DNA of 64,000 nt from a virus, in IMG/VR virus record IMGVR_UViG_3300025870_000011, positions 5,780 to 69,779 of that record. One strand, written 5' to 3'. A program made the position numbers and the translations under genes. Shown piece after piece: positions 1 through 64,000 of the stretch. The notes under the pieces were generated by a model that saw only the letters and a list, made by a program, of their open reading frames with translations, searched no databases and had not been told where the DNA came from. The stretch's first letter is position 1. Each line of letters starts with the position of its first letter.

Positions 1-111
1 GCAAGCGATGAACAAGCCGAAGATGGGCGAAGTTTTTGGCAAAATGCAAGGGCGACGGGAAAAACAAGTAAATACGGTTCATGGAGGGATGATTTGTATG
101 ACCGCCTTTGA
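1..111 (+). CDS. C-terminal fragment of a GNAT-like acetyltransferase paralog (5' end outside window)
   Basis: Not in ORF track. Frame 1 reads ASDEQAEDGRSFWQNARATGKTSKYGSWRDDLYDRL*, which parallels the tails of the next two genes (PDTSQSQEAHEMW...WRDA; PSHEQKAAAKEMW...RDDL). Confidence 0.6.
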   Translation, partial: ASDEQAEDGRSFWQNARATGKTSKYGSWRDDLYDRL

Positions 112-568
112 TCAAGCGTGGGCGTTATTGAAAATGCCAATACAACCATACACCATAAGAGAGGTTGATGCCCCAGATTTTGAAAGTGTGTATCATGCCG
201 ATTTTTATGATCCCGAAAGTGATGAAACATTACCAATGGAAGTTGGTATATCGGGTGAGTATAACTCAATTGAAGGCTTAATCCGAGATTCTAACCAAAA
301 TAAACCAAATAGAACAAGAGCATTTGCTCGCTATGACGAGGGAGATCAAAGGGTTATGAACATGAAAGATGTTGAAACTTCTGAACCGTTCCGAAGAAGG
401 GGGTATGCTTCTGGCTTGTATGATTTGATGGCTTATGCCTTATCTCAAAGAAAAAAACCATACAGATTAGAACCTGATACAAGCCAATCACAAGAAGCGC
501 ATGAAATGTGGAATGCCAAAGCACCAAGCGGCCATTGGCCTCCAGAAAGAGCATGGAGGGATGCGTAG
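98..568 (+). CDS. GNAT-family acetyltransferase with N-terminal FDQAWALLK leader
   Basis: Acetyl-CoA motif A 'VETSEPFRRRGYASGLYD'. ATG at 98 follows GGAGG (83-87), so it is preferred over the ORF-track start at 8. Confidence 0.75.
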   Translation: MTAFDQAWALLKMPIQPYTIREVDAPDFESVYHADFYDPESDETLPMEVGISGEYNSIEGLIRDSNQNKPNRTRAFARYDEGDQRVMNMKDVETSEPFRRRGYASGLYDLMAYALSQRKKPYRLEPDTSQSQEAHEMWNAKAPSGHWPPERAWRDA

Positions 569-1086
569 TGACCGCCTTCGACACCGCTTGGGCTATTGTG
601 AAGATGCCTATTGTTCCTAACCAGTTAGAATATCTCGGTGAAAGCCCCAACTTGGGCGGCGAAGATTCCTTTTTTACGGAAACAAAAAGGTGGAAAACAA
701 TGTTTCAAGATCCTAAAACGCAAGAATTGCTTCCCTTGTTTGTTGATTATGGGAATTATTTGAATCGAGAAGGTAAGAAATATCAATCGTTCAAAGGCTC
801 AATCGGTGATGATAAACGGGGTGGAAGATTGCGGTATGAGGGTGATGATAGACGATCTATAACGGGAGTCAATTTTCACGATAATGTTGAAAGTCGCCAC
901 CCTTATTGGACTGAAACAAGAAAAGATCATAGAGAGAAAGGTTATGCTTCCGCTTTGTATGATGTGATTGCTTATTTGATGCAAAATGAAGGGGAATATG
1001 CGTTAAACCCTTCACATGAACAAAAAGCGGCTGCAAAAGAAATGTGGAAAGGGCGAGAAAAATGGCCTGTGAGGGATGACCTATGA
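568..1086 (+). CDS. GNAT-family acetyltransferase with N-terminal FDTAWAIVK leader
   Basis: Motif A 'TETRKDHREKGYASALYD'; paralogous to 98-568 (FQDPKTQELLPL vs FYDPESDETLPM). GTG at 568 overlaps the upstream TAG and follows GGAGG. Confidence 0.75.
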   Translation: MTAFDTAWAIVKMPIVPNQLEYLGESPNLGGEDSFFTETKRWKTMFQDPKTQELLPLFVDYGNYLNREGKKYQSFKGSIGDDKRGGRLRYEGDDRRSITGVNFHDNVESRHPYWTETRKDHREKGYASALYDVIAYLMQNEGEYALNPSHEQKAAAKEMWKGREKWPVRDDL

Positions 1087-1706
1087 GTGCCTTCGACACC
1101 GCTTGGGAATTGTTAAAAATGCCAGCCGCAGATCGAAGATACACGCTTACAGAAGATGACATTAAGCGCATATCACAACTCGCATCTGAGGGCATGAGTC
1201 AAGCAGCAATTTATAGATTGTTCAACGAAGAAGGAATTCCAGTAACAAGAGGGATCGTTCACTATTGGGCAAACGAAGCCTCTCGAATGAAGCAACGTGA
1301 GAAGAATGCGCTTCGACGGTATGAACCAGGATCAGAAGAGAATGCGAGAAGGATTGTACGTGATCAAGAAAAGCGTAGAGAAAATTGGGAAGCAGATCCT
1401 GATATGAAAGAACGACATGAACTTCAATCAACAAAGGATGAAACCCGATCAACAAGACACACGTTTAGAGGAAAACCAGTTGAAGAAGCCATGAAGCGAC
1501 TTGAAAGTGGTGAATTGAGGCGACCTAATGCTAAGGTTTCAGAAGAAGATCTAAACAAAGCCATGTCGGGTCGATTCCCTGCGCGTTATCCAGGCAACTG
1601 TGTTGTTTGCCAACGATCTATCTCACCAGGAGAAGAAGTCAGATACAATCGACTATTGGGTGGTATTTCCTGTCCGTTTGATTGCGGGAGGAATTACATT
1701 GTCTGA
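1083..1706 (+). CDS. HTH-domain protein with leader and C-terminal Cys-rich (Zn-binding) module
   Basis: Leader FDTAWELLK; HTH-like 'IKRISQLASEGMSQAAIYRLF...VTRGIVHYW'; after LNK|A a module 'ARYPGNCVVCQRSISPGE...CPFDC'. Confidence 0.6.
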   Translation: MSAFDTAWELLKMPAADRRYTLTEDDIKRISQLASEGMSQAAIYRLFNEEGIPVTRGIVHYWANEASRMKQREKNALRRYEPGSEENARRIVRDQEKRRENWEADPDMKERHELQSTKDETRSTRHTFRGKPVEEAMKRLESGELRRPNAKVSEEDLNKAMSGRFPARYPGNCVVCQRSISPGEEVRYNRLLGGISCPFDCGRNYIV

Positions 1707-2559
1707 TGTGTTTGAACAGGCATGGGATTCTATCGTCAAGATCGATGAGGGGATGTGGGAAGAGATCTATGCCCCTCTCTTGGCTGAAACTGCGGGTATG
1801 GGCAAAAAACAGTATGCGCGCCATACTGTTGATTTTGTTCCTACATCCTTTGCTATGGATGTTATGCGAAACAGATCATGGAATCAAGACTTGATGGATG
1901 ATGATTGGGAAGAATTGATTTTGGATAGCAATAATCACGGAACTGGTGATACTGGCTTTACAATGGATGAATTGATGGAGAGTATAATGGATCGAGGTTT
2001 TACGATGGAGGGGGCGAACAGACATGGGAGAATAGATCCTTCTTTTGAGGTGAACCCGCATGGATTGGATATGTATGAAGGAAATCACCGACTTCTTGCT
2101 TTGAATGCTTTAGGTGCGCCCCATGTTCCTTTCATGGGTCGTGGAGTGAAGGGAACAAAGGCTAACAATGCACCACACAAAATGCCTCTTTCACAAGAAG
2201 CATTGAACCTTTGGGGAAAGCGTGAAAATTATTCCCTTGCTGATTACATGACAGGAGGTTCACCTCAAATACCCCCTTCTTGGCTTTATGGTCGTGAAAT
2301 GGTTCCCGGTATGGGTCGCCTTGAGCCTGTGAACAGGTTGGGTGAACCTATTGATATGTTCACGCACATAAGCGAAACAGATTCTAATATGGATTCTTTA
2401 GAAGCCTTTCATGCTCGAAATAAACGTGAGCCAGTAAATCCATTCGATCCAAAATCAGTCAGTCGTAATCAACAACTGTTACAAAGCGAAAACTTTCGTA
2501 ACAAGGCCAAATGGAATTGGAAGCAAAAACCTTCTTGGAAAGTAGTGTTTGATGATTGA
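1699..2559 (+). CDS. ParB/Srx-like domain protein with leader FEQAWDSIVK
   Basis: 'ELMESIMDRGF...YEGNHRLLALNALG...VPF' matches the ParB-N GxxR signature. TTG at 1699 follows GGGAGG. Confidence 0.65.
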   Translation: MSDVFEQAWDSIVKIDEGMWEEIYAPLLAETAGMGKKQYARHTVDFVPTSFAMDVMRNRSWNQDLMDDDWEELILDSNNHGTGDTGFTMDELMESIMDRGFTMEGANRHGRIDPSFEVNPHGLDMYEGNHRLLALNALGAPHVPFMGRGVKGTKANNAPHKMPLSQEALNLWGKRENYSLADYMTGGSPQIPPSWLYGREMVPGMGRLEPVNRLGEPIDMFTHISETDSNMDSLEAFHARNKREPVNPFDPKSVSRNQQLLQSENFRNKAKWNWKQKPSWKVVFDD

Positions 2560-2743
2560 AGGTGACGAGCAAGTATTGTTCAGATCGCCCAAAATCCAAA
2601 CGTGCGTTGTTCGAGAGTAACTACGTGATAAACAGGAGTCGCTACTTGCTCGCCAGTTTTGGAAATGTATTTTTATAATTAAAGTCTCTCTATACACTTA
2701 CTGATTAAGATAAGTTCTTGACTGATAGTACAATCCGTCATGC

Positions 2744-4069
2744 ATGGGCGAGGCTTTATTTCAGGAAGCCTACTCGACTATGATTGAGAAGATGACCCCT
2801 AAAGATCTAAAAGTGATGGATGAAGAATATCTACGCAGATTTCCGCAAATGCCACTTCGAGATGATTTTGGCGCAATCACGCAGTATTCAGGTGGAGGGT
2901 TTGCCGATGAAGGTTTCCGATCAGCAGGAATCCCGATCTTATCAACTATTGACGCATGGAAACCTGCAAACGATGTCAGATTATTAAATCAAAAAGAAGG
3001 TGAAGTCCTAAGTGGTTATCTTGGCAGAGATCAAGGCCAAAGACATCCAGATGATATGGTTGAGCATTACGCCGACATCTCACAAGGAAAAAAGATTCAC
3101 TTTCACGCATCGCCTCCGTGTCAAGCATTCACAAGAGCGCAACGACAAGGAACGAGTGTTGCGGCTAAAACACCCGAAGAAATGGAAGAAGATAGAGTCG
3201 CTGCTATGCCTTTGATTGGGGATGCTCTCTACACAGTAGAACAGATGATAAAACACCCTGATATAGACTTGGCATCATGGTCACTTGAAGAAGCACCAGA
3301 TGTTGCTAAATATCTAAAAGAAAATCCACATTTTCTCGATAAATATGTCTCCCCTCCCTTTAAGAAAAAGGTAATGGGACTATTGACGAATCATCCAAAA
3401 TTAGATGCAATTGACTTTGGCGCACCTACTACAAGAGGTCGAACATTTATCGGTGAAGGATGGAATGCAGAACCTACGCATTACAATTCAACTTACAAAC
3501 CAAAACCAGGTAGGCTACCTAACCCTTCTGTGCTTGATTTTTTGCCACATCTTCAACGAGAAGAAGAAGAGAACAAGCCAAATAAATTAGCAAAATTGAC
3601 TGATTATAGAGATAAAGGTCGAATCAGTCAAGAAGTTCTTGATCACCTCATGGCTCAAGGTTACATTTCACAATCGGGTGGCATCAATCCAGGTAAAGGG
3701 GGTGCTTCTTGGCGTAACATAAATTCAAAGCATCCAAGTCAAGAAGGCGGTCCTGGAACGGCTTTCCTACACAGAAAACCACTCACTTCATCTGTAACTG
3801 GAATTACACATAACAAACCATCGCATATGTATAATCGGTATTTGACCCCTCAAGAAATCATGATGCTTCAAGGTGGGCGACCTACTTACGATCTATCACC
3901 AGCAGAAGGACAGTATTGGCGTAAAACTAATCCACGATCAGGCAACGTAAAATCAATTGCTGCTGTTGATCAAATAATTGGTAATGCAGTTGCCCCTCCA
4001 GTAGCAAGAGCAATAGGCAGATCAGTAGTAGGTAACAACCTCCAACGCAGGTTGATGGATTATAATTGA
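2744..4069 (+). CDS. DNA (cytosine-5)-methyltransferase-like protein
   Basis: Motif I YSGGGFADEGF, motif IV SPPCQAF, motif VIII FGAPTTRGR, motif IX RYLTPQEIMMLQG, motif X IGNAVAPP. Motif VI is divergent (EEA). Confidence 0.85.
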   Translation: MGEALFQEAYSTMIEKMTPKDLKVMDEEYLRRFPQMPLRDDFGAITQYSGGGFADEGFRSAGIPILSTIDAWKPANDVRLLNQKEGEVLSGYLGRDQGQRHPDDMVEHYADISQGKKIHFHASPPCQAFTRAQRQGTSVAAKTPEEMEEDRVAAMPLIGDALYTVEQMIKHPDIDLASWSLEEAPDVAKYLKENPHFLDKYVSPPFKKKVMGLLTNHPKLDAIDFGAPTTRGRTFIGEGWNAEPTHYNSTYKPKPGRLPNPSVLDFLPHLQREEEENKPNKLAKLTDYRDKGRISQEVLDHLMAQGYISQSGGINPGKGGASWRNINSKHPSQEGGPGTAFLHRKPLTSSVTGITHNKPSHMYNRYLTPQEIMMLQGGRPTYDLSPAEGQYWRKTNPRSGNVKSIAAVDQIIGNAVAPPVARAIGRSVVGNNLQRRLMDYN

Positions 4070-4078
4070 GGTGATCGC

Positions 4079-5080
4079 ATGAATTGTTTTGAAACGGTTT
4101 GGGATTTCATCAAAGCAATTCCAGAAATTGATCTCGATGATTTTACGCTCGATCAGGTGGTAAATACAGATTATGTATTTCCAAAAGGCGGCCAAATTAT
4201 GAGGCACATGAAAACCCCTCAAGGAAAAAAAGAAATGGCGATGATGCAAGCAAGGAACATTGATTATCCATTAGAAGGGATAGATCTTCCTAAATATCAA
4301 CCTAAAAACGCATGGAATTTGCATGAGGAACTAAGACCTTTGCTTGGTGGTTCAGCAGTTCAAGGAAAGCGATGGGATTTTCTCTCTTCACCAGGAAAAA
4401 TGATAAATAGAACTTTTTCATTACCAACTCATATGTGTAATGTTGGGGGGAAACTACGAGAAGTTCCAGGTTCAGTTTGTGAACATTGTTATGCACACGG
4501 AAGTAATTATAATTACAATGCAGTTCAACAAAAATTGCTTCGTAACTACAACGCTTTGACCAGTAGCGATCCTGTCGAATGGGCATCAGCCGTTGCAGGT
4601 GCAATTCCTGGTGAAACAACGAGATTTCCAATGTTCAGATTCCATGATTCAGGAGATTTGCATTCTGCATCACACGCTTCAATGATTGCGGATATTTCTT
4701 CTAATAATCCAGATGTAATGAATTGGCTTCCAACAAGAGAATGGGAAATGATTGCCGATTTAGTTCGAGCAAGAGGGGGAGATCTCCCTCCTAATTTTGT
4801 TCCACGTATATCTTTGCCAATGGTAAATCAAACGCTTGATAATGACGAAAATGAACGAAGAGGTGTTGATTCATTACCTCAAGAGTTGATTGATTTGATA
4901 CAGGATAACCCTCAAGTAGATTATTCAACTGTTATTACAAAACCAGAATATCGCAGTAGCCGTTCATCTGTTTTATGTCCTGCTTCAAATCCAATAGTCG
5001 GAGGTAATACCTGTGCTGATAACAAATGTAGTGCTTGCTATAATCCAAAAGTCAAAGCAACGGAGTATTTCAAACATTGA
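4079..5080 (+). CDS. Phage Gp88-like Cys-rich (Fe-S / radical-SAM-like) protein with leader FETVWDFIK
   Basis: FSLP...C...SVCEHCYA, FRFHDSGDL, WLPTRE, PPNFVPRIS and a C-terminal CPA...C...C..C cluster, as recalled for the GP88 family. SD GAGGTGA. Confidence 0.7.
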   Translation: MNCFETVWDFIKAIPEIDLDDFTLDQVVNTDYVFPKGGQIMRHMKTPQGKKEMAMMQARNIDYPLEGIDLPKYQPKNAWNLHEELRPLLGGSAVQGKRWDFLSSPGKMINRTFSLPTHMCNVGGKLREVPGSVCEHCYAHGSNYNYNAVQQKLLRNYNALTSSDPVEWASAVAGAIPGETTRFPMFRFHDSGDLHSASHASMIADISSNNPDVMNWLPTREWEMIADLVRARGGDLPPNFVPRISLPMVNQTLDNDENERRGVDSLPQELIDLIQDNPQVDYSTVITKPEYRSSRSSVLCPASNPIVGGNTCADNKCSACYNPKVKATEYFKH

Positions 5081-5089
5081 GGCAATACT

Positions 5090-7354
5090 ATGAGCGAAAT
5101 TTTTGAGAAGGCTTGGTATGATCAGTTCAAGCGCAATAAGCGTGATCGGCCTGAGATGGGTACGGTTTCTCTTGATGGCGTTACGGCATATCCTCTCGAA
5201 GATAGATCAGGTAATCTCAATTTAGACCGAATGACCAATTTTCGAGTGGGCAGACCACACAACATAGAGGCATTCCGTAACATCGACTCTACGAGTTTGC
5301 ATTTAAATCCCGGTCGTATAAAATCTACTGGGGAAATCAGACCAAATACTGGCGCATTAAGCGTTATGAGAGGTCAAAAACCAATAGCGATTTCCAACGT
5401 ATTGCCAATCAATAATCCTTTCTTTAGATTAGATGAAAAGGCGCAACGTTCAGCATTTCTTGGCAATCCTGAACGGGATCGAAAAGCAAATCGAACTGCC
5501 CATATGTGGACGGCAGGAGATCTGAGTGCGGCAGAATTGAATGCGATGATGGGTGGGACACAAACACCTCAACAAATTCTTGGCATGACTGATGATTTGG
5601 TTTTAGATCGAAACGACTTTGGCGACAGTATGTTATCATGGAAGTATGGTGATGATCTGTACGAAGCCCCTCGTTTTGCATATGAGGTTTATGATCTGGA
5701 AGATAAGTCATTGCCACACAATAAAAAATGGAAAATGGAAAATCGAAAATACCGTGATGATTTTGCTTTGCCATTCCGTTCCGCACGTGGTCACAGAGTA
5801 TCTGGTTCAGTAGATCCATTGCTCAGAATACCGCTACACTTCGCTGGTCAGCAAGCACCTGAACTCGCACGTCAAAGCAAAGGAGGCCGATATGTTGAAT
5901 GGGAACATCCAGAAACGGGCTATCGCTATGAAGGCGTTCCTGTTCCATTGAGTTTGACTGGTGATTATGATCAACCTGCGGTTTCGAGAGGTATTTCAAC
6001 TGGAACGCATGGATTGTATTTTGATCCACGTGATTTGACGGGCGCAGGAAGAGAGGTTTGGGATTCCGCTTTATCAGGCGATGTTATTCGCAGAGCGTTA
6101 GAGAGCATACAAATACGAGATGAAATGAGTCTTGAAAAGATGCCGCATCCATCTTCGGGGGATTTCAGCCGAAGGCAAGCATTACCAACTGCGTTTCGAC
6201 TTCAAGGGGTCAAAAACAATACTATGTATTCTCAAATAATGGCAGCATTACGTGAAACGCTTGGTGATCGTGAAATGATTGAAACGTTTGGCGGTGGTGG
6301 AGGACTCTCATTGGGGTTTAAGCCATCAAAAGCAATCATTAACGACATAAACCCCGACATAGGAAACCTGATGCGAAGAATCATCCGAGAACCAATGAAA
6401 ATAGACCCGGAACAATACAATGTGGGCGTTGGCGAACCAATCACAATCCCTCATCCATCATTAGGTCAAATGAACATTGGAACAATGACGGAAGAGATGA
6501 AGAATCGTTTTGGTGAAGGCAACAGAACCTTTATTCCAGCACATTTTTACAATCTTCGCAATCAATACGCTGGATTAAGGGAAAAGGCTGCAAGTGGAAC
6601 TGCAACTCCCGAAGAACACGACAAAATGGCTGAAATCTTCTATATGCTTCAATTGACTGGCTTCAACAGTTTGGTTCGATACGGCAAAGGAAAAGAATTG
6701 CCTTCATGGGATAATCCATATTCAACTCCACCAGGAACTACACGTTCAAAGCACCATATCCCCGAAGATGAAGAATTAGCAGGTTCGTTTTTCCAACAAA
6801 TGAAGGATGCTGGACTTTACGACGCTGAAAAAGACCGATACAAAGGCCGTATTCAACCAGGGGGCAACGCTTTCCGACCAACTCCAATTCGAGGGGGAAT
6901 CGGAGAACACGATTTCGCACCCTGGCATGATGCTATGAAAGACTGGGATTGGAGGACTGGAAATGCTTTTGAGTTCTATGATGACATCAAAGACCAAATG
7001 AAAGCCGACAAGAACCTATTGACATTTGACCCGCCTTACTTTGGTGAAGAGGGCGCACATGGTTTCTTTGGAAAAGATGAGCAAGAACGGCTTATTCAAC
7101 AAATGATTGATGCAAAGGACAGGGGCATTCCGACTATGGTTTTCAATTCAATGCATCCTTCAATTGTTGAACCGTTGCGTGAGGCTGGATTCCACATTGA
7201 ACCATTAGATCGAAAAGACCTTTCAAGTTCCGATCCAAACTCAAGAGGAACGGTTGGAGAACTTATGGCTATGGCGAACATTGATCAAGACGCATTCCAA
7301 ACAGCATGGGAGAGGCGTAAGAATCCCCCACCAGCGCAACGCACTTTGTTCTAA
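5090..7354 (+). CDS. Bipartite protein: unknown N-terminal domain plus Dam-like (D12 class) N6-adenine DNA methyltransferase
   Basis: FRLQGVK, motif I ETFGGGGGL, INDINPD, GFNSLVRY and catalytic DPPY, all in the C-terminal half. Leader FEKAWYDQFK. Confidence 0.8.
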   Translation: MSEIFEKAWYDQFKRNKRDRPEMGTVSLDGVTAYPLEDRSGNLNLDRMTNFRVGRPHNIEAFRNIDSTSLHLNPGRIKSTGEIRPNTGALSVMRGQKPIAISNVLPINNPFFRLDEKAQRSAFLGNPERDRKANRTAHMWTAGDLSAAELNAMMGGTQTPQQILGMTDDLVLDRNDFGDSMLSWKYGDDLYEAPRFAYEVYDLEDKSLPHNKKWKMENRKYRDDFALPFRSARGHRVSGSVDPLLRIPLHFAGQQAPELARQSKGGRYVEWEHPETGYRYEGVPVPLSLTGDYDQPAVSRGISTGTHGLYFDPRDLTGAGREVWDSALSGDVIRRALESIQIRDEMSLEKMPHPSSGDFSRRQALPTAFRLQGVKNNTMYSQIMAALRETLGDREMIETFGGGGGLSLGFKPSKAIINDINPDIGNLMRRIIREPMKIDPEQYNVGVGEPITIPHPSLGQMNIGTMTEEMKNRFGEGNRTFIPAHFYNLRNQYAGLREKAASGTATPEEHDKMAEIFYMLQLTGFNSLVRYGKGKELPSWDNPYSTPPGTTRSKHHIPEDEELAGSFFQQMKDAGLYDAEKDRYKGRIQPGGNAFRPTPIRGGIGEHDFAPWHDAMKDWDWRTGNAFEFYDDIKDQMKADKNLLTFDPPYFGEEGAHGFFGKDEQERLIQQMIDAKDRGIPTMVFNSMHPSIVEPLREAGFHIEPLDRKDLSSSDPNSRGTVGELMAMANIDQDAFQTAWERRKNPPPAQRTLF

Positions 7355-7863
7355 GGAATCGGTTGTTGCATACTTGGCGGAGTCATTGGAGAATGAGAGA
7401 TCCCACCTGCGCCATTTGAACCTTGACAGGTTCGGAAATCGGTGATTATTTTATTCACAAAATACTCAAACGAAACATCAGAAGGATATTGAAGAGATTG
7501 GCTGTAAAGTTGAATCCATTGAATATCTGAACTGAATAAGCGAGCAAAAGAAGTTTGAGTCGATTGGGATAACTGGCTGTTTTGCCAATTTGCTTCTTCA
7601 ATTAAAGCCTGTTCAGCACTACCGTATATTCCCGACCATTGTTGCTGTTTGTTGTTAATATTTCCATATCCATAGATCGGGTTTCCTAAATGACACAATA
7701 AACCAATGGCTGCATCCTTACAAAAATTAGGTGCTTTGCCATCGTTTTCAGCATAGCGTGTAATCCATGAAGTAACGCTTTGCGGATCATTAGTCATTCC
7801 AGATAATGCTACGTTGTAAGATCGAAGTGTGTGTACGGCTTCAATCATATTGACTTCGCTCAT
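7351..7863 (-). CDS. hypothetical protein
   Basis: 170-aa ORF with GGTGG upstream; the only minus-strand gene in this region; no motif recognised. Confidence 0.6.
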   Translation of the reverse strand: MSEVNMIEAVHTLRSYNVALSGMTNDPQSVTSWITRYAENDGKAPNFCKDAAIGLLCHLGNPIYGYGNINNKQQQWSGIYGSAEQALIEEANWQNSQLSQSTQTSFARLFSSDIQWIQLYSQSLQYPSDVSFEYFVNKIITDFRTCQGSNGAGGISHSPMTPPSMQQPIP

Positions 7864-7943
7864 GTCATTGCCACCGTATAACTCTTATTTCATATTGTTT
7901 ATACCGTCATAGTTCATATACCTGTCAAACATGGGAGGTATCA
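7864..7943. promoter_or_regulatory. divergent intergenic region with TATA-like boxes
   Basis: AT-rich. TTTATA (7898-7903) and TTCATATA (7913-7920); the latter recurs at 29554-29561 at a similar distance from the protease ATG. Confidence 0.4.
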
Positions 7944-8090
7944 ATGGGCAAGCACGTTTCTGTTGTTATGAGAGAGCAACTTTTTGCTAAAATGGAAGAA
8001 GAAAGAGGGCGTGAGTCTAAATCTTCCTTTGTTAATCACGCGCTTGCGTTTTACTTCCAAAATAAAGACAAGGTGAAGCAAGATGAATAA
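7944..8090 (+). CDS. ribbon-helix-helix (CopG/Arc-like) transcriptional regulator, 48 aa
   Basis: Not in ORF track. MGKHVSVVMREQLFAKMEEERGRESKSSFVNHALAFYF: alternating beta-strand, helix, G-x-x-S-x-S turn, helix. SD GGAGGT at 7934-7939. Confidence 0.75.
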   Translation: MGKHVSVVMREQLFAKMEEERGRESKSSFVNHALAFYFQNKDKVKQDE

Positions 8091-8565
8091 ACCAGACCCT
8101 GAAAATCGTAGCCTATATCCTCCGCCATACGCCGCAGAGGACTCAAACCGAATTGACATCAATCTTATTGCTATGTTGCTATGGCAATCACTCTTGACAG
8201 GAATCGCTGTTGCAGTTTCGCATATGGGATGGTATCTTCCAGAGGCAGGTGCTGCTGAAATGGGACTCCAGTATGGCTTAATCTGTTTTGGATTCCTATG
8301 CGTTTCAATGGTACTGTTTCATGTAGGAGGGGTTCGTGACTCTTTAGCATTACGAGCCGAATTTTCGAGAGAAAACCAAGTAGATAAGTGGCAAAGACAA
8401 CAAGCGCGTTTGAATCAACGCAGAGCAAGTAAAAATCGTTACTGGCACGATCAACAACAGCCTGGTAATGGTTACGGGAACAATCAGACTCCCTCACAAT
8501 TCGGAGTTCCTACTCAAATCCCTCAAGTTATCGCAAGTAGTCATAATAAGGAAGATGACAACTGA
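8083..8565 (+). CDS. two-TM membrane protein with basic/Gln-rich tail
   Basis: Hydrophobic segments LIAMLLWQSLLTGIAVAVSH and GLQYGLICFGFLCVSMVLFHV. Confidence 0.7.
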   Translation: MNKPDPENRSLYPPPYAAEDSNRIDINLIAMLLWQSLLTGIAVAVSHMGWYLPEAGAAEMGLQYGLICFGFLCVSMVLFHVGGVRDSLALRAEFSRENQVDKWQRQQARLNQRRASKNRYWHDQQQPGNGYGNNQTPSQFGVPTQIPQVIASSHNKEDDN

Positions 8566-8585
8566 TAGGATCTAAGGGTGGCATC

Positions 8586-8810
8586 ATGTGGCCTTTCACT
8601 ACACAACAAGAACGACAAACAGAAGCCATGTCTCAGATTTTGGCTGAAAACGCATATGAGCGAAAGATGGAACGGGCTACTGGATGGGTACGGACTTTTA
8701 TTGCTTTGATCGGGGGTGTTGCATTGACATTTATGATCTTAATCGGCTTGGAATCACTCGAAATAAATCCTTCGGACGTATGGACTTGGATCAAAGGATT
8801 ATTTTCTTGA
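8586..8810 (+). CDS. small single-TM membrane protein
   Basis: Hydrophobic segment FIALIGGVALTFMILIGL and an amphipathic C-terminus VWTWIKGLFS. Confidence 0.7.
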   Translation: MWPFTTQQERQTEAMSQILAENAYERKMERATGWVRTFIALIGGVALTFMILIGLESLEINPSDVWTWIKGLFS

Positions 8811-8823
8811 ATAAGGTGGCATA

Positions 8824-9555
8824 ATGTCTGCTCTAATCGCAGGGCATATGCTCATGGCATCTGCATCAGCATTTTATTCATTTTATAGAATTCTTAGACC
8901 ATATCGAATCGGTGTGTATGGTCCTTCAATGGTTGGAAAAACAACTCTCGATCAATACCTTACCGTTCCTGGTGACATTGATCCAATCCCTCTTGCTATG
9001 AGAACCGCACACCCCAAAGCAAACACTCATACTGGATTTAGAGAGCCAAACGAAACAAGAAAACAAATTCGTTTAATTAAAGACAAAAAACCAATTAGAA
9101 CAACTGATTTAGCGGGAGATGCGATGTTTCGCAATCTATGGATCGATGATATGTTTCGTAGAAATGTTGAATTGATAATATTCATGGTTGATCACAGAGC
9201 AATGACCTCACCACAGTTTGCTATGGATGCTTCTGCCAGCCTTTCATACTTAGTTGATAACATTACAAAAAAAAGCATCACTAAGAACATAACTCGAAAA
9301 GCAAAAAGAAAATCAAAAAAGTATCAGCCAAAGTTAATCTGTCTCATGATTAACAAAATGGATATTTGGTGGGATGATCGGGCGCAATACTTGTGGCAGA
9401 TGGGATTGCGAAAAGAACACCCAATAGTTGCGCCGTTTCGTGAATCATTGAAACGTTTGAGGAAAGCAGGCTATCGTGCTGAGATCATGGCAATGTCATC
9501 ACAACACGGAATAAATGTTGAAAAGGGTTTAATTGAATTATTGGAGTCTTTGTAA
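8824..9555 (+). CDS. small Ras/Arf-like GTPase
   Basis: G1 GPSMVGKTT, G2 RT, G3 DLAG, G4 NKMD, G5 SSQ; hydrophobic N-terminal helix. Confidence 0.85.
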   Translation: MSALIAGHMLMASASAFYSFYRILRPYRIGVYGPSMVGKTTLDQYLTVPGDIDPIPLAMRTAHPKANTHTGFREPNETRKQIRLIKDKKPIRTTDLAGDAMFRNLWIDDMFRRNVELIIFMVDHRAMTSPQFAMDASASLSYLVDNITKKSITKNITRKAKRKSKKYQPKLICLMINKMDIWWDDRAQYLWQMGLRKEHPIVAPFRESLKRLRKAGYRAEIMAMSSQHGINVEKGLIELLESL

Positions 9556-9592
9556 GAAAAGCCTTATGATGTTGTCAGTTATGGGAGGGTTA

Positions 9593-10567
9593 ATGGCGTG
9601 GAATGCTCAGGCGTTGAATCCGATGTCGTATTTGCCTTATCAAAGGGGCTTAACATTAAATGGTCTTGACAATGAACAATTGAAAATAGTTTCTGCACAG
9701 ACAGGAATTTCATTTGAATTGTTAAAGTCCCAACAACGTGCTGAAATGGCAAGTGCAGGTTCAACTGGAGATGTAGGTGATGAGCAATTGATGCCTACTG
9801 TTGAGATCCAGTTAAAATCAAATCCAAAAAACCCAAACAAAGCGCGTCGAAAAAACATCAAAATGTTGCGAAAAGCACTCAGACCCCCAAATTACAACTT
9901 AGGTTTGTTTAAGATATATCGCTATAATGCTGCACATGAATGTGCTTGCTGTGGAGTTGATATTCGGAGATTTCTTGAGGGGGATAATGCTTATGCTCAC
10001 ATTGTTGATGAGAGAACATCTCTTTCCCTTGCCGACATCTACTGGTTTGATGAAGAAACAGGTAATGCAAAAAAGCCATTGGCGAGAACGCATGGTGATC
10101 ACGGCGATGAAATGAATAGTTCGCTTTGCCCTGCCCATCTTCACATTTACCACACTTTGAAATCATTGGTTCAAGAACATGAAATGGCGGAAGAAGGATT
10201 TTCACGAATCGCCTCAAAGGGAACTAAATTCACAAAGATACCAGGAGTATCTGCTCTGATGGGATCTGGTTCATCAAAGAATAGAAGCACTCCTGAATCA
10301 TTGTTAAAGTATGAAGAATTCTTCTCTTTAATTCACAAAGATGCACAGCATAGCAAAGGAGTTAGTTTAACAACTCTCCCAAATCCAACAACAGGAATAG
10401 TCGATATTGTTCAAGTTACATTCGATCTTCGTGCATTACAAGCGGAGTCGGTATTGGCTCAAAGAAATGCAATGGCAACTGGAGTTCCTATGCAAAATGC
10501 TATGAATACGGCAATGATGCAACAACAAATGCCGCCTGTAACGCAACAAACGGCAACACAAGTATAA
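9593..10567 (+). CDS. hypothetical protein with putative Zn site (CACC...CPAH)
   Basis: Long ORF; ATG at 9593 after GGAGGG; Gln/Met-rich tail. Confidence 0.65.
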   Translation: MAWNAQALNPMSYLPYQRGLTLNGLDNEQLKIVSAQTGISFELLKSQQRAEMASAGSTGDVGDEQLMPTVEIQLKSNPKNPNKARRKNIKMLRKALRPPNYNLGLFKIYRYNAAHECACCGVDIRRFLEGDNAYAHIVDERTSLSLADIYWFDEETGNAKKPLARTHGDHGDEMNSSLCPAHLHIYHTLKSLVQEHEMAEEGFSRIASKGTKFTKIPGVSALMGSGSSKNRSTPESLLKYEEFFSLIHKDAQHSKGVSLTTLPNPTTGIVDIVQVTFDLRALQAESVLAQRNAMATGVPMQNAMNTAMMQQQMPPVTQQTATQV

Positions 10568-10579
10568 GGGTGAATAAAT

Positions 10580-11218
10580 ATGGGATGGTTTAGCAAGAAC
10601 GATACGCAAGCAAGCACACAATTTGGATCGCCAAATGGAAATATGGGTATGCAAGGAATGGGTATGCAAGGAATGGGTATGCAAGGAATGGGCATGGATC
10701 CTTCAATGATGGGTATGCAAATGGCTCAAAATCCAATGATGCAACAAATGGCTAATGACCCTATTACTGCAACTGCACGTTTGCTTCAACTAAACGATCC
10801 AGTAGCACAATTCATAACAACACCAAATATTGGGCTGGTCATGGACTTGATCGGGGAAGTCGTTAGATTGTCAATTAAAGAGTTCTTTACTCAAGTTTCC
10901 TTTACTCAAGACGATACAGGCAAAATTATTCTTGATGCGGCTTCTTTACCACCTGCAATCAATACGCTTTCACCAGAAAATCTTGGTTTGACTATGACTC
11001 GCCTTCAATCTTCGGCGCAACAAACCATCGCAATGAATGAGCAACAGAGGCAGATGTTTATGCAAGCACATTCGATGGGGATGAATATGAATCCGCAACA
11101 ACAACCTGGATTCTTCGGCAGTTTGCTCGGAGGTATGCTCGGTAATCAAGTCCAGCAACAAGGCGGCTTCGGAACGACAGTCGCTAAGGGTGCAGCAATG
11201 GGGGCGACTGTTATATGA
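10580..11218 (+). CDS. Gly/Met/Gln-rich low-complexity protein
   Basis: SD GGTGA; MGWF start; GMQGM repeats; glycine-zipper-like C-terminus GFFGSLLGGMLG. Confidence 0.7.
   Translation: MGWFSKNDTQASTQFGSPNGNMGMQGMGMQGMGMQGMGMDPSMMGMQMAQNPMMQQMANDPITATARLLQLNDPVAQFITTPNIGLVMDLIGEVVRLSIKEFFTQVSFTQDDTGKIILDAASLPPAINTLSPENLGLTMTRLQSSAQQTIAMNEQQRQMFMQAHSMGMNMNPQQQPGFFGSLLGGMLGNQVQQQGGFGTTVAKGAAMGATVI
10643..10696 (+). repeat. 15-nt tandem repeat ATGGGTATGCAAGGA x3 plus a partial copy
   Basis: Exact copies at 10643, 10658 and 10673, encoding MGMQG. Confidence 0.95.
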
Positions 11219-11466
11219 AACAACAACAAGAAAATAACCAACAATACACTCAGAGTCATTACGACACGACAATTCAATTGATGAGTCCAAGCAAGATGAT
11301 TGTTGAGAGCGCAACGATGATTTTCATTATTTCTTTTATGCTTGCTTCCTTTGTGATATTGATTTGGAGAGGTTCGACGTTATCATCGACTCAAATTCTT
11401 TTAGGAACATTTGGTTTGCTCTTTACCTTTGCATTAGCAGTTCGACAATTTGCTTCTTTTCGGTAG
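11215..11466 (+). CDS. small two-TM membrane protein (holin-like topology)
   Basis: 83 aa; TMs ATMIFIISFMLASFVILIW and ILLGTFGLLFTFALAV. Confidence 0.65.
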   Translation: MKQQQENNQQYTQSHYDTTIQLMSPSKMIVESATMIFIISFMLASFVILIWRGSTLSSTQILLGTFGLLFTFALAVRQFASFR

Positions 11467-11477
11467 CCTCATCGGGT

Positions 11478-11696
11478 GTGAGGCGGTTTAATCCGTTACC
11501 GTATAGCCCTCTGCTAACACGGTTCGATCAAGATGGCGATGGTGATTTTGATATGGATGATGTAAAAATTATTTTAGGCAAGAAAGAAAAGCCAACGAAA
11601 CAATGTGCAGCCATGACAAAAAGTGGCAACAGATGCAAACGAAAGTCCGATCTTGATGACAATAACTTGTGTTATATGCATAGAAAGCATGAATAA
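11478..11696 (+). CDS. small protein with EF-hand-like loop and C-x-A-x-T-K-x-G-x-R-C...C-x-x-H Zn module
   Basis: DQDGDGDFDMDD and QCAAMTKSGNRCKR...LCYMH. Start codon uncertain (GTG 11478 chosen). Confidence 0.55.
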   Translation: MRRFNPLPYSPLLTRFDQDGDGDFDMDDVKIILGKKEKPTKQCAAMTKSGNRCKRKSDLDDNNLCYMHRKHE

Positions 11697-11727
11697 GCCA
11701 ATAAACACAACGAGCGTGGGATAAATT

Positions 11728-12438
11728 ATGGCTGGTCGTCAGACACGCAAAAATTGTGCGTTTTGCCAACACCCTAAAAGAGATTTACTTGAAAAGCAAA
11801 TACTTGAAGGTTCATTAGACGTTCAAGATTGCGATCATCAAAACCAATGGGCGGAAGGAACATCTCATCGGCATATGCGGAGGCACTCTGGAGAATATTA
11901 CAACAACAGTAATACTCAATGCCCCATATGCACAGATCCAAATCGCTCACACATTGAATCTGCAATACTCGAAGGAAGGGCAGGCATTGATGACTTTGCT
12001 ATTGAGTTGGGTATTGCCAGTAGTTTGGTATCAAACCACATGGAAAAGCATACAAAACCAATTATTCAACAACATATTCACATAGAAGCATTGCCAAATG
12101 CAATGAAAACGGTTCATGAATCATTAGGCCGTGTTGAAAAAAATATGAATCGTTTAGATCGACTTCTTGGCCGAGTTCTCGATCATGTAGAAAATCAATT
12201 CGATGATGAAGAAGAAGTTATTGAAATGCGCGATGTTGAAACAGCATTAAAGGTACATCGTGAAGTTAGAGATACTTTGGTTGAACTGGCAAAATGGATG
12301 GATAAGGCTGAAACCATTGAAGATAAGCAATCAGTTTCTATCTTAAATGTTTTACAACAGTTTTACACAGAAAAATCACCTCAAGAATGGATTGAGTTGA
12401 AAAGTCGATTAGTTTCTTCTGGAGTGATGAGTGAATGA
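11728..12438 (+). CDS. candidate terminase small subunit (duplicated CxxC-HP/HTH plus coiled coil)
   Basis: Two repeats C-x2-C-x-[HD]P-x-R...H-M-x-x-H followed by a helical coiled coil; first gene of the block leading to terL. Confidence 0.45.
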   Translation: MAGRQTRKNCAFCQHPKRDLLEKQILEGSLDVQDCDHQNQWAEGTSHRHMRRHSGEYYNNSNTQCPICTDPNRSHIESAILEGRAGIDDFAIELGIASSLVSNHMEKHTKPIIQQHIHIEALPNAMKTVHESLGRVEKNMNRLDRLLGRVLDHVENQFDDEEEVIEMRDVETALKVHREVRDTLVELAKWMDKAETIEDKQSVSILNVLQQFYTEKSPQEWIELKSRLVSSGVMSE

Positions 12439-12875
12439 AATCAGTCCGACACTTGATGCTCAAAGATATGCCTGAGCATGATTCTATTCTAAACACAAAA
12501 ATTCCAAAAGATGAATGGACTGTTGAAGATTTGCTTTTTTATACAGATTCAGTTGATCAGGTTGTTAAGCGATGGGTGGAGGCTATTTCAGAACACCTTG
12601 AATATCCGAGCGAAGTGGTTTCAAACATATGGGGTTCTTTGATTATGACTCGTTTGCTAATTGATGATTTAAAAATACTAAAAACTAATCCTGGTGCTGA
12701 TTGTATCTCTTTACTTGACGGAACACAGATTATCACCGATCTTAAACAAAAGATGTTGCCTATGTCAAAATCATATGCGCGTGTACCTTCATTGGCTCAA
12801 TGGTACATGACCCTGCCAAATGAAATAGATGTAGTGTATAGAGCCATACGACGGAGGTTGAAGGATGGTCAGTAG
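12435..12875 (+). CDS. hypothetical protein
   Basis: ATGA overlap with the upstream gene; 146 aa. Confidence 0.65.
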   Translation: MKSVRHLMLKDMPEHDSILNTKIPKDEWTVEDLLFYTDSVDQVVKRWVEAISEHLEYPSEVVSNIWGSLIMTRLLIDDLKILKTNPGADCISLLDGTQIITDLKQKMLPMSKSYARVPSLAQWYMTLPNEIDVVYRAIRRRLKDGQ

Positions 12876-14160
12876 CAACCCAAGAGAATCTGTTCTTTGG
12901 ACTCCAAGAACTCAAGAAATTACAGGCGGATTCCGCCCACGTGAGATGATTGATCACGACATCAATCCGAATGAGGATAGTGACGGTTTATCTCATCATG
13001 GTCGTGAAACACCAGAAGATACCCATAGTCGTGATCAGAAAGATCCTGCAAAACGAAAAGAACGTGCAGTGGCTGAATTAGAACCAAAGATACCGCATAT
13101 TAGTATTAAACCAGAAAAAATAGATGATACTTTAGGAAGATCGCCCCAATTTGAACAAGAACAAACTATGCTTGAAGCAGGTATTGGACTGGACATGAAT
13201 AGAAACGGAATCGGTTTATCAAATGGATTCAATGCGGGTTCTGTTCGTAGCGAAGGACCTAACGTAAAATATGGTCAAAGCAATTCAGTAGTCCCTGCTA
13301 TGCTTGGAAAAACCAGCGACGAGATATTTAATTTTACTTGGGATAGCATCTCAAAAGGCAGACGGAAATACAAAGGCCGTCATATGTATGATGATGAAGA
13401 TTCTGATGAAGATGAACGTAAAGGAAAGGCCAAGCGAAAGCGAAAAAAGAAGCGACAGGCAAAGAAAGGGAAGGCGGCACGTGGAGGCCGACAAATCAAA
13501 TCTATGACGAAGCGACGTGCTGGTAATCTTGAATTGGATGTTGATCGAGGTTCACGTAGGCAAGCGTTTCACCCAATTAAACACACAGAAGCAGTTAGGG
13601 GCGTAGGCCGTTCAAGATCAGAGTCTATTCCGCTTCGATTGAGAGATCCTATTGCATGGGAACGAAAAAAGGCGTATGAGCGAATGCGAAGGCAAGTCGG
13701 TTCTTTGCCACGTGGATTAACTCACCACGCTGATACAAGAGGTGTGGGAACAAAGCGTGGTGCTATTCAAGGAGGCACAATTGGTCCTGGAACAAAGTTG
13801 CCAACCGTTGCACGTATGGGAACTGGGACAACAAAATTTTCAAGAAACGCAATAGGTGATGCTCTTGGAATTCACGATCCTTTAGTTGCTAAATCAGACA
13901 TTCACAAATCCAAATTAAATATTTCACGTTCCGAGATAATGGCTATGAAACGTAAGATTGAGAAGTTAGTTCAACAACTCAACAAATTGACAAAAGCCAC
14001 ACCTGAACTTGGAAACGAAGGTAAGGTTGGCGCACAGGTAAATGGCGATACTGCATCAGCACCAACTGGTGCAACTAAATTGAATGAGGAAGAGAAACCT
14101 TACAGGGCTTTTGTCGATATGGCTTTGAGCAATGAGATGGGATTAACAGGCAAAAGGTGA
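12865..14160 (+). CDS. putative internal virion protein with internal tag and highly basic segment
   Basis: FNFTWDSISK|G at 13321-13359, followed by a Lys/Arg-rich stretch (KAKRKRKKKRQAKKGKAARGGR). Confidence 0.6.
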   Translation: MVSSNPRESVLWTPRTQEITGGFRPREMIDHDINPNEDSDGLSHHGRETPEDTHSRDQKDPAKRKERAVAELEPKIPHISIKPEKIDDTLGRSPQFEQEQTMLEAGIGLDMNRNGIGLSNGFNAGSVRSEGPNVKYGQSNSVVPAMLGKTSDEIFNFTWDSISKGRRKYKGRHMYDDEDSDEDERKGKAKRKRKKKRQAKKGKAARGGRQIKSMTKRRAGNLELDVDRGSRRQAFHPIKHTEAVRGVGRSRSESIPLRLRDPIAWERKKAYERMRRQVGSLPRGLTHHADTRGVGTKRGAIQGGTIGPGTKLPTVARMGTGTTKFSRNAIGDALGIHDPLVAKSDIHKSKLNISRSEIMAMKRKIEKLVQQLNKLTKATPELGNEGKVGAQVNGDTASAPTGATKLNEEEKPYRAFVDMALSNEMGLTGKR

Positions 14161-14244
14161 TCTAATGAGTAGATTAGATGATGAGTTTTGGAGATGGTAC
14201 AATTCTCTTTCATGGTGGGATCAATATAATTTGGAGGGTGTTTG

Positions 14245-16080
14245 ATGCCTCTCGTTGTCTTAGATGATTTTCTTATTCGTAAAGGACATGGATTGTTTAA
14301 CATTCATGAATTTATTGAGGCTATGTTAAGCACAGATAGTGTTGAAGATGGATATGCTGCACTTCAAGACAGCCATCACGATCTAAACCATGACAATTTT
14401 GCAGGGGTCGAAGCCGATGCGGTAAAATTAGCCTCAAATCGAGGGATAGGCGGATTGACACCTCAAGATATTGAAATCATAAATCAAGGCGAGGCAGCAA
14501 ATCCTCAAGCATGGCATCAAGCATTCCAAAAGGCTGTAAACGTTGGCGCACCGTTGATCAATGAAGCCATTGCTAAGACCAATGAAATAAACAAACAGAA
14601 AAATTTTGAAGCAGGTGTGCCGCATCGAGATATACCTATGGCATTTGAAAATGACATGGGAAATTATGTTGCTGTTCAAGCATGGAGGCAACCTGTTATT
14701 GGATCGAAGAACGGACAAACTCATAATCAACAAGGTGCGTTAATTACACAATACAAAAGTGCATTGACTGGAAAACCCGAAGCATATGCACGTCCATACG
14801 GTATCGGACTCCAGGTATTAAGAAAAGAAAAATATCCTGATCTCAAAATGCCAAAAGCAAGCGATGAAATCAATCCAAGAATTTTACATGGCGATTCGAT
14901 TTACATTCGAGATGGAAACCTTCGATCAAGATTTGGTCAAGCAGTTCAAAATATAAAAATGGCATATCCAAATTCCCCTCCCGATCAATTAAAGGGAATG
15001 GCTCTACAAGCGTTGCGAAACCTTCCTGAATTTGATAAATTCGGAGGAATACGACACAGTAGCGGATTACAATATGGAAACTTTTCTGAGGGTAATATGC
15101 AACAAAGGGTAACTGAACAAAAATATGAAAATGCAGATTCAAGAGATTCTTTGTTGGAATTCATACCGCCCGAAGCAAGAGAACATTCAATGTATCGAAC
15201 AACAGGAAATTCTTATTATCACAAACCTGATCCATCTAATGCACAAATAAAATTTTATGCTAAGCATTTTGGATGGGATGAAGAAAAATCAAGAGAAGTC
15301 CACCAAAATGCTTACTCTGGAAAATACGACCACATCTCAAATTCAAGAGATCAACTTATGGCTGCAAAGCGTGATGAATTGTTGGCAAGTGGAAAGAAAC
15401 TTGATTATTTGAGTCCAGATGCAGTTATGCCAAGAGATGCCAACATTCCCTCTCCAGTTGATGAACAACAGACCCCTTCTGAACAACCAAAACAACCAAA
15501 CGCAGGGTCAATGTCAGAGTTCTTCAATCCTGCATTTACTGAAACACCAATACAAGAGGCTGTTTCACGGCCTCCGCCTCTTCCAATTCAACCTCCTGCT
15601 GAACCTCCCAAACAAAATCAATTTGTTGTCGGTGCTTTACCTGCACCACAAAAACCACCTGCACCCCCTGTCTCTTCCCTAAATGCTTATCCCTCAAGAC
15701 CAACTCCGAACCAAAGTACGGGGCGTGGATTCTTGGATAATTTGATGTCAAGGCTCGGTTATGCCTACGAAACATTGTTTCCGTCATTTGGTAAAGCCGA
15801 CTTCTCAAATAAAGATGCTTTGAGTGAAATGCTTGAAAACGTGCAGTTAGAGATCGCTAAAAAAGAAATGAATGTTCCATATCAACATCAAAGCCTTATC
15901 AAATCCTCTTTGTCGATCAAATCAATTGAAGATGTAACAAAGGTCGGCAATACAATGAAAAGACCAAATTCCGATATAATCACAGTTTTTCACAGTAGGG
16001 GAGATTGGGATAATTTAGCGAAATCTTTCGATATGACAAAAATAGAAGTTCAAATGGTGAAGGTGATTTTTAATGAATGA
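14245..16080 (+). CDS. hypothetical protein with Pro-rich linker (putative head-associated)
   Basis: SD GGAGG at 14233; N-terminal DFLIRK|G; Pro-rich region near the C-terminus. Confidence 0.65.
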   Translation: MPLVVLDDFLIRKGHGLFNIHEFIEAMLSTDSVEDGYAALQDSHHDLNHDNFAGVEADAVKLASNRGIGGLTPQDIEIINQGEAANPQAWHQAFQKAVNVGAPLINEAIAKTNEINKQKNFEAGVPHRDIPMAFENDMGNYVAVQAWRQPVIGSKNGQTHNQQGALITQYKSALTGKPEAYARPYGIGLQVLRKEKYPDLKMPKASDEINPRILHGDSIYIRDGNLRSRFGQAVQNIKMAYPNSPPDQLKGMALQALRNLPEFDKFGGIRHSSGLQYGNFSEGNMQQRVTEQKYENADSRDSLLEFIPPEAREHSMYRTTGNSYYHKPDPSNAQIKFYAKHFGWDEEKSREVHQNAYSGKYDHISNSRDQLMAAKRDELLASGKKLDYLSPDAVMPRDANIPSPVDEQQTPSEQPKQPNAGSMSEFFNPAFTETPIQEAVSRPPPLPIQPPAEPPKQNQFVVGALPAPQKPPAPPVSSLNAYPSRPTPNQSTGRGFLDNLMSRLGYAYETLFPSFGKADFSNKDALSEMLENVQLEIAKKEMNVPYQHQSLIKSSLSIKSIEDVTKVGNTMKRPNSDIITVFHSRGDWDNLAKSFDMTKIEVQMVKVIFNE

Positions 16081-17056
16081 TGATTTAATTTTAAGAGCAA
16101 GACTTGATGCACTGGGGTATTCAGACGAATATATTCAAAAAAATGTTATAGGACAAAGTTCTTTACCAGGATCAAGAAGAGGCTCGATTCCCGTTTTTGG
16201 TGCAGCGTTACATCGAAAAAAAATGGGGATGAGCAAGGATGATTATAAACAACAGGTAAGGGACAATAAGACTACTGGTCAGCAAACGGCAAGAAATGAG
16301 ATGTTTGATGCAAATGCTGCGAAAGGAAACATTAACACCGCGCCTCAAACTGTACCAGCAATGACTGAGCCATCAATTAAGAACGCAGATGGCACTACGC
16401 AATCCTTACAGGAAGTAGGTATGCAACAAGCGGGGATTGGTAATGATGATGGCTCAGTTACAGGAACAGGAACTCCTGATCAAGTCAAAACAGACACAAA
16501 AATGGGTGCAGATGGCAACCCCGCACAAACCACAACAACAGAAGTCCATAATGCCAATGCAGATACTACGGGACCGAGTGGTGCTGGAAATGTTACAGAT
16601 ACAACTCAACAACAGCAACCTGATCAACAACAACCGCAGCAACAACCACAGGCTCAAGGTCAAGGTGGCGTAAATGCTCAAGTTCAAGGAATGGCTCAAC
16701 AATTCCAAGCGGGACAGGATATGCAAACGGTTCAGCAAGGAAAAGGTGCAGCAGATCAAACATGGGCGAAAAATAGATCTGGAATGGGCAAGTTTTTCGA
16801 TGTCGCTACTTTTGGTGCAACTGCTGGATTAGGAAAAACAGGCGCAGGTGGACGTAGACAGGCCAATGAGCAATCTCAACAACAGACTAAAAACTACAAT
16901 CAGGCTCAACAACGCAACAATCAACGAGCAATGGGAATGGGAGCATCAATGCCTATCGCTACATCATTCGATTCTCAACTATCGGCCTATTCCGATGTCT
17001 TGTCTCTTAGAAAACAAATTCAAGAAAGAACTACAACTCACAATCTACGAAGGTGA
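16073..17056 (+). CDS. Gln/Gly/Thr-rich disordered protein (putative ejection/internal protein)
   Basis: SD AAGGTGA; poly-Q segments; carries the GKFFDVATFG motif. Confidence 0.65.
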   Translation: MNDDLILRARLDALGYSDEYIQKNVIGQSSLPGSRRGSIPVFGAALHRKKMGMSKDDYKQQVRDNKTTGQQTARNEMFDANAAKGNINTAPQTVPAMTEPSIKNADGTTQSLQEVGMQQAGIGNDDGSVTGTGTPDQVKTDTKMGADGNPAQTTTTEVHNANADTTGPSGAGNVTDTTQQQQPDQQQPQQQPQAQGQGGVNAQVQGMAQQFQAGQDMQTVQQGKGAADQTWAKNRSGMGKFFDVATFGATAGLGKTGAGGRRQANEQSQQQTKNYNQAQQRNNQRAMGMGASMPIATSFDSQLSAYSDVLSLRKQIQERTTTHNLRR

Positions 17057-17060
17057 TACG

Positions 17061-19511
17061 ATGGAAGATCGTGATGACGCTTTGGATTTTATTTACAAGG
17101 GCTTTAGGGATGGCCGTCAAAATCGACGTGATTTTAGACGACAAAGAGGAATTGATCGATTACGATCTACGCTCGCACCAACATTAGAACCTCATCAACG
17201 AAGCGGCTACATACAACCTCAACAAGAGATGGCTTCATCACCTCCTGCACAAGAACAACCAACTACATTTGGGGATGATATAACAACCCCTGATGATGAA
17301 TCAACGCCTCAAAATGAGGCAGCACCAGTTCAAGAAGCGGTTGCATCTCCGCCAACGCTTAGTCCTCAAGAACTCCAAGAACAATTTGCGAATTTAGGCG
17401 TTCCAGGCCACAACCCCGAAGGGGGTTCAAATGCAGACCGACACGATTATGTCAATGATGGATTTCCAACACAAACTCCAGACATTACTCAAAACGTTCC
17501 CGAAGCAGCACCAGTTCAACCCCAAACACCCGAAAGAAATTTAGGAACTCGCGCAGAGGGAGATGATCCATTTCCAACAAATTATAACGACCTATCTGAT
17601 GAGCAAAGGAGCAGAATAGTTGAAGATATGAGTCGCAGACATCAAGACTTCAATTTGGGAACTGAACAATATAAGCAAGCCGTAATAGATGGAGTCATCA
17701 CTCAGGAAGAAGCAGACGAAAAAATTCAAGAGTACAGAAAAAGGGTATTTCGAGAGGTTCCAGAAGAACATCACCCACAGACTCAGACATCAGAACAAAT
17801 TGCTGAACCGTCTGATGAACAACGGGCTGTTCAAGAAGCAACTCAAAGTGAAGAACCCTTTAAACCTCCGACAAGAGAAGAAACTGAACACAGCAACGCA
17901 TTTGAAGAGGCATATCCATTGATGTTCGATGATACATCGGAAGTTACTCAAGGCGTACATCGAGGCATAGATGAAGGATGGAACGAGTTCAATAGACTTG
18001 GCGAAGAGTTAGAAAGCGAAGAAGCGCAGCCAACTCCTGAGCAAACGCCTCCTAAAGAGCCAACAAAGGAAAAAGCAACTACTGAGGGAAAGAAGCGAGT
18101 AACAAAATTGGCAGATAAGTTGAATGCACAAGTTGGCCGATCTATGGGCAATTCAAAACCAACTCCAAAAGAAGAATCAAAGGTTCCAAAATTAGGATCG
18201 AGTCCTAAAGGTGAGGATGTTTTGAGTGTCATTGAGATGGTTCGAGATGGCGACGCAAATGCTAAATCAGAATTGTATAACGCTCTTGGTGATTTAGAAG
18301 ATAATGATTCACCTCATTATGATGATGCTTTAGAAGCGATCAGCGATTTCAATAATTCATCATCGAATGAAAAAAAAAAAGTAAATAGCGATTCTAAGGA
18401 TAGAAAAACGCAAGATCTCAAAACAACGATTAAGCGCAAACCTAAATCTGATGAATTCACACGTTCTTTGGTAAAGGCATTACCAATGAAAGACCTTAAT
18501 TTGTTACAAGCAGCATTAAGTCTGTCAAAACCTGCTTATGGAAATGATGGTTTTAGTCCTGTTTTGGTGGATCAATTAGGCCGAATTACAAATATCAAAA
18601 ACGTAAATCATCCACATACTGCAATGATGCAAATTGCTGAAAATCCCGACACACATTTCCCAATGGATCCCGCATTGTCATTCCCAACTTACAATGTCGG
18701 CAAGATAAATCCAAATGCAAAACCCATATATGAAGGACAAAATTATTCAATAGATAATATCGACAACCTAAATCAATACTACCAGGAAGGAAAAAGAAGA
18801 AGTAAAAAGCCCGATATGGAAGTGGCTCTACAAAGCGATGATTTTTCAATTCTTGATGGTGGCAAACCAAGATCATTAACCAGTAAAGATCGAAAAGAGA
18901 TTATAGCCTCGCTGCCACGTAGAGCAAGACAACCCAAACTTCCAAAATTAGAATACGGATCTCCATTCTTTGATCCATCAGGAAACGCTTATGGTGGAAC
19001 ATGGCAACTGCCAATTTTACAGGGAGGAAAATCTCATAGTGGAGTAATGCCTCATGACATTTTAGGCATGAGAACCATAGGAGGGGGAAACTACACTGAA
19101 AAATACGGGAACTTTAGTAATATCCAATTCCCCAGTTCCGAAGGTTACAAAGAAGTAGGTAGCATACACCCAAGTGAATTCCGTAAATTGATTCGTAATG
19201 TTCACAAAGACAAAAATAAAACCAAAGATGGCAGAGTTCGCATAGGAGAATCTCTATATGATCTGGATCATTTGAAACGTCTTGCAGGAGGAATGGATGA
19301 TGACATTGCTTCTGAAAAATTAAAGTTTACTCAAATGGCAGCAGAAGATACCAAAGCATATGATGGAGAGGCGGCAGGACCTATCAACATAAGAGGAAGA
19401 GGATTTGAACAGTATCAAGCAGAACCAAGTTTCTTTGATTTTATGCAAGCCCCTGAGTTTGAAGATACTAACCCAACTGAATGGACGAGTATGAATGATT
19501 TGTTTGAGTAG
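17061..19511 (+). CDS. large acidic, Pro/Glu/Gln-rich protein
   Basis: ATG at 17061 after AGGTGA, preferred over the ORF-track start at 16848; N-terminal LDFIYK|G. Confidence 0.65.
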   Translation: MEDRDDALDFIYKGFRDGRQNRRDFRRQRGIDRLRSTLAPTLEPHQRSGYIQPQQEMASSPPAQEQPTTFGDDITTPDDESTPQNEAAPVQEAVASPPTLSPQELQEQFANLGVPGHNPEGGSNADRHDYVNDGFPTQTPDITQNVPEAAPVQPQTPERNLGTRAEGDDPFPTNYNDLSDEQRSRIVEDMSRRHQDFNLGTEQYKQAVIDGVITQEEADEKIQEYRKRVFREVPEEHHPQTQTSEQIAEPSDEQRAVQEATQSEEPFKPPTREETEHSNAFEEAYPLMFDDTSEVTQGVHRGIDEGWNEFNRLGEELESEEAQPTPEQTPPKEPTKEKATTEGKKRVTKLADKLNAQVGRSMGNSKPTPKEESKVPKLGSSPKGEDVLSVIEMVRDGDANAKSELYNALGDLEDNDSPHYDDALEAISDFNNSSSNEKKKVNSDSKDRKTQDLKTTIKRKPKSDEFTRSLVKALPMKDLNLLQAALSLSKPAYGNDGFSPVLVDQLGRITNIKNVNHPHTAMMQIAENPDTHFPMDPALSFPTYNVGKINPNAKPIYEGQNYSIDNIDNLNQYYQEGKRRSKKPDMEVALQSDDFSILDGGKPRSLTSKDRKEIIASLPRRARQPKLPKLEYGSPFFDPSGNAYGGTWQLPILQGGKSHSGVMPHDILGMRTIGGGNYTEKYGNFSNIQFPSSEGYKEVGSIHPSEFRKLIRNVHKDKNKTKDGRVRIGESLYDLDHLKRLAGGMDDDIASEKLKFTQMAAEDTKAYDGEAAGPINIRGRGFEQYQAEPSFFDFMQAPEFEDTNPTEWTSMNDLFE

Positions 19512-19519
19512 GTGTAATT

Positions 19520-20956
19520 ATGTCTGATATGCTTAATCAATTATCTGCGAATGTCGATTACGAAATGGGTCGAAAGGATTTCAAGTATTTTTTTGAAGAA
19601 ATATGTGGGAAGTACGATAAAAAGAACCCCTGGATTTTGACAAAGTTTCATCAGGAGTGGTTCGATCTTTCAGAAAACACAAGCAAAACCTGTATTATTG
19701 CGAGCCGTGATCATGGGAAGTCTGTATTTTATCGTGTGTATTTGCTGTGGAAAATGGCCTACAATCCTGGTACAGAAGTTCTTTTCTTTTCACACAGTCA
19801 GCACCAATCCATCGAACACATGGGGAAAATGAATGAGTTGATCGAGTCAATACCTGCGTTACAACACCTCAAACCAAAGCGAGGATGGGCTAAACAAAAA
19901 TTCAAGTTTACTAACAAATCATCAATATCGGCTATGTCGGTTGGCAAGGCTGTGCGTGGAGCGCACCCTGATATTGTTGTTCTTGACGATATTCTTTCGA
20001 GTGAAGCCCAAACGCAACTAAAACATATATCTTCATGGTTTTACACGGCATTATTGCCTGTTCTTCACCACACAGCGCAGTTGTGTATTGTTGGAACTCC
20101 TTTTTCTTATACGGATCTGTACGCTGAATTGAAGAAGTTGAAATCTTATGCGGTTCGAGAATATCCTGCGATCAATGAACAGACAGGAGAGCCACTATTC
20201 CCTGAGCGTTGGTCATTAGAAGCATTAAACAATCGTCGTAATGATATGACTTCAATTGCATTTACACGTGAGTATCTCTGCAAACCAATTGCCAGTGAAG
20301 CAAGCCTATTTCCAGAAGAAGTTCTTGAACGAGTCAAGGACGAAGAACTATCTTTGTCCTATTATCCTCATGACGGTGAGGAATACAATTACTACATTGG
20401 GTGGGACCCTGCAATTTCAGCAGATCGTAGAGCCGACTATACTTGCATGATGGTAATTGCAGTAGATAAAGATCGGAATAAGCACATCATTCATACTCAT
20501 CATGAAAAAGGAATGGATTTTTCATCACAAATCGACAAGATTATTGAATTGAATGCACGTTTTAATCCAGTAATTATCGAACTTGAAACAAATAACTTCG
20601 CAATAGCATTCAATCAAGTTCTAAACGAGATTAGCGATTTACCAATAAAACCATTCAATATGAGCCGATTGAAGAAAGAGGCTTTAATTCATACCCTTCA
20701 ACTACAATTTGAACAGGGGAAGTTATCAATACCCTACAAAGACGAAGGAGGAACGCGTAGATTGATGAATACTTTATTGACTGAACTCTCCACGTTCACC
20801 ATGTTGGATAATGGTCGAATGGAAAGTCTCGGAGGTCATGACGATATGGTGATGTCTCTTGCGCTATCTGTTCAAGCAACAAAGGAATACCGTGATAATA
20901 TAGTCATTTTGGATGCTGAGGCATGGCAAAGCAGGTTAGGGTGGGCAAATGTTTGA
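19520..20956 (+). CDS. terL: terminase large subunit
   Basis: Walker A ASRDHGKS, Walker B VVLDD, coupling motif IVGTP, RNase H-fold IGWDPA...HDDMVMS. Confidence 0.95.
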   Translation: MSDMLNQLSANVDYEMGRKDFKYFFEEICGKYDKKNPWILTKFHQEWFDLSENTSKTCIIASRDHGKSVFYRVYLLWKMAYNPGTEVLFFSHSQHQSIEHMGKMNELIESIPALQHLKPKRGWAKQKFKFTNKSSISAMSVGKAVRGAHPDIVVLDDILSSEAQTQLKHISSWFYTALLPVLHHTAQLCIVGTPFSYTDLYAELKKLKSYAVREYPAINEQTGEPLFPERWSLEALNNRRNDMTSIAFTREYLCKPIASEASLFPEEVLERVKDEELSLSYYPHDGEEYNYYIGWDPAISADRRADYTCMMVIAVDKDRNKHIIHTHHEKGMDFSSQIDKIIELNARFNPVIIELETNNFAIAFNQVLNEISDLPIKPFNMSRLKKEALIHTLQLQFEQGKLSIPYKDEGGTRRLMNTLLTELSTFTMLDNGRMESLGGHDDMVMSLALSVQATKEYRDNIVILDAEAWQSRLGWANV

Positions 20957-22328
20957 TCAACGAATAGAAGGAATTTTTGGCGTAGAATCATCGGAAGATG
21001 TTTTGAAGTTGCTTGATGAGAAGTTAATTAGTCAAAAAATAAAGTTGAATCAACAAGAAAAACAGTTGCTTGAGGCACAGAAAAAAGTATCAGGTAAATC
21101 AGGTTCAACAGAATCATTGGTTGGCGAAACAGCAACAGAAGAAGAACCTAAAGAAAAAAATTGGATGAACAGCCGTTCTTTGACTGGAAAATTTGCTGAT
21201 GTTGCTACTTTTGGTTTGACTTCAAATATGGGGAAAACTGGAAAAGAAGGCAGAGGCGGTCCACGTGAAGATGCAGGGATTGAGGGTTTTGACTCTCCCG
21301 AAATGGGTGGTGGAACACAACAACCAGGAACATCAGTAGACACGCAAATATCGCCTATTCCAGTAACTAAGACATGGTTTGTTGATAACTTTGGTATGCA
21401 AGGTAATGAGATCGTTGATTTGTTGGTAAAATCAGGAAAAGATGAATTAGTTCAAGTGATTGCGCCATTGATCGTTGAAGAACGAAAGGCTTTGCTCAAA
21501 TCATTCCCGTCTGTTTCACAAGATTTAGTTGAAACATTACCATTCAATGATTTCGATTGGAAGATGTTACAGAAAAACACACAATCATTGGAAATACCAT
21601 TCAGAAGATTTGTTAAAAGTTGGTCAGATGGAGATCAGGAAAAAGCGTATGAACTTTGGTCAAATCGAATTACAAAAGAGCAACATCTTAGCCGACCTGA
21701 ACGAAAAACATTAGAAAAAACACAGAAAATTTTAGAGCAGAATGGGAGCATGAATGCTCAATCCCTACAATCATATGGTGTTCAAGGTAATCCTACAAAG
21801 ATTGCTATGCTCATCAAATCACACGGCTTCTTATACGATATTGTTGCGTTAGGTACTGGCAAGAAAAACAATGATCAGGCCAAATATTACTCCTTGAAAA
21901 AGAACGATTTGTTTGTCAAAGACGCAGGGGCTTTGATCGGTAATTTGTTTGATGACGGAGGATCTATTGAAATAAGTCCACGCGGGACTCCAAGAATTAT
22001 CATTCCTTTCAATTCTAAAGTCCGTAAAGAATACGCCAATGCACTTAACATCGAATTGGGTGTAGCAGGTATTATTGCAGAAGGAGATGGGCTTGTTATT
22101 GAGGGCGAATTCTCAGTAACAAAAGCCATAGAGGTTTCATTACCACATCTTAGAGAGAAGCGAAGCGAGGTCGTTATTTTGAAGAAAGCACTTGAAGATG
22201 ACAAAGATGCTTTGTTTTGTTTGAACTTCTCTCATTCCAGTCCAAATAAGCAAGTTGATTTGTTGAAAAGTCGAAACATCTCACCAGAACAACTTGAAGA
22301 ATTGAAGAAGGGTGTAATAAATGGCTGA
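20949..22328 (+). CDS. protein with degenerate LAGLIDADG-like domain
   Basis: C-terminal 'AGALIGNLFDDGGSIEISPRGTPRIII...ALNIELGVAGII...LPHLREKR' resembles a LAGLIDADG fold; N-terminal GKFADVATFG motif. Confidence 0.5.
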   Translation: MFDQRIEGIFGVESSEDVLKLLDEKLISQKIKLNQQEKQLLEAQKKVSGKSGSTESLVGETATEEEPKEKNWMNSRSLTGKFADVATFGLTSNMGKTGKEGRGGPREDAGIEGFDSPEMGGGTQQPGTSVDTQISPIPVTKTWFVDNFGMQGNEIVDLLVKSGKDELVQVIAPLIVEERKALLKSFPSVSQDLVETLPFNDFDWKMLQKNTQSLEIPFRRFVKSWSDGDQEKAYELWSNRITKEQHLSRPERKTLEKTQKILEQNGSMNAQSLQSYGVQGNPTKIAMLIKSHGFLYDIVALGTGKKNNDQAKYYSLKKNDLFVKDAGALIGNLFDDGGSIEISPRGTPRIIIPFNSKVRKEYANALNIELGVAGIIAEGDGLVIEGEFSVTKAIEVSLPHLREKRSEVVILKKALEDDKDALFCLNFSHSSPNKQVDLLKSRNISPEQLEELKKGVING

Positions 22329-24120
22329 TCGAGAAAGAATGGAACGTCTTTTTTCCGCTATCGGAATCGACATGGAACGGCATTCAACGCCTATGCCCAC
22401 AATGCCTTTGTTTCAAGCAGGAATTCAAGAACCTGCATTATTGCAGGGAATCACTATACCTGCGCTTTATGCTGCTACGTTTGAATGCGTTGTTCTCCGA
22501 TCAATTCTAAATCATCTTTCTGTTGAAACATTTCGTAAAGGATTCGGATGGAAGCCGAAATTTGTAGTCAAGTGCAAAGAATGTGATGAGGTTTTTCATC
22601 AAGAAGTCGAATCATGTGCAAAATGTGGTGGTGAAGTTCGTAAGGCAGATAAATCTGAAATTGAATATGCCGAAGTATTGTTGGAAAATCAAAACAGCAT
22701 GATGCAAAGTTTTGTTGAAATTCTAAAAGAAATTGAAATGGATTTGAATGTAGTAGATGACGCATATCTTATTTTGACCAAAGAGTATTTTGTTGATCCA
22801 GATACAAAGAAAGTCATGTTCTTCCGTGTAAAAGAGATCACACGTGCAGATCCCATTTTCATGCGTATGCTTGCTGATAAAAGAGGTGTTCGAGGGGGAA
22901 GTCAATATACCAGTCTTGTCGAAAGAACATTTAGAACGAGCGATCCAAAAGATAAATGCCCAACAACAGGTATGCCAGTTGTTCCTATTCATTACATGAA
23001 CCTTGCAGGTGTTGGTAAAGGCCAAGTCTATACTGAGGGTGAAGTTATACACATAAGTAAATGGTCGCCTGGAAAGTTGTATGGCCGTAGTCCAGTAGCA
23101 AGTATGTGGAGGCAAGTGAATACTCTTATTGCTATGGATAACTATGTTTATTCGGCATATCAGAAGAAACGTATGCCACGTGGAGTTATGGTCATTAAAT
23201 CATCCAACATGGAAACCGTTGAGAGAACGGCTCGCAATATCCAAGAGCATCTTGAACGAGATCCAAATTACATCCCAACAATTGGTGTAGAAACAGAATC
23301 AGGGCGTGGAGGTCTTGAGTATGTGCGTATGATGGACACTCTTGAAGAACTACAATATATCCCGATTAAAGACGATATTAGGCAACGTATCGCCGCATTC
23401 TTTGGAGTGTCAAATGTGTTCATGAATGACGTGTCAGGAGGTGGGCTAAATAACGAAGGTATGCAAATCGTTGTGAGCAACAGGGCTGTGGCATATGCAC
23501 AGTCAATTTACAATCGAATACTATTCCCTCAAATTGCTAAGGCTTTTGAAATTACAGAATGGGAACTCGTATTGAATCCACATGAAGAAGAAGATGAAAT
23601 CATGCAACTTCGCAGAGATGAAATGGCAATTCGCAACATGATGCAAATGAAGCAAGCAGGATATGAGGCTACATTGCGAGATGGTATTGATGACAAAATA
23701 CTACACTTCGATTTCAAACAACCAGATCCCCAAGAAGTTGCGGCGGCTGAGGCTCAAGCACAGCAACAGCAAGGAGGGCAGGGGCAACCTGTTCAGAAAG
23801 GAGACTTAGAACTCGATCCAAGCATGATGTTTAAGCGAACCACGTTTGATTCCAGTAGAGGCTCAGTACCATTTGCTGATTCTTTGGCTACAACTGCTGG
23901 AACCGATTTGCCGCCTTTGAGAACTGCAAGTGAAAACACACGGCAAAGTGGTGGTTCAAGTCCTGGTATGATCCGCAGAGTCGATGGCGCACCAACAGGG
24001 GCTTCAATAAAAACGGACAAACGAGAACATAAAACTCCACAAGAGAAAGCCATAGACCATCAAATCAAAGAAACAGAAAAACGTAACGGTTTGGGCAGTT
24101 CGAGGGACAATAGTAAATAA
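22321..24120 (+). CDS. portal protein with Zn-ribbon insertion
   Basis: Follows terL. 'EVIHISKWSPGKLYGRSP', 'MPRGVMVI' and 'RQRIAAFFGVSNVFM' are HK97-family portal patterns. Insert CKEC...CAKC. Confidence 0.88.
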   Translation: MADRERMERLFSAIGIDMERHSTPMPTMPLFQAGIQEPALLQGITIPALYAATFECVVLRSILNHLSVETFRKGFGWKPKFVVKCKECDEVFHQEVESCAKCGGEVRKADKSEIEYAEVLLENQNSMMQSFVEILKEIEMDLNVVDDAYLILTKEYFVDPDTKKVMFFRVKEITRADPIFMRMLADKRGVRGGSQYTSLVERTFRTSDPKDKCPTTGMPVVPIHYMNLAGVGKGQVYTEGEVIHISKWSPGKLYGRSPVASMWRQVNTLIAMDNYVYSAYQKKRMPRGVMVIKSSNMETVERTARNIQEHLERDPNYIPTIGVETESGRGGLEYVRMMDTLEELQYIPIKDDIRQRIAAFFGVSNVFMNDVSGGGLNNEGMQIVVSNRAVAYAQSIYNRILFPQIAKAFEITEWELVLNPHEEEDEIMQLRRDEMAIRNMMQMKQAGYEATLRDGIDDKILHFDFKQPDPQEVAAAEAQAQQQQGGQGQPVQKGDLELDPSMMFKRTTFDSSRGSVPFADSLATTAGTDLPPLRTASENTRQSGGSSPGMIRRVDGAPTGASIKTDKREHKTPQEKAIDHQIKETEKRNGLGSSRDNSK

Positions 24121-24139
24121 ACAGGACGTTGTGCGAAAG

Positions 24140-24487
24140 ATGAGTCAGATGTCAGATATTATTAGTAAGATGGATCCAATGGCACGTAGAGCATTGGCTG
24201 CAACAGAAGGATTACAAAAAGCAATTGAGGCAAAAGACTCAGATGCGATAAAGGCGCATATCATGGCTGCTGAGAATGCATTGTCAATGCTAAAGTCTGA
24301 TTTAGCACTTCACGATCAACTCAACAAAGCAATGACAAGAACAAATCCTGCTGAACAATTTATGGGCGTAATACCTCAATATGATAACAATGCCTCAGAT
24401 TACAACGGCACAGAAAATGCAGTTGCTATGGGTGTTAGTCGTCATGGACGTGCTGCGGGATTCTTCACACCTCATAGGATTGTGTGA
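24140..24487 (+). CDS. hypothetical helical protein (head module)
   Basis: Contains IISK|M, GLQK|A and QLNK|A. Confidence 0.6.
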   Translation: MSQMSDIISKMDPMARRALAATEGLQKAIEAKDSDAIKAHIMAAENALSMLKSDLALHDQLNKAMTRTNPAEQFMGVIPQYDNNASDYNGTENAVAMGVSRHGRAAGFFTPHRIV

Positions 24488-24492
24488 TTATA

Positions 24493-24927
24493 ATGTGGAA
24501 AATGGATGGTTGGAAAAACCCAACTCAGCGAGCGCACATTTATGATATGTTTGTTAAGCAAGAACCCATTCCTAACACTTCTGTATCAACTGCACCTGCA
24601 AGGCAACTCCTTGATGAGATCGACGCTGATATTCAAGAATTAGCCCAAAAGTTGGGTGGAATGCATGGCATCGCTGCTCAAACACGCGGGGCTAACGTGG
24701 CAGGTGAACCAACCATTGATTTACAAAAGAACATACTCGCCCTACAAGAAAAAATCTTATCTCTAAGTCAAGATGTTTCTATGATTCGTGATGCTCACGC
24801 TCCTGTTCTTGAAACACAGAACATGGCTGTCGGACCACCAATGCAAAATGATCCAATGGGCGCATCAATGCAACAACAACCTCCAATGAACCCAATGGGC
24901 GGAGGAATGGGAGGCATGGGTGTATGA
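24493..24927 (+). CDS. coiled-coil protein with Met/Gly/Pro tail
   Basis: Heptad-like segments; MFVK|Q near the N-terminus. Confidence 0.6.
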   Translation: MWKMDGWKNPTQRAHIYDMFVKQEPIPNTSVSTAPARQLLDEIDADIQELAQKLGGMHGIAAQTRGANVAGEPTIDLQKNILALQEKILSLSQDVSMIRDAHAPVLETQNMAVGPPMQNDPMGASMQQQPPMNPMGGGMGGMGV

Positions 24928-25244
24928 GCGAAGAAGATAATCAAGAACATATTGACATCCTAAAACAAGTCATTACTGAGGTTCGTATTCTTAATCAACG
25001 AGTCCAGGCTCTCGAAGCAGAAAACAACACTCTACACAAAGCAATGAGCGATCCTGAAATGCTTATGCGAAAACAGGGATGGAAGAAATTTTCAACACCC
25101 CATGCCGATGAAACATTCGATCCATTGAATCGAACTGTTTCAGTCGATAACACTCCCTTCTCAGGAAGCGGAGATTTATTTCTTAAATCAAGAGATGAAC
25201 GACTACGTGAGTGGGAAGAAGCAGAAAAGCAGGTGAAAGCATGA
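24924..25244 (+). CDS. small coiled-coil protein
   Basis: ATGA overlap; LNQRVQALEAENNTLHK|A and LFLK|S. Confidence 0.65.
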   Translation: MSEEDNQEHIDILKQVITEVRILNQRVQALEAENNTLHKAMSDPEMLMRKQGWKKFSTPHADETFDPLNRTVSVDNTPFSGSGDLFLKSRDERLREWEEAEKQVKA

Positions 25245-26092
25245 GCATACAATGGTTTAATCCCCTCGAACAAACTCCAGAAGGCAGATTATTGAAAGAC
25301 GTAGCAACGTTGCTCAAAGAAGTCAAAAACAAGAAAAAGGCTGATCTTGACAAAGATGGCAAATTATCAGGGTATGAAAAGAAACGTGCAAAGGCAATTG
25401 AAGGATCAATGGGTTACAAGTCTGATCGGGGCGAAAGAAAATCACCTAATTTACCTACTCCAAAAGGCAATACTACTAAAATTGACAAAACAACAGAATT
25501 TCTTAGAGAGTTAGGAATTATCAAGAACGATGAGAAAAACACCGAATGTTCCGTCTGTAAGAATGTTGATTGCATGGGTGGCTGCGGGATGACTAAAGCA
25601 GACATGAACGAAAAGAACAAATACTGTAAAAAGCACTTTAATTGCAGTTATTCTGAATGTTCATCCAAACAAAAAGCACAATGCGATAGAGAGTGCGGAA
25701 AAGAACTCAAAAAATACAGTCAAGAATCAAGTGTTGAAAACCTATTCCCTAAGTTCCAAAACGTTGATGGCGGAATGCCAGTCGATGCACACGGATTTAC
25801 AACCAACGGCACATACCCTGCAACGAATGACGGACCCAAAAAATCCATTGTAAGTGAAACAGTAAAGATGCCTGCGTTTGCTAAAACCGAATATACTCCA
25901 AAGGGAAGTAGCCTACATATGCACTACAATGATGCAGGAGGTTCACGTGCTAATGGACCAAACATTGACACTATTGAGCAACGTCTTGCTTCTTTGACAA
26001 AACACGCAGGGCGAAACAATCTTGGCGTTATTGGCGAGATTGAAGGATTGCTCAAGCAGGTTAAAGACCTCATGGATAATCCTTCCAATTAA
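25241..26092 (+). CDS. modular protein with EF-hand-like DLDKDGKLSGYE and Cys-rich mini-domains
   Basis: ATG at 25241 after AGGTGA; modules separated by IIK|N, MTK|A and LKK|Y. Confidence 0.6.
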   Translation: MSIQWFNPLEQTPEGRLLKDVATLLKEVKNKKKADLDKDGKLSGYEKKRAKAIEGSMGYKSDRGERKSPNLPTPKGNTTKIDKTTEFLRELGIIKNDEKNTECSVCKNVDCMGGCGMTKADMNEKNKYCKKHFNCSYSECSSKQKAQCDRECGKELKKYSQESSVENLFPKFQNVDGGMPVDAHGFTTNGTYPATNDGPKKSIVSETVKMPAFAKTEYTPKGSSLHMHYNDAGGSRANGPNIDTIEQRLASLTKHAGRNNLGVIGEIEGLLKQVKDLMDNPSN

Positions 26093-26103
26093 GGAGGGGT
26101 TAG

Positions 26104-29100
26104 ATGACAACAAATCTTGACAGATTGAGAACCGATGCAATCATCTCGATCCATCAAGGATCTGATTTTGATTATGATCAATACATTAGTCAATTACCAA
26201 CAGAAAACATATCCAAACAAGATACAGCGACAATGCTTGGGGCTATGCCTCCCGAAATTCCTGAATATCAAATGGTGGATCTAAATGCGCCAATGGCAGT
26301 ATCTCAAATGAAGATACCAAATCACAAAGATTTTCTTGCAGGTCATACCAAAGTATCGAATAATCCTTTGACCGATTGGCCTACTGCTTCTCCTACTAAT
26401 CAGTTTGGAAAACATCATCCTTTTGGCATGGAATCAAACAGTTGCCCGTTGTTGCATGGTGCATCATGGGGTGAACCAGCATATGCAGAACATATCGCTC
26501 ATGCTATGCCTATGTTAAAATCAATAGCAGAAAATGAAAGGCGTTTAAACTTCGATACTCAGATTTTTGGAGATCCAAAAGAATCTATGCACGATTTAAT
26601 GACACGTGATCGAAACAGATACAAAACTCATACAGATGAGGAATATTCCGCAGGCAAGATTGCTGAATGGCAAAAGAGATTTGGTTTGATTCCATATCTG
26701 TTTGGTCTTGAATATAATACGGAAGATCAGCGTAATTCATTCCTTGACATCGTAAAACAAATGGCTACAAAACAACATATGGATTCGCCTGATTCTAAGT
26801 TTTTACAAAATAAAATGCAAGAAAAAGCAGGGATTTCATGGGGTCGTGCATTACGTTCATTTCGAGCAAGATTTATGCCGATGCTCCAATGGTGGCGTAG
26901 AGCCAGTGATCGACACGGACCAATCGCTCCTGGTAAACCAGTTAATTCTGAACTTGAATTGACAAAGAGCGATTCTGATGCTTTATTGCACTTTGTCAGT
27001 CCTTATGTAGAGATACCTCCGATGACCATAGAACCATCTTTTACATCTCATTGGTGGGACTTATTTCAATCATGGGGCGGAGTTGGAAGAGATAGTAAAT
27101 CCCTGCATGATATTTTGAAACAGTCCTATCCAAAGTTATTCAATGGCGGCTGGTTAGATGATGTATTGATGAATCAATCGAATGAAATGTTAAACGTTTA
27201 TTCAACTGATGGGGGAAGTCATTTCCCGCATATCACAAATCATTCAGATGCAAAAATGCATCCCGATCATAAATCATTTACATCAGAATTTGCTGATGCC
27301 GATTTCTTTGAAAAGCGAAGATCTAACTGGAGTCACGCATCTAATTTGCATTTTTTACATCCAAGTGAAATAAAAGGTCAAGGAGGCCGTATGATTATGC
27401 CATCTGATAAAATGATGTTAAGTCGTTTAGGTCGTTCTTTGGCAAGTCAAGCAGATATGGGTTCGCCAAGAATTGGCTTAGGGCGTGAAGAACATCCATC
27501 ATCGAATAAACAATATTGGGATAGTCATAACGCATTGTTCGCTGCAAATGACAAGCACTTAGGGACAGTCATGAAAAACATGGCTCAAAGAGTCATGAAA
27601 CAATTTGGTCCAGAAATTTTAAATCCTACTGATTCAAAAGATATGCAACAGTCTACATTGGCACGTGGCAATCTACAACAGTTGGCTTCTGCCGCAGATT
27701 ATGCTATGAAAAAGGTGAACATGGGTGAAGAATATCGGGCTTTAGCACCTGTATTTGAGAATGGTGGGATCTCTTTGAACATAAAATCATTAGGACCAGT
27801 CAATCCTACATCGTTTGCTACAACCCCTCCTATTTACAATACAGGAAACACACATCTTTGGGGTCATGAAATGCCATCAAATCTAACCTGGAAGTTCGAT
27901 CCTCAAAGCGGAGGCATCAATTTTGGAATGGCTGATGAGCCGTTTAATATTATGCAACGAACAGTTCACGAAAACAAAGTAAAAGAGGTATTGCCTTCGT
28001 TACTCGGAACTAATGTTCAACCAAAACAACAAGACATTTATGCATTAAGCGCAGTAGATCAAAGAGGGCTTTCACCCATTACTACTGGCAGTATTCTAAA
28101 AGCCGATGAATACAAACCAACAGGTGTATTTCAAACCAAAACAATACCTGCGTACACCATTCATAAATTAGATGATATGGATAAGTTGCGTGGATTCTCA
28201 GGCGATTGGATTGTTCAAAAAATGCCAAATGGAAAGCGAATGTTTGTTGAAAAAAGTGGCAATCATTTGAAAAATGCAAATGTTCCTAAAGAAATAAAAA
28301 AGCAATTGAGAGAGATAAAGGGTGATTTTGTATTCGACGCATATCTTGATGATGATACATTAAGAGTTGTTGATTTGTTAGTACATAAGGGTACAGATAT
28401 GGCTCTCGAACCATTAGAAGATCGAGTCAATGCCCTCCGTACATTGTATGATTCAACTGAAAATGTTCACTTCCCCATGCCCACAAATTGTGTATCTACG
28501 GATCAAGAAGGTCTAAACAAAGCGATTTACAATTTTGATGAAGGAGAGGTTCTGATTCGAGATTCAAAATCAACTTTTATGAAAGAGAAAGAAGTTCATC
28601 CTAAATGGATTCGATATGCAAAAGAATCTATTGCTAAATCATTCTATCCCCCAATGCCTGAACTAATTGTTTATCCTGATCAGGTTAAACTATGCTATCC
28701 CTCTATCATTGATCCTGTGGTTGTAAAAGGTGATTTTGATGGTAAAGCATTCACGATTAAACACGTACAAGGTAACGAAGCATTATTTTCAAAGGCTGAA
28801 AGAGATATTCCATTATGGGGTCCTTTAGCAATAAGTCTGTTGAAAGAAGGAGGTGCGGCGACAGGTGGAGGTGCTGCAAATAGCGGTTCTTTCACTTCAT
28901 CTAATACAGGGTCATATCAACCGATCCATTCCTTTTCAAAACGAAAGCGACCACGTAAGTTAAAAATAGCCAAGCAAACAATCTTACGTGCGCCTGCAAT
29001 TATTGGGGAAGACGAGGAAGGAGATGGCGTGGCTCATACGATGAAACACGCTCGTTCTGAAATTACCAGGGATGATAAAACAAAAACAACTGAGGAATTG

Positions 29101-29544
29101 ATTTCTAAAGTAAAAGGACTTAACGAAAAGATGCTTGAAATGTTTGCAGGAGAATATGGTCTTGAGCAAACAGAAAACGGCAATTGGACTGTTAATGAGG
29201 CTATTGATGATGACATCATTGAAAGAATGTTCCCTCGAATGAATAGGATCTCTCCAGATGGCGGAGCGTGGGCAGGTATGCAAGCCGATATTACTGCGCC
29301 AAGAGGACCTACTGAATTGATCGAGGATAGTGGAACTACTTTCTATGATCCAAAAGAAGGCGAAGAAACTGAGGAAATTCCTATGAAGCACTTGCAGGTT
29401 AAAGACAATGCAACTGGAGAAGAAGCAGTTGTTGATATTGAAAATGGCAAGGCTACTCTCAGAATGCCGTTGAAAACGCAACAAGAGATTGCAGATGAAC
29501 AAGAAGTTGATCCCAACGATAGATCAGAAGCAGAAGAAATTTGA
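26104..29544 (+). CDS. 1146-aa multidomain protein containing an ATP-dependent ligase-like nucleotidyltransferase domain
   Basis: Approx. 28100-28620: WIVQKMPNGKR (motif I-like), FVFDAYL (III), VVDLL (IIIa), LEDRVNAL, EVLIRD...HPKWIRY (IV/V). Confidence 0.7.
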   Translation: MTTNLDRLRTDAIISIHQGSDFDYDQYISQLPTENISKQDTATMLGAMPPEIPEYQMVDLNAPMAVSQMKIPNHKDFLAGHTKVSNNPLTDWPTASPTNQFGKHHPFGMESNSCPLLHGASWGEPAYAEHIAHAMPMLKSIAENERRLNFDTQIFGDPKESMHDLMTRDRNRYKTHTDEEYSAGKIAEWQKRFGLIPYLFGLEYNTEDQRNSFLDIVKQMATKQHMDSPDSKFLQNKMQEKAGISWGRALRSFRARFMPMLQWWRRASDRHGPIAPGKPVNSELELTKSDSDALLHFVSPYVEIPPMTIEPSFTSHWWDLFQSWGGVGRDSKSLHDILKQSYPKLFNGGWLDDVLMNQSNEMLNVYSTDGGSHFPHITNHSDAKMHPDHKSFTSEFADADFFEKRRSNWSHASNLHFLHPSEIKGQGGRMIMPSDKMMLSRLGRSLASQADMGSPRIGLGREEHPSSNKQYWDSHNALFAANDKHLGTVMKNMAQRVMKQFGPEILNPTDSKDMQQSTLARGNLQQLASAADYAMKKVNMGEEYRALAPVFENGGISLNIKSLGPVNPTSFATTPPIYNTGNTHLWGHEMPSNLTWKFDPQSGGINFGMADEPFNIMQRTVHENKVKEVLPSLLGTNVQPKQQDIYALSAVDQRGLSPITTGSILKADEYKPTGVFQTKTIPAYTIHKLDDMDKLRGFSGDWIVQKMPNGKRMFVEKSGNHLKNANVPKEIKKQLREIKGDFVFDAYLDDDTLRVVDLLVHKGTDMALEPLEDRVNALRTLYDSTENVHFPMPTNCVSTDQEGLNKAIYNFDEGEVLIRDSKSTFMKEKEVHPKWIRYAKESIAKSFYPPMPELIVYPDQVKLCYPSIIDPVVVKGDFDGKAFTIKHVQGNEALFSKAERDIPLWGPLAISLLKEGGAATGGGAANSGSFTSSNTGSYQPIHSFSKRKRPRKLKIAKQTILRAPAIIGEDEEGDGVAHTMKHARSEITRDDKTKTTEELISKVKGLNEKMLEMFAGEYGLEQTENGNWTVNEAIDDDIIERMFPRMNRISPDGGAWAGMQADITAPRGPTELIEDSGTTFYDPKEGEETEEIPMKHLQVKDNATGEEAVVDIENGKATLRMPLKTQQEIADEQEVDPNDRSEAEEI

Positions 29545-29586
29545 ACCTATTCCTTCATATAGGATTACACTTGATGAGATGGTTTA

Positions 29587-30945
29587 ATGGCAACAGTCCT
29601 TGAACACAAATCGGCATCATGGAGTGCCGAAGGTTCAGATTTCTTGTTGAAGTCCTCTGGAAGCGGAGGGGAACTTTATGTTGCTGGCTATGCATCTGTT
29701 GATATGGTCGATAAGCAGGGAGATAGAATCCCTACAAACGCTTTGAAAAAGGCATTTGGGCAATTCATGGGTAACAAAGCATTCCGCAATGTGCAGTTGG
29801 CTCATTCAGGAATCCAAGTCGGTGAAGTAGTAAATGATCACACCGATTCAAATGGACGTGTTTGGAAATCAGAAGTTGATGATCACGGACTTTTCGTTGT
29901 GTGCAAGATTCGCAGCGATATTCAGAAAGCACGTGAAGTGCAGAAACAAATTCGTAGCGGAGATCTACGAGCATTCTCGATTGGGGGTCAAGCCCTATTC
30001 CGTGTTAGTAAAACAACACCTGAACTTGGCAACCATCGAGAGATTACCGATCTTGAATTGCATGAAATAACGCTATGCAAGAAAGGAATCAACCCCGAAT
30101 CGACTTATACGATACTAAAAATGGAAGACGATAACATGAGCAACACAGAAGTTTTGAACGAAATAAAAGCAGGATTGAGCGAAGTTCTCAAAGAACTAAG
30201 CGATAAAGAAGATGAAAAAGGCGACATGAAGTCCTATAAAGAAGAAAAAGGATCTTACATGGAAGATGATGACGATAGCGACACAAGAAAGTCTCAAGAA
30301 GCCGCATTAGATTATGTTACCACTCTCGAAAAATTTGCACACGAAGCAGGAGTAAACTTAAACGGACTTCGCGACCACTTTGGTTTGGAGAAGGCATACC
30401 TTCTCGAACAAGGTCGTGGAGGCTACAACCATCGTGGACAAGGTGATGAGATCGGATCTGGCGAAGATGCAACTGAGCCTTCTTATCCTTCTCTCCCAAG
30501 TCCTGGTGGCAATCAACACGTCATCAAGTCTCCAAGTGTGCGAAACATGAACATGAACGCACCAAATGGTAACGGGAATGTCATCAAGTCTTTGACTCCT
30601 GATGTTCTCGAAAAGGGCTACCGACATTATGCTTCTCTTCGTGATGAAGAAGCAGTAAAGGGGCTTGTTGAGAAAGAATGGCAAAACCGATACGATGCTG
30701 AAACACAACAGGCTCTTGAAGTTCGCAAGGCAAACGATGTTGGACTCCAACTAAATGCCCTCCGTAACGAAATTTCATCCCTTAAGAATGAAAACGCATC
30801 TCTTCTAAAGAGCGATGTTACACCTACTTCCCCCACAACAACGATCCGTGTGCCAACTCATTCCGAGTTTGCACAGATGGGCAATGACCTTGACGGATGG
30901 CGAGCCGCAGAAGCACTCGCTGCTAAAGCATTGAGGGGCGAGTGA
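29587..30945 (+). CDS. HK97-type prohead protease with C-terminal scaffold-like region
   Basis: VAGYASVDMVDKQGD, LAHSGIQVG (His), AFSIGG (Ser), LHEITLCKKGINPES; acidic coiled-coil C-terminus. Confidence 0.92.
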   Translation: MATVLEHKSASWSAEGSDFLLKSSGSGGELYVAGYASVDMVDKQGDRIPTNALKKAFGQFMGNKAFRNVQLAHSGIQVGEVVNDHTDSNGRVWKSEVDDHGLFVVCKIRSDIQKAREVQKQIRSGDLRAFSIGGQALFRVSKTTPELGNHREITDLELHEITLCKKGINPESTYTILKMEDDNMSNTEVLNEIKAGLSEVLKELSDKEDEKGDMKSYKEEKGSYMEDDDDSDTRKSQEAALDYVTTLEKFAHEAGVNLNGLRDHFGLEKAYLLEQGRGGYNHRGQGDEIGSGEDATEPSYPSLPSPGGNQHVIKSPSVRNMNMNAPNGNGNVIKSLTPDVLEKGYRHYASLRDEEAVKGLVEKEWQNRYDAETQQALEVRKANDVGLQLNALRNEISSLKNENASLLKSDVTPTSPTTTIRVPTHSEFAQMGNDLDGWRAAEALAAKALRGE

Positions 30946-30972
30946 AACTCAAAATAAATGGAGATGACTAAG

Positions 30973-32142
30973 ATGACACAAGGATATATTAGAACAATCG
31001 AAGACATGGAACGCCTTTACTATGGTGCTGGCGCAGGAACAAACGCATGGGCATACAGCGGAACAGACTTACTCAAGGCTGATTCACCGTTGATGTCCTC
31101 AACCGCTGGAACTTACCAAGCGATCTTTGGTCGTAAGGTTTGGTCACAACTCAACCAAGAATTTAACGCATTTTCAATCCTCCCAAAGAAACCTTGGGAA
31201 AAGAGTGGATGGCGTGTTGTTACTGGCAAGCCTGATGACGCTGTTGGGCTTCCTGAAAACGGAACACTTCCTGATTCAACCAAGCCAACTTTTGAAGAAG
31301 TAGCCACCAAGCCAAAGACTGTTGCGAGCAAGTTCGACCTGAGCGAAACCGCAATGTTCCTTGCAGACAAGGATGATGGTCTTGGCGATGCAAGAGCCGT
31401 CATTAAGATGGAAATGTCAAAATCTCACGCAGAGTCAATCAACAAGATGCTTTTGAAGGACTTTGGAGACAACGCTACAAACGGCGGTGGACTTGCAGGT
31501 AACTCCTTTGAATCTCTTGATCGAGCAACTTCTTCTTCCCTTTCAGAAACGGCTGCTTTTGCTGAGGTCGATAACCTATCGGCTCACAATATGTATTCAA
31601 TTACACGCAACTCTACTGGAACACGAAGTTGGTTTGATGCTAACGTCGATGTCGGTGGAAATGGTGCTGAACGTCCTCTAACTCTTAACATTCTTGACGG
31701 TATGTTCCGTGAAGTTTGGGAGCGTGGTGGTCAGCCAAAGGTTATGCTAACAGGCTATGACACCATTGAGAAGATCCAACAACTCTTGCAGCCGCAACAA
31801 CGTTTCACTGAAATGAAGCGTGTTACGCCATCTGTAAACGGTGTTCAAGGAATACCTGGAATGGAAGGTGGATTTGTCGTCGCTACATACAACGGTGTCC
31901 CGATCATCCCTGCAAAGGACGTTCACGCACCATCTGGTGGACTATCTCGCATCTATATGCTTGATACAGACTATATGTATTTCTGCACAGCAAAACCAAC
32001 TCTTTACCACGAAAGTGGAATTGAAACTGGCGACCCATTCGGTATCAACCGTCTTGGTCAAGTCGGACTCTTCCACACAATGGGTGAACTTTGGCAACTC
32101 TTCTATGGCGCACACGGCAAGGTCAGAGATCTTAGTGCATGA
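30973..32142 (+). CDS. major capsid protein (HK97 fold)
   Basis: Directly downstream of the protease; about 390 aa; 'YQAIFGRKVWSQLNQEFNAFSILPKKPWEKSGWRV', 'YNGVPIIP', C-terminal 'HGKVRDL'. Start could also be 30958 or 30964. Confidence 0.9.
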   Translation: MTQGYIRTIEDMERLYYGAGAGTNAWAYSGTDLLKADSPLMSSTAGTYQAIFGRKVWSQLNQEFNAFSILPKKPWEKSGWRVVTGKPDDAVGLPENGTLPDSTKPTFEEVATKPKTVASKFDLSETAMFLADKDDGLGDARAVIKMEMSKSHAESINKMLLKDFGDNATNGGGLAGNSFESLDRATSSSLSETAAFAEVDNLSAHNMYSITRNSTGTRSWFDANVDVGGNGAERPLTLNILDGMFREVWERGGQPKVMLTGYDTIEKIQQLLQPQQRFTEMKRVTPSVNGVQGIPGMEGGFVVATYNGVPIIPAKDVHAPSGGLSRIYMLDTDYMYFCTAKPTLYHESGIETGDPFGINRLGQVGLFHTMGELWQLFYGAHGKVRDLSA

Positions 32143-32173
32143 GGATAAAAAAAAAAATTGGAGATGATTTAGA

Positions 32174-32578
32174 ATGGCAAGCGCAAACCTAACAGAAGCA
32201 AGCACAACAGTAGTATTTAGCCTCCCTATGTGGGCAGGTGTAGCAGAACGAGATGACACGTCTTGGTTGCAGACCCCTATTGGGTCAAATGCAGCCATTG
32301 GCGCAATCCGCATGGGTTGTGTTGATGTAACAGCAACAGCAGCAACAACCAACACAACATTGGACTTTGCAGATGCTAATACACCTACGGCAGTAACCTC
32401 TCGAATTAACCCTGCACAGATTATCGCTGTTCTTTCAGTTGTAAACAAAACATCAGCAGCAGCAGGCGATATTCCAAACATTGGATTCGGTGCAAAGACG
32501 ATCTCTTTCGATACAGATACTGGCGGAGACACAGACGTTCACCGATTGACTTTCCTATACCGAGAAACCATCGCTTGA
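32174..32578 (+). CDS. putative capsid decoration/minor structural protein
   Basis: Ala/Thr-rich beta-type protein immediately after the MCP. Confidence 0.45.
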   Translation: MASANLTEASTTVVFSLPMWAGVAERDDTSWLQTPIGSNAAIGAIRMGCVDVTATAATTNTTLDFADANTPTAVTSRINPAQIIAVLSVVNKTSAAAGDIPNIGFGAKTISFDTDTGGDTDVHRLTFLYRETIA

Positions 32579-32588
32579 GGCGATTCTC

Positions 32589-32945
32589 ATGGGAATTAAA
32601 GTCCAATACGTGGGCGGAAGATCTTACACCGAATTCAGAACGGCAAACGGACCTATTGGTTTCGCACGTGGAATGACACGTGAACTTTCTGATTCAGATG
32701 GTCTTGTAGTCAAAAAACTCGTTGATGATGGATCAACTATGTGGCAAATCATTGGTGACGAACCTACTCAAACAGATGCTATGAAATCTGCAATTGAGCC
32801 GACTGTCGAAGAACCAGGAGAAGAAGCAGAGATCGATTACAATGAACTTTCAAGGGCTAAACTAATGGCTTTGTGCAAGGAACGTGGCATTGCTGTTAAG
32901 AACACCTCGAAGAAAGCAGAACTCATTGAACTTTTGTCGGCATGA
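32589..32945 (+). CDS. protein with C-terminal HeH/Rho-N/SAP-like domain
   Basis: DYNELSRAKLMALCKERGIAVKNTSKKAELIELL. Confidence 0.7.
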   Translation: MGIKVQYVGGRSYTEFRTANGPIGFARGMTRELSDSDGLVVKKLVDDGSTMWQIIGDEPTQTDAMKSAIEPTVEEPGEEAEIDYNELSRAKLMALCKERGIAVKNTSKKAELIELLSA

Positions 32946-32959
32946 TCAGGTGATTTACC

Positions 32960-33481
32960 ATGACAGGCAACAGGCAAACATTGACTGATGGAGAGAATTA
33001 CCTCAGTCGTTGCCGTGTTAATCGTCATGTTGTTGAAATCTCAGGTGCTACCCCCTCAGTTCAAGTCCGAATGAACGGAAAGGTTTCAAAGGTCATTATT
33101 GATGCAACAGGGGCAACAACGGCTGGCTCAACTGCTAATGTAGGGGAAATACAATTTTTCATGGATGTTGAAACAGATGGGGGAGAACCGCATCCTTATT
33201 TCGACAAAATATCAAAATTGAACTATACAGGATCTGGCGGAGATATGGTTTCAATGCACGAAGTCACGCAAGGATCGAATCAAGGAACTGCCAACGCAAA
33301 GAACTCACTTCACTTTTCAGTCTCAACCACCGCTGCCTCCGAATCAGGGGCTGGCGCAATTAACGAACCCGCAGCCTGGAACGGACTTGTTTGTGGAAAT
33401 GTTAGGATTACTGTTGGTTGCACAGCACCAGCAGCATTATTGCCTCCCTCCGTTATCCGAGTCATTATCCTTACGGAATAA
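32960..33481 (+). CDS. putative structural beta-rich protein
   Basis: SD AGGTGA; Gly/Thr/Ala-rich; within the morphogenesis block. Confidence 0.5.
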   Translation: MTGNRQTLTDGENYLSRCRVNRHVVEISGATPSVQVRMNGKVSKVIIDATGATTAGSTANVGEIQFFMDVETDGGEPHPYFDKISKLNYTGSGGDMVSMHEVTQGSNQGTANAKNSLHFSVSTTAASESGAGAINEPAAWNGLVCGNVRITVGCTAPAALLPPSVIRVIILTE

Positions 33482-33530
33482 GCATCTATTATGAAAAGGG
33501 ATATAAACAAAGACACATTGAGGAATAAAC

Positions 33531-33845
33531 ATGGCATTGACAGTCACACAAGAAGGAAGAGATAACGTAAGCGGTTCACGAAAAACCGTTGTATTGAAAG
33601 TAGTGCCTGATATTTCATGGCTTGCTGCTGGCGAAGAACTTGATCTTAATAATTACGTTAAGACAATTGAATCTATTTCTCTTGACGGTGGCGCAACTGG
33701 CTATGTTTGGCAATATGACCGAACCAACAAAAAGTTACTCGCTTTTGAAGCGGGTGCTGATGGTGCAGCATTGGATCAAGTAGCAGATGCAACTAACCTT
33801 TCAACTCACACCGTCTTTATCACTGTGACTGGCCGACGTGCATGA
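33531..33845 (+). CDS. putative structural protein
   Basis: TATAAA about 25 nt upstream; beta-rich, 104 aa. Confidence 0.5.
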   Translation: MALTVTQEGRDNVSGSRKTVVLKVVPDISWLAAGEELDLNNYVKTIESISLDGGATGYVWQYDRTNKKLLAFEAGADGAALDQVADATNLSTHTVFITVTGRRA

Positions 33846-33858
33846 GGGGGAATACCCC

Positions 33859-34173
33859 ATGCCACGTCTTGAAGTCGGTGAAATTGACCTTGAAACTTCT
33901 TTAGAGATAAAGAAGAGAAGGAACACTCGTATGTTTGAAATGGCAACGAGTCAAGGATCAATTGGCGAAAAAGATTCTCCGTTCAGTAAAAAGAATATGG
34001 ATCGTGCAGGTACATCTTTTGTTAAAGTTACAAAACAACAAGCACAGGACATTCAAAACATAGGCTCTGGAACACGCTGTATTGCGTGTGGGATGCTCCA
34101 CTTCTGTTGGACTCCCGAATGTGCCGTATGCGGGGAAGCAATGCACTACAACTTAGGAGGACACCACCAATGA
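33859..34173 (+). CDS. C-terminal Zn-ribbon protein
   Basis: CIACG...CAVCG; ATG at 33859 after GAGGGGG. Confidence 0.65.
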   Translation: MPRLEVGEIDLETSLEIKKRRNTRMFEMATSQGSIGEKDSPFSKKNMDRAGTSFVKVTKQQAQDIQNIGSGTRCIACGMLHFCWTPECAVCGEAMHYNLGGHHQ

Positions 34174-34379
34174 GCAAAGAAGATCATACACCAAATACCG
34201 AAGAAAAAGCATTTCAGAAGTCATGGGAAGATATTATCAAATTTGGTGATTGTCCCGTATGTCATGGTGATCCTATGGCTTGCCCAACACCAGATGTACC
34301 TGCGTCGTTTTGCAGAACTCGAAAGAACGCAATTAAACATATGAGAGTACGGGCAGTACCGCCGATGCGCCGCCTATGA
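34170..34379 (+). CDS. small Cys-rich protein carrying the tag FQKSWEDIIK
   Basis: ATGA overlap, SD AGGAGG; CPVC...CP...C after the tag. Confidence 0.6.
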   Translation: MSKEDHTPNTEEKAFQKSWEDIIKFGDCPVCHGDPMACPTPDVPASFCRTRKNAIKHMRVRAVPPMRRL

Positions 34380-34392
34380 GGGGGAATCGGTT

Positions 34393-35976
34393 TTGCCACA
34401 AATCTTCAATCCGGGTCACAGGCCAAGTTCACCGCTATACCCCGATGATTTGGTATATTGTTCTGTTGATGATGTGGCAAACTTCCTTCAATTGCCATTA
34501 CCTGATCCCGTAGCGTTATCAGGAAATAGTAGCATCGTTTCAACAGATTTAAAGTTGCCAATAACAGGTGCAAATTATCGTCGTTGGAAAATTGAGGCAG
34601 GAACCTCGATCACCGTTTATGATGATGCAGATTCTCTTGGCAAGACTTATACTGTGAACAGCGTTGAAAGTGCAGGTGGAGGCAACATAAATGTCATCGT
34701 AACAAAGAAAGGTGCAGAAGCATTCACTACTGCCAATAGCGCACAGATCCAAATCAATTCGGCTTTAACCAATAGCACAGAACGAGGTTTGACTAAATCA
34801 CAGGTTGAAACGCTCATTCGTGAAAAACAAGATTACATTGATACAGTATGTCGAATGGCATGGCGACCTCATTTAGTGTCGGATGAATACCAAAATTTCA
34901 CTACGTTCAAACCATATCGAAGAAGATACTATACTGATTATGTCGGTGCTGTTTATTTGAGAAACAGATCGATACAACGTATTCTTCGTTTAGGCGTTTG
35001 GCAAGGAGATAAATATAGAGAGTTGGGTTCATCTATCATAAAATTAACAGTAAAAGCAAGTGCTGTTGGTGCAAGTGATAAGATTTTCTTATGTCCTGGT
35101 GTCGCTCACACGGCCACTTTACAACGTGGTAAAACTGCAACCACATGGGATGGAGATTTTGGCGATAAAACAACTGCACAAAACATTTCCAATCTAATCA
35201 ATAAAGATGGTGCAACAAGTAGGGGAGATGTCCCAATTGGAACTCTACAAGAAAATAGCGTACAATTGAATGTTGATGATGAATTTTTGGCTACTGCAAA
35301 CAGTGATGATGGAGATGGCGTTATTATGATTTCATCTATGCGATCAACGGAAGAAGGCCAAGATACAACCATAGCCGTTTCTAATCCTGATGCCTTCGCT
35401 TTTGATTTGATGCTAAATCCATCAAGCACAATTACAAATGTTGCAGGTTCTAACTTCACTTTATCTACTGCAACTGATTTTACCTTGCGTGAGAGTTTAG
35501 TATTTTACACAACAGGAGGCAACACATACATTGCTCGATGTTCTCGCAATGGAAATGTATTCACAGTTACGGATGATACCTTGACTACTAACTTTGTTGC
35601 GAATTTAGCAGAAGGCATTGAAATCAAACAATTCCGTTTGAAAACTGATGTTATTGATGAAGCACGTCAAAAAGATTGGTGGTCAATGGAAGATAATGGG
35701 GCGATCATGTTCAATAATCAATACCCTTTCTATGAAAATCATTCTCTGAAAGTGTCTTACATATTTGGGGAACGTTATTTAGACAAGGTTATCAAAGAGG
35801 CTTGTATTAAACTGGTTTGTATGGATATTTACCTTACTGATGATTACACGGTTTTGTTTCCAGAAGGAACGAGTAACATCGATCTAAACGCTAAAATTCA
35901 GAAACTGGATGAAGAAGTCAAGCGTATGTTGATCCCATATCAAGAATCAATTATAGTTGCGGGAATGGGTGGTTAA
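34393..35976 (+). CDS. head-tail adaptor (gp6/gp15-like) with large beta-rich insertions
   Basis: N-terminal YCSVDDVANFL, 'QDYIDTVCRMAWR', and C-terminal 'KVSYIFG...IKEACIKLV' adaptor pattern. Confidence 0.65.
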   Translation: MPQIFNPGHRPSSPLYPDDLVYCSVDDVANFLQLPLPDPVALSGNSSIVSTDLKLPITGANYRRWKIEAGTSITVYDDADSLGKTYTVNSVESAGGGNINVIVTKKGAEAFTTANSAQIQINSALTNSTERGLTKSQVETLIREKQDYIDTVCRMAWRPHLVSDEYQNFTTFKPYRRRYYTDYVGAVYLRNRSIQRILRLGVWQGDKYRELGSSIIKLTVKASAVGASDKIFLCPGVAHTATLQRGKTATTWDGDFGDKTTAQNISNLINKDGATSRGDVPIGTLQENSVQLNVDDEFLATANSDDGDGVIMISSMRSTEEGQDTTIAVSNPDAFAFDLMLNPSSTITNVAGSNFTLSTATDFTLRESLVFYTTGGNTYIARCSRNGNVFTVTDDTLTTNFVANLAEGIEIKQFRLKTDVIDEARQKDWWSMEDNGAIMFNNQYPFYENHSLKVSYIFGERYLDKVIKEACIKLVCMDIYLTDDYTVLFPEGTSNIDLNAKIQKLDEEVKRMLIPYQESIIVAGMGG

Positions 35977-36246
35977 ATGCTATTTATCTTTATGCAAATG
36001 TATTTGGAAGAACTTCAAAAATCTTTCAAAGACATAGCCAACTCAACTGAGGCCGCTATTACTGGAGAGGCCGATTATCGCAAACAAAACAAACAACGTG
36101 AGATCGCAATGGCTGAGGCAGATGGTATTGAAATGAGTGATGAAGATATTGAAAACAATGTGGCTATATTGTCTGAATCAAGCCCTCATAAAATGAAAGT
36201 AGAACGGGATTTTCAGCGAATGTTAAAGGTGATGCAAAATGGCTAA
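35977..36246 (+). CDS. hypothetical protein
   Basis: 89 aa, coupled to flanking genes. Confidence 0.55.
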   Translation: MLFIFMQMYLEELQKSFKDIANSTEAAITGEADYRKQNKQREIAMAEADGIEMSDEDIENNVAILSESSPHKMKVERDFQRMLKVMQNG

Positions 36247-36676
36247 AGATGCTTTGCTTGCTATTCGTGATTTGTTAGATTCCGATTGGAATGTTTCGCC
36301 TAAGCCATCCATTGAGGATATTACGGTTTTAGATCGGGGCGAAGGTAAGAGAACTCGTTTACAAGATCATGATGTGATTCGTTTGTTTGAAACGGCTCAT
36401 AATGAAGCACAGCCTGAGTTGTTATTCGATTTTGTAAATATAAATGTCAATCTAACAATCGACATAAGGACTGTAAAAGGACGTGAAAGATTAGCAAAAT
36501 TAAGAGATGAGGTACGGCGAATACTTCATAAGCATAGAAAAGGCAGTAATAATGACTTTGATAGGGTTATCTTCAAGACGAGAACCGATTTGTCTGATCG
36601 TAGTAAGAGGTTCTTTAGATACACTATGCAAGCAGAAGTAGTCATCTTTGCAGATCCGTTAGAAACAATAATATGA
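36239..36676 (+). CDS. putative tail terminator/completion protein
   Basis: 145 aa just before the tail tube; 'LTIDIRT...LRDEVRRIL' alpha/beta pattern. Confidence 0.55.
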   Translation: MAKDALLAIRDLLDSDWNVSPKPSIEDITVLDRGEGKRTRLQDHDVIRLFETAHNEAQPELLFDFVNINVNLTIDIRTVKGRERLAKLRDEVRRILHKHRKGSNNDFDRVIFKTRTDLSDRSKRFFRYTMQAEVVIFADPLETII

Positions 36677-36686
36677 GGAATGAAAG

Positions 36687-38870
36687 ATGGTTGGAACAAT
36701 TTTCAAGGGTGACGTAGCCGAAGTGTCTTGGGGCAAAGAAACAGGATTGATGGTTACTGGAACAGGATCAGCGACTGGATTTACACATACCTCAACATCT
36801 GATGGTTCGAGCGTCATTACGGTTGGAACTGCAACATATTGGCATACTGGATCGGGAACTGTTGTAGAAATACCAGATAACGCTCTTGTAGGCTGTATTG
36901 TTCGTATTACAGGCGGATCAAACTTTAGTTCTGATGATTACGCATCTACACGCCGAGCATATTACATTACTGCTAATGATACTACTACTGGAACAATTAC
37001 AGTTCAACCTGCATTAGTTACTGGAACGACAGTACATGGCGCAGCAGACGATTTGATTATTTTAGATTCATTACGATCTCCAACCTTTGAATCAGCCATG
37101 ACTGATGCAGCACAACAGGTCAAGACCGATCAGTTCTTTGGACTTCTTGACAACTTCTCTCTCCCTGAGCCTGAGATTGATGTTCGCAAACAACACATTG
37201 TCGGCATGGGTCGTGATGTAAACGTTCTCACAAGTGGTCGTGAAACCCTCGCTGGCGGTTCTTTCGCTCTCAATGCTCATACTCTCCGTTGGATGAGGTA
37301 TGCGCTTGGAGGCCACGTAGCAAAGAGCAAAGGCGAGTTTGTCACACTTTCCGATAACTCAGGCGGCATTACAGGTGGAGAGCAACCGCTTAACATCGCC
37401 GCCGCAACTAAAGTCTATCAGGCACAACAATACGGGACAGCCGACACCGATACCCTTAGTGCTGTTTCATCAAGCACTTTGACAGGAACAAGCAGTTTGG
37501 TATCGGGGGATCATGTTCTTGTTGGAGCAAAGACCAACACTTCGACAGATGCAGCAAGTGTGATTACACTTCTCACCGACCCTCCCGCCGACACTCACGT
37601 ATCGGTTGATGCTACAAATGGAGGCATATTCAAAACCCTAAGCGGCACAGGCGAAGTTTTGTTTGGATCATATACAGGCATTTCTACACTAAATCTAACA
37701 GGGGCGGCAGATATTGATACTGGCGCATTAGCAAGAGCAGTAGTAGCAGGGAATACCGTCTATCTCCTTGCCCCTCTTACTGCCGCCGTATCTCGGAGAG
37801 ATGTTCGAGTAAAGGTTGGTGCAACAATACGGGCATTATTCACAGCAGGAGATTACATTCAAATCATTGACAAAGATACTCATTCAATACCAGGACAAGA
37901 TGCAACTTTGCCGACAGTATTCAAAAATGAGATTCGTAGAGTTATTGCTGTTGATGGAGATTACGTGTATGTCGAAGAACCATTCTTTTTCGCTCACGCC
38001 ATCGGTTCAGCAGGTGTTGAAAGACTTCAATATACAACTTCTGATTCAAGAGGTAGCCCAAACATTGGAGGAACAACCAAAGAACTTCAATTCGGCGTTG
38101 AACACACCTTGTTTGGAGATACCGCTTTGCCTACTTTCATGATCGAGCAATCATTTAGACGAGATAATGCAACACCTGGAAGTGAACAATTGCTTCGTCT
38201 TTACAATGGCTGTAAAGTCAATTCATTATCCTTTAGTGCAAATACTGAGGGTGAGATAAAGTTGCAGGTTGAATATGAAGGAGGCCGACATTACACCGAT
38301 ACAGCAAATGCCTTTACACCTCACCGAATGTTTGAGAATACTGCTAACACAGCAATCAACAGAAAGGCATCAGGTATTGCTATCAATGGTGAAAAGCCGT
38401 ACCTCTTCCAAGATCTCAACTTTGAGGTTTTTGGACGACCAGTATTGCGAGCCACACAAGTTGAATTTGGAATTAGCAATTCAAACCAAGCACGTCATTT
38501 CATTAGAGGTTATAGCGGCAACACGACAGACAACGATCAAGTTCAACTCGCAGGTGTTCAGATGCCACTTGACATCACAGAAGCACAACGAGAATACACT
38601 TTTTCGTTTAGTGCAATGATTGAAGATGACCAACTATGGGAACAAATAAGAACTCGAAAGCATCATCAAAACACAAATGACATTACTTTGACAATGAAGA
38701 AGCGTGGCAGCAATAGCACACGTGAGAATGCAACTATCACAATTGAAGATTATACCATAGTAAAGGCGGATCATCAAATTCCTGATGATAAGGGTGCAGT
38801 TATTGTTCAAGTAGAATTGGCTGTTCGACATCTCAAAGTTGTCGAAAACTCACCATATTTCACGCTTTGA
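36687..38870 (+). CDS. tail tube (major tail) protein with inserted beta-domains
   Basis: N-terminal EVSWGKET; 'LPTFMIEQ...YNGCKVNSLSFSANTEGEIKLQVEYEG' and 'REYTFSFS' are siphoviral tube patterns; lies upstream of the chaperones and TMP. Confidence 0.75.
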   Translation: MVGTIFKGDVAEVSWGKETGLMVTGTGSATGFTHTSTSDGSSVITVGTATYWHTGSGTVVEIPDNALVGCIVRITGGSNFSSDDYASTRRAYYITANDTTTGTITVQPALVTGTTVHGAADDLIILDSLRSPTFESAMTDAAQQVKTDQFFGLLDNFSLPEPEIDVRKQHIVGMGRDVNVLTSGRETLAGGSFALNAHTLRWMRYALGGHVAKSKGEFVTLSDNSGGITGGEQPLNIAAATKVYQAQQYGTADTDTLSAVSSSTLTGTSSLVSGDHVLVGAKTNTSTDAASVITLLTDPPADTHVSVDATNGGIFKTLSGTGEVLFGSYTGISTLNLTGAADIDTGALARAVVAGNTVYLLAPLTAAVSRRDVRVKVGATIRALFTAGDYIQIIDKDTHSIPGQDATLPTVFKNEIRRVIAVDGDYVYVEEPFFFAHAIGSAGVERLQYTTSDSRGSPNIGGTTKELQFGVEHTLFGDTALPTFMIEQSFRRDNATPGSEQLLRLYNGCKVNSLSFSANTEGEIKLQVEYEGGRHYTDTANAFTPHRMFENTANTAINRKASGIAINGEKPYLFQDLNFEVFGRPVLRATQVEFGISNSNQARHFIRGYSGNTTDNDQVQLAGVQMPLDITEAQREYTFSFSAMIEDDQLWEQIRTRKHHQNTNDITLTMKKRGSNSTRENATITIEDYTIVKADHQIPDDKGAVIVQVELAVRHLKVVENSPYFTL

Positions 38871-38909
38871 TTATGAGGCTTTAAGTTAAAAGAATACAAC
38901 GGTGATACA

Positions 38910-39245
38910 ATGCGACTTACTGGAACGATAAATGTTGATGGAAAAAGAGTGTCTTTAGACTGGAAAATAAACGGAGTATCTGTGGTTGCAGGACCTGGAT
39001 TATCTGCTGATGACGTAAAAGTTCACACTTATTTGCCCGATCTCAAAAATGCAACAGAGGATAACACCCCTCTCGCAGAAGTTACAACAAACCGTTGGGA
39101 TGCTTTAACCGTAACAGAACTCCGTGTCGAATTACAAAATCGAAGTCTTACAGTAACAGGTAACAAAGCAGACCTAATTGCACGTTTGTTGGAACACGAC
39201 AATGACGAAGATGATCTTGAAGGAGATGAAGAGGATGTCGAATAA
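38910..39245 (+). CDS. SAP-domain protein
   Basis: WDALTVTELRVELQNRSLTVTGNKADLIARL is a canonical SAP pattern. Confidence 0.8.
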   Translation: MRLTGTINVDGKRVSLDWKINGVSVVAGPGLSADDVKVHTYLPDLKNATEDNTPLAEVTTNRWDALTVTELRVELQNRSLTVTGNKADLIARLLEHDNDEDDLEGDEEDVE

Positions 39246-39588
39246 TCCCTTTGTCCTAAGCAATACACCTCAAAGACATGAACTTCAAACACCAGTAGGT
39301 GAACTCGTTGTTTATGTAAAACCACTTTCATGGGTGGCTCAACAAGAAGCAATGTCTAATTTTGTTTCATTTAAGACTGGTTCAGATGGGGAAGTTAGCC
39401 CCAACATTGATCTTGGCGGTTATTGGAAATACGTTCTTATCAACTGCATTGTCAAAACGGAACCTGTTCTTTCTAAGAACGATCTTCTCAACCTCACTCC
39501 AGAAGCAGGAGATGCAATCAGAACAGTATTACCAGATCTGAATGACATCATCTCCAAGTTTGCGGGTGGTGTAAGCCCTTTGGGTTAA
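39235..39588 (+). CDS. tail assembly chaperone (gpG-like)
   Basis: Between tube and TMP; ends at slippery heptamer C CCT TTG. Confidence 0.7.
   Translation: MSNNPFVLSNTPQRHELQTPVGELVVYVKPLSWVAQQEAMSNFVSFKTGSDGEVSPNIDLGGYWKYVLINCIVKTEPVLSKNDLLNLTPEAGDAIRTVLPDLNDIISKFAGGVSPLG
39576..39582 (+). promoter_or_regulatory. -1 programmed ribosomal frameshift site CCCTTTG
   Basis: X XXY YYZ in the correct phase; the -1 frame is open (PFGLSYEDLVSFLDE) into ORF 39603-39956. Confidence 0.75.
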
Positions 39589-39602
39589 GTTATGAGGACT
39601 TA

Positions 39603-39956
39603 GTGTCCTTCCTTGACGAAGATTTAGATCCAAGCGAAAAACCCGATCTCAACATACAACAAGCAACTATATTGTCTTACCAGGCAATTACATTTTCACT
39701 TGGAACGCATTTTAACTGCCCCCCTCATTTTTGGGATAATTTGCCCTCTGATCGGGTTATGCTCGATTATATGATTATGAGAGCCGCCAATGAGAAGAAG
39801 GCGGAGATGATTGACCGTATGCAAAAAGACGCAGAAAGACAGATGAAGAATGGAAGAGGCAATAAGGGACAACCTATACGCACAACAAGCGATGGCGAAG
39901 CGTTAGATGATTTCTTTGAACGTCATAATGCAAAATTAACGGGTGATGAATTATGA
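39603..39956 (+). CDS. tail assembly chaperone extension (gpT-like, probably expressed as a G-T fusion)
   Basis: 'LGTHFNCPPHFWDNLP' resembles gpT segments; in the -1 frame relative to the upstream gene. Confidence 0.65.
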   Translation: MSFLDEDLDPSEKPDLNIQQATILSYQAITFSLGTHFNCPPHFWDNLPSDRVMLDYMIMRAANEKKAEMIDRMQKDAERQMKNGRGNKGQPIRTTSDGEALDDFFERHNAKLTGDEL

Positions 39957-41380
39957 GCGATGAACTCAATAATTTTCTTACATCTCAAAGCAAACTCAAT
40001 ACTCTTGTAAAGGATCAAGGTAAATCGATCAACATTCTAAACATGAAATATAAGGTTCTGAATAAGGTTTTAGGACCATTTTACAGATTGTTTGTCGATG
40101 TATCAAGCAAAATAGAAACAACAAAAGATGTTTTTGAAGAATTCACAGGCGCAACAGAAAAAGTAGGAGAGGCAACTGAGAAAACACTGGGTCCGTTAGG
40201 GAAACTTCTTGGATTTTTTACAAAGATCAACACAATAATGATTTTTGTTTTGGGCGCATTTGCTCTGTTAGGCATAGGCATATTGTTGCTTTCTAAACAC
40301 TTAGGAGGTGGTGAATCGGCTCTTGGGGCTTTCAACATGGTTATGGAGGCAGGTAAAGGATTAGTAGATGCATTTATTGGAGTCATCGGAACTATTGCAG
40401 GAGTCATTGCTGGATTGGATTTCTCAGCATTTGGAGGCGACTTTATGCCTGTTCTTGAAACTGTTTTTGCTGTTTTGGGCGGGATCTTGACATTATATAT
40501 CACATTTATCACCACAGTATTGGAAGGTATTGGGCAGATTGTAGAACGCATGGGGAAAGAAGGTATGTTACAACGAGTTGTTGATGCCTTTGCTACATTC
40601 TTTGGACTTATTGGTATGGCATTGGGCATCATTCTTGGGGCTTTCAAAGAAACTGGTTTAACAATGGATGATTTAATCTCAGGAATTGAAAATACAGTTC
40701 AGTATTTTGTTGATTTCTTATTCAGTAGCGGGATATTAGATTTTGCAGTTCAAGTGATCGAGTATGTTGGTGTAATTTATGGAGTAATAGCAGTTGTAGC
40801 CGCAAGCATCATTGCACTTTTCATTAAAATTTGGGCGAAATTAGGACCTCATATCATTAAATTTGTTAAGGCTTTCTTTGATTTCTTAAACCCAATTATT
40901 CGCATAATTACAGGTATTTTAGGCGTTGTTATGAGATTGATAATGGGGTTAATTGGATGGCTCATGCCATACTTCCAAATGGCAATGGATGGGATTATGG
41001 TCATTCTTGATCCCGTTATTACTGTTATAGAAGCCATCCTTGATGGTGCATCTGCTGTTCTTGACATCGGAGGCAGTATATTGGGAGGTGCTGCCAGTAT
41101 GATGGGCTTTAGTGATGGTGGGGTGGCAAGCGGTCCGAAAAGTGGCTATCCAGTAGCACTACACGGAACAGAAGCCGTAGTCCCTCTTCCTGATGGCCGC
41201 ACAATCCCAGTATCTATCAAAGGGGGAGCAGGAGGCGGATCATCAAACACGAACAACATCACAATCAATGTAAGTGGTGGAGGAAACGCTAAAGAGATCG
41301 CAAAAGCCGTCAGCGATGAAGTGACTAAGGTTATGCGAAATCGTTCAAGAGGCGGAAGTTTCACAAGAGGGGTGATCTGA
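39953..41380 (+). CDS. tape measure protein
   Basis: Amphipathic/hydrophobic helical repeats; C-terminal FSDGGVASGP...LHGTEAVVPL...ITINVSG as in TMP ends. Confidence 0.8.
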   Translation: MSDELNNFLTSQSKLNTLVKDQGKSINILNMKYKVLNKVLGPFYRLFVDVSSKIETTKDVFEEFTGATEKVGEATEKTLGPLGKLLGFFTKINTIMIFVLGAFALLGIGILLLSKHLGGGESALGAFNMVMEAGKGLVDAFIGVIGTIAGVIAGLDFSAFGGDFMPVLETVFAVLGGILTLYITFITTVLEGIGQIVERMGKEGMLQRVVDAFATFFGLIGMALGIILGAFKETGLTMDDLISGIENTVQYFVDFLFSSGILDFAVQVIEYVGVIYGVIAVVAASIIALFIKIWAKLGPHIIKFVKAFFDFLNPIIRIITGILGVVMRLIMGLIGWLMPYFQMAMDGIMVILDPVITVIEAILDGASAVLDIGGSILGGAASMMGFSDGGVASGPKSGYPVALHGTEAVVPLPDGRTIPVSIKGGAGGGSSNTNNITINVSGGGNAKEIAKAVSDEVTKVMRNRSRGGSFTRGVI

Positions 41381-42627
41381 TGCCAATGATACAACTGATC
41401 CGTAGAGATAGCACAATCATTGAACTCGAAGCAACCGATATAAATTTTTCAATTCAACGAACTGTTTTGGTTCATCCCATTCCTTTGATTGCTACACGTG
41501 CGGCTCTCGATCTTAATCAGCCTCAAGTTGGCATCACAATCAATGGCATCATTACTGATGATGAAGAAGCAACAGGTAGTGCTTCTGCTGAAATGGCTAT
41601 TGATCTATCTTTGGCTTTTGGAAGTGCAGGGGCATCATCATGGTATGCATCACTAAACACTACATGGGCGGGTGTCAAAACAGAAATGGATGGCGTGACA
41701 ATCATATTCAAAACGAAAGGACAAATTGATGCCGATCTTGGAGAATCTATTGAATTACAATTAAAGAATGGATCTGGAGTGAATGTTGTTGCTACAAAAA
41801 GCATCATTTATGCAGATATTTCTTCGACTACAAATACCAGTGGGGTGTCAAGCGCAATCAAAACAGCGTTAGAAGCCGCCAATATCAAAGTTGATGCTGC
41901 AACAGTAGCCTTTACAACTGAGGCGACTGTATCTACAAAAGCAGGTCAAGCCGCATCAGTTTCTTATTTTAACCAAAATGGTTCAACAGGAAAATATGCC
42001 GATGAGATGTTAATTATCTCAAATAAAGCAACAGGCGTAACAGGAAATTCAAGCACGTCTGTAAAGAAAACAACTAATTCAATACAAGCAGCCTGGATTA
42101 AGCAATTTTTTGTTACCAACATAACAGGTGGAGTGACTGGCGTAAAGATGACGCGCGGAGATAAATTACAGGATCTTATCAATTCTATTACAAATCCAAG
42201 TGCAGGAGGTGCTTTGATTAGCCCACAGGTTTTGACAGGATCCTTGATTGATTTACCTGATTCTATTGCTTCTTTTGATTCTGCACAATTTTTACAAATA
42301 GAGAATGCAAAAGCCGTTAAGAAATACATCATAGGTGTCAGAATACCATATGAGTCAATTGTTTCTTCGACAACAGGTAATCGAGAGTTGAGGCAATTCT
42401 TGATACCTGCGGGTCCAGGAACAGATCATTCGGCTGAATCTAATACAGAACCTTTCGATCCTGTTGAAATAATTAACAATAAACCAGTAAGGCCAAATCC
42501 GTTTCTTCGTCAAGGCGTAGCCATACCTGCTGTTGTTCAAACATTTGATCCAAGTTATGAAGCGGGAGATTCAGTGTGGACTTATCAAATAACTCTTAAC
42601 CCAGTTGAACAGTTGGTGGGATTGTGA
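41380..42627 (+). CDS. distal tail (Dit-like) protein with insertion
   Basis: Position after TMP; N-terminal 'LDLNQPQVGITINGII', C-terminal 'YEAGDSVWTYQITL'. Confidence 0.5.
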   Translation: MPMIQLIRRDSTIIELEATDINFSIQRTVLVHPIPLIATRAALDLNQPQVGITINGIITDDEEATGSASAEMAIDLSLAFGSAGASSWYASLNTTWAGVKTEMDGVTIIFKTKGQIDADLGESIELQLKNGSGVNVVATKSIIYADISSTTNTSGVSSAIKTALEAANIKVDAATVAFTTEATVSTKAGQAASVSYFNQNGSTGKYADEMLIISNKATGVTGNSSTSVKKTTNSIQAAWIKQFFVTNITGGVTGVKMTRGDKLQDLINSITNPSAGGALISPQVLTGSLIDLPDSIASFDSAQFLQIENAKAVKKYIIGVRIPYESIVSSTTGNRELRQFLIPAGPGTDHSAESNTEPFDPVEIINNKPVRPNPFLRQGVAIPAVVQTFDPSYEAGDSVWTYQITLNPVEQLVGL

Positions 42628-42628
42628 A

Positions 42629-45007
42629 ATGGGGTTACACAAAATTACCAGCAATGCCATACGCTTCAATGGCTTCACAGACGGAATTGTAGTTCCAACT
42701 GGTCAATTCAAGGAATCTGGTGTTAATCTATTACACCCAACCTATTCAGGAGGGTCAGCCACTCTCAAAAGCGATGCGACTAAGATCGGGAGATTGCATC
42801 TTCCAACTGAAACGAATCCCCTAAATCGAATTTTAAGTGCCTTTACTATTGATGCTTTTGTTGTTCCAAATTATGGAGGAACTGTTGTGGTTAAACCTAA
42901 TTGTTTTGAATTGAAAGTTGGCGACCCATTCAAAAACGCCCCAATTGAATTTACTATTCATTGCATTGGTCGTGTTTTTAGACTAACAACAACCTTTGAC
43001 ATCAATACGTTAAGAGAGTCGCATTCGGGAACTTATGGAGGTGGTGAGCATTTACCAAATGATATTTCAGAAGGAGCGCAACCTTTGATGTTAGTTACGG
43101 CGCAATTTACAGGCGATGAAATGAGAGTTTATGTAAATACAAATCTTGTCGGTAAGTTGAATTTAATTGAGCAACGTATTTTGGATAACGTATCATCAGA
43201 CTTTTTTATTGGAGGCAGAGGTGGAGAATTTCGAGGTATCATCGAAAGTGTGCGGATCAACAGGGGGGAAACCGTTGCTTCTCTTTCACCATTGGCTGTG
43301 ACCGATCAGACCATTGGCCTTTGGGATTTTGAAGATGAGATGCACATACCCGATATTCACTTTTTTGACAATGCTAACGAAGCATCGGCTACACAAGGCC
43401 GTGATGGTAATTTGAATCGAAAGAGTCTTTTTGAAACTCCTTTGGTATGCGTGGCTTATGATTTTCAGAACATCAATGATTTAGGATATTTTAAGATCTA
43501 TGAAAGACCTGAACATCCAAATGATAATGATGACAACTACACGGCTTTAGAGAAATTAGCCGCAATAGCCACAGGAATACCCTTATCAGACATCAAAAGG
43601 CAAACATGGTACTCTACCTCACTAAACCTAAATGCGTACACATACGGGACAAATACAGGGTCTTTGGATTATCTTACGTCTGATAGAATCAAGCATTCTT
43701 CGTTAAACGGAGTTGTTAATCAATCAGGAACTCACCCCTTGACTGGATTGACAAAAACAGCAAGTGGCCGAACACAAGATATTACGAATGGTACAGATGT
43801 GTTTCTTGCCAACATATCAGACTTAGATCCTATGGTTAATCCGATTGAACGTATTAGAATACTATCTTTGGATTTTGCCAACAATAGAGTGATTTGCCAA
43901 TCAGTTCATTTACAAAATGACACCTCTGTATCGGCAACAATAGAAAACCACCCTAAAGGACAAGGTTTCATTTTCGACCATGCCGATGGAACGCCTGTTT
44001 GGTTTGTTTTGGGCAATGCCGATTTGGTTATAGATCCTGGTAATAAGTCTACATCGGTATCAGTAGCAAATCAGGTAACTCGGCAAAAAGATGCATTTAC
44101 AAGATCAAGATTCACACAAGGGCAACGCTTTGAAGATCGTAGTGGCAATCGCAATACTGCTTTCTTTGTTTCAAAACAAAGCCGAATACCATCCACAATT
44201 GGAAGTTCTGCCGCTACAACAGAAGCACCCGATCCAGATCCTCCCTTCCAAAGCGATATGATTATGTGGTTGCCAGTCAATGCATTAACAGGTTATTCTG
44301 ATGGCGGAACAGTAACTCACGTTCCTGATTATAGCGGGAATGGATTTGGAGTGTATGCTGTTGGAACTTGGGCGTATCAAGCCCAAAGTGCTGAATTCAA
44401 TTCATTCCCTTCGCTTAAGATCACGTCAAGCAATGGGGCTTTAGTGAACATAGGAACAAACGATGGTGAATCAAAACAAATTACGCATCAGACTGGAACA
44501 GATGGATTTACTGCATTTTGGATGATCCATTCGAGTGCCGCATTCAACCTTTCTTCAACTTATGACTTGATCGGTGAAAACGCAAGCACTAACAAAACCT
44601 TCTTTGGAGGTGGAACAGTAGCAAATCGGGTAACTCTAACAAATAACGGAGTTACTACAACATTGAGTCTTGCACGTGGAGGGACGGGTGCGGGTTCGAT
44701 ACAAACACCTGGATTGCTCTCAATCACCTTTAATCACACCACTAACAATGCGGTAATTCACCGCTTTGCTCAAGAGATGGGTACTTTTGTTGCTAAAGTT
44801 GTTAATGATTATCGTTTTGATAACGCACTTTTTGGTTTATTCGGAAGGGCTTTATCTACCGACCCTGCCGCTAAAACAGGAACGGCAAGCAACAAAGCCC
44901 CTCAAAACACCGAATTTGCAGAATTTATTCTGTATGATCGAGTTTTGACTGATGCTGAAAGACAACAAGTGCAAGGTTATTTCCTCGACAAATACACGGT
45001 GATTTGA
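42629..45007 (+). CDS. tail tip protein with two LamG/ConA-like domains
   Basis: 'FTIDAFV...FIGGRGGEFRGIIESVRI' and 'FAEFILYDRVLTDAERQQVQGYF'. Confidence 0.7.
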   Translation: MGLHKITSNAIRFNGFTDGIVVPTGQFKESGVNLLHPTYSGGSATLKSDATKIGRLHLPTETNPLNRILSAFTIDAFVVPNYGGTVVVKPNCFELKVGDPFKNAPIEFTIHCIGRVFRLTTTFDINTLRESHSGTYGGGEHLPNDISEGAQPLMLVTAQFTGDEMRVYVNTNLVGKLNLIEQRILDNVSSDFFIGGRGGEFRGIIESVRINRGETVASLSPLAVTDQTIGLWDFEDEMHIPDIHFFDNANEASATQGRDGNLNRKSLFETPLVCVAYDFQNINDLGYFKIYERPEHPNDNDDNYTALEKLAAIATGIPLSDIKRQTWYSTSLNLNAYTYGTNTGSLDYLTSDRIKHSSLNGVVNQSGTHPLTGLTKTASGRTQDITNGTDVFLANISDLDPMVNPIERIRILSLDFANNRVICQSVHLQNDTSVSATIENHPKGQGFIFDHADGTPVWFVLGNADLVIDPGNKSTSVSVANQVTRQKDAFTRSRFTQGQRFEDRSGNRNTAFFVSKQSRIPSTIGSSAATTEAPDPDPPFQSDMIMWLPVNALTGYSDGGTVTHVPDYSGNGFGVYAVGTWAYQAQSAEFNSFPSLKITSSNGALVNIGTNDGESKQITHQTGTDGFTAFWMIHSSAAFNLSSTYDLIGENASTNKTFFGGGTVANRVTLTNNGVTTTLSLARGGTGAGSIQTPGLLSITFNHTTNNAVIHRFAQEMGTFVAKVVNDYRFDNALFGLFGRALSTDPAAKTGTASNKAPQNTEFAEFILYDRVLTDAERQQVQGYFLDKYTVI

Positions 45008-48000
45008 TGGCAGATTTAGAAAATTCAGATGATGATGGCTACGCAGGTATGTCGGGGATGACGACATACAATCGAGTAAAAGGTGAGTTCTTTTTACATC
45101 AAATGCCATCGCCTGATGAACAGATGGTTCGTCAGACAATTCAAGGAGTTGTAGATGAATTTATTTACAAAACAGATGATTTGTCTCTGCAATCGATCTT
45201 AAAACAAAACGAAAAAGTTAATGTTACTGAGAATGTGTATCTTGGAGATACCAGTTCAGTAGCAAATCAAAGCGTTACTTCATACTCCACCGACTCAGGC
45301 GGCAATCCTTTCAATCGTATGGTTATTCAAGGGGGAGTAGGATCATATAGCGATACGATGGAGGTTACGCTTTCGTCGTCAGTTCACGATGAAATAATTG
45401 CTATTGCTGTTGATGACATAAAGCCGTTTATGATAAAAGGATTAGACACGGATCATACTGCTAACTTAATCAAAGATAAACCAACTAATGACGGTTATAT
45501 TAAACATCTAAGCCCCTCGAAACAACCGTTAATCGCTTCAATCGAATCGCCAACTATCTTGATAAACGCAGGGGGTCCGAAAAGAGTTCTTGTTTTCTAT
45601 GATGCTATTGATTTAACTGGAGAGGTTGTTGCAGGGAATACTCTAACTCCATCCCAAGTCAATCCTCATCAACGGCCTTATCACGTAGAAGGAGACAATA
45701 AAGGATATTTAGTGGTCAAGAAAACAATCCCTGCATCATCAACTTTGTATGAAGTCTCATCAGGAGTATATAGAACCTTATCAGATATTTTGCTCAAGCC
45801 ATATTCCTCAGCACCTGCGACTGATTCAGATGTTCAAATGAAGATCACAGCAGCAGGAGGGTTGATTACTTTGCCAACTAAAAATTTCAAGCAAGCAATA
45901 AGATCTCACGTTCTTAAATCTCATGCATTTGAAGGTTCATTCCCCTCTCCTTTCATAGACATAAGCGATTGTGTTATTTCAGTAAAAAACAATTTGAAGG
46001 GCTATGGCCGTCCTCAAAATATTGCTAATCCCAACACTCCAGATGAAACCTCAAATCCTACTCACCATGTAATGACAATACAATCAAATATTGGCAGGAA
46101 TTTAGAAACATTTGACTCAACACAAAGAACTCCACCCGAATTATCTCGATCAACTCTTCAAGTATTCAACATCATCGACAATGAAGTATCTCAAAACGCA
46201 AATACAATTCTTGTAGTACCTGCAAATCGAAATCGTTATGCAGTTCTTGATGATTTTTTGACCCTTACAGATCATGAGGAATCATCAACTGTTTCTATTG
46301 AAATTTCATTGCTAAGTGGAAGGGCAGAGGAATTTAACACACAAATGAAAAATGGCAATGCAAGTCTTGAACTTCGTGGTCGTTCAAATCTCATGGATAT
46401 TACAGGTAAAGAAACAAAGAGGAATTTAAATTTGGGCGAAAGTGTTCCAATCAAAGAGATTGGCGATACTGGAACTCCTACTGTATCAATTACATTGGGG
46501 GGAGTTGGTCAAGGAGGAATTGATGCTAAACCTGAATGGACTGAACATCCTTTCTTACCAGGATGGAAAGATCGAATTGTAGGATCAGGAAATGCATCGG
46601 TTCGCAATGATCGGCAAACTTCAACAGATTATGCTTCGACACGTGCGTTAGTTGAGTTGCCATTGTTCCCCTCTATGTTCTATGATGTGGATGGAATCTA
46701 TGAGAAAGTAGAGGGCAATACTGATGGATTTCACTCAGAAGGAAAAGACTTTGAAATGACGATTGATTGCACCATGACGGCAAAAAACCGTGTGCAGATG
46801 AGAAACTATGAGGCACGAAATTCAGTCGATTGGGGTTTTCAAGATAGTCTTGCGGCAATTGAAATTGCTAATCCAATTATAAATGCATACCAAGGCAGTA
46901 ACAATAGTTTTCTCAGTTTCAAAAGATGGTGCATAAGAGCGCAAAAAACATCAATTCAAGCAGTTGTAACAGCCCACGATCTTACGTTAGGGGCAAATTC
47001 ATACATTACTGTTGATGATGTTGAGCCATTTATCAATGAAACAGTTCAAGGTTCGTTTGGTCCGCAAATTGACGGAACAACAGGAGTATTGGCAAATAAA
47101 TTCTACATTACTGTTGGCGAAGGGGCTGTAAAAGGTTATTCAATACCAGGTACTTTGATTGATCAAACAAACGGTGTTTTCTTTATGCTAAGAGTTCACA
47201 AAATTGTCAATGCAACAAATAAGATCTATGTCGATACAGCAATAGTTCGCAATGTAAATAGAGATATGGTGTTGAATTTAAGCGGGGTTGCCCCAACTGC
47301 ATCATCTACAATTTTTAACGGGGCAGTTGTAACTTATGGAGGCGCAATTCGTAATCAGAGTTTAGGGGGATCCGAAGAACCAATCTTCGTATTTACATCT
47401 ACTAACACTACTGATGGACTTGCTTCTTCGATTGAAGGGGGGCTAAAACAGTGCTTAGGAATCGAAAATGGCTTGATAAATCAAGTTAAAACAAGTAAAA
47501 GAACGTATGTAATCATAGGGGGAACGAATACACGCACACCTGTTGATGTCGGGGGTTTTGAATTTGATGTATGGAACAGATATGGTTTTGATAACAACCG
47601 TGAATTGAAAGAACCGATCATATGTCATCCCAACTTTACAAGTTTGAAAGGAAAATCATCTAACGGAACATCGCTGGAGTATGTTTTGCCGAGTCACTTA
47701 AACTTTCGAGACATTGCGTTAAAAAGCGTGAGTTTTGAATCATGTGTGAACGAATTGATACGCCAAATAAACATGGCAGGGCATCCTCAAGCAAAGAACT
47801 CTTTTGGCGCAAGTGCCTATGAAACGCCTTTGCAGGGTGAAAATAAATCAGGAAGTCACATGGGATATGTTCGAGCATTTATTGGCAAAGAAGTCGAATC
47901 ACGAACTGGTGAAAAAGGCATTTCTATTGTAATTCACAGCACAGTTCCTGGTGCATCAGGGAGAGAATTTGCAGTATGGCTATCAAACAAATCAGTATAT

Positions 48001-50076
48001 CCTTATCGACCAATTCAAGCAATTGGGCATGGAGGTTTACTCGCAACCAACAGCAGATCGTATCAGATGAATTCGTTCCCTGCTCCCATGCCTATTGGCG
48101 CAGATGGTGAAACTTTTGTTCCCATAACCACTTTTACTGGTGCGCCTCATGGACCGTTGATTCACCACGAAGATAAAACAAACACAATCAGAACATACAA
48201 CGGAGTAGGAAATATTTTCAAAGGAAAAACAAAATCAACAGCCTCATCTACATTACAAAGTGCAACTGGATCATACGAATGGGATGATTCACAAAAGGAA
48301 TTTAAATATATCACGGTAGAAGGTAAAGCGTTGGATTATATGCTTAGAACCTCTCATACCTATACTGGGATAAATAATGTTCCCGCCAATCAACGGGATA
48401 GCCGATTGTTGCGAATTGGAGGTGTTTTAGCAACTTTCAGTTCTGTCAAACCAAGTCCAAATGGGATAGCATACACTCCCTTAGCAACAGGAGGGGAAGA
48501 TGAAGCGTATATTTGGAACGTGAGGCCGTTATCCAACCCTGATAGATTTGTAAAACAATTCTATGATGGAAATTTTAACACCTTTGCTGATGAAATAACA
48601 GACATAGACGTAGAATTCCTATACCCTGCAATTGATCAAGAAGCAATTTTGTTCTTTGGTGGAGGGCATACTGGATTGACTTTTGACATCAGCGATGGAA
48701 CTAATAATGACTACTCAGATTTTTACACACACCCTCTTTCCAAAGGACCAACTGGTTTTGCTGGTTTTCAAAATCTTGGCGAAACATCATCTCCCTTTGC
48801 TGTGCTTGATTTCACAGATGTGCTGAACGAAGATACAATCAATAGTGATACATTGAGAGGGTTTCATCACACAACTGTTCTCAATTCAGATAACGAACCA
48901 GAGGGCAAGTGTGCTTTCTATGCAAGATTACAGAATGGAGTTTATGGATCGGGCGAGGACTTGGGAACTGGTGCTGTGAGTCAAGATAACACCAAATGGC
49001 GTGAAGATCTCTACAATCGAAAGGTTCGAGTTACCTCTGCCAATGGAATGGGTACACCCAAAAATGGAGTTACAAACACCGTAGAAGTAACCCCTACTGG
49101 GTCAGCACCAACAGCCAAATTATTTGCTCATGGCGATGTTGTTGCACTTCATAATAACAATTCGGGAACGGTTGAAGCGGAACACGCTGAGGTCAAAGGC
49201 TTTGATCCTGGTAATGCAAACTGGTGTATATCAGCAATATGCGCCCCCCCTGCATCCAATCCTAATTACATGACGGGACCTATTTTTCATGCGATTTATG
49301 ACGATGGAACACCTAATGGCCGACCTTATGGATTGCATCTTGGCGCAGCAGCCCCTTCGTCGGGAAATATACCGATTTCTCTTGCGATTACAGGGTTCAA
49401 TCCAGCACCATTTCCAGGCAATCCGAAGGTTGAGGCAGCAGTTCTTGTTCCCTCAACTGTAACTGGGAGTTCAGTCAAAGTAGATGAAACAGGATATACG
49501 TTCATAATGGCAGGTCAAAGAGATCCTTCATCACCCGTTCCATCATTCCTATACATCGGAAATACAGTAGGAATTACAAACCCCGAAACAGGATCAATGG
49601 CCGCAGGTATCTTTGATTTCTCCGATTATATGATTCGGCTTCCTGATCAACAATACTCAGCAGCAGGTATTCCTGGTGCATCGCCAAATGGAAAAACCAA
49701 CTTTGAAACAGAAACCAGTGGATATGGAGGCGGCGATGCCGATCACCCTGATTTGCCTACTGCGGTGCATTCTATTCGAGATAAAAATATGGCAACAATT
49801 GGATGCGCTTTGATCGGTGCGCCTTTCATCAATATGTTACCTGGAGTAACGCAGGGAGGAAAAGCAATACTTGCCCCTGTAAATGATTATTTTACGGCTT
49901 TACAATCGGGAACCCCTACATATGGGGTTACTGGGACAGGAGGATCTTTTGGCGATGGCAAGAATTCGGCAGGACCCATTCACTTTGCAGGGTATTTGAC
50001 CGATGTTGCTTTATGGAAGCGTTATATGTCCTTTACTGAGGCAACCAACTGGTTCGCATCATATAACAAATGGTGA
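45007..50076 (+). CDS. giant tail/adhesin-like protein with C-terminal LamG-like domain
   Basis: About 1690 aa; TGATG overlap; ends 'FAGYLTDVALWKRYMS'. Confidence 0.65.
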   Translation: MADLENSDDDGYAGMSGMTTYNRVKGEFFLHQMPSPDEQMVRQTIQGVVDEFIYKTDDLSLQSILKQNEKVNVTENVYLGDTSSVANQSVTSYSTDSGGNPFNRMVIQGGVGSYSDTMEVTLSSSVHDEIIAIAVDDIKPFMIKGLDTDHTANLIKDKPTNDGYIKHLSPSKQPLIASIESPTILINAGGPKRVLVFYDAIDLTGEVVAGNTLTPSQVNPHQRPYHVEGDNKGYLVVKKTIPASSTLYEVSSGVYRTLSDILLKPYSSAPATDSDVQMKITAAGGLITLPTKNFKQAIRSHVLKSHAFEGSFPSPFIDISDCVISVKNNLKGYGRPQNIANPNTPDETSNPTHHVMTIQSNIGRNLETFDSTQRTPPELSRSTLQVFNIIDNEVSQNANTILVVPANRNRYAVLDDFLTLTDHEESSTVSIEISLLSGRAEEFNTQMKNGNASLELRGRSNLMDITGKETKRNLNLGESVPIKEIGDTGTPTVSITLGGVGQGGIDAKPEWTEHPFLPGWKDRIVGSGNASVRNDRQTSTDYASTRALVELPLFPSMFYDVDGIYEKVEGNTDGFHSEGKDFEMTIDCTMTAKNRVQMRNYEARNSVDWGFQDSLAAIEIANPIINAYQGSNNSFLSFKRWCIRAQKTSIQAVVTAHDLTLGANSYITVDDVEPFINETVQGSFGPQIDGTTGVLANKFYITVGEGAVKGYSIPGTLIDQTNGVFFMLRVHKIVNATNKIYVDTAIVRNVNRDMVLNLSGVAPTASSTIFNGAVVTYGGAIRNQSLGGSEEPIFVFTSTNTTDGLASSIEGGLKQCLGIENGLINQVKTSKRTYVIIGGTNTRTPVDVGGFEFDVWNRYGFDNNRELKEPIICHPNFTSLKGKSSNGTSLEYVLPSHLNFRDIALKSVSFESCVNELIRQINMAGHPQAKNSFGASAYETPLQGENKSGSHMGYVRAFIGKEVESRTGEKGISIVIHSTVPGASGREFAVWLSNKSVYPYRPIQAIGHGGLLATNSRSYQMNSFPAPMPIGADGETFVPITTFTGAPHGPLIHHEDKTNTIRTYNGVGNIFKGKTKSTASSTLQSATGSYEWDDSQKEFKYITVEGKALDYMLRTSHTYTGINNVPANQRDSRLLRIGGVLATFSSVKPSPNGIAYTPLATGGEDEAYIWNVRPLSNPDRFVKQFYDGNFNTFADEITDIDVEFLYPAIDQEAILFFGGGHTGLTFDISDGTNNDYSDFYTHPLSKGPTGFAGFQNLGETSSPFAVLDFTDVLNEDTINSDTLRGFHHTTVLNSDNEPEGKCAFYARLQNGVYGSGEDLGTGAVSQDNTKWREDLYNRKVRVTSANGMGTPKNGVTNTVEVTPTGSAPTAKLFAHGDVVALHNNNSGTVEAEHAEVKGFDPGNANWCISAICAPPASNPNYMTGPIFHAIYDDGTPNGRPYGLHLGAAAPSSGNIPISLAITGFNPAPFPGNPKVEAAVLVPSTVTGSSVKVDETGYTFIMAGQRDPSSPVPSFLYIGNTVGITNPETGSMAAGIFDFSDYMIRLPDQQYSAAGIPGASPNGKTNFETETSGYGGGDADHPDLPTAVHSIRDKNMATIGCALIGAPFINMLPGVTQGGKAILAPVNDYFTALQSGTPTYGVTGTGGSFGDGKNSAGPIHFAGYLTDVALWKRYMSFTEATNWFASYNKW

Positions 50077-50081
50077 TTCGC

Positions 50082-53000
50082 ATGGCTGATGTGTATTCCA
50101 GATACCTTGAACCTGCTGAGACAGGATCATGGGGTGCTACATCGACAGGAGAATTTAAATCGGGCATCTTCGCAATGCACATTGCTTATCCCGATACTGA
50201 ATATGGAGATACGGTTGAAGATTGGCAATCAGGAGTAAATACAGTCGATTGGAGACAAGGACTTACAATCTTGATTAGAACTCCTTTAGCGGCCAGTTCA
50301 GCGACTATTGCTGAGGCTAAGAACGTAATTGCCATTGATTTAAAACAGGCTGCTATTGATCATGGAAGTTCAGATCATACTTACGATTTAGGAACAGAAG
50401 AAGCCGCCCGTTTCATAGCGGCAAAAATCAACTCACGTAAAATCAAGATGCAAGGTGAAAGAGATTTGACTAAGTATCTACGTGCAAAATACATCCGTCA
50501 ATCTTTGCCACCTACTTACCATCCTTACGAAGTATCGCACGTATCACAATCAGGAGGTCAAACAGTTATGGAATTTGATTTAGGCTGTGCTGGTGAATCA
50601 TTCCCTACTGAATTTCAAAGTAGTGATTTTTCCATAAAAATTGAATCCAGTTCCACCTCACCCCATATTGCTGCGGGAACTTATGAGGGAATTTCTTTCA
50701 AAGTAACAGGAGGGTCTTTTGGCGGTTTTGGTGGTATCAACAGTAACATAACGATTGATGGAACGCCAACAATAACGGGTTCACCTGCTGCTGGAGATGC
50801 ATTCACAAATACATTTACCATAATTGGAGAACCTGCAAAACACACCGTTGCGTTATCGTGGGAAACATACTCACCAAGCACCAATCAAGGATATTGGTCA
50901 GCCGCTAATTGTGGACCAATTGTTCAAGGGATGGGTGCTATTGGCGTTCATAGATTGGTGACAAAACCAATGGATGGAGGCAACATGGGGTTGCCAGCGT
51001 TAAATTATGATTCTCGAAGCGGTATTACTGCAAATCAACACAGTTCAAATCACGGCTATAATCGCTTTTCCATTGAAGGATTAAATTCTTGTTTGATGCC
51101 AAATATGCCCCCCCCTGATCGAAAGCAAACGCAACCATCTGTTCAAGGAATTATATCGTTGCATCCCAACACCGAATCGGATCTATCTTCATCTAATCGG
51201 TTACGAATTCAAGACCTTGAATATGGAACAGAAGTGGTATCATCATCAGGAAGGCCAGCGACAGTAGATACAATTGTTGGTGGTTCGGGATATACTGGTT
51301 CTTGGACAGGGGTAGAAACAACTGGCGGAACAGGCTTTGGTTTATTGGTTAATACAACTGTATCAACAGGGGCATTGACAGCAATCGCAATCAATAGTAA
51401 AGGAACAGGATATTCAATCAATGACGTGATAAATGTCGAAGGCGGAACTGGAACATTCAGAATCGCAACCGTAGAATCAGATGGCGTAATTGAGTTGGAA
51501 AATGGCGATTATTCAAAGCCATTTACATCAGCAGACACAAAACACTACATTCCTTCTGGATCGAATGGGGTTCATCTCACCAAAGTTACGCACAGCAATA
51601 TTGAGGTGAAACATGGATTAAACGATAGTTCTGAAAAATCATATGCCAGATCATTCAGAACCGTTTCGCCAACAAATACTGAGCGTGTGAATGGATTACA
51701 AATAAGCAATGAAGAACGTGTTTTTGAATCAATCGACGTTATTGATGATTTAGGAAATAAATTAGTTCTTAGGGGAGGCTCGCCATTTGGAACAATCATC
51801 CGTGATTTTGAGGTGACAAAAGGTCAAGAAAATAAAGAAACGGGAGAAATCGAAATAAGGCCGTCAGCCCCCTCTGATGTAATCCCTCCAAATATGAAAA
51901 TTCAATTGCCTAAACCAGAAGATATTCCTGGTAGTATCTTTGTCAGAAGCGGCCATGATCGAGTTCAAGCGTGGTCAAACCAAACATGGGGTTTAGGAGG
52001 TCTTTCGCCGCCAAACCCAAGACTTGCAGGGGATGCTGAAACAGATAGCAATGAAGCATCACAGTATGAAACACATGATCGAACTTTGGTTTTCCATTGT
52101 CAAAGAATACTGCATGACAAATTAGAAACTATCTTTGGTTTAGAAACCAACTCAACTCCAGGTGCAGTTCCAAGCGGAACAACAAGACTCTTTGCAGCAC
52201 ATCGAATGTCAGATCATGCTGAACGAGGAAGTTTATTGACACAAACCAACAATGGGGTCGCAACAGGCAACCCAATAGCACATCACAGGATTCGTTTTGG
52301 CCGTCAAGGACATTCGTTTGTTATGCCTCTTTGTCATCGTGGAACTCCCATGTCAATGAGGCGACAATTGCATCGATCTCACGGTTCAGCCTATTCGCTC
52401 ATGTTTGAGGCTGAAACAGAATACAAACACTTTGGTTTTGGAAGCACAAATACAACCAATTCATCAACAGTGTTTGAATTAGATACTATCGACGTTATGG
52501 AAAATTCAGCCGTTTATGCAACTGGATCTTTCGTTTCAGATGGATTGCCTCTTGATGAATTGAAAGGAATGCGATTGTATGATGCTGATGGCGCATATAC
52601 CTCTGCCACGCACAGAAGCATACCCGATTATTTGTTTGCACCAGGACAAAAGCACACTAATGTAGAAGGTGTTGCAGAATCAGTAGGTTTTGCTGAAACA
52701 GGAATCAACGGTTCAGTAACTACTGGCGGTGCTACAAAATTGACGCTGCAAGGCAGCACTTTATCAGCCAATAACCGCTTCAATACAGCAAGCGAGATTA
52801 TGATTAACGGATTCTTCTTGAATAATCATCTTGGCATGGGTGGCCGACCAGAGCCGATCAAGCGTGTTGGCATTGATAGCGGTGGTAACTGGTTTGTTAG
52901 AGGGCATCATGAAGGCGTGATTCGACCACGTGTTGCTACTGAATTGGCAACAGTTCCTCCATTATTACATCACGATCCTGAAATGTTAAACATGGCAGGT

Positions 53001-56000
53001 GCGCCAGTTTCATCTTCTGTAGCAGTTCCTTCAACAGCATTTACAAAACCAGAAATTGATTATCAGGATATGGCTTTAACAAAAGCAAGAAACACAGGAT
53101 CAGGTGGAGAGCCTGATGCATTCCTATGCACGTGGCTTGCAGAATATAGCCATCCTACGTTTTTTGGAACAATGCGTGAACATTTCATGACTTTACGTTA
53201 TAGAGAATCTGGAATGCCGAGATCGTTGAATTATCCATCAACGAGAGGTCTATTATTGCGTAACTTTTCTGCCGATGGTAACTATGGAACCACAGGTTCA
53301 CCAGCGACGGCATTGCCCTTTGAACGACTTTATGTTAATCAATGGTTACAAAATTATGGTTACAATGGACTCAACGCAGGTGGTCATGGCAATGTCGAAG
53401 GATTGCGTAGTGCGAGTTCTGTTCTTATGGGGCATACTACTCGAAGAGAAGCACATGGAACGATTCAATTGTATAATCAGAATGGAACGGCAAGATACTC
53501 ACGTGGAGAAGGCATAGGAGATTCTTTGAATCCAAACGTTACTTTGGCTGCTGTCAAAGGGATTGATTTAGATTCTGATAGCGAAGATCTCAATAGACAA
53601 TTCTTCGTGTTAAATCCCTATGTGGGAATAGATGTAAGCCGCAGATTGCCTGTTCGTGCATGGGGTTTCAAAACCGCATCAAGTAGTCACGATATGCTTG
53701 CAGGTGATCCTACTGAAACGCAGAATACCTATGCAATAACAAATAGTGGTCGGTTTGATGGAGGCAAGCATGACTCAATGGAGGATGTACCTCTCCTTGA
53801 TGGATTTGTCAATGATACAAATGTAATTCATCATGAAAGAGGGATTCATCGTTCAGTCCCAGTTGGATTCGTTACAAATGATTTCACGGCTGAGGCTCAT
53901 CCGTTTGAGCGAAACATCCGACAAAGTAATGATCGGGTTAAAGAACAAGATGAAAAAATGGGAATTGGTGCTAATTTGGGCATCACACAACATGGAATGC
54001 TCGCGCCAGATTCGATGGCCGCAGGTGCATGGGATTATGAGTTGAATGATACAAGGCCAACGACCCTGCCAATCAATAATCCAGTTCTTTGGTTGAAAGC
54101 CGATTCTCTTGATTTGAAAGATGGCGAATCCATCCCAAAGTGGGTTGATTCATCACCAAACGCCTTTGAATTTATTCAATCATCGGGATCACGGCAACCG
54201 ACTTTCATCAAACGTGAAAGTGCTGTGAACAATATGCCTGTCGTTGATTGCGACGGCAATGACTATTTACAATTGCCATTCAGTGAAAAATTAAATTCAG
54301 TTGAAATGACCCTCTTTGTTGTTGGTTTTGCAGACTCCGACGATGGCAACATTCACGGCCTTGTAGAATCCCGATCTTCAACGCCTGTCGCTCGAAGCGG
54401 ATTCAATATGTATGCGAGGATGGATTCAGGGAACGAATATCAATTTTGGGCGGGTGCTAACGCAGGTTATGTAATAGCCGTTACACCAAATGACACCGCT
54501 ATTGGAGGCGAAGCAGCAATTTTAACTGGACGAATTTTTGGAGGAAATGGTGGCGGTACAACAGCCACCGTTGAACTGTATCAGAACGGCTACATGGAGG
54601 CAACTGCGGGAACTGCCACAGGAACATGGTATAGGGCTACTGGCGGAACTTACATGGCGGGAAGAGTCCCAAGTTCTTATTATTTGAACGGCAAGATTGC
54701 TGAGGTTATACAGTATGATCGTAAATTGACCAGTGCTGAACAACAAGAAGTTGAATCATATTTGGCGAGAAAATACAACTTACCAATTTCAATCAACGTG
54801 GCTCACACAGGACATAAGCAAGACTATGACAATATCCCAATCAACAAAGGAACTGATCCGTTTATTGATCTCGTTCAACGAAGCGGAAGCCCAACTTATG
54901 CTCAACAAGATTCAGTTGGAGCGATGATCACGGCTTCTGATTCAAACAGTCGTTTTGGTCATGGAAGTGATTTTTACCATCTTCGAGGCAACGCATTACA
55001 CACTAACGTACACGCAATCAATGAAACAAAAGGTCAATTAGCATACCCTCCGAGTGGTCATTCTAAGGTAATTACAACTGGTGCATCAAAACGAATAAAC
55101 GACATTTTGCCCGATGTTTTGAATGAAATCTCAGACACAAGGCAAATACAAGCAAGAACAGAACCTCGATTGGGATTGATTATGGAGGTTGAAAGCGAAA
55201 GAAACAGCAACAAAAATGTCGATTATGCCGTAACTGGAACTCGATCCACTTCTTTGCATACTGATCTTATGTTGGGGCATCACTTCCCTGTTCTTCCTTC
55301 TCACACAATAAAAACACATTTCCCAAACAACGGTTTTACCGTCGATGGAACAGGATCAGCGTCTGTCGCCCCCGATTACTCAGTTAAGCCAACATGGAGT
55401 CCCGATTCCAATGGCAACAAAGGTGCAGTTCATGTTTCACTTACAGACACCACTCAAAATACGTTCAAGACTCATGCTTTAGATCACTGGGCTGTTAGAG
55501 GCGTTTCAGAATTACCTGCGTGGGGAGGTGTGTATATTCTTAGAAAAACGTATCTCAACAGAAATGATGAAGATGAAGGCGTTTTGAATACTGAGGTGAA
55601 TGAAGGCGAAACGAGGCCAACAACATCACATCCTCGCCGTAAATACGTGGATTACATTGTAAGACCTGTTAGGCCATTGAAGTTATTTGGTTTTGCATCC
55701 GATCTCTTACAGGATGGATGGGTTTTAGGCGCAAGAAGTTCGATGACCGCTTCTCTTTACAATTCACATTCGTTTGATCGAGATAAGCGATATGGCGTAT
55801 TTGAGATGAATTATTCAAGAGGCGAGAATCAAACAGAACACATTTCATCGGCAGGTTCAGCGTTTACAATCGACTATCCTGATGCAAATGAATACGATGT
55901 CACATGGCACTTAATACCAACTGCAAATATGCTTCAATTTGCTAAATCAGACGCTCACCGATTTGACAGTGAAGGAAATTTCAATGCTGAGATTGAAGCA

Positions 56001-57872
56001 AGATATTCGCAATCTCAAATTCCAGGTGGCGGAGAGCCAATCTATCAATCTGAAACAAATTATGATGTTGATAAGGGCATCATGGGCGATCATTCAATAC
56101 ATAGCAAAAGGGCGAAAATTACACAGTCTAAAGAGGCTATGCGTTACTATCCACGTGTAAATGTCAAGGCATCCAAAGGCGGTGGAGTGTATTTGGTCGA
56201 TGACGCTTCTGTGTTGCCTCCAACGGGGAAATTATTTGCTTTGGAACATACAGGATCAATCACTTATACTTCGATCTTAGATAACGATGTTACAACTTCT
56301 GGAACAATAACAAATGCAAATGGCGATACTGTTTCTGATTTTACAGGATTGAACTTATACTTCACAGATGTATCTTCATCAACAGGTCTGTTAGTCGATG
56401 CGAGAAGTCCTTTGGTTAAACAAGCCATTGCCCCTACGTTTGTAGATAACGCTGTCATAGCAACGGGAATTCAGAGTCAATCATGGTATCACTACGACGC
56501 TGAATCAAATGAGGTTACAAGAACTTCGCTCAGTTATCGAGGATTATTGCATTATGAGCCATCAGACTTTATTATGGCTCAACAACAACCATTCAACATT
56601 GCCAATGGAAACAATCAGGGGGTTATCAGCAACAAAAACGATCTCGACCAAATCTTTAGCGATGGCAAGGTTATTTCAGTAGATTATTCACCTCCTTATC
56701 TGATTGATTCTAATAACATCAAATGGAGAGTATCAGAAGTTATCCGTGAACGAAAGAAATCGGTTATGGTGTTCAAAGAGATGTCTGGAAAAAACCTTGC
56801 AGATTCAGGGATGGCAGTTGGAGATGTTATCACAGGACAGGCAGGGTATATTGGGCTGAGAACAACAGATGCCGCATTACACCTTCTAAACGATGCAGGA
56901 GGCGATGTAGCAGGTATTACTATTACGCCGTCTAACGCTTTCTACAACAATCAAAGAGATGTTGAAACCTACTTAAACGCACATCCAATGTTGCGCCAGA
57001 TCAATGACCACAGCACAAAGTATGTTTCACGTGATACGAGAGGCTTGAACACAATGGAGGTTCTTCGCAATTTATCACAACTCGATGGTCGTCAAATCAT
57101 AAATGAACGTAATGGGACTATTCTTTTCTCAGACAAAGTATTCAATGAAAAGGATGTTCGCATAGGAATTCAAAATGGTGTTCAATCCGTTGAAGTAAGC
57201 AAATTGTTTGATTCACCAAACGAAATAGTTGTCGTTGGTGATGTGATTGCAGGTAATGAGATTGTATTTATCCGTGTGCGTGATAGTGAGAAGATCAAAC
57301 AGGCATCGGCAGGTGGAGAAGAAGAAGTTGTCAAAACTCTACGGCAACAGATTCCTGGTATTAAGAGCGTGTCAGCAGCACGTAAGTTAGCAAAGACATT
57401 GTTAGCAAGAACAGAAAATGGTGCGCCTATGATCGTCATCAAGGGCTTGATGAATTCAACCTCTATTCGAGCAGGTGATATTATTGATATTAACTTGCCA
57501 ATTCAAGGAGTGATTGGCAAATTCGTGGTCTTTGAATCGAAACACCACTTGCATTCTCTACAATCGGATCTTATTGTAGCCCAATATGAGAAGGGTATCG
57601 AAGGTATCTTGACCGATCTTAAAACTGAAACAATTGATTCAAGCGGCCTTAGTGAAAGTTCAAGCGATAAAGACATCAAAGAAAATCTTTCGATGTCGGC
57701 ATCAGTAAATGTCATTGCGGTTCATAAAATCCGTGTTCGCAACGTCAATGAAACAGGTTTCATCATTGGTGCAAAACACAAAAACGGGCTTGGAAAGATA
57801 GGTGTTCGAGATGGAAATAAAAGGGGATTCCCCATCGGCATGAGCAAGAGCCGTAATTACGTGGTGAAATGA
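50082..57872 (+). CDS. giant tail protein (about 2600 aa) with internal LamG domain and C-terminal hub-like region
   Basis: 'PVLWLKADSL...NGKIAEVIQYDRKLTSAEQQEVESYLARKY'; C-terminal 'NEIVVVGD...IRAGDIIDINLP'. Confidence 0.7.
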   Translation: MADVYSRYLEPAETGSWGATSTGEFKSGIFAMHIAYPDTEYGDTVEDWQSGVNTVDWRQGLTILIRTPLAASSATIAEAKNVIAIDLKQAAIDHGSSDHTYDLGTEEAARFIAAKINSRKIKMQGERDLTKYLRAKYIRQSLPPTYHPYEVSHVSQSGGQTVMEFDLGCAGESFPTEFQSSDFSIKIESSSTSPHIAAGTYEGISFKVTGGSFGGFGGINSNITIDGTPTITGSPAAGDAFTNTFTIIGEPAKHTVALSWETYSPSTNQGYWSAANCGPIVQGMGAIGVHRLVTKPMDGGNMGLPALNYDSRSGITANQHSSNHGYNRFSIEGLNSCLMPNMPPPDRKQTQPSVQGIISLHPNTESDLSSSNRLRIQDLEYGTEVVSSSGRPATVDTIVGGSGYTGSWTGVETTGGTGFGLLVNTTVSTGALTAIAINSKGTGYSINDVINVEGGTGTFRIATVESDGVIELENGDYSKPFTSADTKHYIPSGSNGVHLTKVTHSNIEVKHGLNDSSEKSYARSFRTVSPTNTERVNGLQISNEERVFESIDVIDDLGNKLVLRGGSPFGTIIRDFEVTKGQENKETGEIEIRPSAPSDVIPPNMKIQLPKPEDIPGSIFVRSGHDRVQAWSNQTWGLGGLSPPNPRLAGDAETDSNEASQYETHDRTLVFHCQRILHDKLETIFGLETNSTPGAVPSGTTRLFAAHRMSDHAERGSLLTQTNNGVATGNPIAHHRIRFGRQGHSFVMPLCHRGTPMSMRRQLHRSHGSAYSLMFEAETEYKHFGFGSTNTTNSSTVFELDTIDVMENSAVYATGSFVSDGLPLDELKGMRLYDADGAYTSATHRSIPDYLFAPGQKHTNVEGVAESVGFAETGINGSVTTGGATKLTLQGSTLSANNRFNTASEIMINGFFLNNHLGMGGRPEPIKRVGIDSGGNWFVRGHHEGVIRPRVATELATVPPLLHHDPEMLNMAGAPVSSSVAVPSTAFTKPEIDYQDMALTKARNTGSGGEPDAFLCTWLAEYSHPTFFGTMREHFMTLRYRESGMPRSLNYPSTRGLLLRNFSADGNYGTTGSPATALPFERLYVNQWLQNYGYNGLNAGGHGNVEGLRSASSVLMGHTTRREAHGTIQLYNQNGTARYSRGEGIGDSLNPNVTLAAVKGIDLDSDSEDLNRQFFVLNPYVGIDVSRRLPVRAWGFKTASSSHDMLAGDPTETQNTYAITNSGRFDGGKHDSMEDVPLLDGFVNDTNVIHHERGIHRSVPVGFVTNDFTAEAHPFERNIRQSNDRVKEQDEKMGIGANLGITQHGMLAPDSMAAGAWDYELNDTRPTTLPINNPVLWLKADSLDLKDGESIPKWVDSSPNAFEFIQSSGSRQPTFIKRESAVNNMPVVDCDGNDYLQLPFSEKLNSVEMTLFVVGFADSDDGNIHGLVESRSSTPVARSGFNMYARMDSGNEYQFWAGANAGYVIAVTPNDTAIGGEAAILTGRIFGGNGGGTTATVELYQNGYMEATAGTATGTWYRATGGTYMAGRVPSSYYLNGKIAEVIQYDRKLTSAEQQEVESYLARKYNLPISINVAHTGHKQDYDNIPINKGTDPFIDLVQRSGSPTYAQQDSVGAMITASDSNSRFGHGSDFYHLRGNALHTNVHAINETKGQLAYPPSGHSKVITTGASKRINDILPDVLNEISDTRQIQARTEPRLGLIMEVESERNSNKNVDYAVTGTRSTSLHTDLMLGHHFPVLPSHTIKTHFPNNGFTVDGTGSASVAPDYSVKPTWSPDSNGNKGAVHVSLTDTTQNTFKTHALDHWAVRGVSELPAWGGVYILRKTYLNRNDEDEGVLNTEVNEGETRPTTSHPRRKYVDYIVRPVRPLKLFGFASDLLQDGWVLGARSSMTASLYNSHSFDRDKRYGVFEMNYSRGENQTEHISSAGSAFTIDYPDANEYDVTWHLIPTANMLQFAKSDAHRFDSEGNFNAEIEARYSQSQIPGGGEPIYQSETNYDVDKGIMGDHSIHSKRAKITQSKEAMRYYPRVNVKASKGGGVYLVDDASVLPPTGKLFALEHTGSITYTSILDNDVTTSGTITNANGDTVSDFTGLNLYFTDVSSSTGLLVDARSPLVKQAIAPTFVDNAVIATGIQSQSWYHYDAESNEVTRTSLSYRGLLHYEPSDFIMAQQQPFNIANGNNQGVISNKNDLDQIFSDGKVISVDYSPPYLIDSNNIKWRVSEVIRERKKSVMVFKEMSGKNLADSGMAVGDVITGQAGYIGLRTTDAALHLLNDAGGDVAGITITPSNAFYNNQRDVETYLNAHPMLRQINDHSTKYVSRDTRGLNTMEVLRNLSQLDGRQIINERNGTILFSDKVFNEKDVRIGIQNGVQSVEVSKLFDSPNEIVVVGDVIAGNEIVFIRVRDSEKIKQASAGGEEEVVKTLRQQIPGIKSVSAARKLAKTLLARTENGAPMIVIKGLMNSTSIRAGDIIDINLPIQGVIGKFVVFESKHHLHSLQSDLIVAQYEKGIEGILTDLKTETIDSSGLSESSSDKDIKENLSMSASVNVIAVHKIRVRNVNETGFIIGAKHKNGLGKIGVRDGNKRGFPIGMSKSRNYVVK

Positions 57873-57881
57873 GGAATAATT

Positions 57882-58223
57882 ATGCCAGTTCTTGACCCCT
57901 TGAAAGCCGCTTTAACCGACCACCTGCAAACGCTCATCAAAAAGTGTTCACTTGGATCGGGTGCAAATGACGCATCCAGTAGAGATGGGGGCGCAGGTAA
58001 TATCAAGATGAGCAAAGAAACTCTGATTCAAAGAATTGATGATCGCACTATCTCTGTGAGCGCACTATTCGACACTCAATTGTCAAGTGAACAGGCTATT
58101 ACAGAGATTGTTCTTCATGGGACCAACCCTCTTGATTCCCCCAGTTTTAGGGCTACATTTATGCCGATCAGCAAGAACGGAACTAACGAAGTCCGTGTGG
58201 ATATTTTGATGGAGGTTCGATAA
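57882..58223 (+). CDS. small tail/baseplate-associated protein
   Basis: 'LGSG...ITEIVLH...RATFMPISK' pattern seen in small tail-fibre-linked proteins. Confidence 0.5.
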   Translation: MPVLDPLKAALTDHLQTLIKKCSLGSGANDASSRDGGAGNIKMSKETLIQRIDDRTISVSALFDTQLSSEQAITEIVLHGTNPLDSPSFRATFMPISKNGTNEVRVDILMEVR

Positions 58224-58224
58224 A

Positions 58225-58812
58225 ATGAGTAAAACATTTTCAAAGCCACAGGGCGTTGGTGGAAAACCAACGGTGGCCAAGAGCATGGATGTTGATCCAA
58301 GAGATGACATTTTGCGAAGAAAAGTGTTGGAATTCATTTTAGAAAGAATGAAATCAACGCAGGAAAGAACAGGAGATGGTTCGAGTTGGGATAAATATGT
58401 TCAATTAGTTCTGATTGCTCAACCAGAACAGTTGTTGCAGTTGTTAGAAACAATGGAAAGTCATGAAAATGAAGAGATAAAATCTATCGCCAGATCTATT
58501 CGTGAGGAATATGAGTCTTTATCAGAAGATTATGTAAATATGTTTGAGGGGTCTGATTTTACCGCATCATCGGATCCATTTGAAGCCACATGGGATTCAA
58601 TCGCCAAAGGTCGCTTTCACGGCTACACTCGATCCACTATAAGCGATAGGCCATATAGACAGGCAGATCATCGCGTATGGGACATTTCACGTAAGGTAAA
58701 GCGTGAAAGAACAAAACGACGATACAAGCGTAACAAGAGCAGAGGGACAATTAGACCTGCCATGCGTCGTCAATTAGGAGCAGGGGGCAAAAGAGCCTCT
58801 ACAAAACGATGA
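58225..58812 (+). CDS. protein with internal tag FEATWDSIAK followed by an Arg-rich peptide
   Basis: Tag at 58576-58611, then GRFHGY...RKVKRERTKRRYKRNKSR. Confidence 0.6.
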   Translation: MSKTFSKPQGVGGKPTVAKSMDVDPRDDILRRKVLEFILERMKSTQERTGDGSSWDKYVQLVLIAQPEQLLQLLETMESHENEEIKSIARSIREEYESLSEDYVNMFEGSDFTASSDPFEATWDSIAKGRFHGYTRSTISDRPYRQADHRVWDISRKVKRERTKRRYKRNKSRGTIRPAMRRQLGAGGKRASTKR

Positions 58813-58817
58813 GATGA

Positions 58818-59057
58818 TCAACTTAAAGGATTTTCAATTACACGATCACCCAAAGTCCATCGAAGTGTTTTGACTACACCTTCCAATGCCTTTTTATTTC
58901 GAGCGCATTCTTTCATGGTTTCTTTATCTCCTAATTCTTTGGCTTCATGAAATTTAATAATCCAGTCATTTTGCTTTTTCTCAGCACGAACCAACATGGT
59001 TTCGATTTGAACCCATGAACGATCATAGGAAAAGTTTTCTCGCTGGATATGCAGCAT
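58818..59057 (-). CDS. small helical hypothetical protein
   Basis: 79 aa, convergent with the + strand block. Confidence 0.55.
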   Translation of the reverse strand: MLHIQRENFSYDRSWVQIETMLVRAEKKQNDWIIKFHEAKELGDKETMKECARNKKALEGVVKTLRWTLGDRVIENPLS

Positions 59058-59083
59058 GAATTAGGCGCACAGTTTCGTGTATA

Positions 59084-60232
59084 TCAAATATGCTGTGCAT
59101 GAGTATAGGTCACTACGGCAAATGCAGCAGTACGCATAGCGGGTCCAGGAAAAGAGGCAGGATCATTGAGCGTTACTTGACTTGCATTTAATGTAAAGTG
59201 AATTGTTTCTCTCAAAGTTCCCAAGTGATCATTCACCGCATCGTAAACATCAATGTTAATCAAAGAAGTCACTCCATCATCTTCGCTCAACAACGGCTTG
59301 AATCTGATGCCACCTGGAGGGGCGAGTCCAAAAATCAAAGGTGTTGGTCCTGTATATGGGATAGCCCCAGTTTTTGAGGTTCTGTGAACTGGAGTGATTT
59401 GATAAGATCCCCCCCCGCCTGTTGTGATTCCTAATCCCTGATCTGATTGATAAAACAGATGTGTCTGCCCTCCGCCTTGAGGGTGATCTACAAAACCACT
59501 TGGATTGCGAGCATACAACACTCCGAGATCGGTGATTGGTAAATCTCCTGCGTTAAAACCTGCGACAAAATCATTTCTGAGGTTTTCTTCATCACCATTG
59601 CTATGTTCGATTGCCGATAGTGCAACAGGACCAGGCCGAATAAACACTCTCTTGTCCTCTATGGCGAGGATAACAGGGGTCGATGCCCCTTTACCTACTC
59701 TCACAGAAGCGAGGACTGTATTCTGCAATACAAGGTGGTTTGAAGGTGATTGTGGATATTCGCCAGTCGAAGTATCAACATATGACCCATAAACAAAACC
59801 TACATTATTTGGTTTTCGAGGATCAATGTAAACGAGCAAAATTGCCTCATCTGAGGGGTTTGTTCCGTTTGGGATTGCCGCACCGTGATAACCAGAGTGA
59901 TAGTTAGTAGTCAATGTAATATCTAAAACAGAAGCCGAGCCAACATTGTAAAACATACCATCCAGTTGAACTACACCTGCATCAACATAGAGTTCTTTGG
60001 TGCTTCCAATCGTCCCGTTTGGTCGAACACAGCAGTTACCACTAACTGGATTGTTTCGATCAGATTCATCATACCGATTCAAAGTAACAGGCAAGACCCC
60101 GTTGCTTAGACCACGTTCTACATTATTAGTCAATGAGGGGCTGGTCAAAACGTCTGAATCACGTAGCCCATCGTTTTGATAAGTCGTTGATGAGGTCTTT
60201 TCATGACCTTCTGCTAAGTTTGTGCTTGGCAC
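59084..60232 (-). CDS. putative virion structural protein (beta-rich)
   Basis: GTG start after GAAGGTGA; 'VDAGVVQLDG...VLASVRV...IEDKRVF' resembles tail-fibre attachment domains. Confidence 0.5.
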   Translation of the reverse strand: MPSTNLAEGHEKTSSTTYQNDGLRDSDVLTSPSLTNNVERGLSNGVLPVTLNRYDESDRNNPVSGNCCVRPNGTIGSTKELYVDAGVVQLDGMFYNVGSASVLDITLTTNYHSGYHGAAIPNGTNPSDEAILLVYIDPRKPNNVGFVYGSYVDTSTGEYPQSPSNHLVLQNTVLASVRVGKGASTPVILAIEDKRVFIRPGPVALSAIEHSNGDEENLRNDFVAGFNAGDLPITDLGVLYARNPSGFVDHPQGGGQTHLFYQSDQGLGITTGGGGSYQITPVHRTSKTGAIPYTGPTPLIFGLAPPGGIRFKPLLSEDDGVTSLINIDVYDAVNDHLGTLRETIHFTLNASQVTLNDPASFPGPAMRTAAFAVVTYTHAQHI

Positions 60233-60258
60233 TAAAATCACCTTCCAATTTCAGACCG

Positions 60259-60696
60259 TCAATATACATTGGAAAATTGTTGTCGGAATTTCCTGTCTTT
60301 TCGAGAAGGGTGGTCCCGATTGATTCTGTTTTCATATTCATTTTCTCTAATTCTTCTTAAAGCCCTTATGTCATCAGATGTAGTTTGCATTGCTTTTGGC
60401 CGCTTCCCAAATAATTTCTCTTGCCCTTTCTCTGGTCCATGTTTGTCTGTACTGTACTCCAATCGAATAGGATTTAGGTATTCTTCGCCTCTGTCCTTTT
60501 GCTTTTGTCTGCCTATCTCATTAAGACGAGTTACTGGAGGCGTAACTTCTGGATTTCCCGAATGATCTTCACCTCTCGATCCAGAGAGGGGCAAGTCCAA
60601 TGCACCAGCAGGATTTCGTTGATATTCCTTTATGCCTTTTTCATTATCGAGTTCTCTTTTTAGTAAAGACCATGTTCTGTGAAATGCATTGCTCAT
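60259..60696 (-). CDS. hypothetical protein with N-terminal tag FHRTWSLLK
   Basis: Starts MSNAFHRTWSLLK|R. Confidence 0.65.
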   Translation of the reverse strand: MSNAFHRTWSLLKRELDNEKGIKEYQRNPAGALDLPLSGSRGEDHSGNPEVTPPVTRLNEIGRQKQKDRGEEYLNPIRLEYSTDKHGPEKGQEKLFGKRPKAMQTTSDDIRALRRIRENEYENRINRDHPSRKDRKFRQQFSNVY

Positions 60697-60698
60697 AA

Positions 60699-61052
60699 TT
60701 ATCGCCCTCTAATCCAACGATCAAGATCTTCCATAGCCTCTTCACGACCCGCATCAATCTCTTCATCAGTTGGTGTGTTACCCCTTTCATCTGATACTGC
60801 ATTGCGAACATAGCCGTTCTGATCTTGGGTTTCAAGAAGTGGCCTCAATGTGGATAGAAATATCTGTTTGCATTCAAATACCATGTTTTCATCCAACAAG
60901 CGTTGTGGTTCAGCAGGTCCGTAGTAAGGCTTATCGCTGAACAATTCATCAATTTTTTTATCTCGTTCATCATCTTTCTTTATCGCATCCCATGTGCGAT
61001 TAAAACTATTTTTGTGTCTATTTTCCATTTTCTTATTGCTCAACAATTCCAC
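60699..61052 (-). CDS. hypothetical protein with near-N-terminal tag FNRTWDAIK
   Basis: KNSFNRTWDAIK|K; start codon uncertain. Confidence 0.6.
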   Translation of the reverse strand: MELLSNKKMENRHKNSFNRTWDAIKKDDERDKKIDELFSDKPYYGPAEPQRLLDENMVFECKQIFLSTLRPLLETQDQNGYVRNAVSDERGNTPTDEEIDAGREEAMEDLDRWIRGR

Positions 61053-61906
61053 CTCTTTAATGATGCTCCTTTTGGAGTTAATTTGCCACCTTTGCTCGTC
61101 GGTCCTTTAACACCGCCCATTCGAGCGCAAAACGACTTTCGACGCTTTGCTTTCTTTGATCCTGGTTTCAACTTGCTTGGCTTTGTTGTTACAGGAGGTT
61201 TGAGATTTGCACCTTCTTCACGCTTGGCCTTTGCTCGACCCTTAGCGTTCAATCCGCCTTTCTTACTGTGTCTGTTTGGATTGTAACCGTGAAACGGTTT
61301 AGATTTTTTTTTACCTGCCTTAAGCAGAACTGCTTTCACTAAAACATTACAGGATGGGCAATTGCATGAAGCAGATTTGTCGATTCCTAAAGGATCGGTT
61401 TCAGAATCGTTTACGGCACGTCTGCCTTTTAATCCTAACATTTCTCGAAGTTCTTTGTGATTCTCACGATTTTCAAGTGCTTCGGTTGGTGATTCGAGGT
61501 CAGGTTCATCTCTTGGACGTACTTCAAAAGAACCTGGACTTCCCATGTGCGTCCATGCTGTGCCTCCTGATTCTTTGCCACCGTAGTAAATTGGATTATC
61601 CACATAATGTTGGCGATGATCGTCTGGAATTTTTCGGCTGTCTCGAATGTAGCCTAAAGGAACGTGTGAGCCTCTTGGAATTGAATTTCCTCTATGATCC
61701 ATCAAATCTCCTTTTCTCCATTTAGCAGATCCTGTATTAACTGCTTGTGTGTTCCCAAATTTAATTTGATCTTGTTCATCTAAACCAGAAACGTCGTATT
61801 TGCCAGTTGGGTTGAGGTGATGTTGTGATAGCATTTGATCGTATGCATCATTAAATCGTTTGTCGCCACTATTAGAAGGGGTTCTTTTCAAAAGTAGATT
61901 GTTCAT
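61040..61906 (-). CDS. modular protein with C-terminal basic DUF6321-like domain
   Basis: After VLLK|A: GGLNAKGRA...NLKPPV...RRKSFCARMGG...LKRWNC, a motif I recall from marine phage proteins. N-terminus MNNLLLK|R. Confidence 0.6.
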   Translation of the reverse strand: MNNLLLKRTPSNSGDKRFNDAYDQMLSQHHLNPTGKYDVSGLDEQDQIKFGNTQAVNTGSAKWRKGDLMDHRGNSIPRGSHVPLGYIRDSRKIPDDHRQHYVDNPIYYGGKESGGTAWTHMGSPGSFEVRPRDEPDLESPTEALENRENHKELREMLGLKGRRAVNDSETDPLGIDKSASCNCPSCNVLVKAVLLKAGKKKSKPFHGYNPNRHSKKGGLNAKGRAKAKREEGANLKPPVTTKPSKLKPGSKKAKRRKSFCARMGGVKGPTSKGGKLTPKGASLKRWNC

Positions 61907-62075
61907 CTAATTTCACCGTTGGGTTTGGCTTTCGCCATATATGTTGGCACACAGGACATTCCCATAAGAAGATTCTGTCTCTACTTCCCGCATAAAAACC
62001 ATTTATTCTAATTGCCAATACATCTGAATTACATTTTTCACAGGTTTGCATAACCCGATCACGATATGCTTTCAT
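61872..62075 (-). CDS. Zn-ribbon protein
   Basis: CEKC...WECPVCQHIW. Confidence 0.65.
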   Translation of the reverse strand: MKAYRDRVMQTCEKCNSDVLAIRINGFYAGSRDRIFLWECPVCQHIWRKPNPTVKLDEQSTFEKNPF

Positions 62076-62704
62076 TCTTCCTCATCCTGTGCAAAAATCT
62101 TAATCTTTTTTCCTTGCTCGTCTTTTACCAATAGAGTCTTGTGTTTCTTTATTCGATAAACCAATTGACCGATCCACTTTGTTTCAGTTTGTAACCTTTT
62201 GATTATGTTTTTGTAAGTCCCATTGAACCAATCGGCAATCATACGCACTCTATGAAATGTAAAAAATTCAGATACAGTAGAAATGTTATCGCACCTGTTC
62301 CAAAATGCTAAATTGAAAAGACTAAATCGCATCCCTGATCTATCATGTGCGAACTTTAAAACGTCAATGTGATCTTTATGCCCTAATTCTTCAAAATAAT
62401 TGCTTAAGATTGGCAAAACAAAACGTTCTAAATCGTAACCTGCCAAAGTAACGCCTTCTATGAAAGAAGGAAAATCTCTCATTGGATGTGGCTTAATCCA
62501 CGCTTTTTGAAGAACGTAGGATTTTGACACGAAATGATCATTGAATGCGTGATAAGTTCCTTCTTTGTAAATTACTATTACATCCAAATCGAATAAAGTC
62601 ATATCTGAATATCCTGTTTGTAAATCAGAAGCATCTGTTGTAGAAAATATCGTCACAGGCACTATGCTGTTATCTTCTAAAAGAATACTCGCCTTTTTCT
62701 TCAT
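62072..62704 (-). CDS. degenerate RNase H-like/DEDD exonuclease-fold protein
   Basis: 'TLAGYDLERFVLPIL...HIDVL...RFSLFNLA' parallels the GxNxxxFDxxxL...HIDL...SLxxLA pattern but lacks the catalytic acids. Confidence 0.45.
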   Translation of the reverse strand: MKKKASILLEDNSIVPVTIFSTTDASDLQTGYSDMTLFDLDVIVIYKEGTYHAFNDHFVSKSYVLQKAWIKPHPMRDFPSFIEGVTLAGYDLERFVLPILSNYFEELGHKDHIDVLKFAHDRSGMRFSLFNLAFWNRCDNISTVSEFFTFHRVRMIADWFNGTYKNIIKRLQTETKWIGQLVYRIKKHKTLLVKDEQGKKIKIFAQDEEE

Positions 62705-62708
62705 AGAA

Positions 62709-63998
62709 TCACCAATTGAATGCAATGAATGCGTTCCGTCCATCCATCAGTCTCTCAGCATCAGGAGATTCAGTTAATTTCTTCAAACGCCTTTCTGCCG
62801 TTTTCTTGCTAACTCCTTGATTGATTGCATAGATGTTTTCTAACTCTTTCTTAGAAACGCATTCTCTCTTGGATCGGGAATGAGCCAGTTTCTTACACTT
62901 CCCGTATGATAGTTTCCACTCATGGAGTTGAGCATCACGTTTCTTCTTTGCTTGGAAATCCTGCTTCTGTTCGAGCCAAATAACGAGGTTGTGTAGATTG
63001 TCATAGATAATCTCAGTCGCCATCATAATATGATCTGCTGTGATGACGGAAGAACCCATCAATGTTGCTATGATGTTTCCAAAGGTGATCGTATAATTTT
63101 CAATGTTGGGGATGAAAGATGTCGCCGTTTCACGTATATTGGCATCATGTATCGCATTCACCAATTCATAATAGTCGGTGGTTGCATTAAGTAAAGCAGC
63201 ATGGTATGATTCATCAATCGTAAAGATGTCATAACAATGTAAGTTTGCCACCTGATCTCTTTCAAAATCAGTCATCTCTTCCCATTGCTCACTGGTTAGT
63301 CCTGCCGCCTTTAACAATCGATCTTTTACTTCATTGCGCTTTTCCAGTATAAATTCAGCAAGAGCGTTATACCCCCATACTTTCTCAGGAACAGGAACAT
63401 AAGTTCCTTGAAGTCTGTGTTCGCTTGTAGTTTGCCGTAGTTCCTGGCTTACATCATTTTGGTATAGAAATACACGTTGAAAGAATCCTTTCTCTAAGAC
63501 GTGGTGCATGATGTCCTTCGGAGGGAAAGTAGTAGCCCATATAGACACTCCAGATACCACCTGGATGTCTGCACCTTTCAATACCTTTGCTAAGTTATTT
63601 GTTGCGGAACCGATAGAAGCCATTGCTTCTTGAAGATACAATATCTTTTCAGAAAAGTATGATTTCTTATCGTCTAAAAGAACACTCGCTTCGTCAAACA
63701 GCAAAGATTTGTAACCGTTCAACAAACCTTTGGTAACTACATAATTCATCTTGCCAGTAGGCTTTCCATCTTCATCATATTCAGGTTCTTGATCGACGTG
63801 ACCAAGAAGCCCTGCATCTGATCCAGTTGTAAATTTCGCTGCTTCAACACCACAGGCATCTAACAATTGCTTTGTGAATTCATATGCTGCTGATTTACCT
63901 GTCCTCGATTGTTGAATCCAATACACGTGAACTCTTGTGTCAAGGTGTGTTCCATGAATAGGGACTCGAACATAAGGGGCTATGACTTGCCCTACTAC
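62709..63998 (-). CDS. MCM-like AAA+ ATPase/helicase (5' end outside window)
   Basis: Walker A SRTGKS, 'GSDAGLLG', 'KGLL...LLFDEAS', 'GFFQRV'; the frame is open to the window edge. Confidence 0.7.
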   Translation of the reverse strand, partial: VVGQVIAPYVRVPIHGTHLDTRVHVYWIQQSRTGKSAAYEFTKQLLDACGVEAAKFTTGSDAGLLGHVDQEPEYDEDGKPTGKMNYVVTKGLLNGYKSLLFDEASVLLDDKKSYFSEKILYLQEAMASIGSATNNLAKVLKGADIQVVSGVSIWATTFPPKDIMHHVLEKGFFQRVFLYQNDVSQELRQTTSEHRLQGTYVPVPEKVWGYNALAEFILEKRNEVKDRLLKAAGLTSEQWEEMTDFERDQVANLHCYDIFTIDESYHAALLNATTDYYELVNAIHDANIRETATSFIPNIENYTITFGNIIATLMGSSVITADHIMMATEIIYDNLHNLVIWLEQKQDFQAKKKRDAQLHEWKLSYGKCKKLAHSRSKRECVSKKELENIYAINQGVSKKTAERRLKKLTESPDAERLMDGRNAFIAFNW

Positions 63999-64000
63999 AT

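Follow-up and report, generated by a model that had tools for sequence, protein, structure and literature searches.

Why should a dozen proteins of one virus, unrelated in their main domains, carry the same short peptide? The question is raised by a 64,000-nucleotide stretch of IMGVR_UViG_3300025870_000011 (positions 5780-69779), referred to here as the window. An earlier note on this DNA described about 12 copies of a motif, F-x-x-[AST]-W...K, and read it as a portable label that binds the scaffold or procapsid, is clipped at its Lys and delivers enzymes with the DNA.

The tag in the window and at the left end of the contig

All 12 instances are present in the window sequence (Table 1), although the coordinates first given for them are those of the ORF starts and not of the motif phenylalanines, from which the tag positions in the table are counted. 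Nine of the 12 lie 3-5 residues past a start codon with a GGAGG-like Shine-Dalgarno sequence upstream, while the copies at 61004 and 34212 stand 8 and 14 residues, respectively, from the nearest ATG. The copies at 13327 and 58579 are internal, and that at 2759 is degenerate, with Y replacing W. Two further copies were absent from the earlier note: FQTAWERRK, 19 residues from the C-terminus of the Dam protein, and the degenerate FNDAYDQMLS at 61855 on the minus strand, on a DUF6321 protein.

Table 1. Tag-bearing ORFs of the window, with the protease and major capsid protein genes; a slash marks the likely cut
Feature	Coordinates	Strand	Tag and remarks
GNAT-like tagged ORF	98..568	+	MTA-FDQAWALLK-MPIQP, tag 107-133
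Tagged paralogue of ORF 98..568	568..1086	+	GTG start; VTA-FDTAWAIVK-MPIVP, tag 577-603
Tagged ORF	1083..1706	+	MSA-FDTAWELLK-MPAAD, tag 1092-1118; phrog_1581; HTH_7 only E 0.096
Tagged ORF	1699..2559	+	TTG start; SDV-FEQAWDSIVK, tag 1711-1740; without Pfam family
C5 cytosine DNA methylase, tagged	2744..4069	+	MGEAL-FQEAYSTMIEK, degenerate tag 2759-2791; Pfam
GP88-family protein, tagged	4079..5080	+	MNC-FETVWDFIK, tag 4088-4114; Pfam
D12/Dam-type DNA methylase, tagged	5090..7354	+	MSEI-FEKAWYDQFK, tag 5102-5131; Pfam
Dam methylase, second tag copy	7295-7321	+	FQTAWERRK, close to C-terminus
Internal-tag ORF	12865..14160	+	..TSDEI-FNFTWDSISK-GRRKYKGR, tag 13327-13356
S78 prohead protease with scaffold-like C-terminal part	29587..30945	+	Pfam Peptidase_S78, residues 29-183
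HK97-fold major capsid protein	30958..32142	+	Likely maturation site DLLK40/A41DSPL, Lys codon 31075-31077
Small Cys-rich basic tagged protein, head-tail module	34170..34379	+	FQKSWEDIIK-FGDCPVCHG, tag 34212-34241
Internal-tag ORF	58225..58812	+	..DFTASSDP-FEATWDSIAK-GRFHGY, tag 58579-58608
Tagged ORF	60259..60696	-	MSNA-FHRTWSLLK, tag 60684-60658
Tagged ORF	60699..61028	-	FNRTWDAIK, tag 61004-60978; ATG 8 residues upstream, or GTG at 61052

The tag of the window is strongly non-random and N-terminal. The strict motif F-x-x-[AST]-W-x(3,4)-K is matched 11 times by the 59 ORFs of the window (21,150 aa in all), where 2000 residue shuffles give 0.20 on average and never more than 3; within the first 60 residues it occurs in 8 ORFs, against a shuffle mean of 0.04. 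The final Lys is not an artefact of the search pattern: four whole genomes, surveyed for F-x-x-[ASTV]-W with a start codon at most 8 residues upstream, gave 84 sites, of which 68 have K at W+4 or W+5, while the remaining 16 are mostly located within larger ORFs that happen to have a GTG or TTG close by. As had been claimed for TerL, tail and GTPase-region genes, no tag was found on the TerL, portal, protease, major capsid protein (MCP), tail or GTPase-region ORFs among the window ORFs scanned. FYRVYLLWK in TerL, which matches the search pattern, was rejected as a tag.

Leftward of the window the contig runs on for another 5.8 kb, and 9 further tagged ORFs, missing from the earlier note, lie there. 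Within the first 13.1 kb of the contig, 16 of the 17 plus-strand ORFs begin M-[TS]-A-F-[DE]-x-A-W-x-[LIV]-[LIVM]-K. The sole untagged one encodes an HMGL-like enzyme, so that a place in the operon does not by itself account for the tag. The original observation is thus confirmed, and it is larger than was first described.

Selection, spread and the proteins that carry the tag

Related genomes in IMG/VR hold 3-21 copies each, and five near-complete relatives give 10-18 pattern matches apiece, against 0-1 for a reversed-pattern control. In 596 Gb of cellular genomes there were 69 single matches, equal to the chance estimate (about 69), and none of these 69 follows M-[TS]-A. The tag is specific to one virus clade, the magrovirus-like marine archaeal tailed viruses. 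Since the motif is not above chance in cellular genomes, it mimics no host signal. A Sec, Tat or class III/pilin secretion signal, marked by a hydrophobic core of at least 10 residues, a twin arginine or a pilin cleavage motif, was also considered and rejected, the tag having no hydrophobic stretch and no RR, and its cellular matches being at chance level.

We collected 268 tagged ORFs, mostly from loci retrieved with a pattern requiring FDTAW...K, so that the logo of this sample is biased to the FDTAW variant. The tag is N-terminal in 236 of them, and in 173 of these 236 exactly 3 residues precede the F. Clustering of the 268 ORFs with the tag removed gives 109 groups between which no similarity is detectable, and 71 of 80 cluster representatives match no Pfam family. 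The tagged genes are cassette-like and differ between genomes. Internal tags sit 119-422 residues into their ORFs, at module junctions; a module whose tag is N-terminal in one genome is found elsewhere behind a different domain with the tag internal, and ORFs with two tags also occur. In 91 F[DE]TAW-type tags the codons vary (TTT 55 and TTC 36, GAC 56 and GAT 30, AAA 63 and AAG 28) while the residues stay, which places selection on the protein level. About 100 clusters, protein-level selection and a single virus clade give strong support to the proposal that the tag is a portable label addressing unrelated proteins.

Among the tagged kinds are DarT/Tpt1-like ADP-ribosyltransferase (ART) folds, GNATs, a pair of DNA methylases and peptides of very basic character; the largest family has matches to DarT at E 1.7e-5 and to Tpt1 at E 3.6e-4. 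Three window modules behind tags have pI 9.7-12.0, and small basic tagged proteins are encoded within the head-tail and tail modules. Behind the internal tag of ORF 12865..14160 (cluster 13, conserved in G001 and G003) lies a basic part of 267 aa with pI 10.8 and 24% K+R, and behind that of ORF 58225..58812 a peptide of 67 aa with pI 12.0 and 36% K+R, the same basic module having an N-terminal tag in L230 and L058 (cluster 5). The small Cys-rich protein of ORF 34170..34379 belongs to a cluster of 8 members, 4 of which have the tag 5-7 residues from the start. Relatives of the Dam methylase (cluster 6) have the tag N-terminally or internally, and the G003 relative of the C5 methylase reads FQEAWSSMLMK where the window copy is degenerate. 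By analogy, the tagged kinds would fit virion-delivered cargo.

The names formerly given to these proteins have fared unevenly. Pfam matches bear out the C5 methylase, GP88 and Dam labels. The GNAT label of ORF 98..568 has a weak Pfam match (Acetyltransf_CG, E 0.0013, below the cut-off), and draws support from an RRRGYA motif in the alignment and from the JGI name of a relative. The HTH label finds nothing beyond the HTH_7 match of Table 1, and for the ParB label no ParB match was found. In the AF2 model of ORF 98..568 (pLDDT 80.8) the tag forms a helix at residues 3-11 ahead of a beta-rich domain.

Two explanations that dispense with a peptide signal can be weighed against these data. That the conserved element is a nucleic acid, a regulatory or translation-initiation RNA element or a recombination handle, would suit tags placed directly at gene starts behind a Shine-Dalgarno sequence and the cassette-like, variable genes; this is highly improbable and largely refuted by the codon data, for synonymous positions vary freely while residues are kept, and it also sits badly with tags deep inside ORFs and with the untagged HMGL-like gene of the same block. 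Chance, or the plain paralogy of one family with a common N-terminal domain, has a probability close to nil: a GNAT-like cluster of 20 and an ART-fold cluster of 44 are true paralogues, but paralogy is refuted by 109 clusters alike in the tag alone and by its presence on Pfam families as unlike as Dam, C5-MTase, GP88 and DUF6321, and chance by the shuffle statistics.

The lysine signature of tag, capsid protein and protease

The S78 prohead protease of the HK97 type cuts the N-terminal scaffold domain from the MCP after a basic residue, and we know of no family of tagged cargo proteins in HK97 itself. Here too an S78 protease gene (Peptidase_S78, E 5.6e-10) adjoins the gene of an HK97-fold MCP, which is related to MCPs from haloarchaeal siphoviruses; TerL, portal and tail genes are also present. 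The MCP model aligns with HK97 1ohg_A over 255 residues (Z 17.5, rmsd 3.7), HK97 residues 119-383 matching model residues 55-393. An ungapped count back puts HK97 residue 104, which we take to be the first mature residue, at MCP residue 40-41. In agreement with a propeptide boundary at this place, the AF2 model has low pLDDT for residues 1-40 and high pLDDT from about 41, and the DLLK40/ADSPL site is invariant in 27 of 27 relatives. Among 124 homologues, with identity down to about 30%, the boundary column holds K in 100 and R in 12, the P3 position is L, I, F, V or M in 101, and the sequence is variable upstream and conserved downstream; 16-108 residues precede the column among the 115 rows listed. 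Lys or Arg at the presumed propeptide boundary is a likeness to HK97, and the difference is that a site of this sort here also ends a portable tag. For phi12, an HK97-like phage, the only likeness given between two mapped sites is a K or R at P1 (PMC8569155).

The protease with its scaffold-like part has [LIVMF][LIVM]K at K22, K178, K314 and K334, invariant in 26 of 26 sequences. The invariant candidate sites read FLLK22/S, TILK178/M, VIK314/S, VIK334 and K408-S409; K178 marks the end of the protease domain, K314 and K334 lie in the linker, and sister-clade proteases have LLLK just ahead of the domain. The tag ends in the same hydrophobic-hydrophobic-Lys signature as MCP K40 and protease K22, K178, K314 and K334, a common tripeptide. 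The likeness is suggestive but not specific, because [LIVM][LIVM]K is common and VIK150, also invariant, lies inside the mature MCP fold. The residues past the Lys differ, being mostly M or A then P in tags and A, S, T or K then D in the MCP family. In a distant tag-bearing subgroup and in a tag-less sister clade, the presumed MCP and protease sites have the Lys and no F-x-x-A-W. The proposal that the tag is clipped at its Lys gains circumstantial support from a signature common to tag, MCP boundary and protease sites.

A proposed capsid address and its relation to known systems

A T4-like signal for capsid targeting and cleavage is the best reading of the tag, and we hold its chances to be even. 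On this reading F-x-x-A-W-x-L forms a single short amphipathic helix whose F, W and L share a face, and which may dock the protein onto the assembling procapsid, whether at the scaffold, the inner capsid surface or the portal. The terminal hydrophobic-hydrophobic-Lys would be a cut site for the virus's own S78 prohead protease, which would remove the tag inside the procapsid and split the modules of fused ORFs. The cargo (GNATs and enzymes with an ADP-ribosyltransferase fold, DNA methylases, peptides that are very basic and DNA-binding-like, and many uncharacterised proteins) would remain inside the head and pass with the DNA into the next host. Binding to scaffold or procapsid and delivery with the DNA, as the earlier note had them, we infer from the analogy with T4 and from the kinds of protein tagged.

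In T4, a 10-residue N-terminal capsid-targeting sequence (CTS) on IPI-III and Alt is removed by the prohead protease gp21, and it is through the CTS that the ADP-ribosyltransferase Alt and basic internal proteins are packaged (PMC9026906). In T4 the first part of the CTS is proposed to target and its last residues to form the protease site, a layout that may hold here also; the same protease removes an N-terminal propeptide from the capsid protein, and gp21 has near its own N-terminus a sequence fitting its cleavage logo. Common to both systems are a short N-terminal peptide (10 residues in T4, 12 here) on unrelated proteins, cargo with basic DNA-associated proteins and an ADP-ribosyltransferase, and cargo genes that vary as in an arms race. 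However, the two are unrelated in sequence, the protease of this virus is of Pfam S78 (HK97 type) and not of the gp21 type, the host is archaeal, tags also occur internally at module junctions, and 10-21 tagged genes per genome with about 100 cargo families contrast with a handful in T4, where function has been demonstrated and not, as here, proposed. The P1 residue of the cleavage site is Glu in T4 and would be Lys here. Because of the S78 protease and the haloarchaeal affinity of the MCP, the tag system is an analogue of the T4 CTS system and not a member of it.

Encapsulins use a short peptide to send enzymes inside an HK97-fold shell, and their shells are among the best structural matches of our MCP model (Z 18.2-18.7). 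Encapsulin cargo peptides are mostly C-terminal and are not known to be removed by a protease, and encapsulins have no genome, portal or tail; an encapsulin cargo-loading peptide was rejected, since genes for TerL, portal, protease and tail all occur here. In the giant phages phiKZ and SPN3US, which have bacterial hosts and far larger genomes, the prohead protease reportedly cuts the propeptides of ejection proteins, and many head-internal proteins are said to be processed and then ejected; these propeptides reportedly share a cleavage motif only, with no common targeting helix. Phage P1 packages DarB through its N-terminal 30 residues, a signal of at most 30 N-terminal residues sufficing to load a large enzyme and a reporter, and its cargo protects or prepares the incoming genome (PMC9024508). 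The available text of that source reports no consensus among the Dar N-termini, whereas the consensus here is nearly invariant, and describes no proteolytic removal of DarB.

Against a capsid address, a block of early genes for host takeover could equally account for 16 tagged genes at a single end of the genome, and two tagged genes stand in a minus-strand block apart from the structural genes. Packaging about a fifth of the proteome is, to our knowledge, beyond any known system. A rival idea is that the tag is a docking helix, never removed, for a hub outside the capsid (a host protein, or a non-structural viral one such as a chaperone, a scaffold for replication or for a "factory", or a site on a membrane), at which many takeover enzymes would gather in the infected cell. 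The F, W and L spacing of i, i+4 and i+7 and the modelled helix would suit a short helix fitting a groove, the blocking of tagged genes at one end resembles that of early genes, tags are present on the minus strand, and most tagged proteins, enzymes or unassigned, could work in the cytoplasm. We nevertheless think such a hub unlikely, as it leaves unexplained the invariant Lys at the tag's end, its agreement with the sites of MCP and protease, the strongly basic peptides that follow tags in structural modules and the full motif of internal tags at module junctions. Somewhat less probable still is a signal for processing or activation alone, by which a viral or host protease would cut after the Lys in the cytoplasm, separating fused modules or activating toxic enzymes without packaging. 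The hydrophobic-hydrophobic-Lys end in common with the presumed protease sites, the resemblance of two-tag and fused ORFs to small polyproteins, and the many toxin-antitoxin-like families (DarT-like, GNAT), for which a pro-form would make sense, speak for it. Yet cleavage alone would not need a conserved F-x-x-A-W helix fixed 3 residues from the start; the presumed sites of the distant subgroup and the sister clade have the Lys without it; S78 prohead proteases act inside procapsids; and the loss of 12 N-terminal residues is unlikely to activate about 100 different folds.

The capsid-address reading can be carried further, to a proposal that we regard as possible but rather short of probable: that the capsid is an effector-delivery device with a peptide code, in which whatever begins with the tag, or follows one, is loaded, cut after the Lys and injected, and that the 3 to about 20 genes per genome, of some 100 families, are a fast-exchanging virion-borne arsenal, histone-like basic peptides included. 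Gene fusions would be tolerated in it because the protease separates the modules. If this is true, it would be the largest tag-addressed virion cargo set known to us, and we found no description in the literature of such a set in an archaeal virus. As a capsid address, the tag would mark injected effectors, ADP-ribosyltransferase-fold and acetyltransferase enzymes among them, which may shut down the uncultured Poseidoniales hosts; cargo loading in the style of T4 would have arisen independently, with an HK97-type protease, in archaeal viruses; and a 12-residue tag could be used to load proteins into HK97-fold shells. Should it prove not to address the capsid, a code for docking or processing that is this large and virus-wide would, in a tailed dsDNA virus, be new in its own right. 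Magroviruses are reported to be abundant in the surface ocean (PMC5434244), and for viruses related to them the tag provides a single testable handle on dozens of uncharacterised genes.

Tags along the contig and among related viruses

All 12 motif instances listed in the earlier note are present in the window, which comprises bases 5780-69779 of a source contig of 69,779 bp. In its strict form, F-x-x-[AST]-W-x(3,4)-K, the motif occurs 11 times in the 59 ORFs of the window; 2000 residue shuffles averaged 0.20 occurrences and never exceeded 3. The tags are located directly behind start codons with a GGAGG-like ribosome-binding site upstream. Over the whole contig 25 regular-expression matches fell in ORF context; four of these, one of them in the large terminase, were discarded as chance, and the 21 copies judged real include two internal ones, one on a small Cys-rich protein and two on minus-strand ORFs. 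The tag opens 16 of the 17 plus-strand ORFs in the first 13.1 kb, namely all seven at window positions 98-7354 and nine in the 5.8 kb to the left of the window. Early genes, too, could be expected to form such a block at a genome end.

The sole untagged plus-strand ORF of the block encodes an HMGL-like protein (HMG-CoA lyase/aldolase family, E 3.6e-24) and is a possible auxiliary metabolic gene; the relevant passage of a 2017 magrovirus study records that no such genes were observed (PMC5434244). On the minus strand, the DUF6321 protein begins with a decayed tag, FNDAYDQMLS, that has no Lys, and its counterpart in the related genome G004 carries the full MSLA-FSNAWPLLK, which suggests that the tag can be lost.

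The structural genes are listed in the table. Among 50,697 phage records the major capsid protein (MCP) matched archaeal viruses only, being about 30% identical to that of the haloarchaeal siphoviruses HVTV-1, HCTV-1 and HCTV-5, with matches to three methanogen virus records as well. Published magroviruses of Marine Group II archaea show this same pattern of matches: the part of the study concerned gives 33% identity solely to haloarchaeal siphovirus MCPs (PMC5434244). In G006, another related genome, the MCP gene (contig bases 18149-19297, minus strand) contains one in-frame TGA, to be explained perhaps by a sequencing error, by recoding or by the gene being broken.

Features of the contig (window positions unless stated; K numbers are residues of the protease-scaffold protein)
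Feature	Position	Strand	Remarks
HMGL-like gene	L235:3192-4094 (genome bases, left of window)	+	untagged
Tagged GNAT-like proteins	98-568, 568-1086
Small GTPase-like protein and neighbours	8824-11466		weak GTP_EFTU/MMR_HSR1 matches; small membrane-like proteins, 344-aa protein, Met/Gln/Gly-rich repeat protein
MGMQG repeats of the Met/Gln/Gly-rich protein	10580-11218
Cys/His-rich protein	11728-12438		236 aa; hemerythrin HHE cation-binding domain at Pfam cut-off (25.3 bits)
Very basic sequence behind tag	12865-14160		267 aa, pI 10.8
Large terminase	19520-20956		T4-type
Portal	22321-24120
1146-aa protein	26104-29544		no Pfam or PHROG match
Prohead protease (protease-scaffold)	29587-30945	+	Peptidase_S78, long C-terminal extension
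Site K22			ahead of S78 domain
Site K178			S78 domain end, TILK/M
Sites K314, K334			Gly/Pro/Asn-rich linker
Major capsid protein	30958-32142	+
Basic Cys-rich peptide behind tag	34170-34379		45 aa, pI 9.7
Tail genes			tube-like protein, tape measure, two giant tail proteins
SAP-domain protein	38910-39245		111 aa; DNA-binding domain, E 2.2e-12; within tail module
Two giant ORFs	45004-57872		1690 and 2600 aa; close the tail module
Very basic sequence behind tag	58225-58812		67 aa, pI 12.0
DUF6321 protein	61040-61906	-	decayed tag

Several neighbouring genes are shared with the relatives. The 1146-aa protein between portal and protease is kept in tag-bearing relatives at 47-76% identity (33% over 184 aa in G010, the relative with 63% MCP identity) and occupies the same place as HVTV-1 gene 115 ('zeta toxin', 1313 aa) without resembling it in sequence. 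Its role may be that of a head-internal protein or of a receptor for the tag. The block from 8824 onwards is conserved as far as G010, and the Cys/His-rich protein is kept in every tag-bearing relative tested. A Laminin_G_3 (concanavalin-like) domain spans residues 1396-1557 of the larger of the two giant ORFs, which makes both probable host-recognition proteins.

Searched with a degenerate DNA pattern encoding FDTAW-x-[L]-x-K, IMG/VR gave 68 loci on about 41 contigs, most with several copies nearby. Among bacterial and archaeal genomes totalling 596 Gb the FDTAW pattern met 69 loci, single copies scattered over unrelated bacteria, where chance would give about 69 if base frequencies are taken as equal; five lay within five residues of a start codon and none followed M-[TS]-A. 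Cellular genomes are thus at chance level. A looser pattern gave 10-18 matches in each of five near-complete relatives (0-1 for a reversed-pattern control).

Ten tag-bearing contigs occur among the best 80 of the 251 IMG/VR relatives of the MCP, those 80 being 75-99% identical to it. Of five additional contigs with tags, four encode this MCP at 62-79% identity and one is 61% complete. Tags become fewer with distance: a genome that is 95% complete, and whose MCP is 63% identical, has three N-terminal tags, two sister genomes (78% and 68% complete, MCP 42-43% identical) lack the N-terminal consensus tag, and HVTV-1 has no tag. The tag system is thus restricted to a single clade, within part of which it is expanded. 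A crude comparison of the tag-less genomes G011 and G012 (three-position patterns, rough ORF calls) found no other shared N-terminal motif. Searches with single tagged proteins gave no relative of the GP88-like protein in IMG/VR (related-locus search) and no match to a GNAT-like protein in the 50,697 phage records (tblastn, E up to 1). A homologue search with residues 1-40 of a tagged protein, which is no measure of the tag's spread, returned four proteins, all GNAT-like.

Proteins that carry the tag

Over all fetched loci, a sample biased to the FDTAW variant in that many loci were found by that pattern, 268 distinct ORFs carry the tag, 236 at the N-terminus and 32 internally. Exactly three residues precede the Phe in 173 of the 236, most often MTA (116 times) or MSA (21 times). 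Once the tag was removed the ORFs fell into 109 BLAST clusters, a few of them chance matches in unrelated phages, which bears out the claim that the tag sits on unrelated proteins. For 71 of 80 representatives no Pfam family was found at E 0.001; the other nine are Dam and C5 methylases, GP88, DUF5872, DUF6321 and zinc ribbons.

The largest cluster, with 44 members starting K-[AM]-P-x-[YF]-H-G-T, gave profile matches to the DNA ADP-ribosyltransferase DarT (E 1.7e-5) and to Tpt1/KptA RNA 2'-phosphotransferases (E 3.6e-4), and is therefore an ADP-ribosyltransferase-fold family. The second cluster (20 members, two of them in the window) shows the GNAT motif RRRGYA; JGI names a relative a GNAT acetyltransferase. 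The tagged EWTPNWR family has motifs that give the impression of a putative kinase-like protein; a PDB profile search with it yielded no convincing match (best E 0.099).

Modules that begin with the tag in some genomes have it internally in others, where a different domain precedes it, and some ORFs (at loci L007 and L043) have two tags. The tag thus marks the start of a module and is kept when the module is fused behind another. Linkers resembling D-F-[TY]-A-S-[ES]-D precede some internal tags. A 426-aa ORF at L043:2461-3738 joins two different ADP-ribosyltransferase-like modules and looks like a fusion of two adjacent tagged genes, since a degenerate internal tag, V-Q-K-A-W-E-L-I-K-A-P, stands ahead of the second.

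Lysine sites in the capsid protein and the protease

The last three residues of the tag are [LIV]-[LIVM]-K, and similar sites recur in the head proteins. In the MCP the sequence NAWAYSGTDLLK40/A41DSPLMSS is unchanged in 27 of 27 close relatives. Across an alignment of 124 homologues, down to about 30% identity, the K40 column holds K in 100 and R in 12, and the P3 position before it holds L/I/F/V/M in 101. Upstream of this column the sequence is variable (16-108 residues in 115 of the 124 rows); downstream it is conserved as [AST]-D-[AD]-P-x-x-[TS]-[TS]-T-x-G, and HVTV-1 reads GGMSK/ADNLL at the same place. An AF2 model of the MCP (pLDDT 86.8) is ill-defined over residues 1-40 and confident from about residue 41. 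The model matched HK97-fold capsid proteins with Z up to 21.4, and HK97 itself (1ohg_A) with Z 17.5, model residues 55-393 aligning to chain residues 119-383. Counting back 15 residues without gaps sets MCP residue 40-41 opposite HK97 residue 104, the first residue of mature gp5, which is cut after Lys103.

The protease-scaffold protein has [LIVMF][LIVM]K at four sites (table) that are invariant in 26 of 26 relatives; K408-S409 is also invariant, as is Ser131, a candidate catalytic residue. In a distant tag-bearing group and in the tag-less sister clade, SLLK or LLLK stands just ahead of the protease domain. For the HK97-like phage phi12, the part of the source consulted gives mapped basic P1 residues (PMC8569155). 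From this, and from the conservation and position of the MCP and protease sites, we infer that cleavage by this protease family would follow hydrophobic-x-Lys and that a predicted site of this type is present in the tag. The tripeptide of two hydrophobic residues and Lys is common, and VIK150 lies inside the mature MCP fold, so the argument rests on conservation and position and is not proof. An [AS]-W located 9-10 residues before the Lys in the MCP and protease propeptides of this clade was considered as a companion of the tag system and rejected, as tag-bearing genomes with 59-60% MCP identity lack the W.

Possible role of the tag

The tag is conserved as protein. Among 91 tags of the form F[DE]TAW.[LIV][LIVM]K, Phe is encoded by TTT in 55 and TTC in 36, the acidic residue by GAC in 56, GAT in 30 and GAA in 5, and Lys by AAA in 63 and AAG in 28; Thr uses four codons and Ala three. 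These codon data, together with the internal copies and the number of clusters, oppose an element acting at the nucleic-acid level, which is very improbable, and a motif arising by chance or paralogy, which we find scarcely credible. The Lys was not imposed by the search pattern: four whole genomes contain 84 F-x-x-[ASTV]-W sites that have a start codon no more than eight residues upstream, and Lys stands at W+4 or W+5 in 68 of them; most of the remaining 16 lie inside larger ORFs, such as the MCP. In line with the amphipathic helix that had been proposed, the tag of a protein modelled with AF2 (pLDDT 80.8) is a helix at residues 3-11, at lower confidence, ahead of a compact domain; from the sequence, one face of the helix holds F (i), W (i+4) and the first L (i+7).

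If the tag works as the T4 signal does, its F-x-x-A-W-x-L helix would anchor the tagged protein to some component of the head under assembly, and the head protease would then cleave after the tag Lys. We give this T4-like capsid address-and-cut signal about an even chance. According to passages of one T4 source (PMC9026906), the first 10 residues of IPIII are enough for packaging, residues 4 and 7 serving targeting and residues 8 and 10 processing; the head protease carries the corresponding motif close to its N-terminus, and the proteins packaged are basic internal proteins, about 300 copies of each, along with the ADP-ribosyltransferase Alt. Phage P1 loads the 250-kDa DarB by its N-terminal 30 residues, as a part of another source has it (PMC9024508), so packaging of large enzymes has precedent. 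The untagged HMGL-like enzyme within the block fits a tag that divides virion cargo from proteins active in the producing cell.

The helix might instead dock tagged proteins on a hub other than the capsid, which has a modest chance, or the tag might be a processing or activation signal without packaging, which has a small one. A complex prediction combining the MCP (alignment A3), the protease-scaffold (A4) and residues 1-45 of the GNAT-like tagged protein (A2) scored 0.01 against a mark of 0.32, was made without controls, and counts neither for nor against. Presence and absence of genes singled out no receptor, as the tag-less sisters share detectably only portal, protease and MCP.

Literature searches for FDTAW, FDxAW, MTAFDTAW and FDQAW did not find the motif, text matches being to the string 'fdraw', and titles and abstract openings revealed no capsid-targeting signal in an archaeal virus. 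The term 'N-terminal' is absent from three magrovirus genomics papers, whose supplementary tables might list such families. An address-and-cut signal of the T4 type is a known kind, for which no description of this motif or of an occurrence in archaeal viruses was found in the literature searched, as far as those sources extend. If the capsid address-and-cut signal is real, the system would, unlike that of T4, rely on a Lys-specific protease of the HK97 type and belong to an abundant clade of archaeal viruses, and its scale would be far larger.

Follow-up and report, generated by a model that had tools for sequence, protein, structure and literature searches.

An Arf-like GTPase gene cassette shared by two virus lineages with probable Poseidoniales hosts: a tentative candidate for membrane remodelling at egress

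Layout of the locus

The window analysed here is a stretch of 64,000 nucleotides of viral DNA, in which a tight run of small genes occupies positions 7944-12438 of the + strand. We confirmed on this strand every ORF of the small-gene operon outlined in the original prediction (2-TM protein, 1-TM protein, GTPase and those that follow). The tight packing also held, with intergenic gaps of -11 to +31 nt from 7944 to 14160, that is, past position 11696 where the predicted module ended; the placement just before the packaging genes was loose, as TerL starts at 19520, 7.8 kb further downstream. All genes from 7944 to 58812 lie on one strand, and the cassette is co-directional within a long late/morphogenetic gene block, sharing this stretch with TerL, portal, protease and MCP. 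The locus was compared with 81 related IMG/VR loci (GTPase identity 40-99%).

The run opens with a 48-aa basic protein (7944..8090, +), an ORF with HMM matches in 49/81 loci and zero NCBIfam matches above cut-off, which we take by eye to resemble a ribbon-helix-helix regulator. The DNA element upstream of its gene (7864-7943) is conserved and shows TATTT(C/A)A and TCATA elements in the upstream alignment. Predicted TM proteins flank the GTPase gene (Kyte-Doolittle scan, 19-aa window, threshold 1.6). Protein A (8083..8565, +; 160 aa) has two predicted TM helices (residues 28-46 and 66-84) and a charged, Gln-rich C-terminal tail, a holin-like architecture; it was found in 79 of the 81 loci, the other two being cut off upstream. 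Protein B (8586..8810, +; 74 aa) has one predicted TM helix (37-55); its HMM matched in 51 loci, and 27 of the remaining 30 carry an ORF of 78-85 aa directly upstream of the GTPase. On the other side, protein F (11215..11466, +; 83 aa) has two (32-50 and 58-76) and is present in 80 loci, the remaining one being truncated. The same scan gave no TM segment in the GTPase, D or E. Virus genomes often encode small TM proteins, for a variety of reasons.

A divergent Ras-like GTPase nearest to the Arf/Arl/SR-beta group

The GTPase gene (8824..9555, +) encodes 243 aa with a complete G1-G5 set, as had been claimed: in its relatives G1 (GxxxxGK[ST]T), the switch-I RT, G3 (DxxG) and G4 (NKxD) are retained in 81/81, and G5 (S/A-x-Q/K/R) in 80/81. 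Judged by these motifs, the G domain is intact. The GTPase of the window carries a long switch I, DLAGD at G3 and NKMD. The residue after DxxG, usually the catalytic Gln, varies (Q 42, E 24, D 12 and H 3 of 81; D in the window), so that a hydrolysis 'timer' is not obviously conserved. The Gln of these 42 sequences is a likeness to the Arf family, and the His corresponds to that of Sar1. According to an AlphaFold2 model (pLDDT 83.8, pTM 0.82), the protein is predicted to fold as a Ras-like G domain with a helix at N-terminal residues 2-24; the model matched at least 500 PDB chains at E<=1e-3, with Rab, Rho and Rap at the top.

By sequence the nearest relatives are of the Arf/Arl/SR-beta type. 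The best solved relative of the GTPase profile was the Asgard Arf 8oun_A (E 2.3e-5; its identity is taken from its paper listing), then Arl8 (E 0.01), and both alignments span the switch II motif DxGGQxxFRxxW. Pfam Arf matched 7 of 27 members and Gtr1_RagA 2, and further weak matches were to SRPRB (E 0.034), GTP_EFTU and MMR_HSR1, none of the Pfam matches being above cut-off. Among 1.84 billion representatives only 100 relatives were found at E<=1e-3, and marginal matches were named SR-beta (one) and Arf by their sources. The Arf-type affinity of the original prediction agrees with the nearest profile and family matches, those to Pfam being below cut-off. With eukaryotic Arf/Arl/Sar1 and Asgard Arf-like proteins (PDB 8oun, 8oum) the viral protein shares a small Ras-like G domain, NKxD and an N-terminal helix of amphipathic character. 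It differs from them by a switch I some 15 residues longer, by a polybasic stretch inserted between G3 and G4 and by the lack of Gly2; it is also virus-encoded, in viruses assigned below to Poseidoniales, not to Asgard archaea.

The polybasic insert (at least 5 Lys/Arg within 12 residues) occurs in 81/81 sequences and in 15/15 of a second lineage described below. For the N-terminal helix the hydrophobic moment is 0.22-0.67, with shuffle p mostly 0.01-0.1 for the best of 9 windows, indicating a moderately amphipathic helix, which might do no more than lie against the G domain. Of the hydrophobic N-helix originally described, the helix itself is thus retained and its amphipathicity is moderate; no TM anchor is predicted in 78/81 sequences.

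Proteins encoded downstream of the GTPase

Protein D (9566..10567, +; ATG 9566, alternative TTG 9533; 333 aa) follows the GTPase in 81/81 loci of the window's lineage. C126, C188, H191, H193 and H196 are invariant in the alignment of 30 homologues, with identity down to 25%. For this 'Zn-binding protein' the conserved Cys/His are therefore real, and a Zn site is probable from the invariant residues. The model of D reached a pLDDT of 74.8 (near 90 in the core, 78-210); it gave no PDB fold match at E<=1e-3, and no family matched. Protein E (10580..11218, +; 212 aa), found in 81/81 loci, is the Met/Gln/Gly-rich protein that had been recognised by its glycine-zipper-like end. After an N-terminal MGWFS motif the alignment shows a low-complexity stretch rich in Met, Gln and Gly, then a central domain that is conserved, and lastly the glycine-zipper-like C-terminus, ending GFFGSLLGGMLG. 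Family and atlas searches gave no match for E, which resembles no SRP or Get component.

The ORF listed for protein G (TTG 11364) overlaps F, and translation probably begins at GTG 11478 instead (11478..11696, +). This small protein is a variable component of the block: its HMM matched in 49/81 loci, and it was undetected in the 30 most distant ones. Among 16 aligned homologues the C-terminal Zn knuckle is conserved and the DxDxDG calcium-type loop occurs in 9, so that the 'EF-hand/Zn' description stands for the second part and only partially for the first. Weak matches under cut-off were to DUF5763, EF-hand_6 and the N-terminal Zn motif of GvpO. Protein H (11728..12438, +; 236 aa), present in 80/81 loci, combines two CxxC...H...H / helix-turn-helix-like repeats (C10, C13, H49, H53, C65, C68, H104 and H108 invariant) with a helical C-terminal half. 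When 30 members were compared with PHROG, the families matched were DNA-binding ones, and only 3 and 1 members matched families named 'terminase small subunit'. These matches mark H as a DNA-binding protein, which may be a small terminase or late regulator. No cassette protein matched holin, lysin or other lysis families, or PHROG structural families.

Conservation and relocation of the cassette

The order A-(B)-GTPase-D-E-F-(G)-H is unchanged across the 81 loci. In one of them a reverse-strand methyltransferase gene lies between the GTPase and D genes, indicating that the two need not be tightly coupled in translation. The GTPase ORF has relatives on 247 IMG/VR contigs, and the second lineage adds 375 more; the ORF is thus not due to chance.

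The second lineage (lineage 2) is PolB-encoding and magrovirus-like, and carries a GTPase-D-E core preceded by a 2-TM protein and a 1-TM protein, with D following the GTPase in 15/15 loci. Comparison of the two lineages by hhalign gave probabilities of 99.9% for the GTPase, 95.6% for D and 93.2% for E; all 20 off-diagonal comparisons remained at or below 18%. The 2-TM protein in the position of A reached 1.3%, and the 1-TM protein is an analogue of B. According to these profile comparisons GTPase-D-E is a homologous core, and the upstream TM proteins are conserved in position and architecture only. Protein F is restricted to the window's lineage, lineage 2 having no counterpart after E, and H and the 48-aa protein are likewise outside the lineage-2 cassette. 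The genomes of lineage 2 (about 90-98 kb, encoding PolB, some of them with a split PolB) match the magrovirus description in size and PolB traits (PMC5434244); the main texts of the magrovirus papers examined mention no GTPase.

In lineage 2 the cassette is located between MCP (phrog_24667, E 1.2e-25) and a tail protein (phrog_290). Since the structural genes keep one order in both lineages and the cassette site differs, gene order shows that the cassette has been relocated as a unit between the two. A fixed site before the packaging genes, as first supposed, is contradicted by the copy between head and tail genes. Co-conservation, chosen beforehand as a test of the prediction, was observed both as constant order in the 81 loci and as a core common to lineage 2.

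Host assignment

One relative, 106 kb long, lies in a Poseidoniales single-cell genome. In a related genome of 96.6 kb there is a gene for a group II chaperonin whose best match is the Thermoplasma thermosome (E 3e-111). On these grounds the host is probably a member of Poseidoniales (MGII), abundant ocean archaea; the archaeal nature of the virus thus probably holds, and the evidence points away from the haloarchaeal host that had been envisaged. It is extremely improbable that the thermosome and single-cell links mislead and that marine bacteria are hosts to the phage with this cassette: four of five cellular-genome matches are short MAG-bin contigs (Parvibaculum, two; Maricaulis, one; Promethearchaeati, one), Shine-Dalgarno-like AAGGTGG sites lie upstream of genes and, among cultured viruses, Bacteroides phages come closest by TerL (27% identity), but these contigs measure only 8-16 kb, consistent with mis-binning, and the single-cell relative, the chaperonin and the magrovirus-like lineage-2 genomes all argue against it. 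A search of the other 80 Poseidoniales genomes with the GTPase profile gave no host homologue, which argues against capture of a vesiculation gene from the host.

Possible functions of the cassette

That the block is a real, functionally linked and membrane-directed GTPase cassette is very probable. Much more tentatively, we propose it as a candidate late, GTP-switched module that would remodel or rupture the membrane for egress. The cassette would be produced late in infection, and the GTP-bound GTPase would use its amphipathic N-terminal helix and its polybasic insert to dock on the cytoplasmic membrane beside the small TM proteins. It might then recruit D and E, and the glycine-zipper end of E together with the holin-like TM proteins could deform or perforate the membrane and let virions escape, with timing set by the nucleotide state of the GTPase. 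If true, tailed viruses of Poseidoniales would use an Arf-like GTPase cassette on the host membrane for release.

Phage lysis cassettes typically vary in placement against a fixed structural order, and the variable position of the viral cassette beside colinear structural genes resembles this behaviour. Small TM proteins, the charged C-terminal tail of A, tight packing and co-direction with late genes are further likenesses to holin-endolysin cassettes. In contrast to these, no holin family was matched and no endolysin or cell-wall enzyme was detected in a Pfam scan of 40 ORFs of the window; the earlier remark that no endolysin is visible is valid for this set. The conserved core also differs, in that a GTPase forms it together with two large soluble proteins, a composition not known from any described lysis cassette. 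A review (PMC10791045) also gives general lysis-cassette properties and calls the egress of archaeal tailed viruses uncharacterised, in line with the initial statement that their lysis is poorly understood.

The lineage-2 site between head and tail genes fits a morphogenesis role equally. The cassette could then provide a membrane-anchored assembly platform or chaperone for heads or tails, or D and E could be internal or ejection proteins inside the virion, a reading that we consider somewhat unlikely. It would account for the flanking MCP and tail genes in lineage 2, for the co-direction with TerL, portal, protease and MCP in the window and for the conservation of D and E, as wide as that of structural genes; low-complexity, Gly-rich proteins also occur among phage ejection proteins. 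However, a site that differs within a colinear structural order is unusual for core morphogenetic genes, every cassette protein left the PHROG structural families unmatched, and to our knowledge no small Ras-like GTPase acts in tailed-virus assembly.

Remodelling of the envelope for purposes other than release (vesicles as decoys or for spread, superinfection exclusion, receptor masking) by an ArvA-like vesiculating GTPase appears unlikely. PMC10927574 describes the ArvA(OapA)-ArvB-ArvC operon of Haloferax volcanii, in which an Arf-like GTPase with an amphipathic N-terminal helix acts on the membrane, driving vesicles, and is encoded with a Cys-rich (Zn-ribbon) protein. By this description the viral cassette likewise joins an Arf-like GTPase with an N-terminal helix to Cys/His and membrane proteins, but it adds TM proteins and the Met/Gln/Gly-rich E. 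Moreover, neither D nor the other GTPase neighbours matched DUF2073 (ArvB) or DUF2072 (ArvC), so that the suggested link to the haloarchaeal vesicle GTPase found no support in the operon partners, and the other 80 host-order genomes gave no match to the viral profile. Universal conservation inside a late block would also be unusual for superinfection exclusion.

A cytosolic switch away from the membrane, which would control packaging, translation or late transcription jointly with the DNA-binding proteins that open and close the block, seems quite improbable. The block indeed opens with a small regulator-like protein and closes, in this lineage, with the Zn/HTH protein H, and GTP_EFTU and MMR_HSR1 are among the weak matches of the GTPase; against this, the lineage-2 cassette is without H and the 48-aa protein and retains TM proteins, and the polybasic insert and N-terminal helix are conserved.

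Equally directed at the membrane would be a targeting function, in which an SR-beta-like receptor GTPase and the Met-rich E insert viral A, B and F; we regard it as very improbable. SR-beta is a membrane-tethered, partner-recruiting GTPase of the Arf-like branch, SRP54 and Get3 have Met-rich grooves that E would resemble in its action, three small TM proteins are encoded beside the viral GTPase, and the SRPRB match and one marginal relative point the same way. Yet these matches are below cut-offs, no TM anchor is predicted in 78/81 GTPase sequences, an SR-alpha-like partner is missing, and E is unlike any SRP or Get component.

Virus-encoded small GTPases are also found in giant eukaryotic viruses: 45 BFVD entries matched the GTPase at E<=1e-3, nearly all of the named ones being giant-virus Rab/Ras/Ran-like proteins. 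Those of Nucleocytoviricota are recent captures from eukaryotic hosts, whereas the archaeal tailed-virus gene sits in a fixed cassette and has no detectable donor in the other 80 genomes of the host order.

A conserved gene cassette surrounds the GTPase gene

The cassette consists of genes A (8083-8565), B (8586-8810), the GTPase gene (8824-9555), D (from the ATG at 9566 to 10567) and E (10580-11218), and its block further includes a gene for a 48-aa protein (7944-8090), F (11215-11466), G (11478-11696) and H (11728-12438), all on the + strand. All ORFs listed in the original prediction, a candidate egress or membrane-remodelling operon at 8083-11696, were found in the window. A profile of the GTPase matched 247 IMG/VR contigs. 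We examined 81 loci, the best 80 of these 247 and one from the first scan (GTPase identity 40-99%), by iterated HMM searches over all their ORFs. D and E were each present in 81/81 loci, F and H in 80, the exception being a contig that ends first, and A in 79, both exceptions being cut off upstream. Gene order and strand were identical across the 81 loci, and the synteny among related viruses proposed as a check on the operon was thus observed. B was recognized by HMM in 51 loci; 27 of the remaining 30 have an ORF of the same build (78-85 aa) directly upstream of the GTPase gene. The most distant clade yielded no match to G, to the 48-aa gene that opens the block or to the genes downstream of H. 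One locus carries a gene for a 243-aa DPPY-motif DNA methyltransferase between the GTPase gene and D (L013:10781-11512, - strand).

Intergenic gaps range from -11 to +31 nt throughout 7944-14160, so that tight packing, as predicted, holds and even extends past the presumed right edge at 11696. Placement of the operon just before the packaging genes holds only loosely: the large terminase gene (TerL, 19520-20956, +; phrog_38, E 1.6e-75) lies 7.8 kb further.

The GTPase is strongly diverged and by sequence nearest to Arf-like proteins

The window GTPase carries GPSMVGKTT, an Arg-Thr in a long switch I, DLAGD, NKMD and SSQ as G5. G1, the G2 Thr, G3 (DxxG) and G4 (NKxD) are found in 81/81 relatives and G5 in 80/81, in this order, and the Arg-Thr is invariant. 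An AlphaFold2 model built from a 27-sequence alignment (pLDDT 83.8, pTM 0.82) gave a Ras-like alpha/beta G domain with a helix (residues 2-24) in front. With this model, Foldseek matched at least 500 PDB chains (E<=1e-3), the top ones being Rab27B, Rab6, Rac3 and Rap1. By its motifs and predicted fold, the protein qualifies as a member of the Ras-like small GTPase superfamily.

The residue following DxxG varies among the 81 sequences (Q in 42, E in 24, D in 12, which form the window's clade, and H in 3). G3 and G4 are 67-76 residues apart, and the insert between them contains at least 5 Lys/Arg within 12 residues in 81/81 sequences of the window's lineage and in 15/15 of a second lineage described below. 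For the N-terminal helix, the hydrophobic moment is 0.22-0.67 (shuffle p mostly 0.01-0.1); the second half of the helix is too polar for a TM anchor. Gly2, which serves N-myristoylation, is a feature of eukaryotic Arf proteins; none of the 27 aligned viral sequences has it, their second residue being Ser, Ala, Met, Asp or Val.

Assignment to a known family was then considered. The window GTPase gave no match to Pfam Arf (PF00025) at E<=1, and the gathering cut-off was not reached. When 27 members were scanned one by one, Arf was nevertheless the most frequent family (7/27 at E<=0.01, best 1.3e-4), while Gtr1_RagA gave the best single E-value (3.4e-6; 2/27 members). The window GTPase alone matched GTP_EFTU, MMR_HSR1, Roc and SRPRB, all sub-threshold (E 0.004-0.03). 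Membership in the SRP receptor beta family was not supported: the SRPRB (PF09439) score of 14 bits is below the cut-off of 25 and 78/81 GTPase sequences lack a TM segment at the Kyte-Doolittle threshold. The best solved relative of the profile was 8oun_A (E 2.3e-5), followed by Arl8 proteins (E ~0.01). These alignments span DxGGQxxFRxxW, of which the Gln is kept in 42/81 sequences, the window having DLAGD. Two papers on Asgard Arf GTPases cite 8oun and 8oum. Among 1.84 billion representative proteins, only 100 matched the profile at E<=1e-3, and most of these are fragments from the family itself; marginal full-length matches include the source names 'signal recognition particle receptor subunit beta' and 'ADP-ribosylation factor family protein'. 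Taken together, the Pfam, profile and 1.84-billion-protein searches place the viral GTPases, at the level of sequence comparison, in an isolated, strongly diverged branch outside any curated family and nearest to the Arf/Arl/SR-beta/Rag group.

BFVD structural matches named as GTPases came from giant eukaryotic viruses, and a tblastn search with the GTPase found no match in 50,697 cultured phage records.

Partner proteins of the cassette

At the Kyte-Doolittle threshold, TM segments were predicted in A (2), B (1) and F (2) and none in the GTPase, D or E. A has in addition an Arg/Gln/Lys-rich tail. A, B and F have the build of holins (small, at least one TM domain, charged hydrophilic C-terminus), and none of them matched the holin families in PHROG, Pfam or NCBIfam. 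Similarly, no lysin domain was detected among 40 window ORFs scanned. Matches of A and F to PpoB2 and DUF6418 were disregarded, being under or at the cut-offs and located on helical or TM regions.

D is a conserved Cys/His protein in which C126, C188-P-x-H191-L-H193-x-x-H196 and A173-R174 are invariant among 30 homologues, down to 25% identity. Its model gave 0 Foldseek matches to the PDB at E<=1e-3, and an ESM Atlas search gave no usable match for D or E. Co-folding of D with the GTPase (with GTP and Mg) scored 0.00, which is evidence neither way. E has the motif MGWFS at its N-terminus, a stretch rich in Met, Gln and Gly, a central domain that is conserved, and an end of the GFFGSLLGGMLG type.

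G is the weakest element of the block: the ORF as listed overlaps F, and the start is probably the GTG at 11478. Of its proposed features as an EF-hand/Zn protein, the C-terminal Zn knuckle is conserved among 16 aligned homologues; the EF-hand is not supported, with the DxDxDG loop in 9/16 homologues and an EF-hand_6 match (E 0.076, 13.2 bits) below the cut-off of 25. For H, a possible small terminase (TerS), matches to TerS PHROGs came from only 3 and 1 of 30 members. A Hemerythrin match on H was disregarded (under or at the cut-off, helical region) and a Cas11a match (E 0.003) was taken as chance. The latter, a weak one, was the sole PADLOC match for eight window and two lineage-2 proteins, and a defence-system reading was dropped.

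The cassette occupies another site in a second virus lineage

A second group, lineage 2, comprises 375 IMG/VR contigs and was recognized through a remote GTPase relative of 223 aa (E 4.8e-33 to the profile). The D homologue directly follows the GTPase gene in 15/15 lineage-2 loci examined, and the order is 2-TM protein, ~73-aa protein, GTPase, D and E-like protein. The ~73-aa protein has 1 TM segment in 7/13 distinct sequences, the others being just below threshold. Profile-profile comparison between the lineages scored the GTPase at 99.9% (E 9e-32), D at 95.6% (1.3e-8) and E at 93.2% (2.9e-7), but A at only 1.3% and B at 1.0%; all 20 off-diagonal pairs remained at or below 18%. By these profiles, A and B appear to be only analogous between lineages. 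Searches of IMG/VR for further lineages through the remote relatives P0145 and P0161 found none.

Structural genes of lineage 2 are colinear with those of the window, with homologues of 26104-29544, the prohead protease (29587-30945), the SU10-type major capsid protein (30958-32142), 32589-32945, 34393-35976, 36239-36676, 36687-38870 and 39178-39588. Protease and capsid protein, like TerL and the portal (22321-24120), are tailed-virus hallmarks, all four on the + strand. The cassette lies upstream of the entire packaging and head block in the window and between head and tail genes in lineage 2, so that a place before the packaging genes is not a general property. Since the structural genes are colinear and the cassette site differs, the cassette has moved as a unit between lineages, which argues more strongly than any other observation for a joint function of its genes.

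Host and virus group

Scanning of 185,579 species genomes found the GTPase on five contigs. One, of 106 kb, comes from the genome of a single cell labelled Candidatus Poseidoniales. Four are shorter (L089, L092, L093 and L091; 8-16 kb): two sit in MAG bins labelled Parvibaculum, one in a Maricaulis bin and one in a Promethearchaeati bin, and these four probably represent viral contigs wrongly assigned to bacterial and Asgard MAGs. A scan of 81 genomes from the host order gave the 106-kb viral contig as the sole profile match and nothing in the other 80, hence no detectable host donor or provirus among those.

A related 96.6-kb genome, G002 (91% complete), carries a full-length group II chaperonin gene (L016:6313-7938, - strand) whose best solved relative is the Thermoplasma thermosome (1a6d, E 3e-111). 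It also encodes a UvrD-type helicase and a PD-(D/E)XK nuclease. No chaperonin gene was present in five near-complete lineage-2 genomes. PolB (PF00136) was found in 5/5 near-complete genomes of lineage 2, in some cases split, and in none of four records from the window's lineage, of which one is 91% complete. In two lineage-2 genomes (G086 and G087) the PolB match is divided between two frames, the parts being separated by an in-frame stop. Magroviruses, as described in PMC5434244, have an archaeal-type replication module including PolB, with split DNAP genes in group B1, and lineage 2 fits this published description. With PolB in 0/4 records, a classical magrovirus identity was rejected for the window's lineage, which is thus a related, PolB-lacking group. 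Closeness to Vyasavirus P01 (ICTV profile PMC13108676) was not seen in phage-collection searches.

The thermosome-like gene, PolB, the single-cell contig and the order-wide scan therefore indicate that the host is probably a member of Poseidoniales and not a haloarchaeon.

Possible function of the cassette

A late role directed at the membrane is favoured by several features. The core is invariably flanked by small TM proteins; an N-terminal helix and a polybasic insert occur in the GTPase, and E terminates in a glycine-zipper-like segment. In both lineages the cassette is co-directional inside the late/morphogenetic block. Its site varies against a fixed structural gene order, in which it resembles phage lysis cassettes, whose position varies in the same way. 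No cell-wall enzyme was found among the 40 ORFs scanned. On the other hand, no lysis family was matched, the GTPase varies at its catalytic position, and A and B are only analogous between lineages. Virus egress is the leading, but tentative, reading of the cassette's function.

The players of egress in archaeal tailed viruses are uncharacterised according to the review PMC10791045. The cassette could be this so far unidentified machinery in Poseidoniales tailed viruses: the viral Arf-like GTPase, the effectors D and E and the small TM partners would bend and rupture the archaeal membrane on a GTP-controlled schedule. We consider this fuller scheme doubtful. If true, Arf/Sar1-driven membrane deformation would have a counterpart in prokaryotic viruses, evolved or retained outside Asgard archaea and eukaryotes. 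The closest functional analogue is the ArvA system of Haloferax (PMC10927574). Its partner families DUF2073 and DUF2072 are without a Pfam match at E<=1 in the cassette neighbours, which does not support membership in the ArvA-ArvB-ArvC system.

A role in morphogenesis or in the virion, which the head-tail site in lineage 2 fits equally well, is rather unlikely in our view; other envelope remodelling is improbable, and remaining readings are more improbable yet.

The word 'GTPase' is absent from the main texts of PMC5434244, PMC10160649, PMC11706807 and PMC5332604, whose supplementary gene tables may list the gene. Outside supplementary tables, our library searches found no report of such a gene in Poseidoniales viruses or of a small Ras-like GTPase in prokaryotic viruses. 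Some family members bear the automatic JGI label 'GTPase SAR1 family protein', so the gene call itself is not new; the cassette and its conservation appear undescribed so far. With the viral family, the Arf-like GTPases of the archaeal world gain a deeply divergent, virus-borne branch, which bears on the history of membrane-remodelling GTPases. With an Arf-like switch at its centre, the compact cassette, on 247 + 375 IMG/VR contigs, is a small gene set to express and assay.

Other features of the window

The window covers bases 5780-69779 of an IMG/VR virus record of 69.8 kb that was judged 66% complete; its G+C content is ~41%. Every sizeable ORF from 7944 to 58812 is on the + strand. Between cassette and TerL (12435-19511) lie genes for five conserved proteins of 146, 431, 612, 327 and 887 aa without Pfam or PHROG matches, the 431-aa protein being strongly basic and of low complexity. 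At the end of the tail region (45004-57872) are two giant ORFs of 1690 and 2600 aa, the former without a Pfam match. Three genes upstream of the cassette vary in presence among relatives: 2744-4069 encodes a C5 cytosine methylase, 4079-5080 a member of the GP88 family, and 5090-7354 a protein of 754 aa that contains a D12-class N6-adenine methylase domain.

An oligo-dT RNA library contained two contigs identical to 12197-12482, the junction of H and the next gene, I, which indicates presence only, not transcription or timing. A second RNA run gave no match, and no RNA contig fell on 8083-11696; such contig-level data are silent on expression.

The divergent intergenic region 5′ of the 48-aa first gene (7864-7943) has two elements that are conserved across 18 related loci: TATTT(C/A)A lies some 55 nt before the ATG and TCATA some 28 nt before it. 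They may represent a promoter, or else the operator of the 48-aa protein, which resembles a small regulator.
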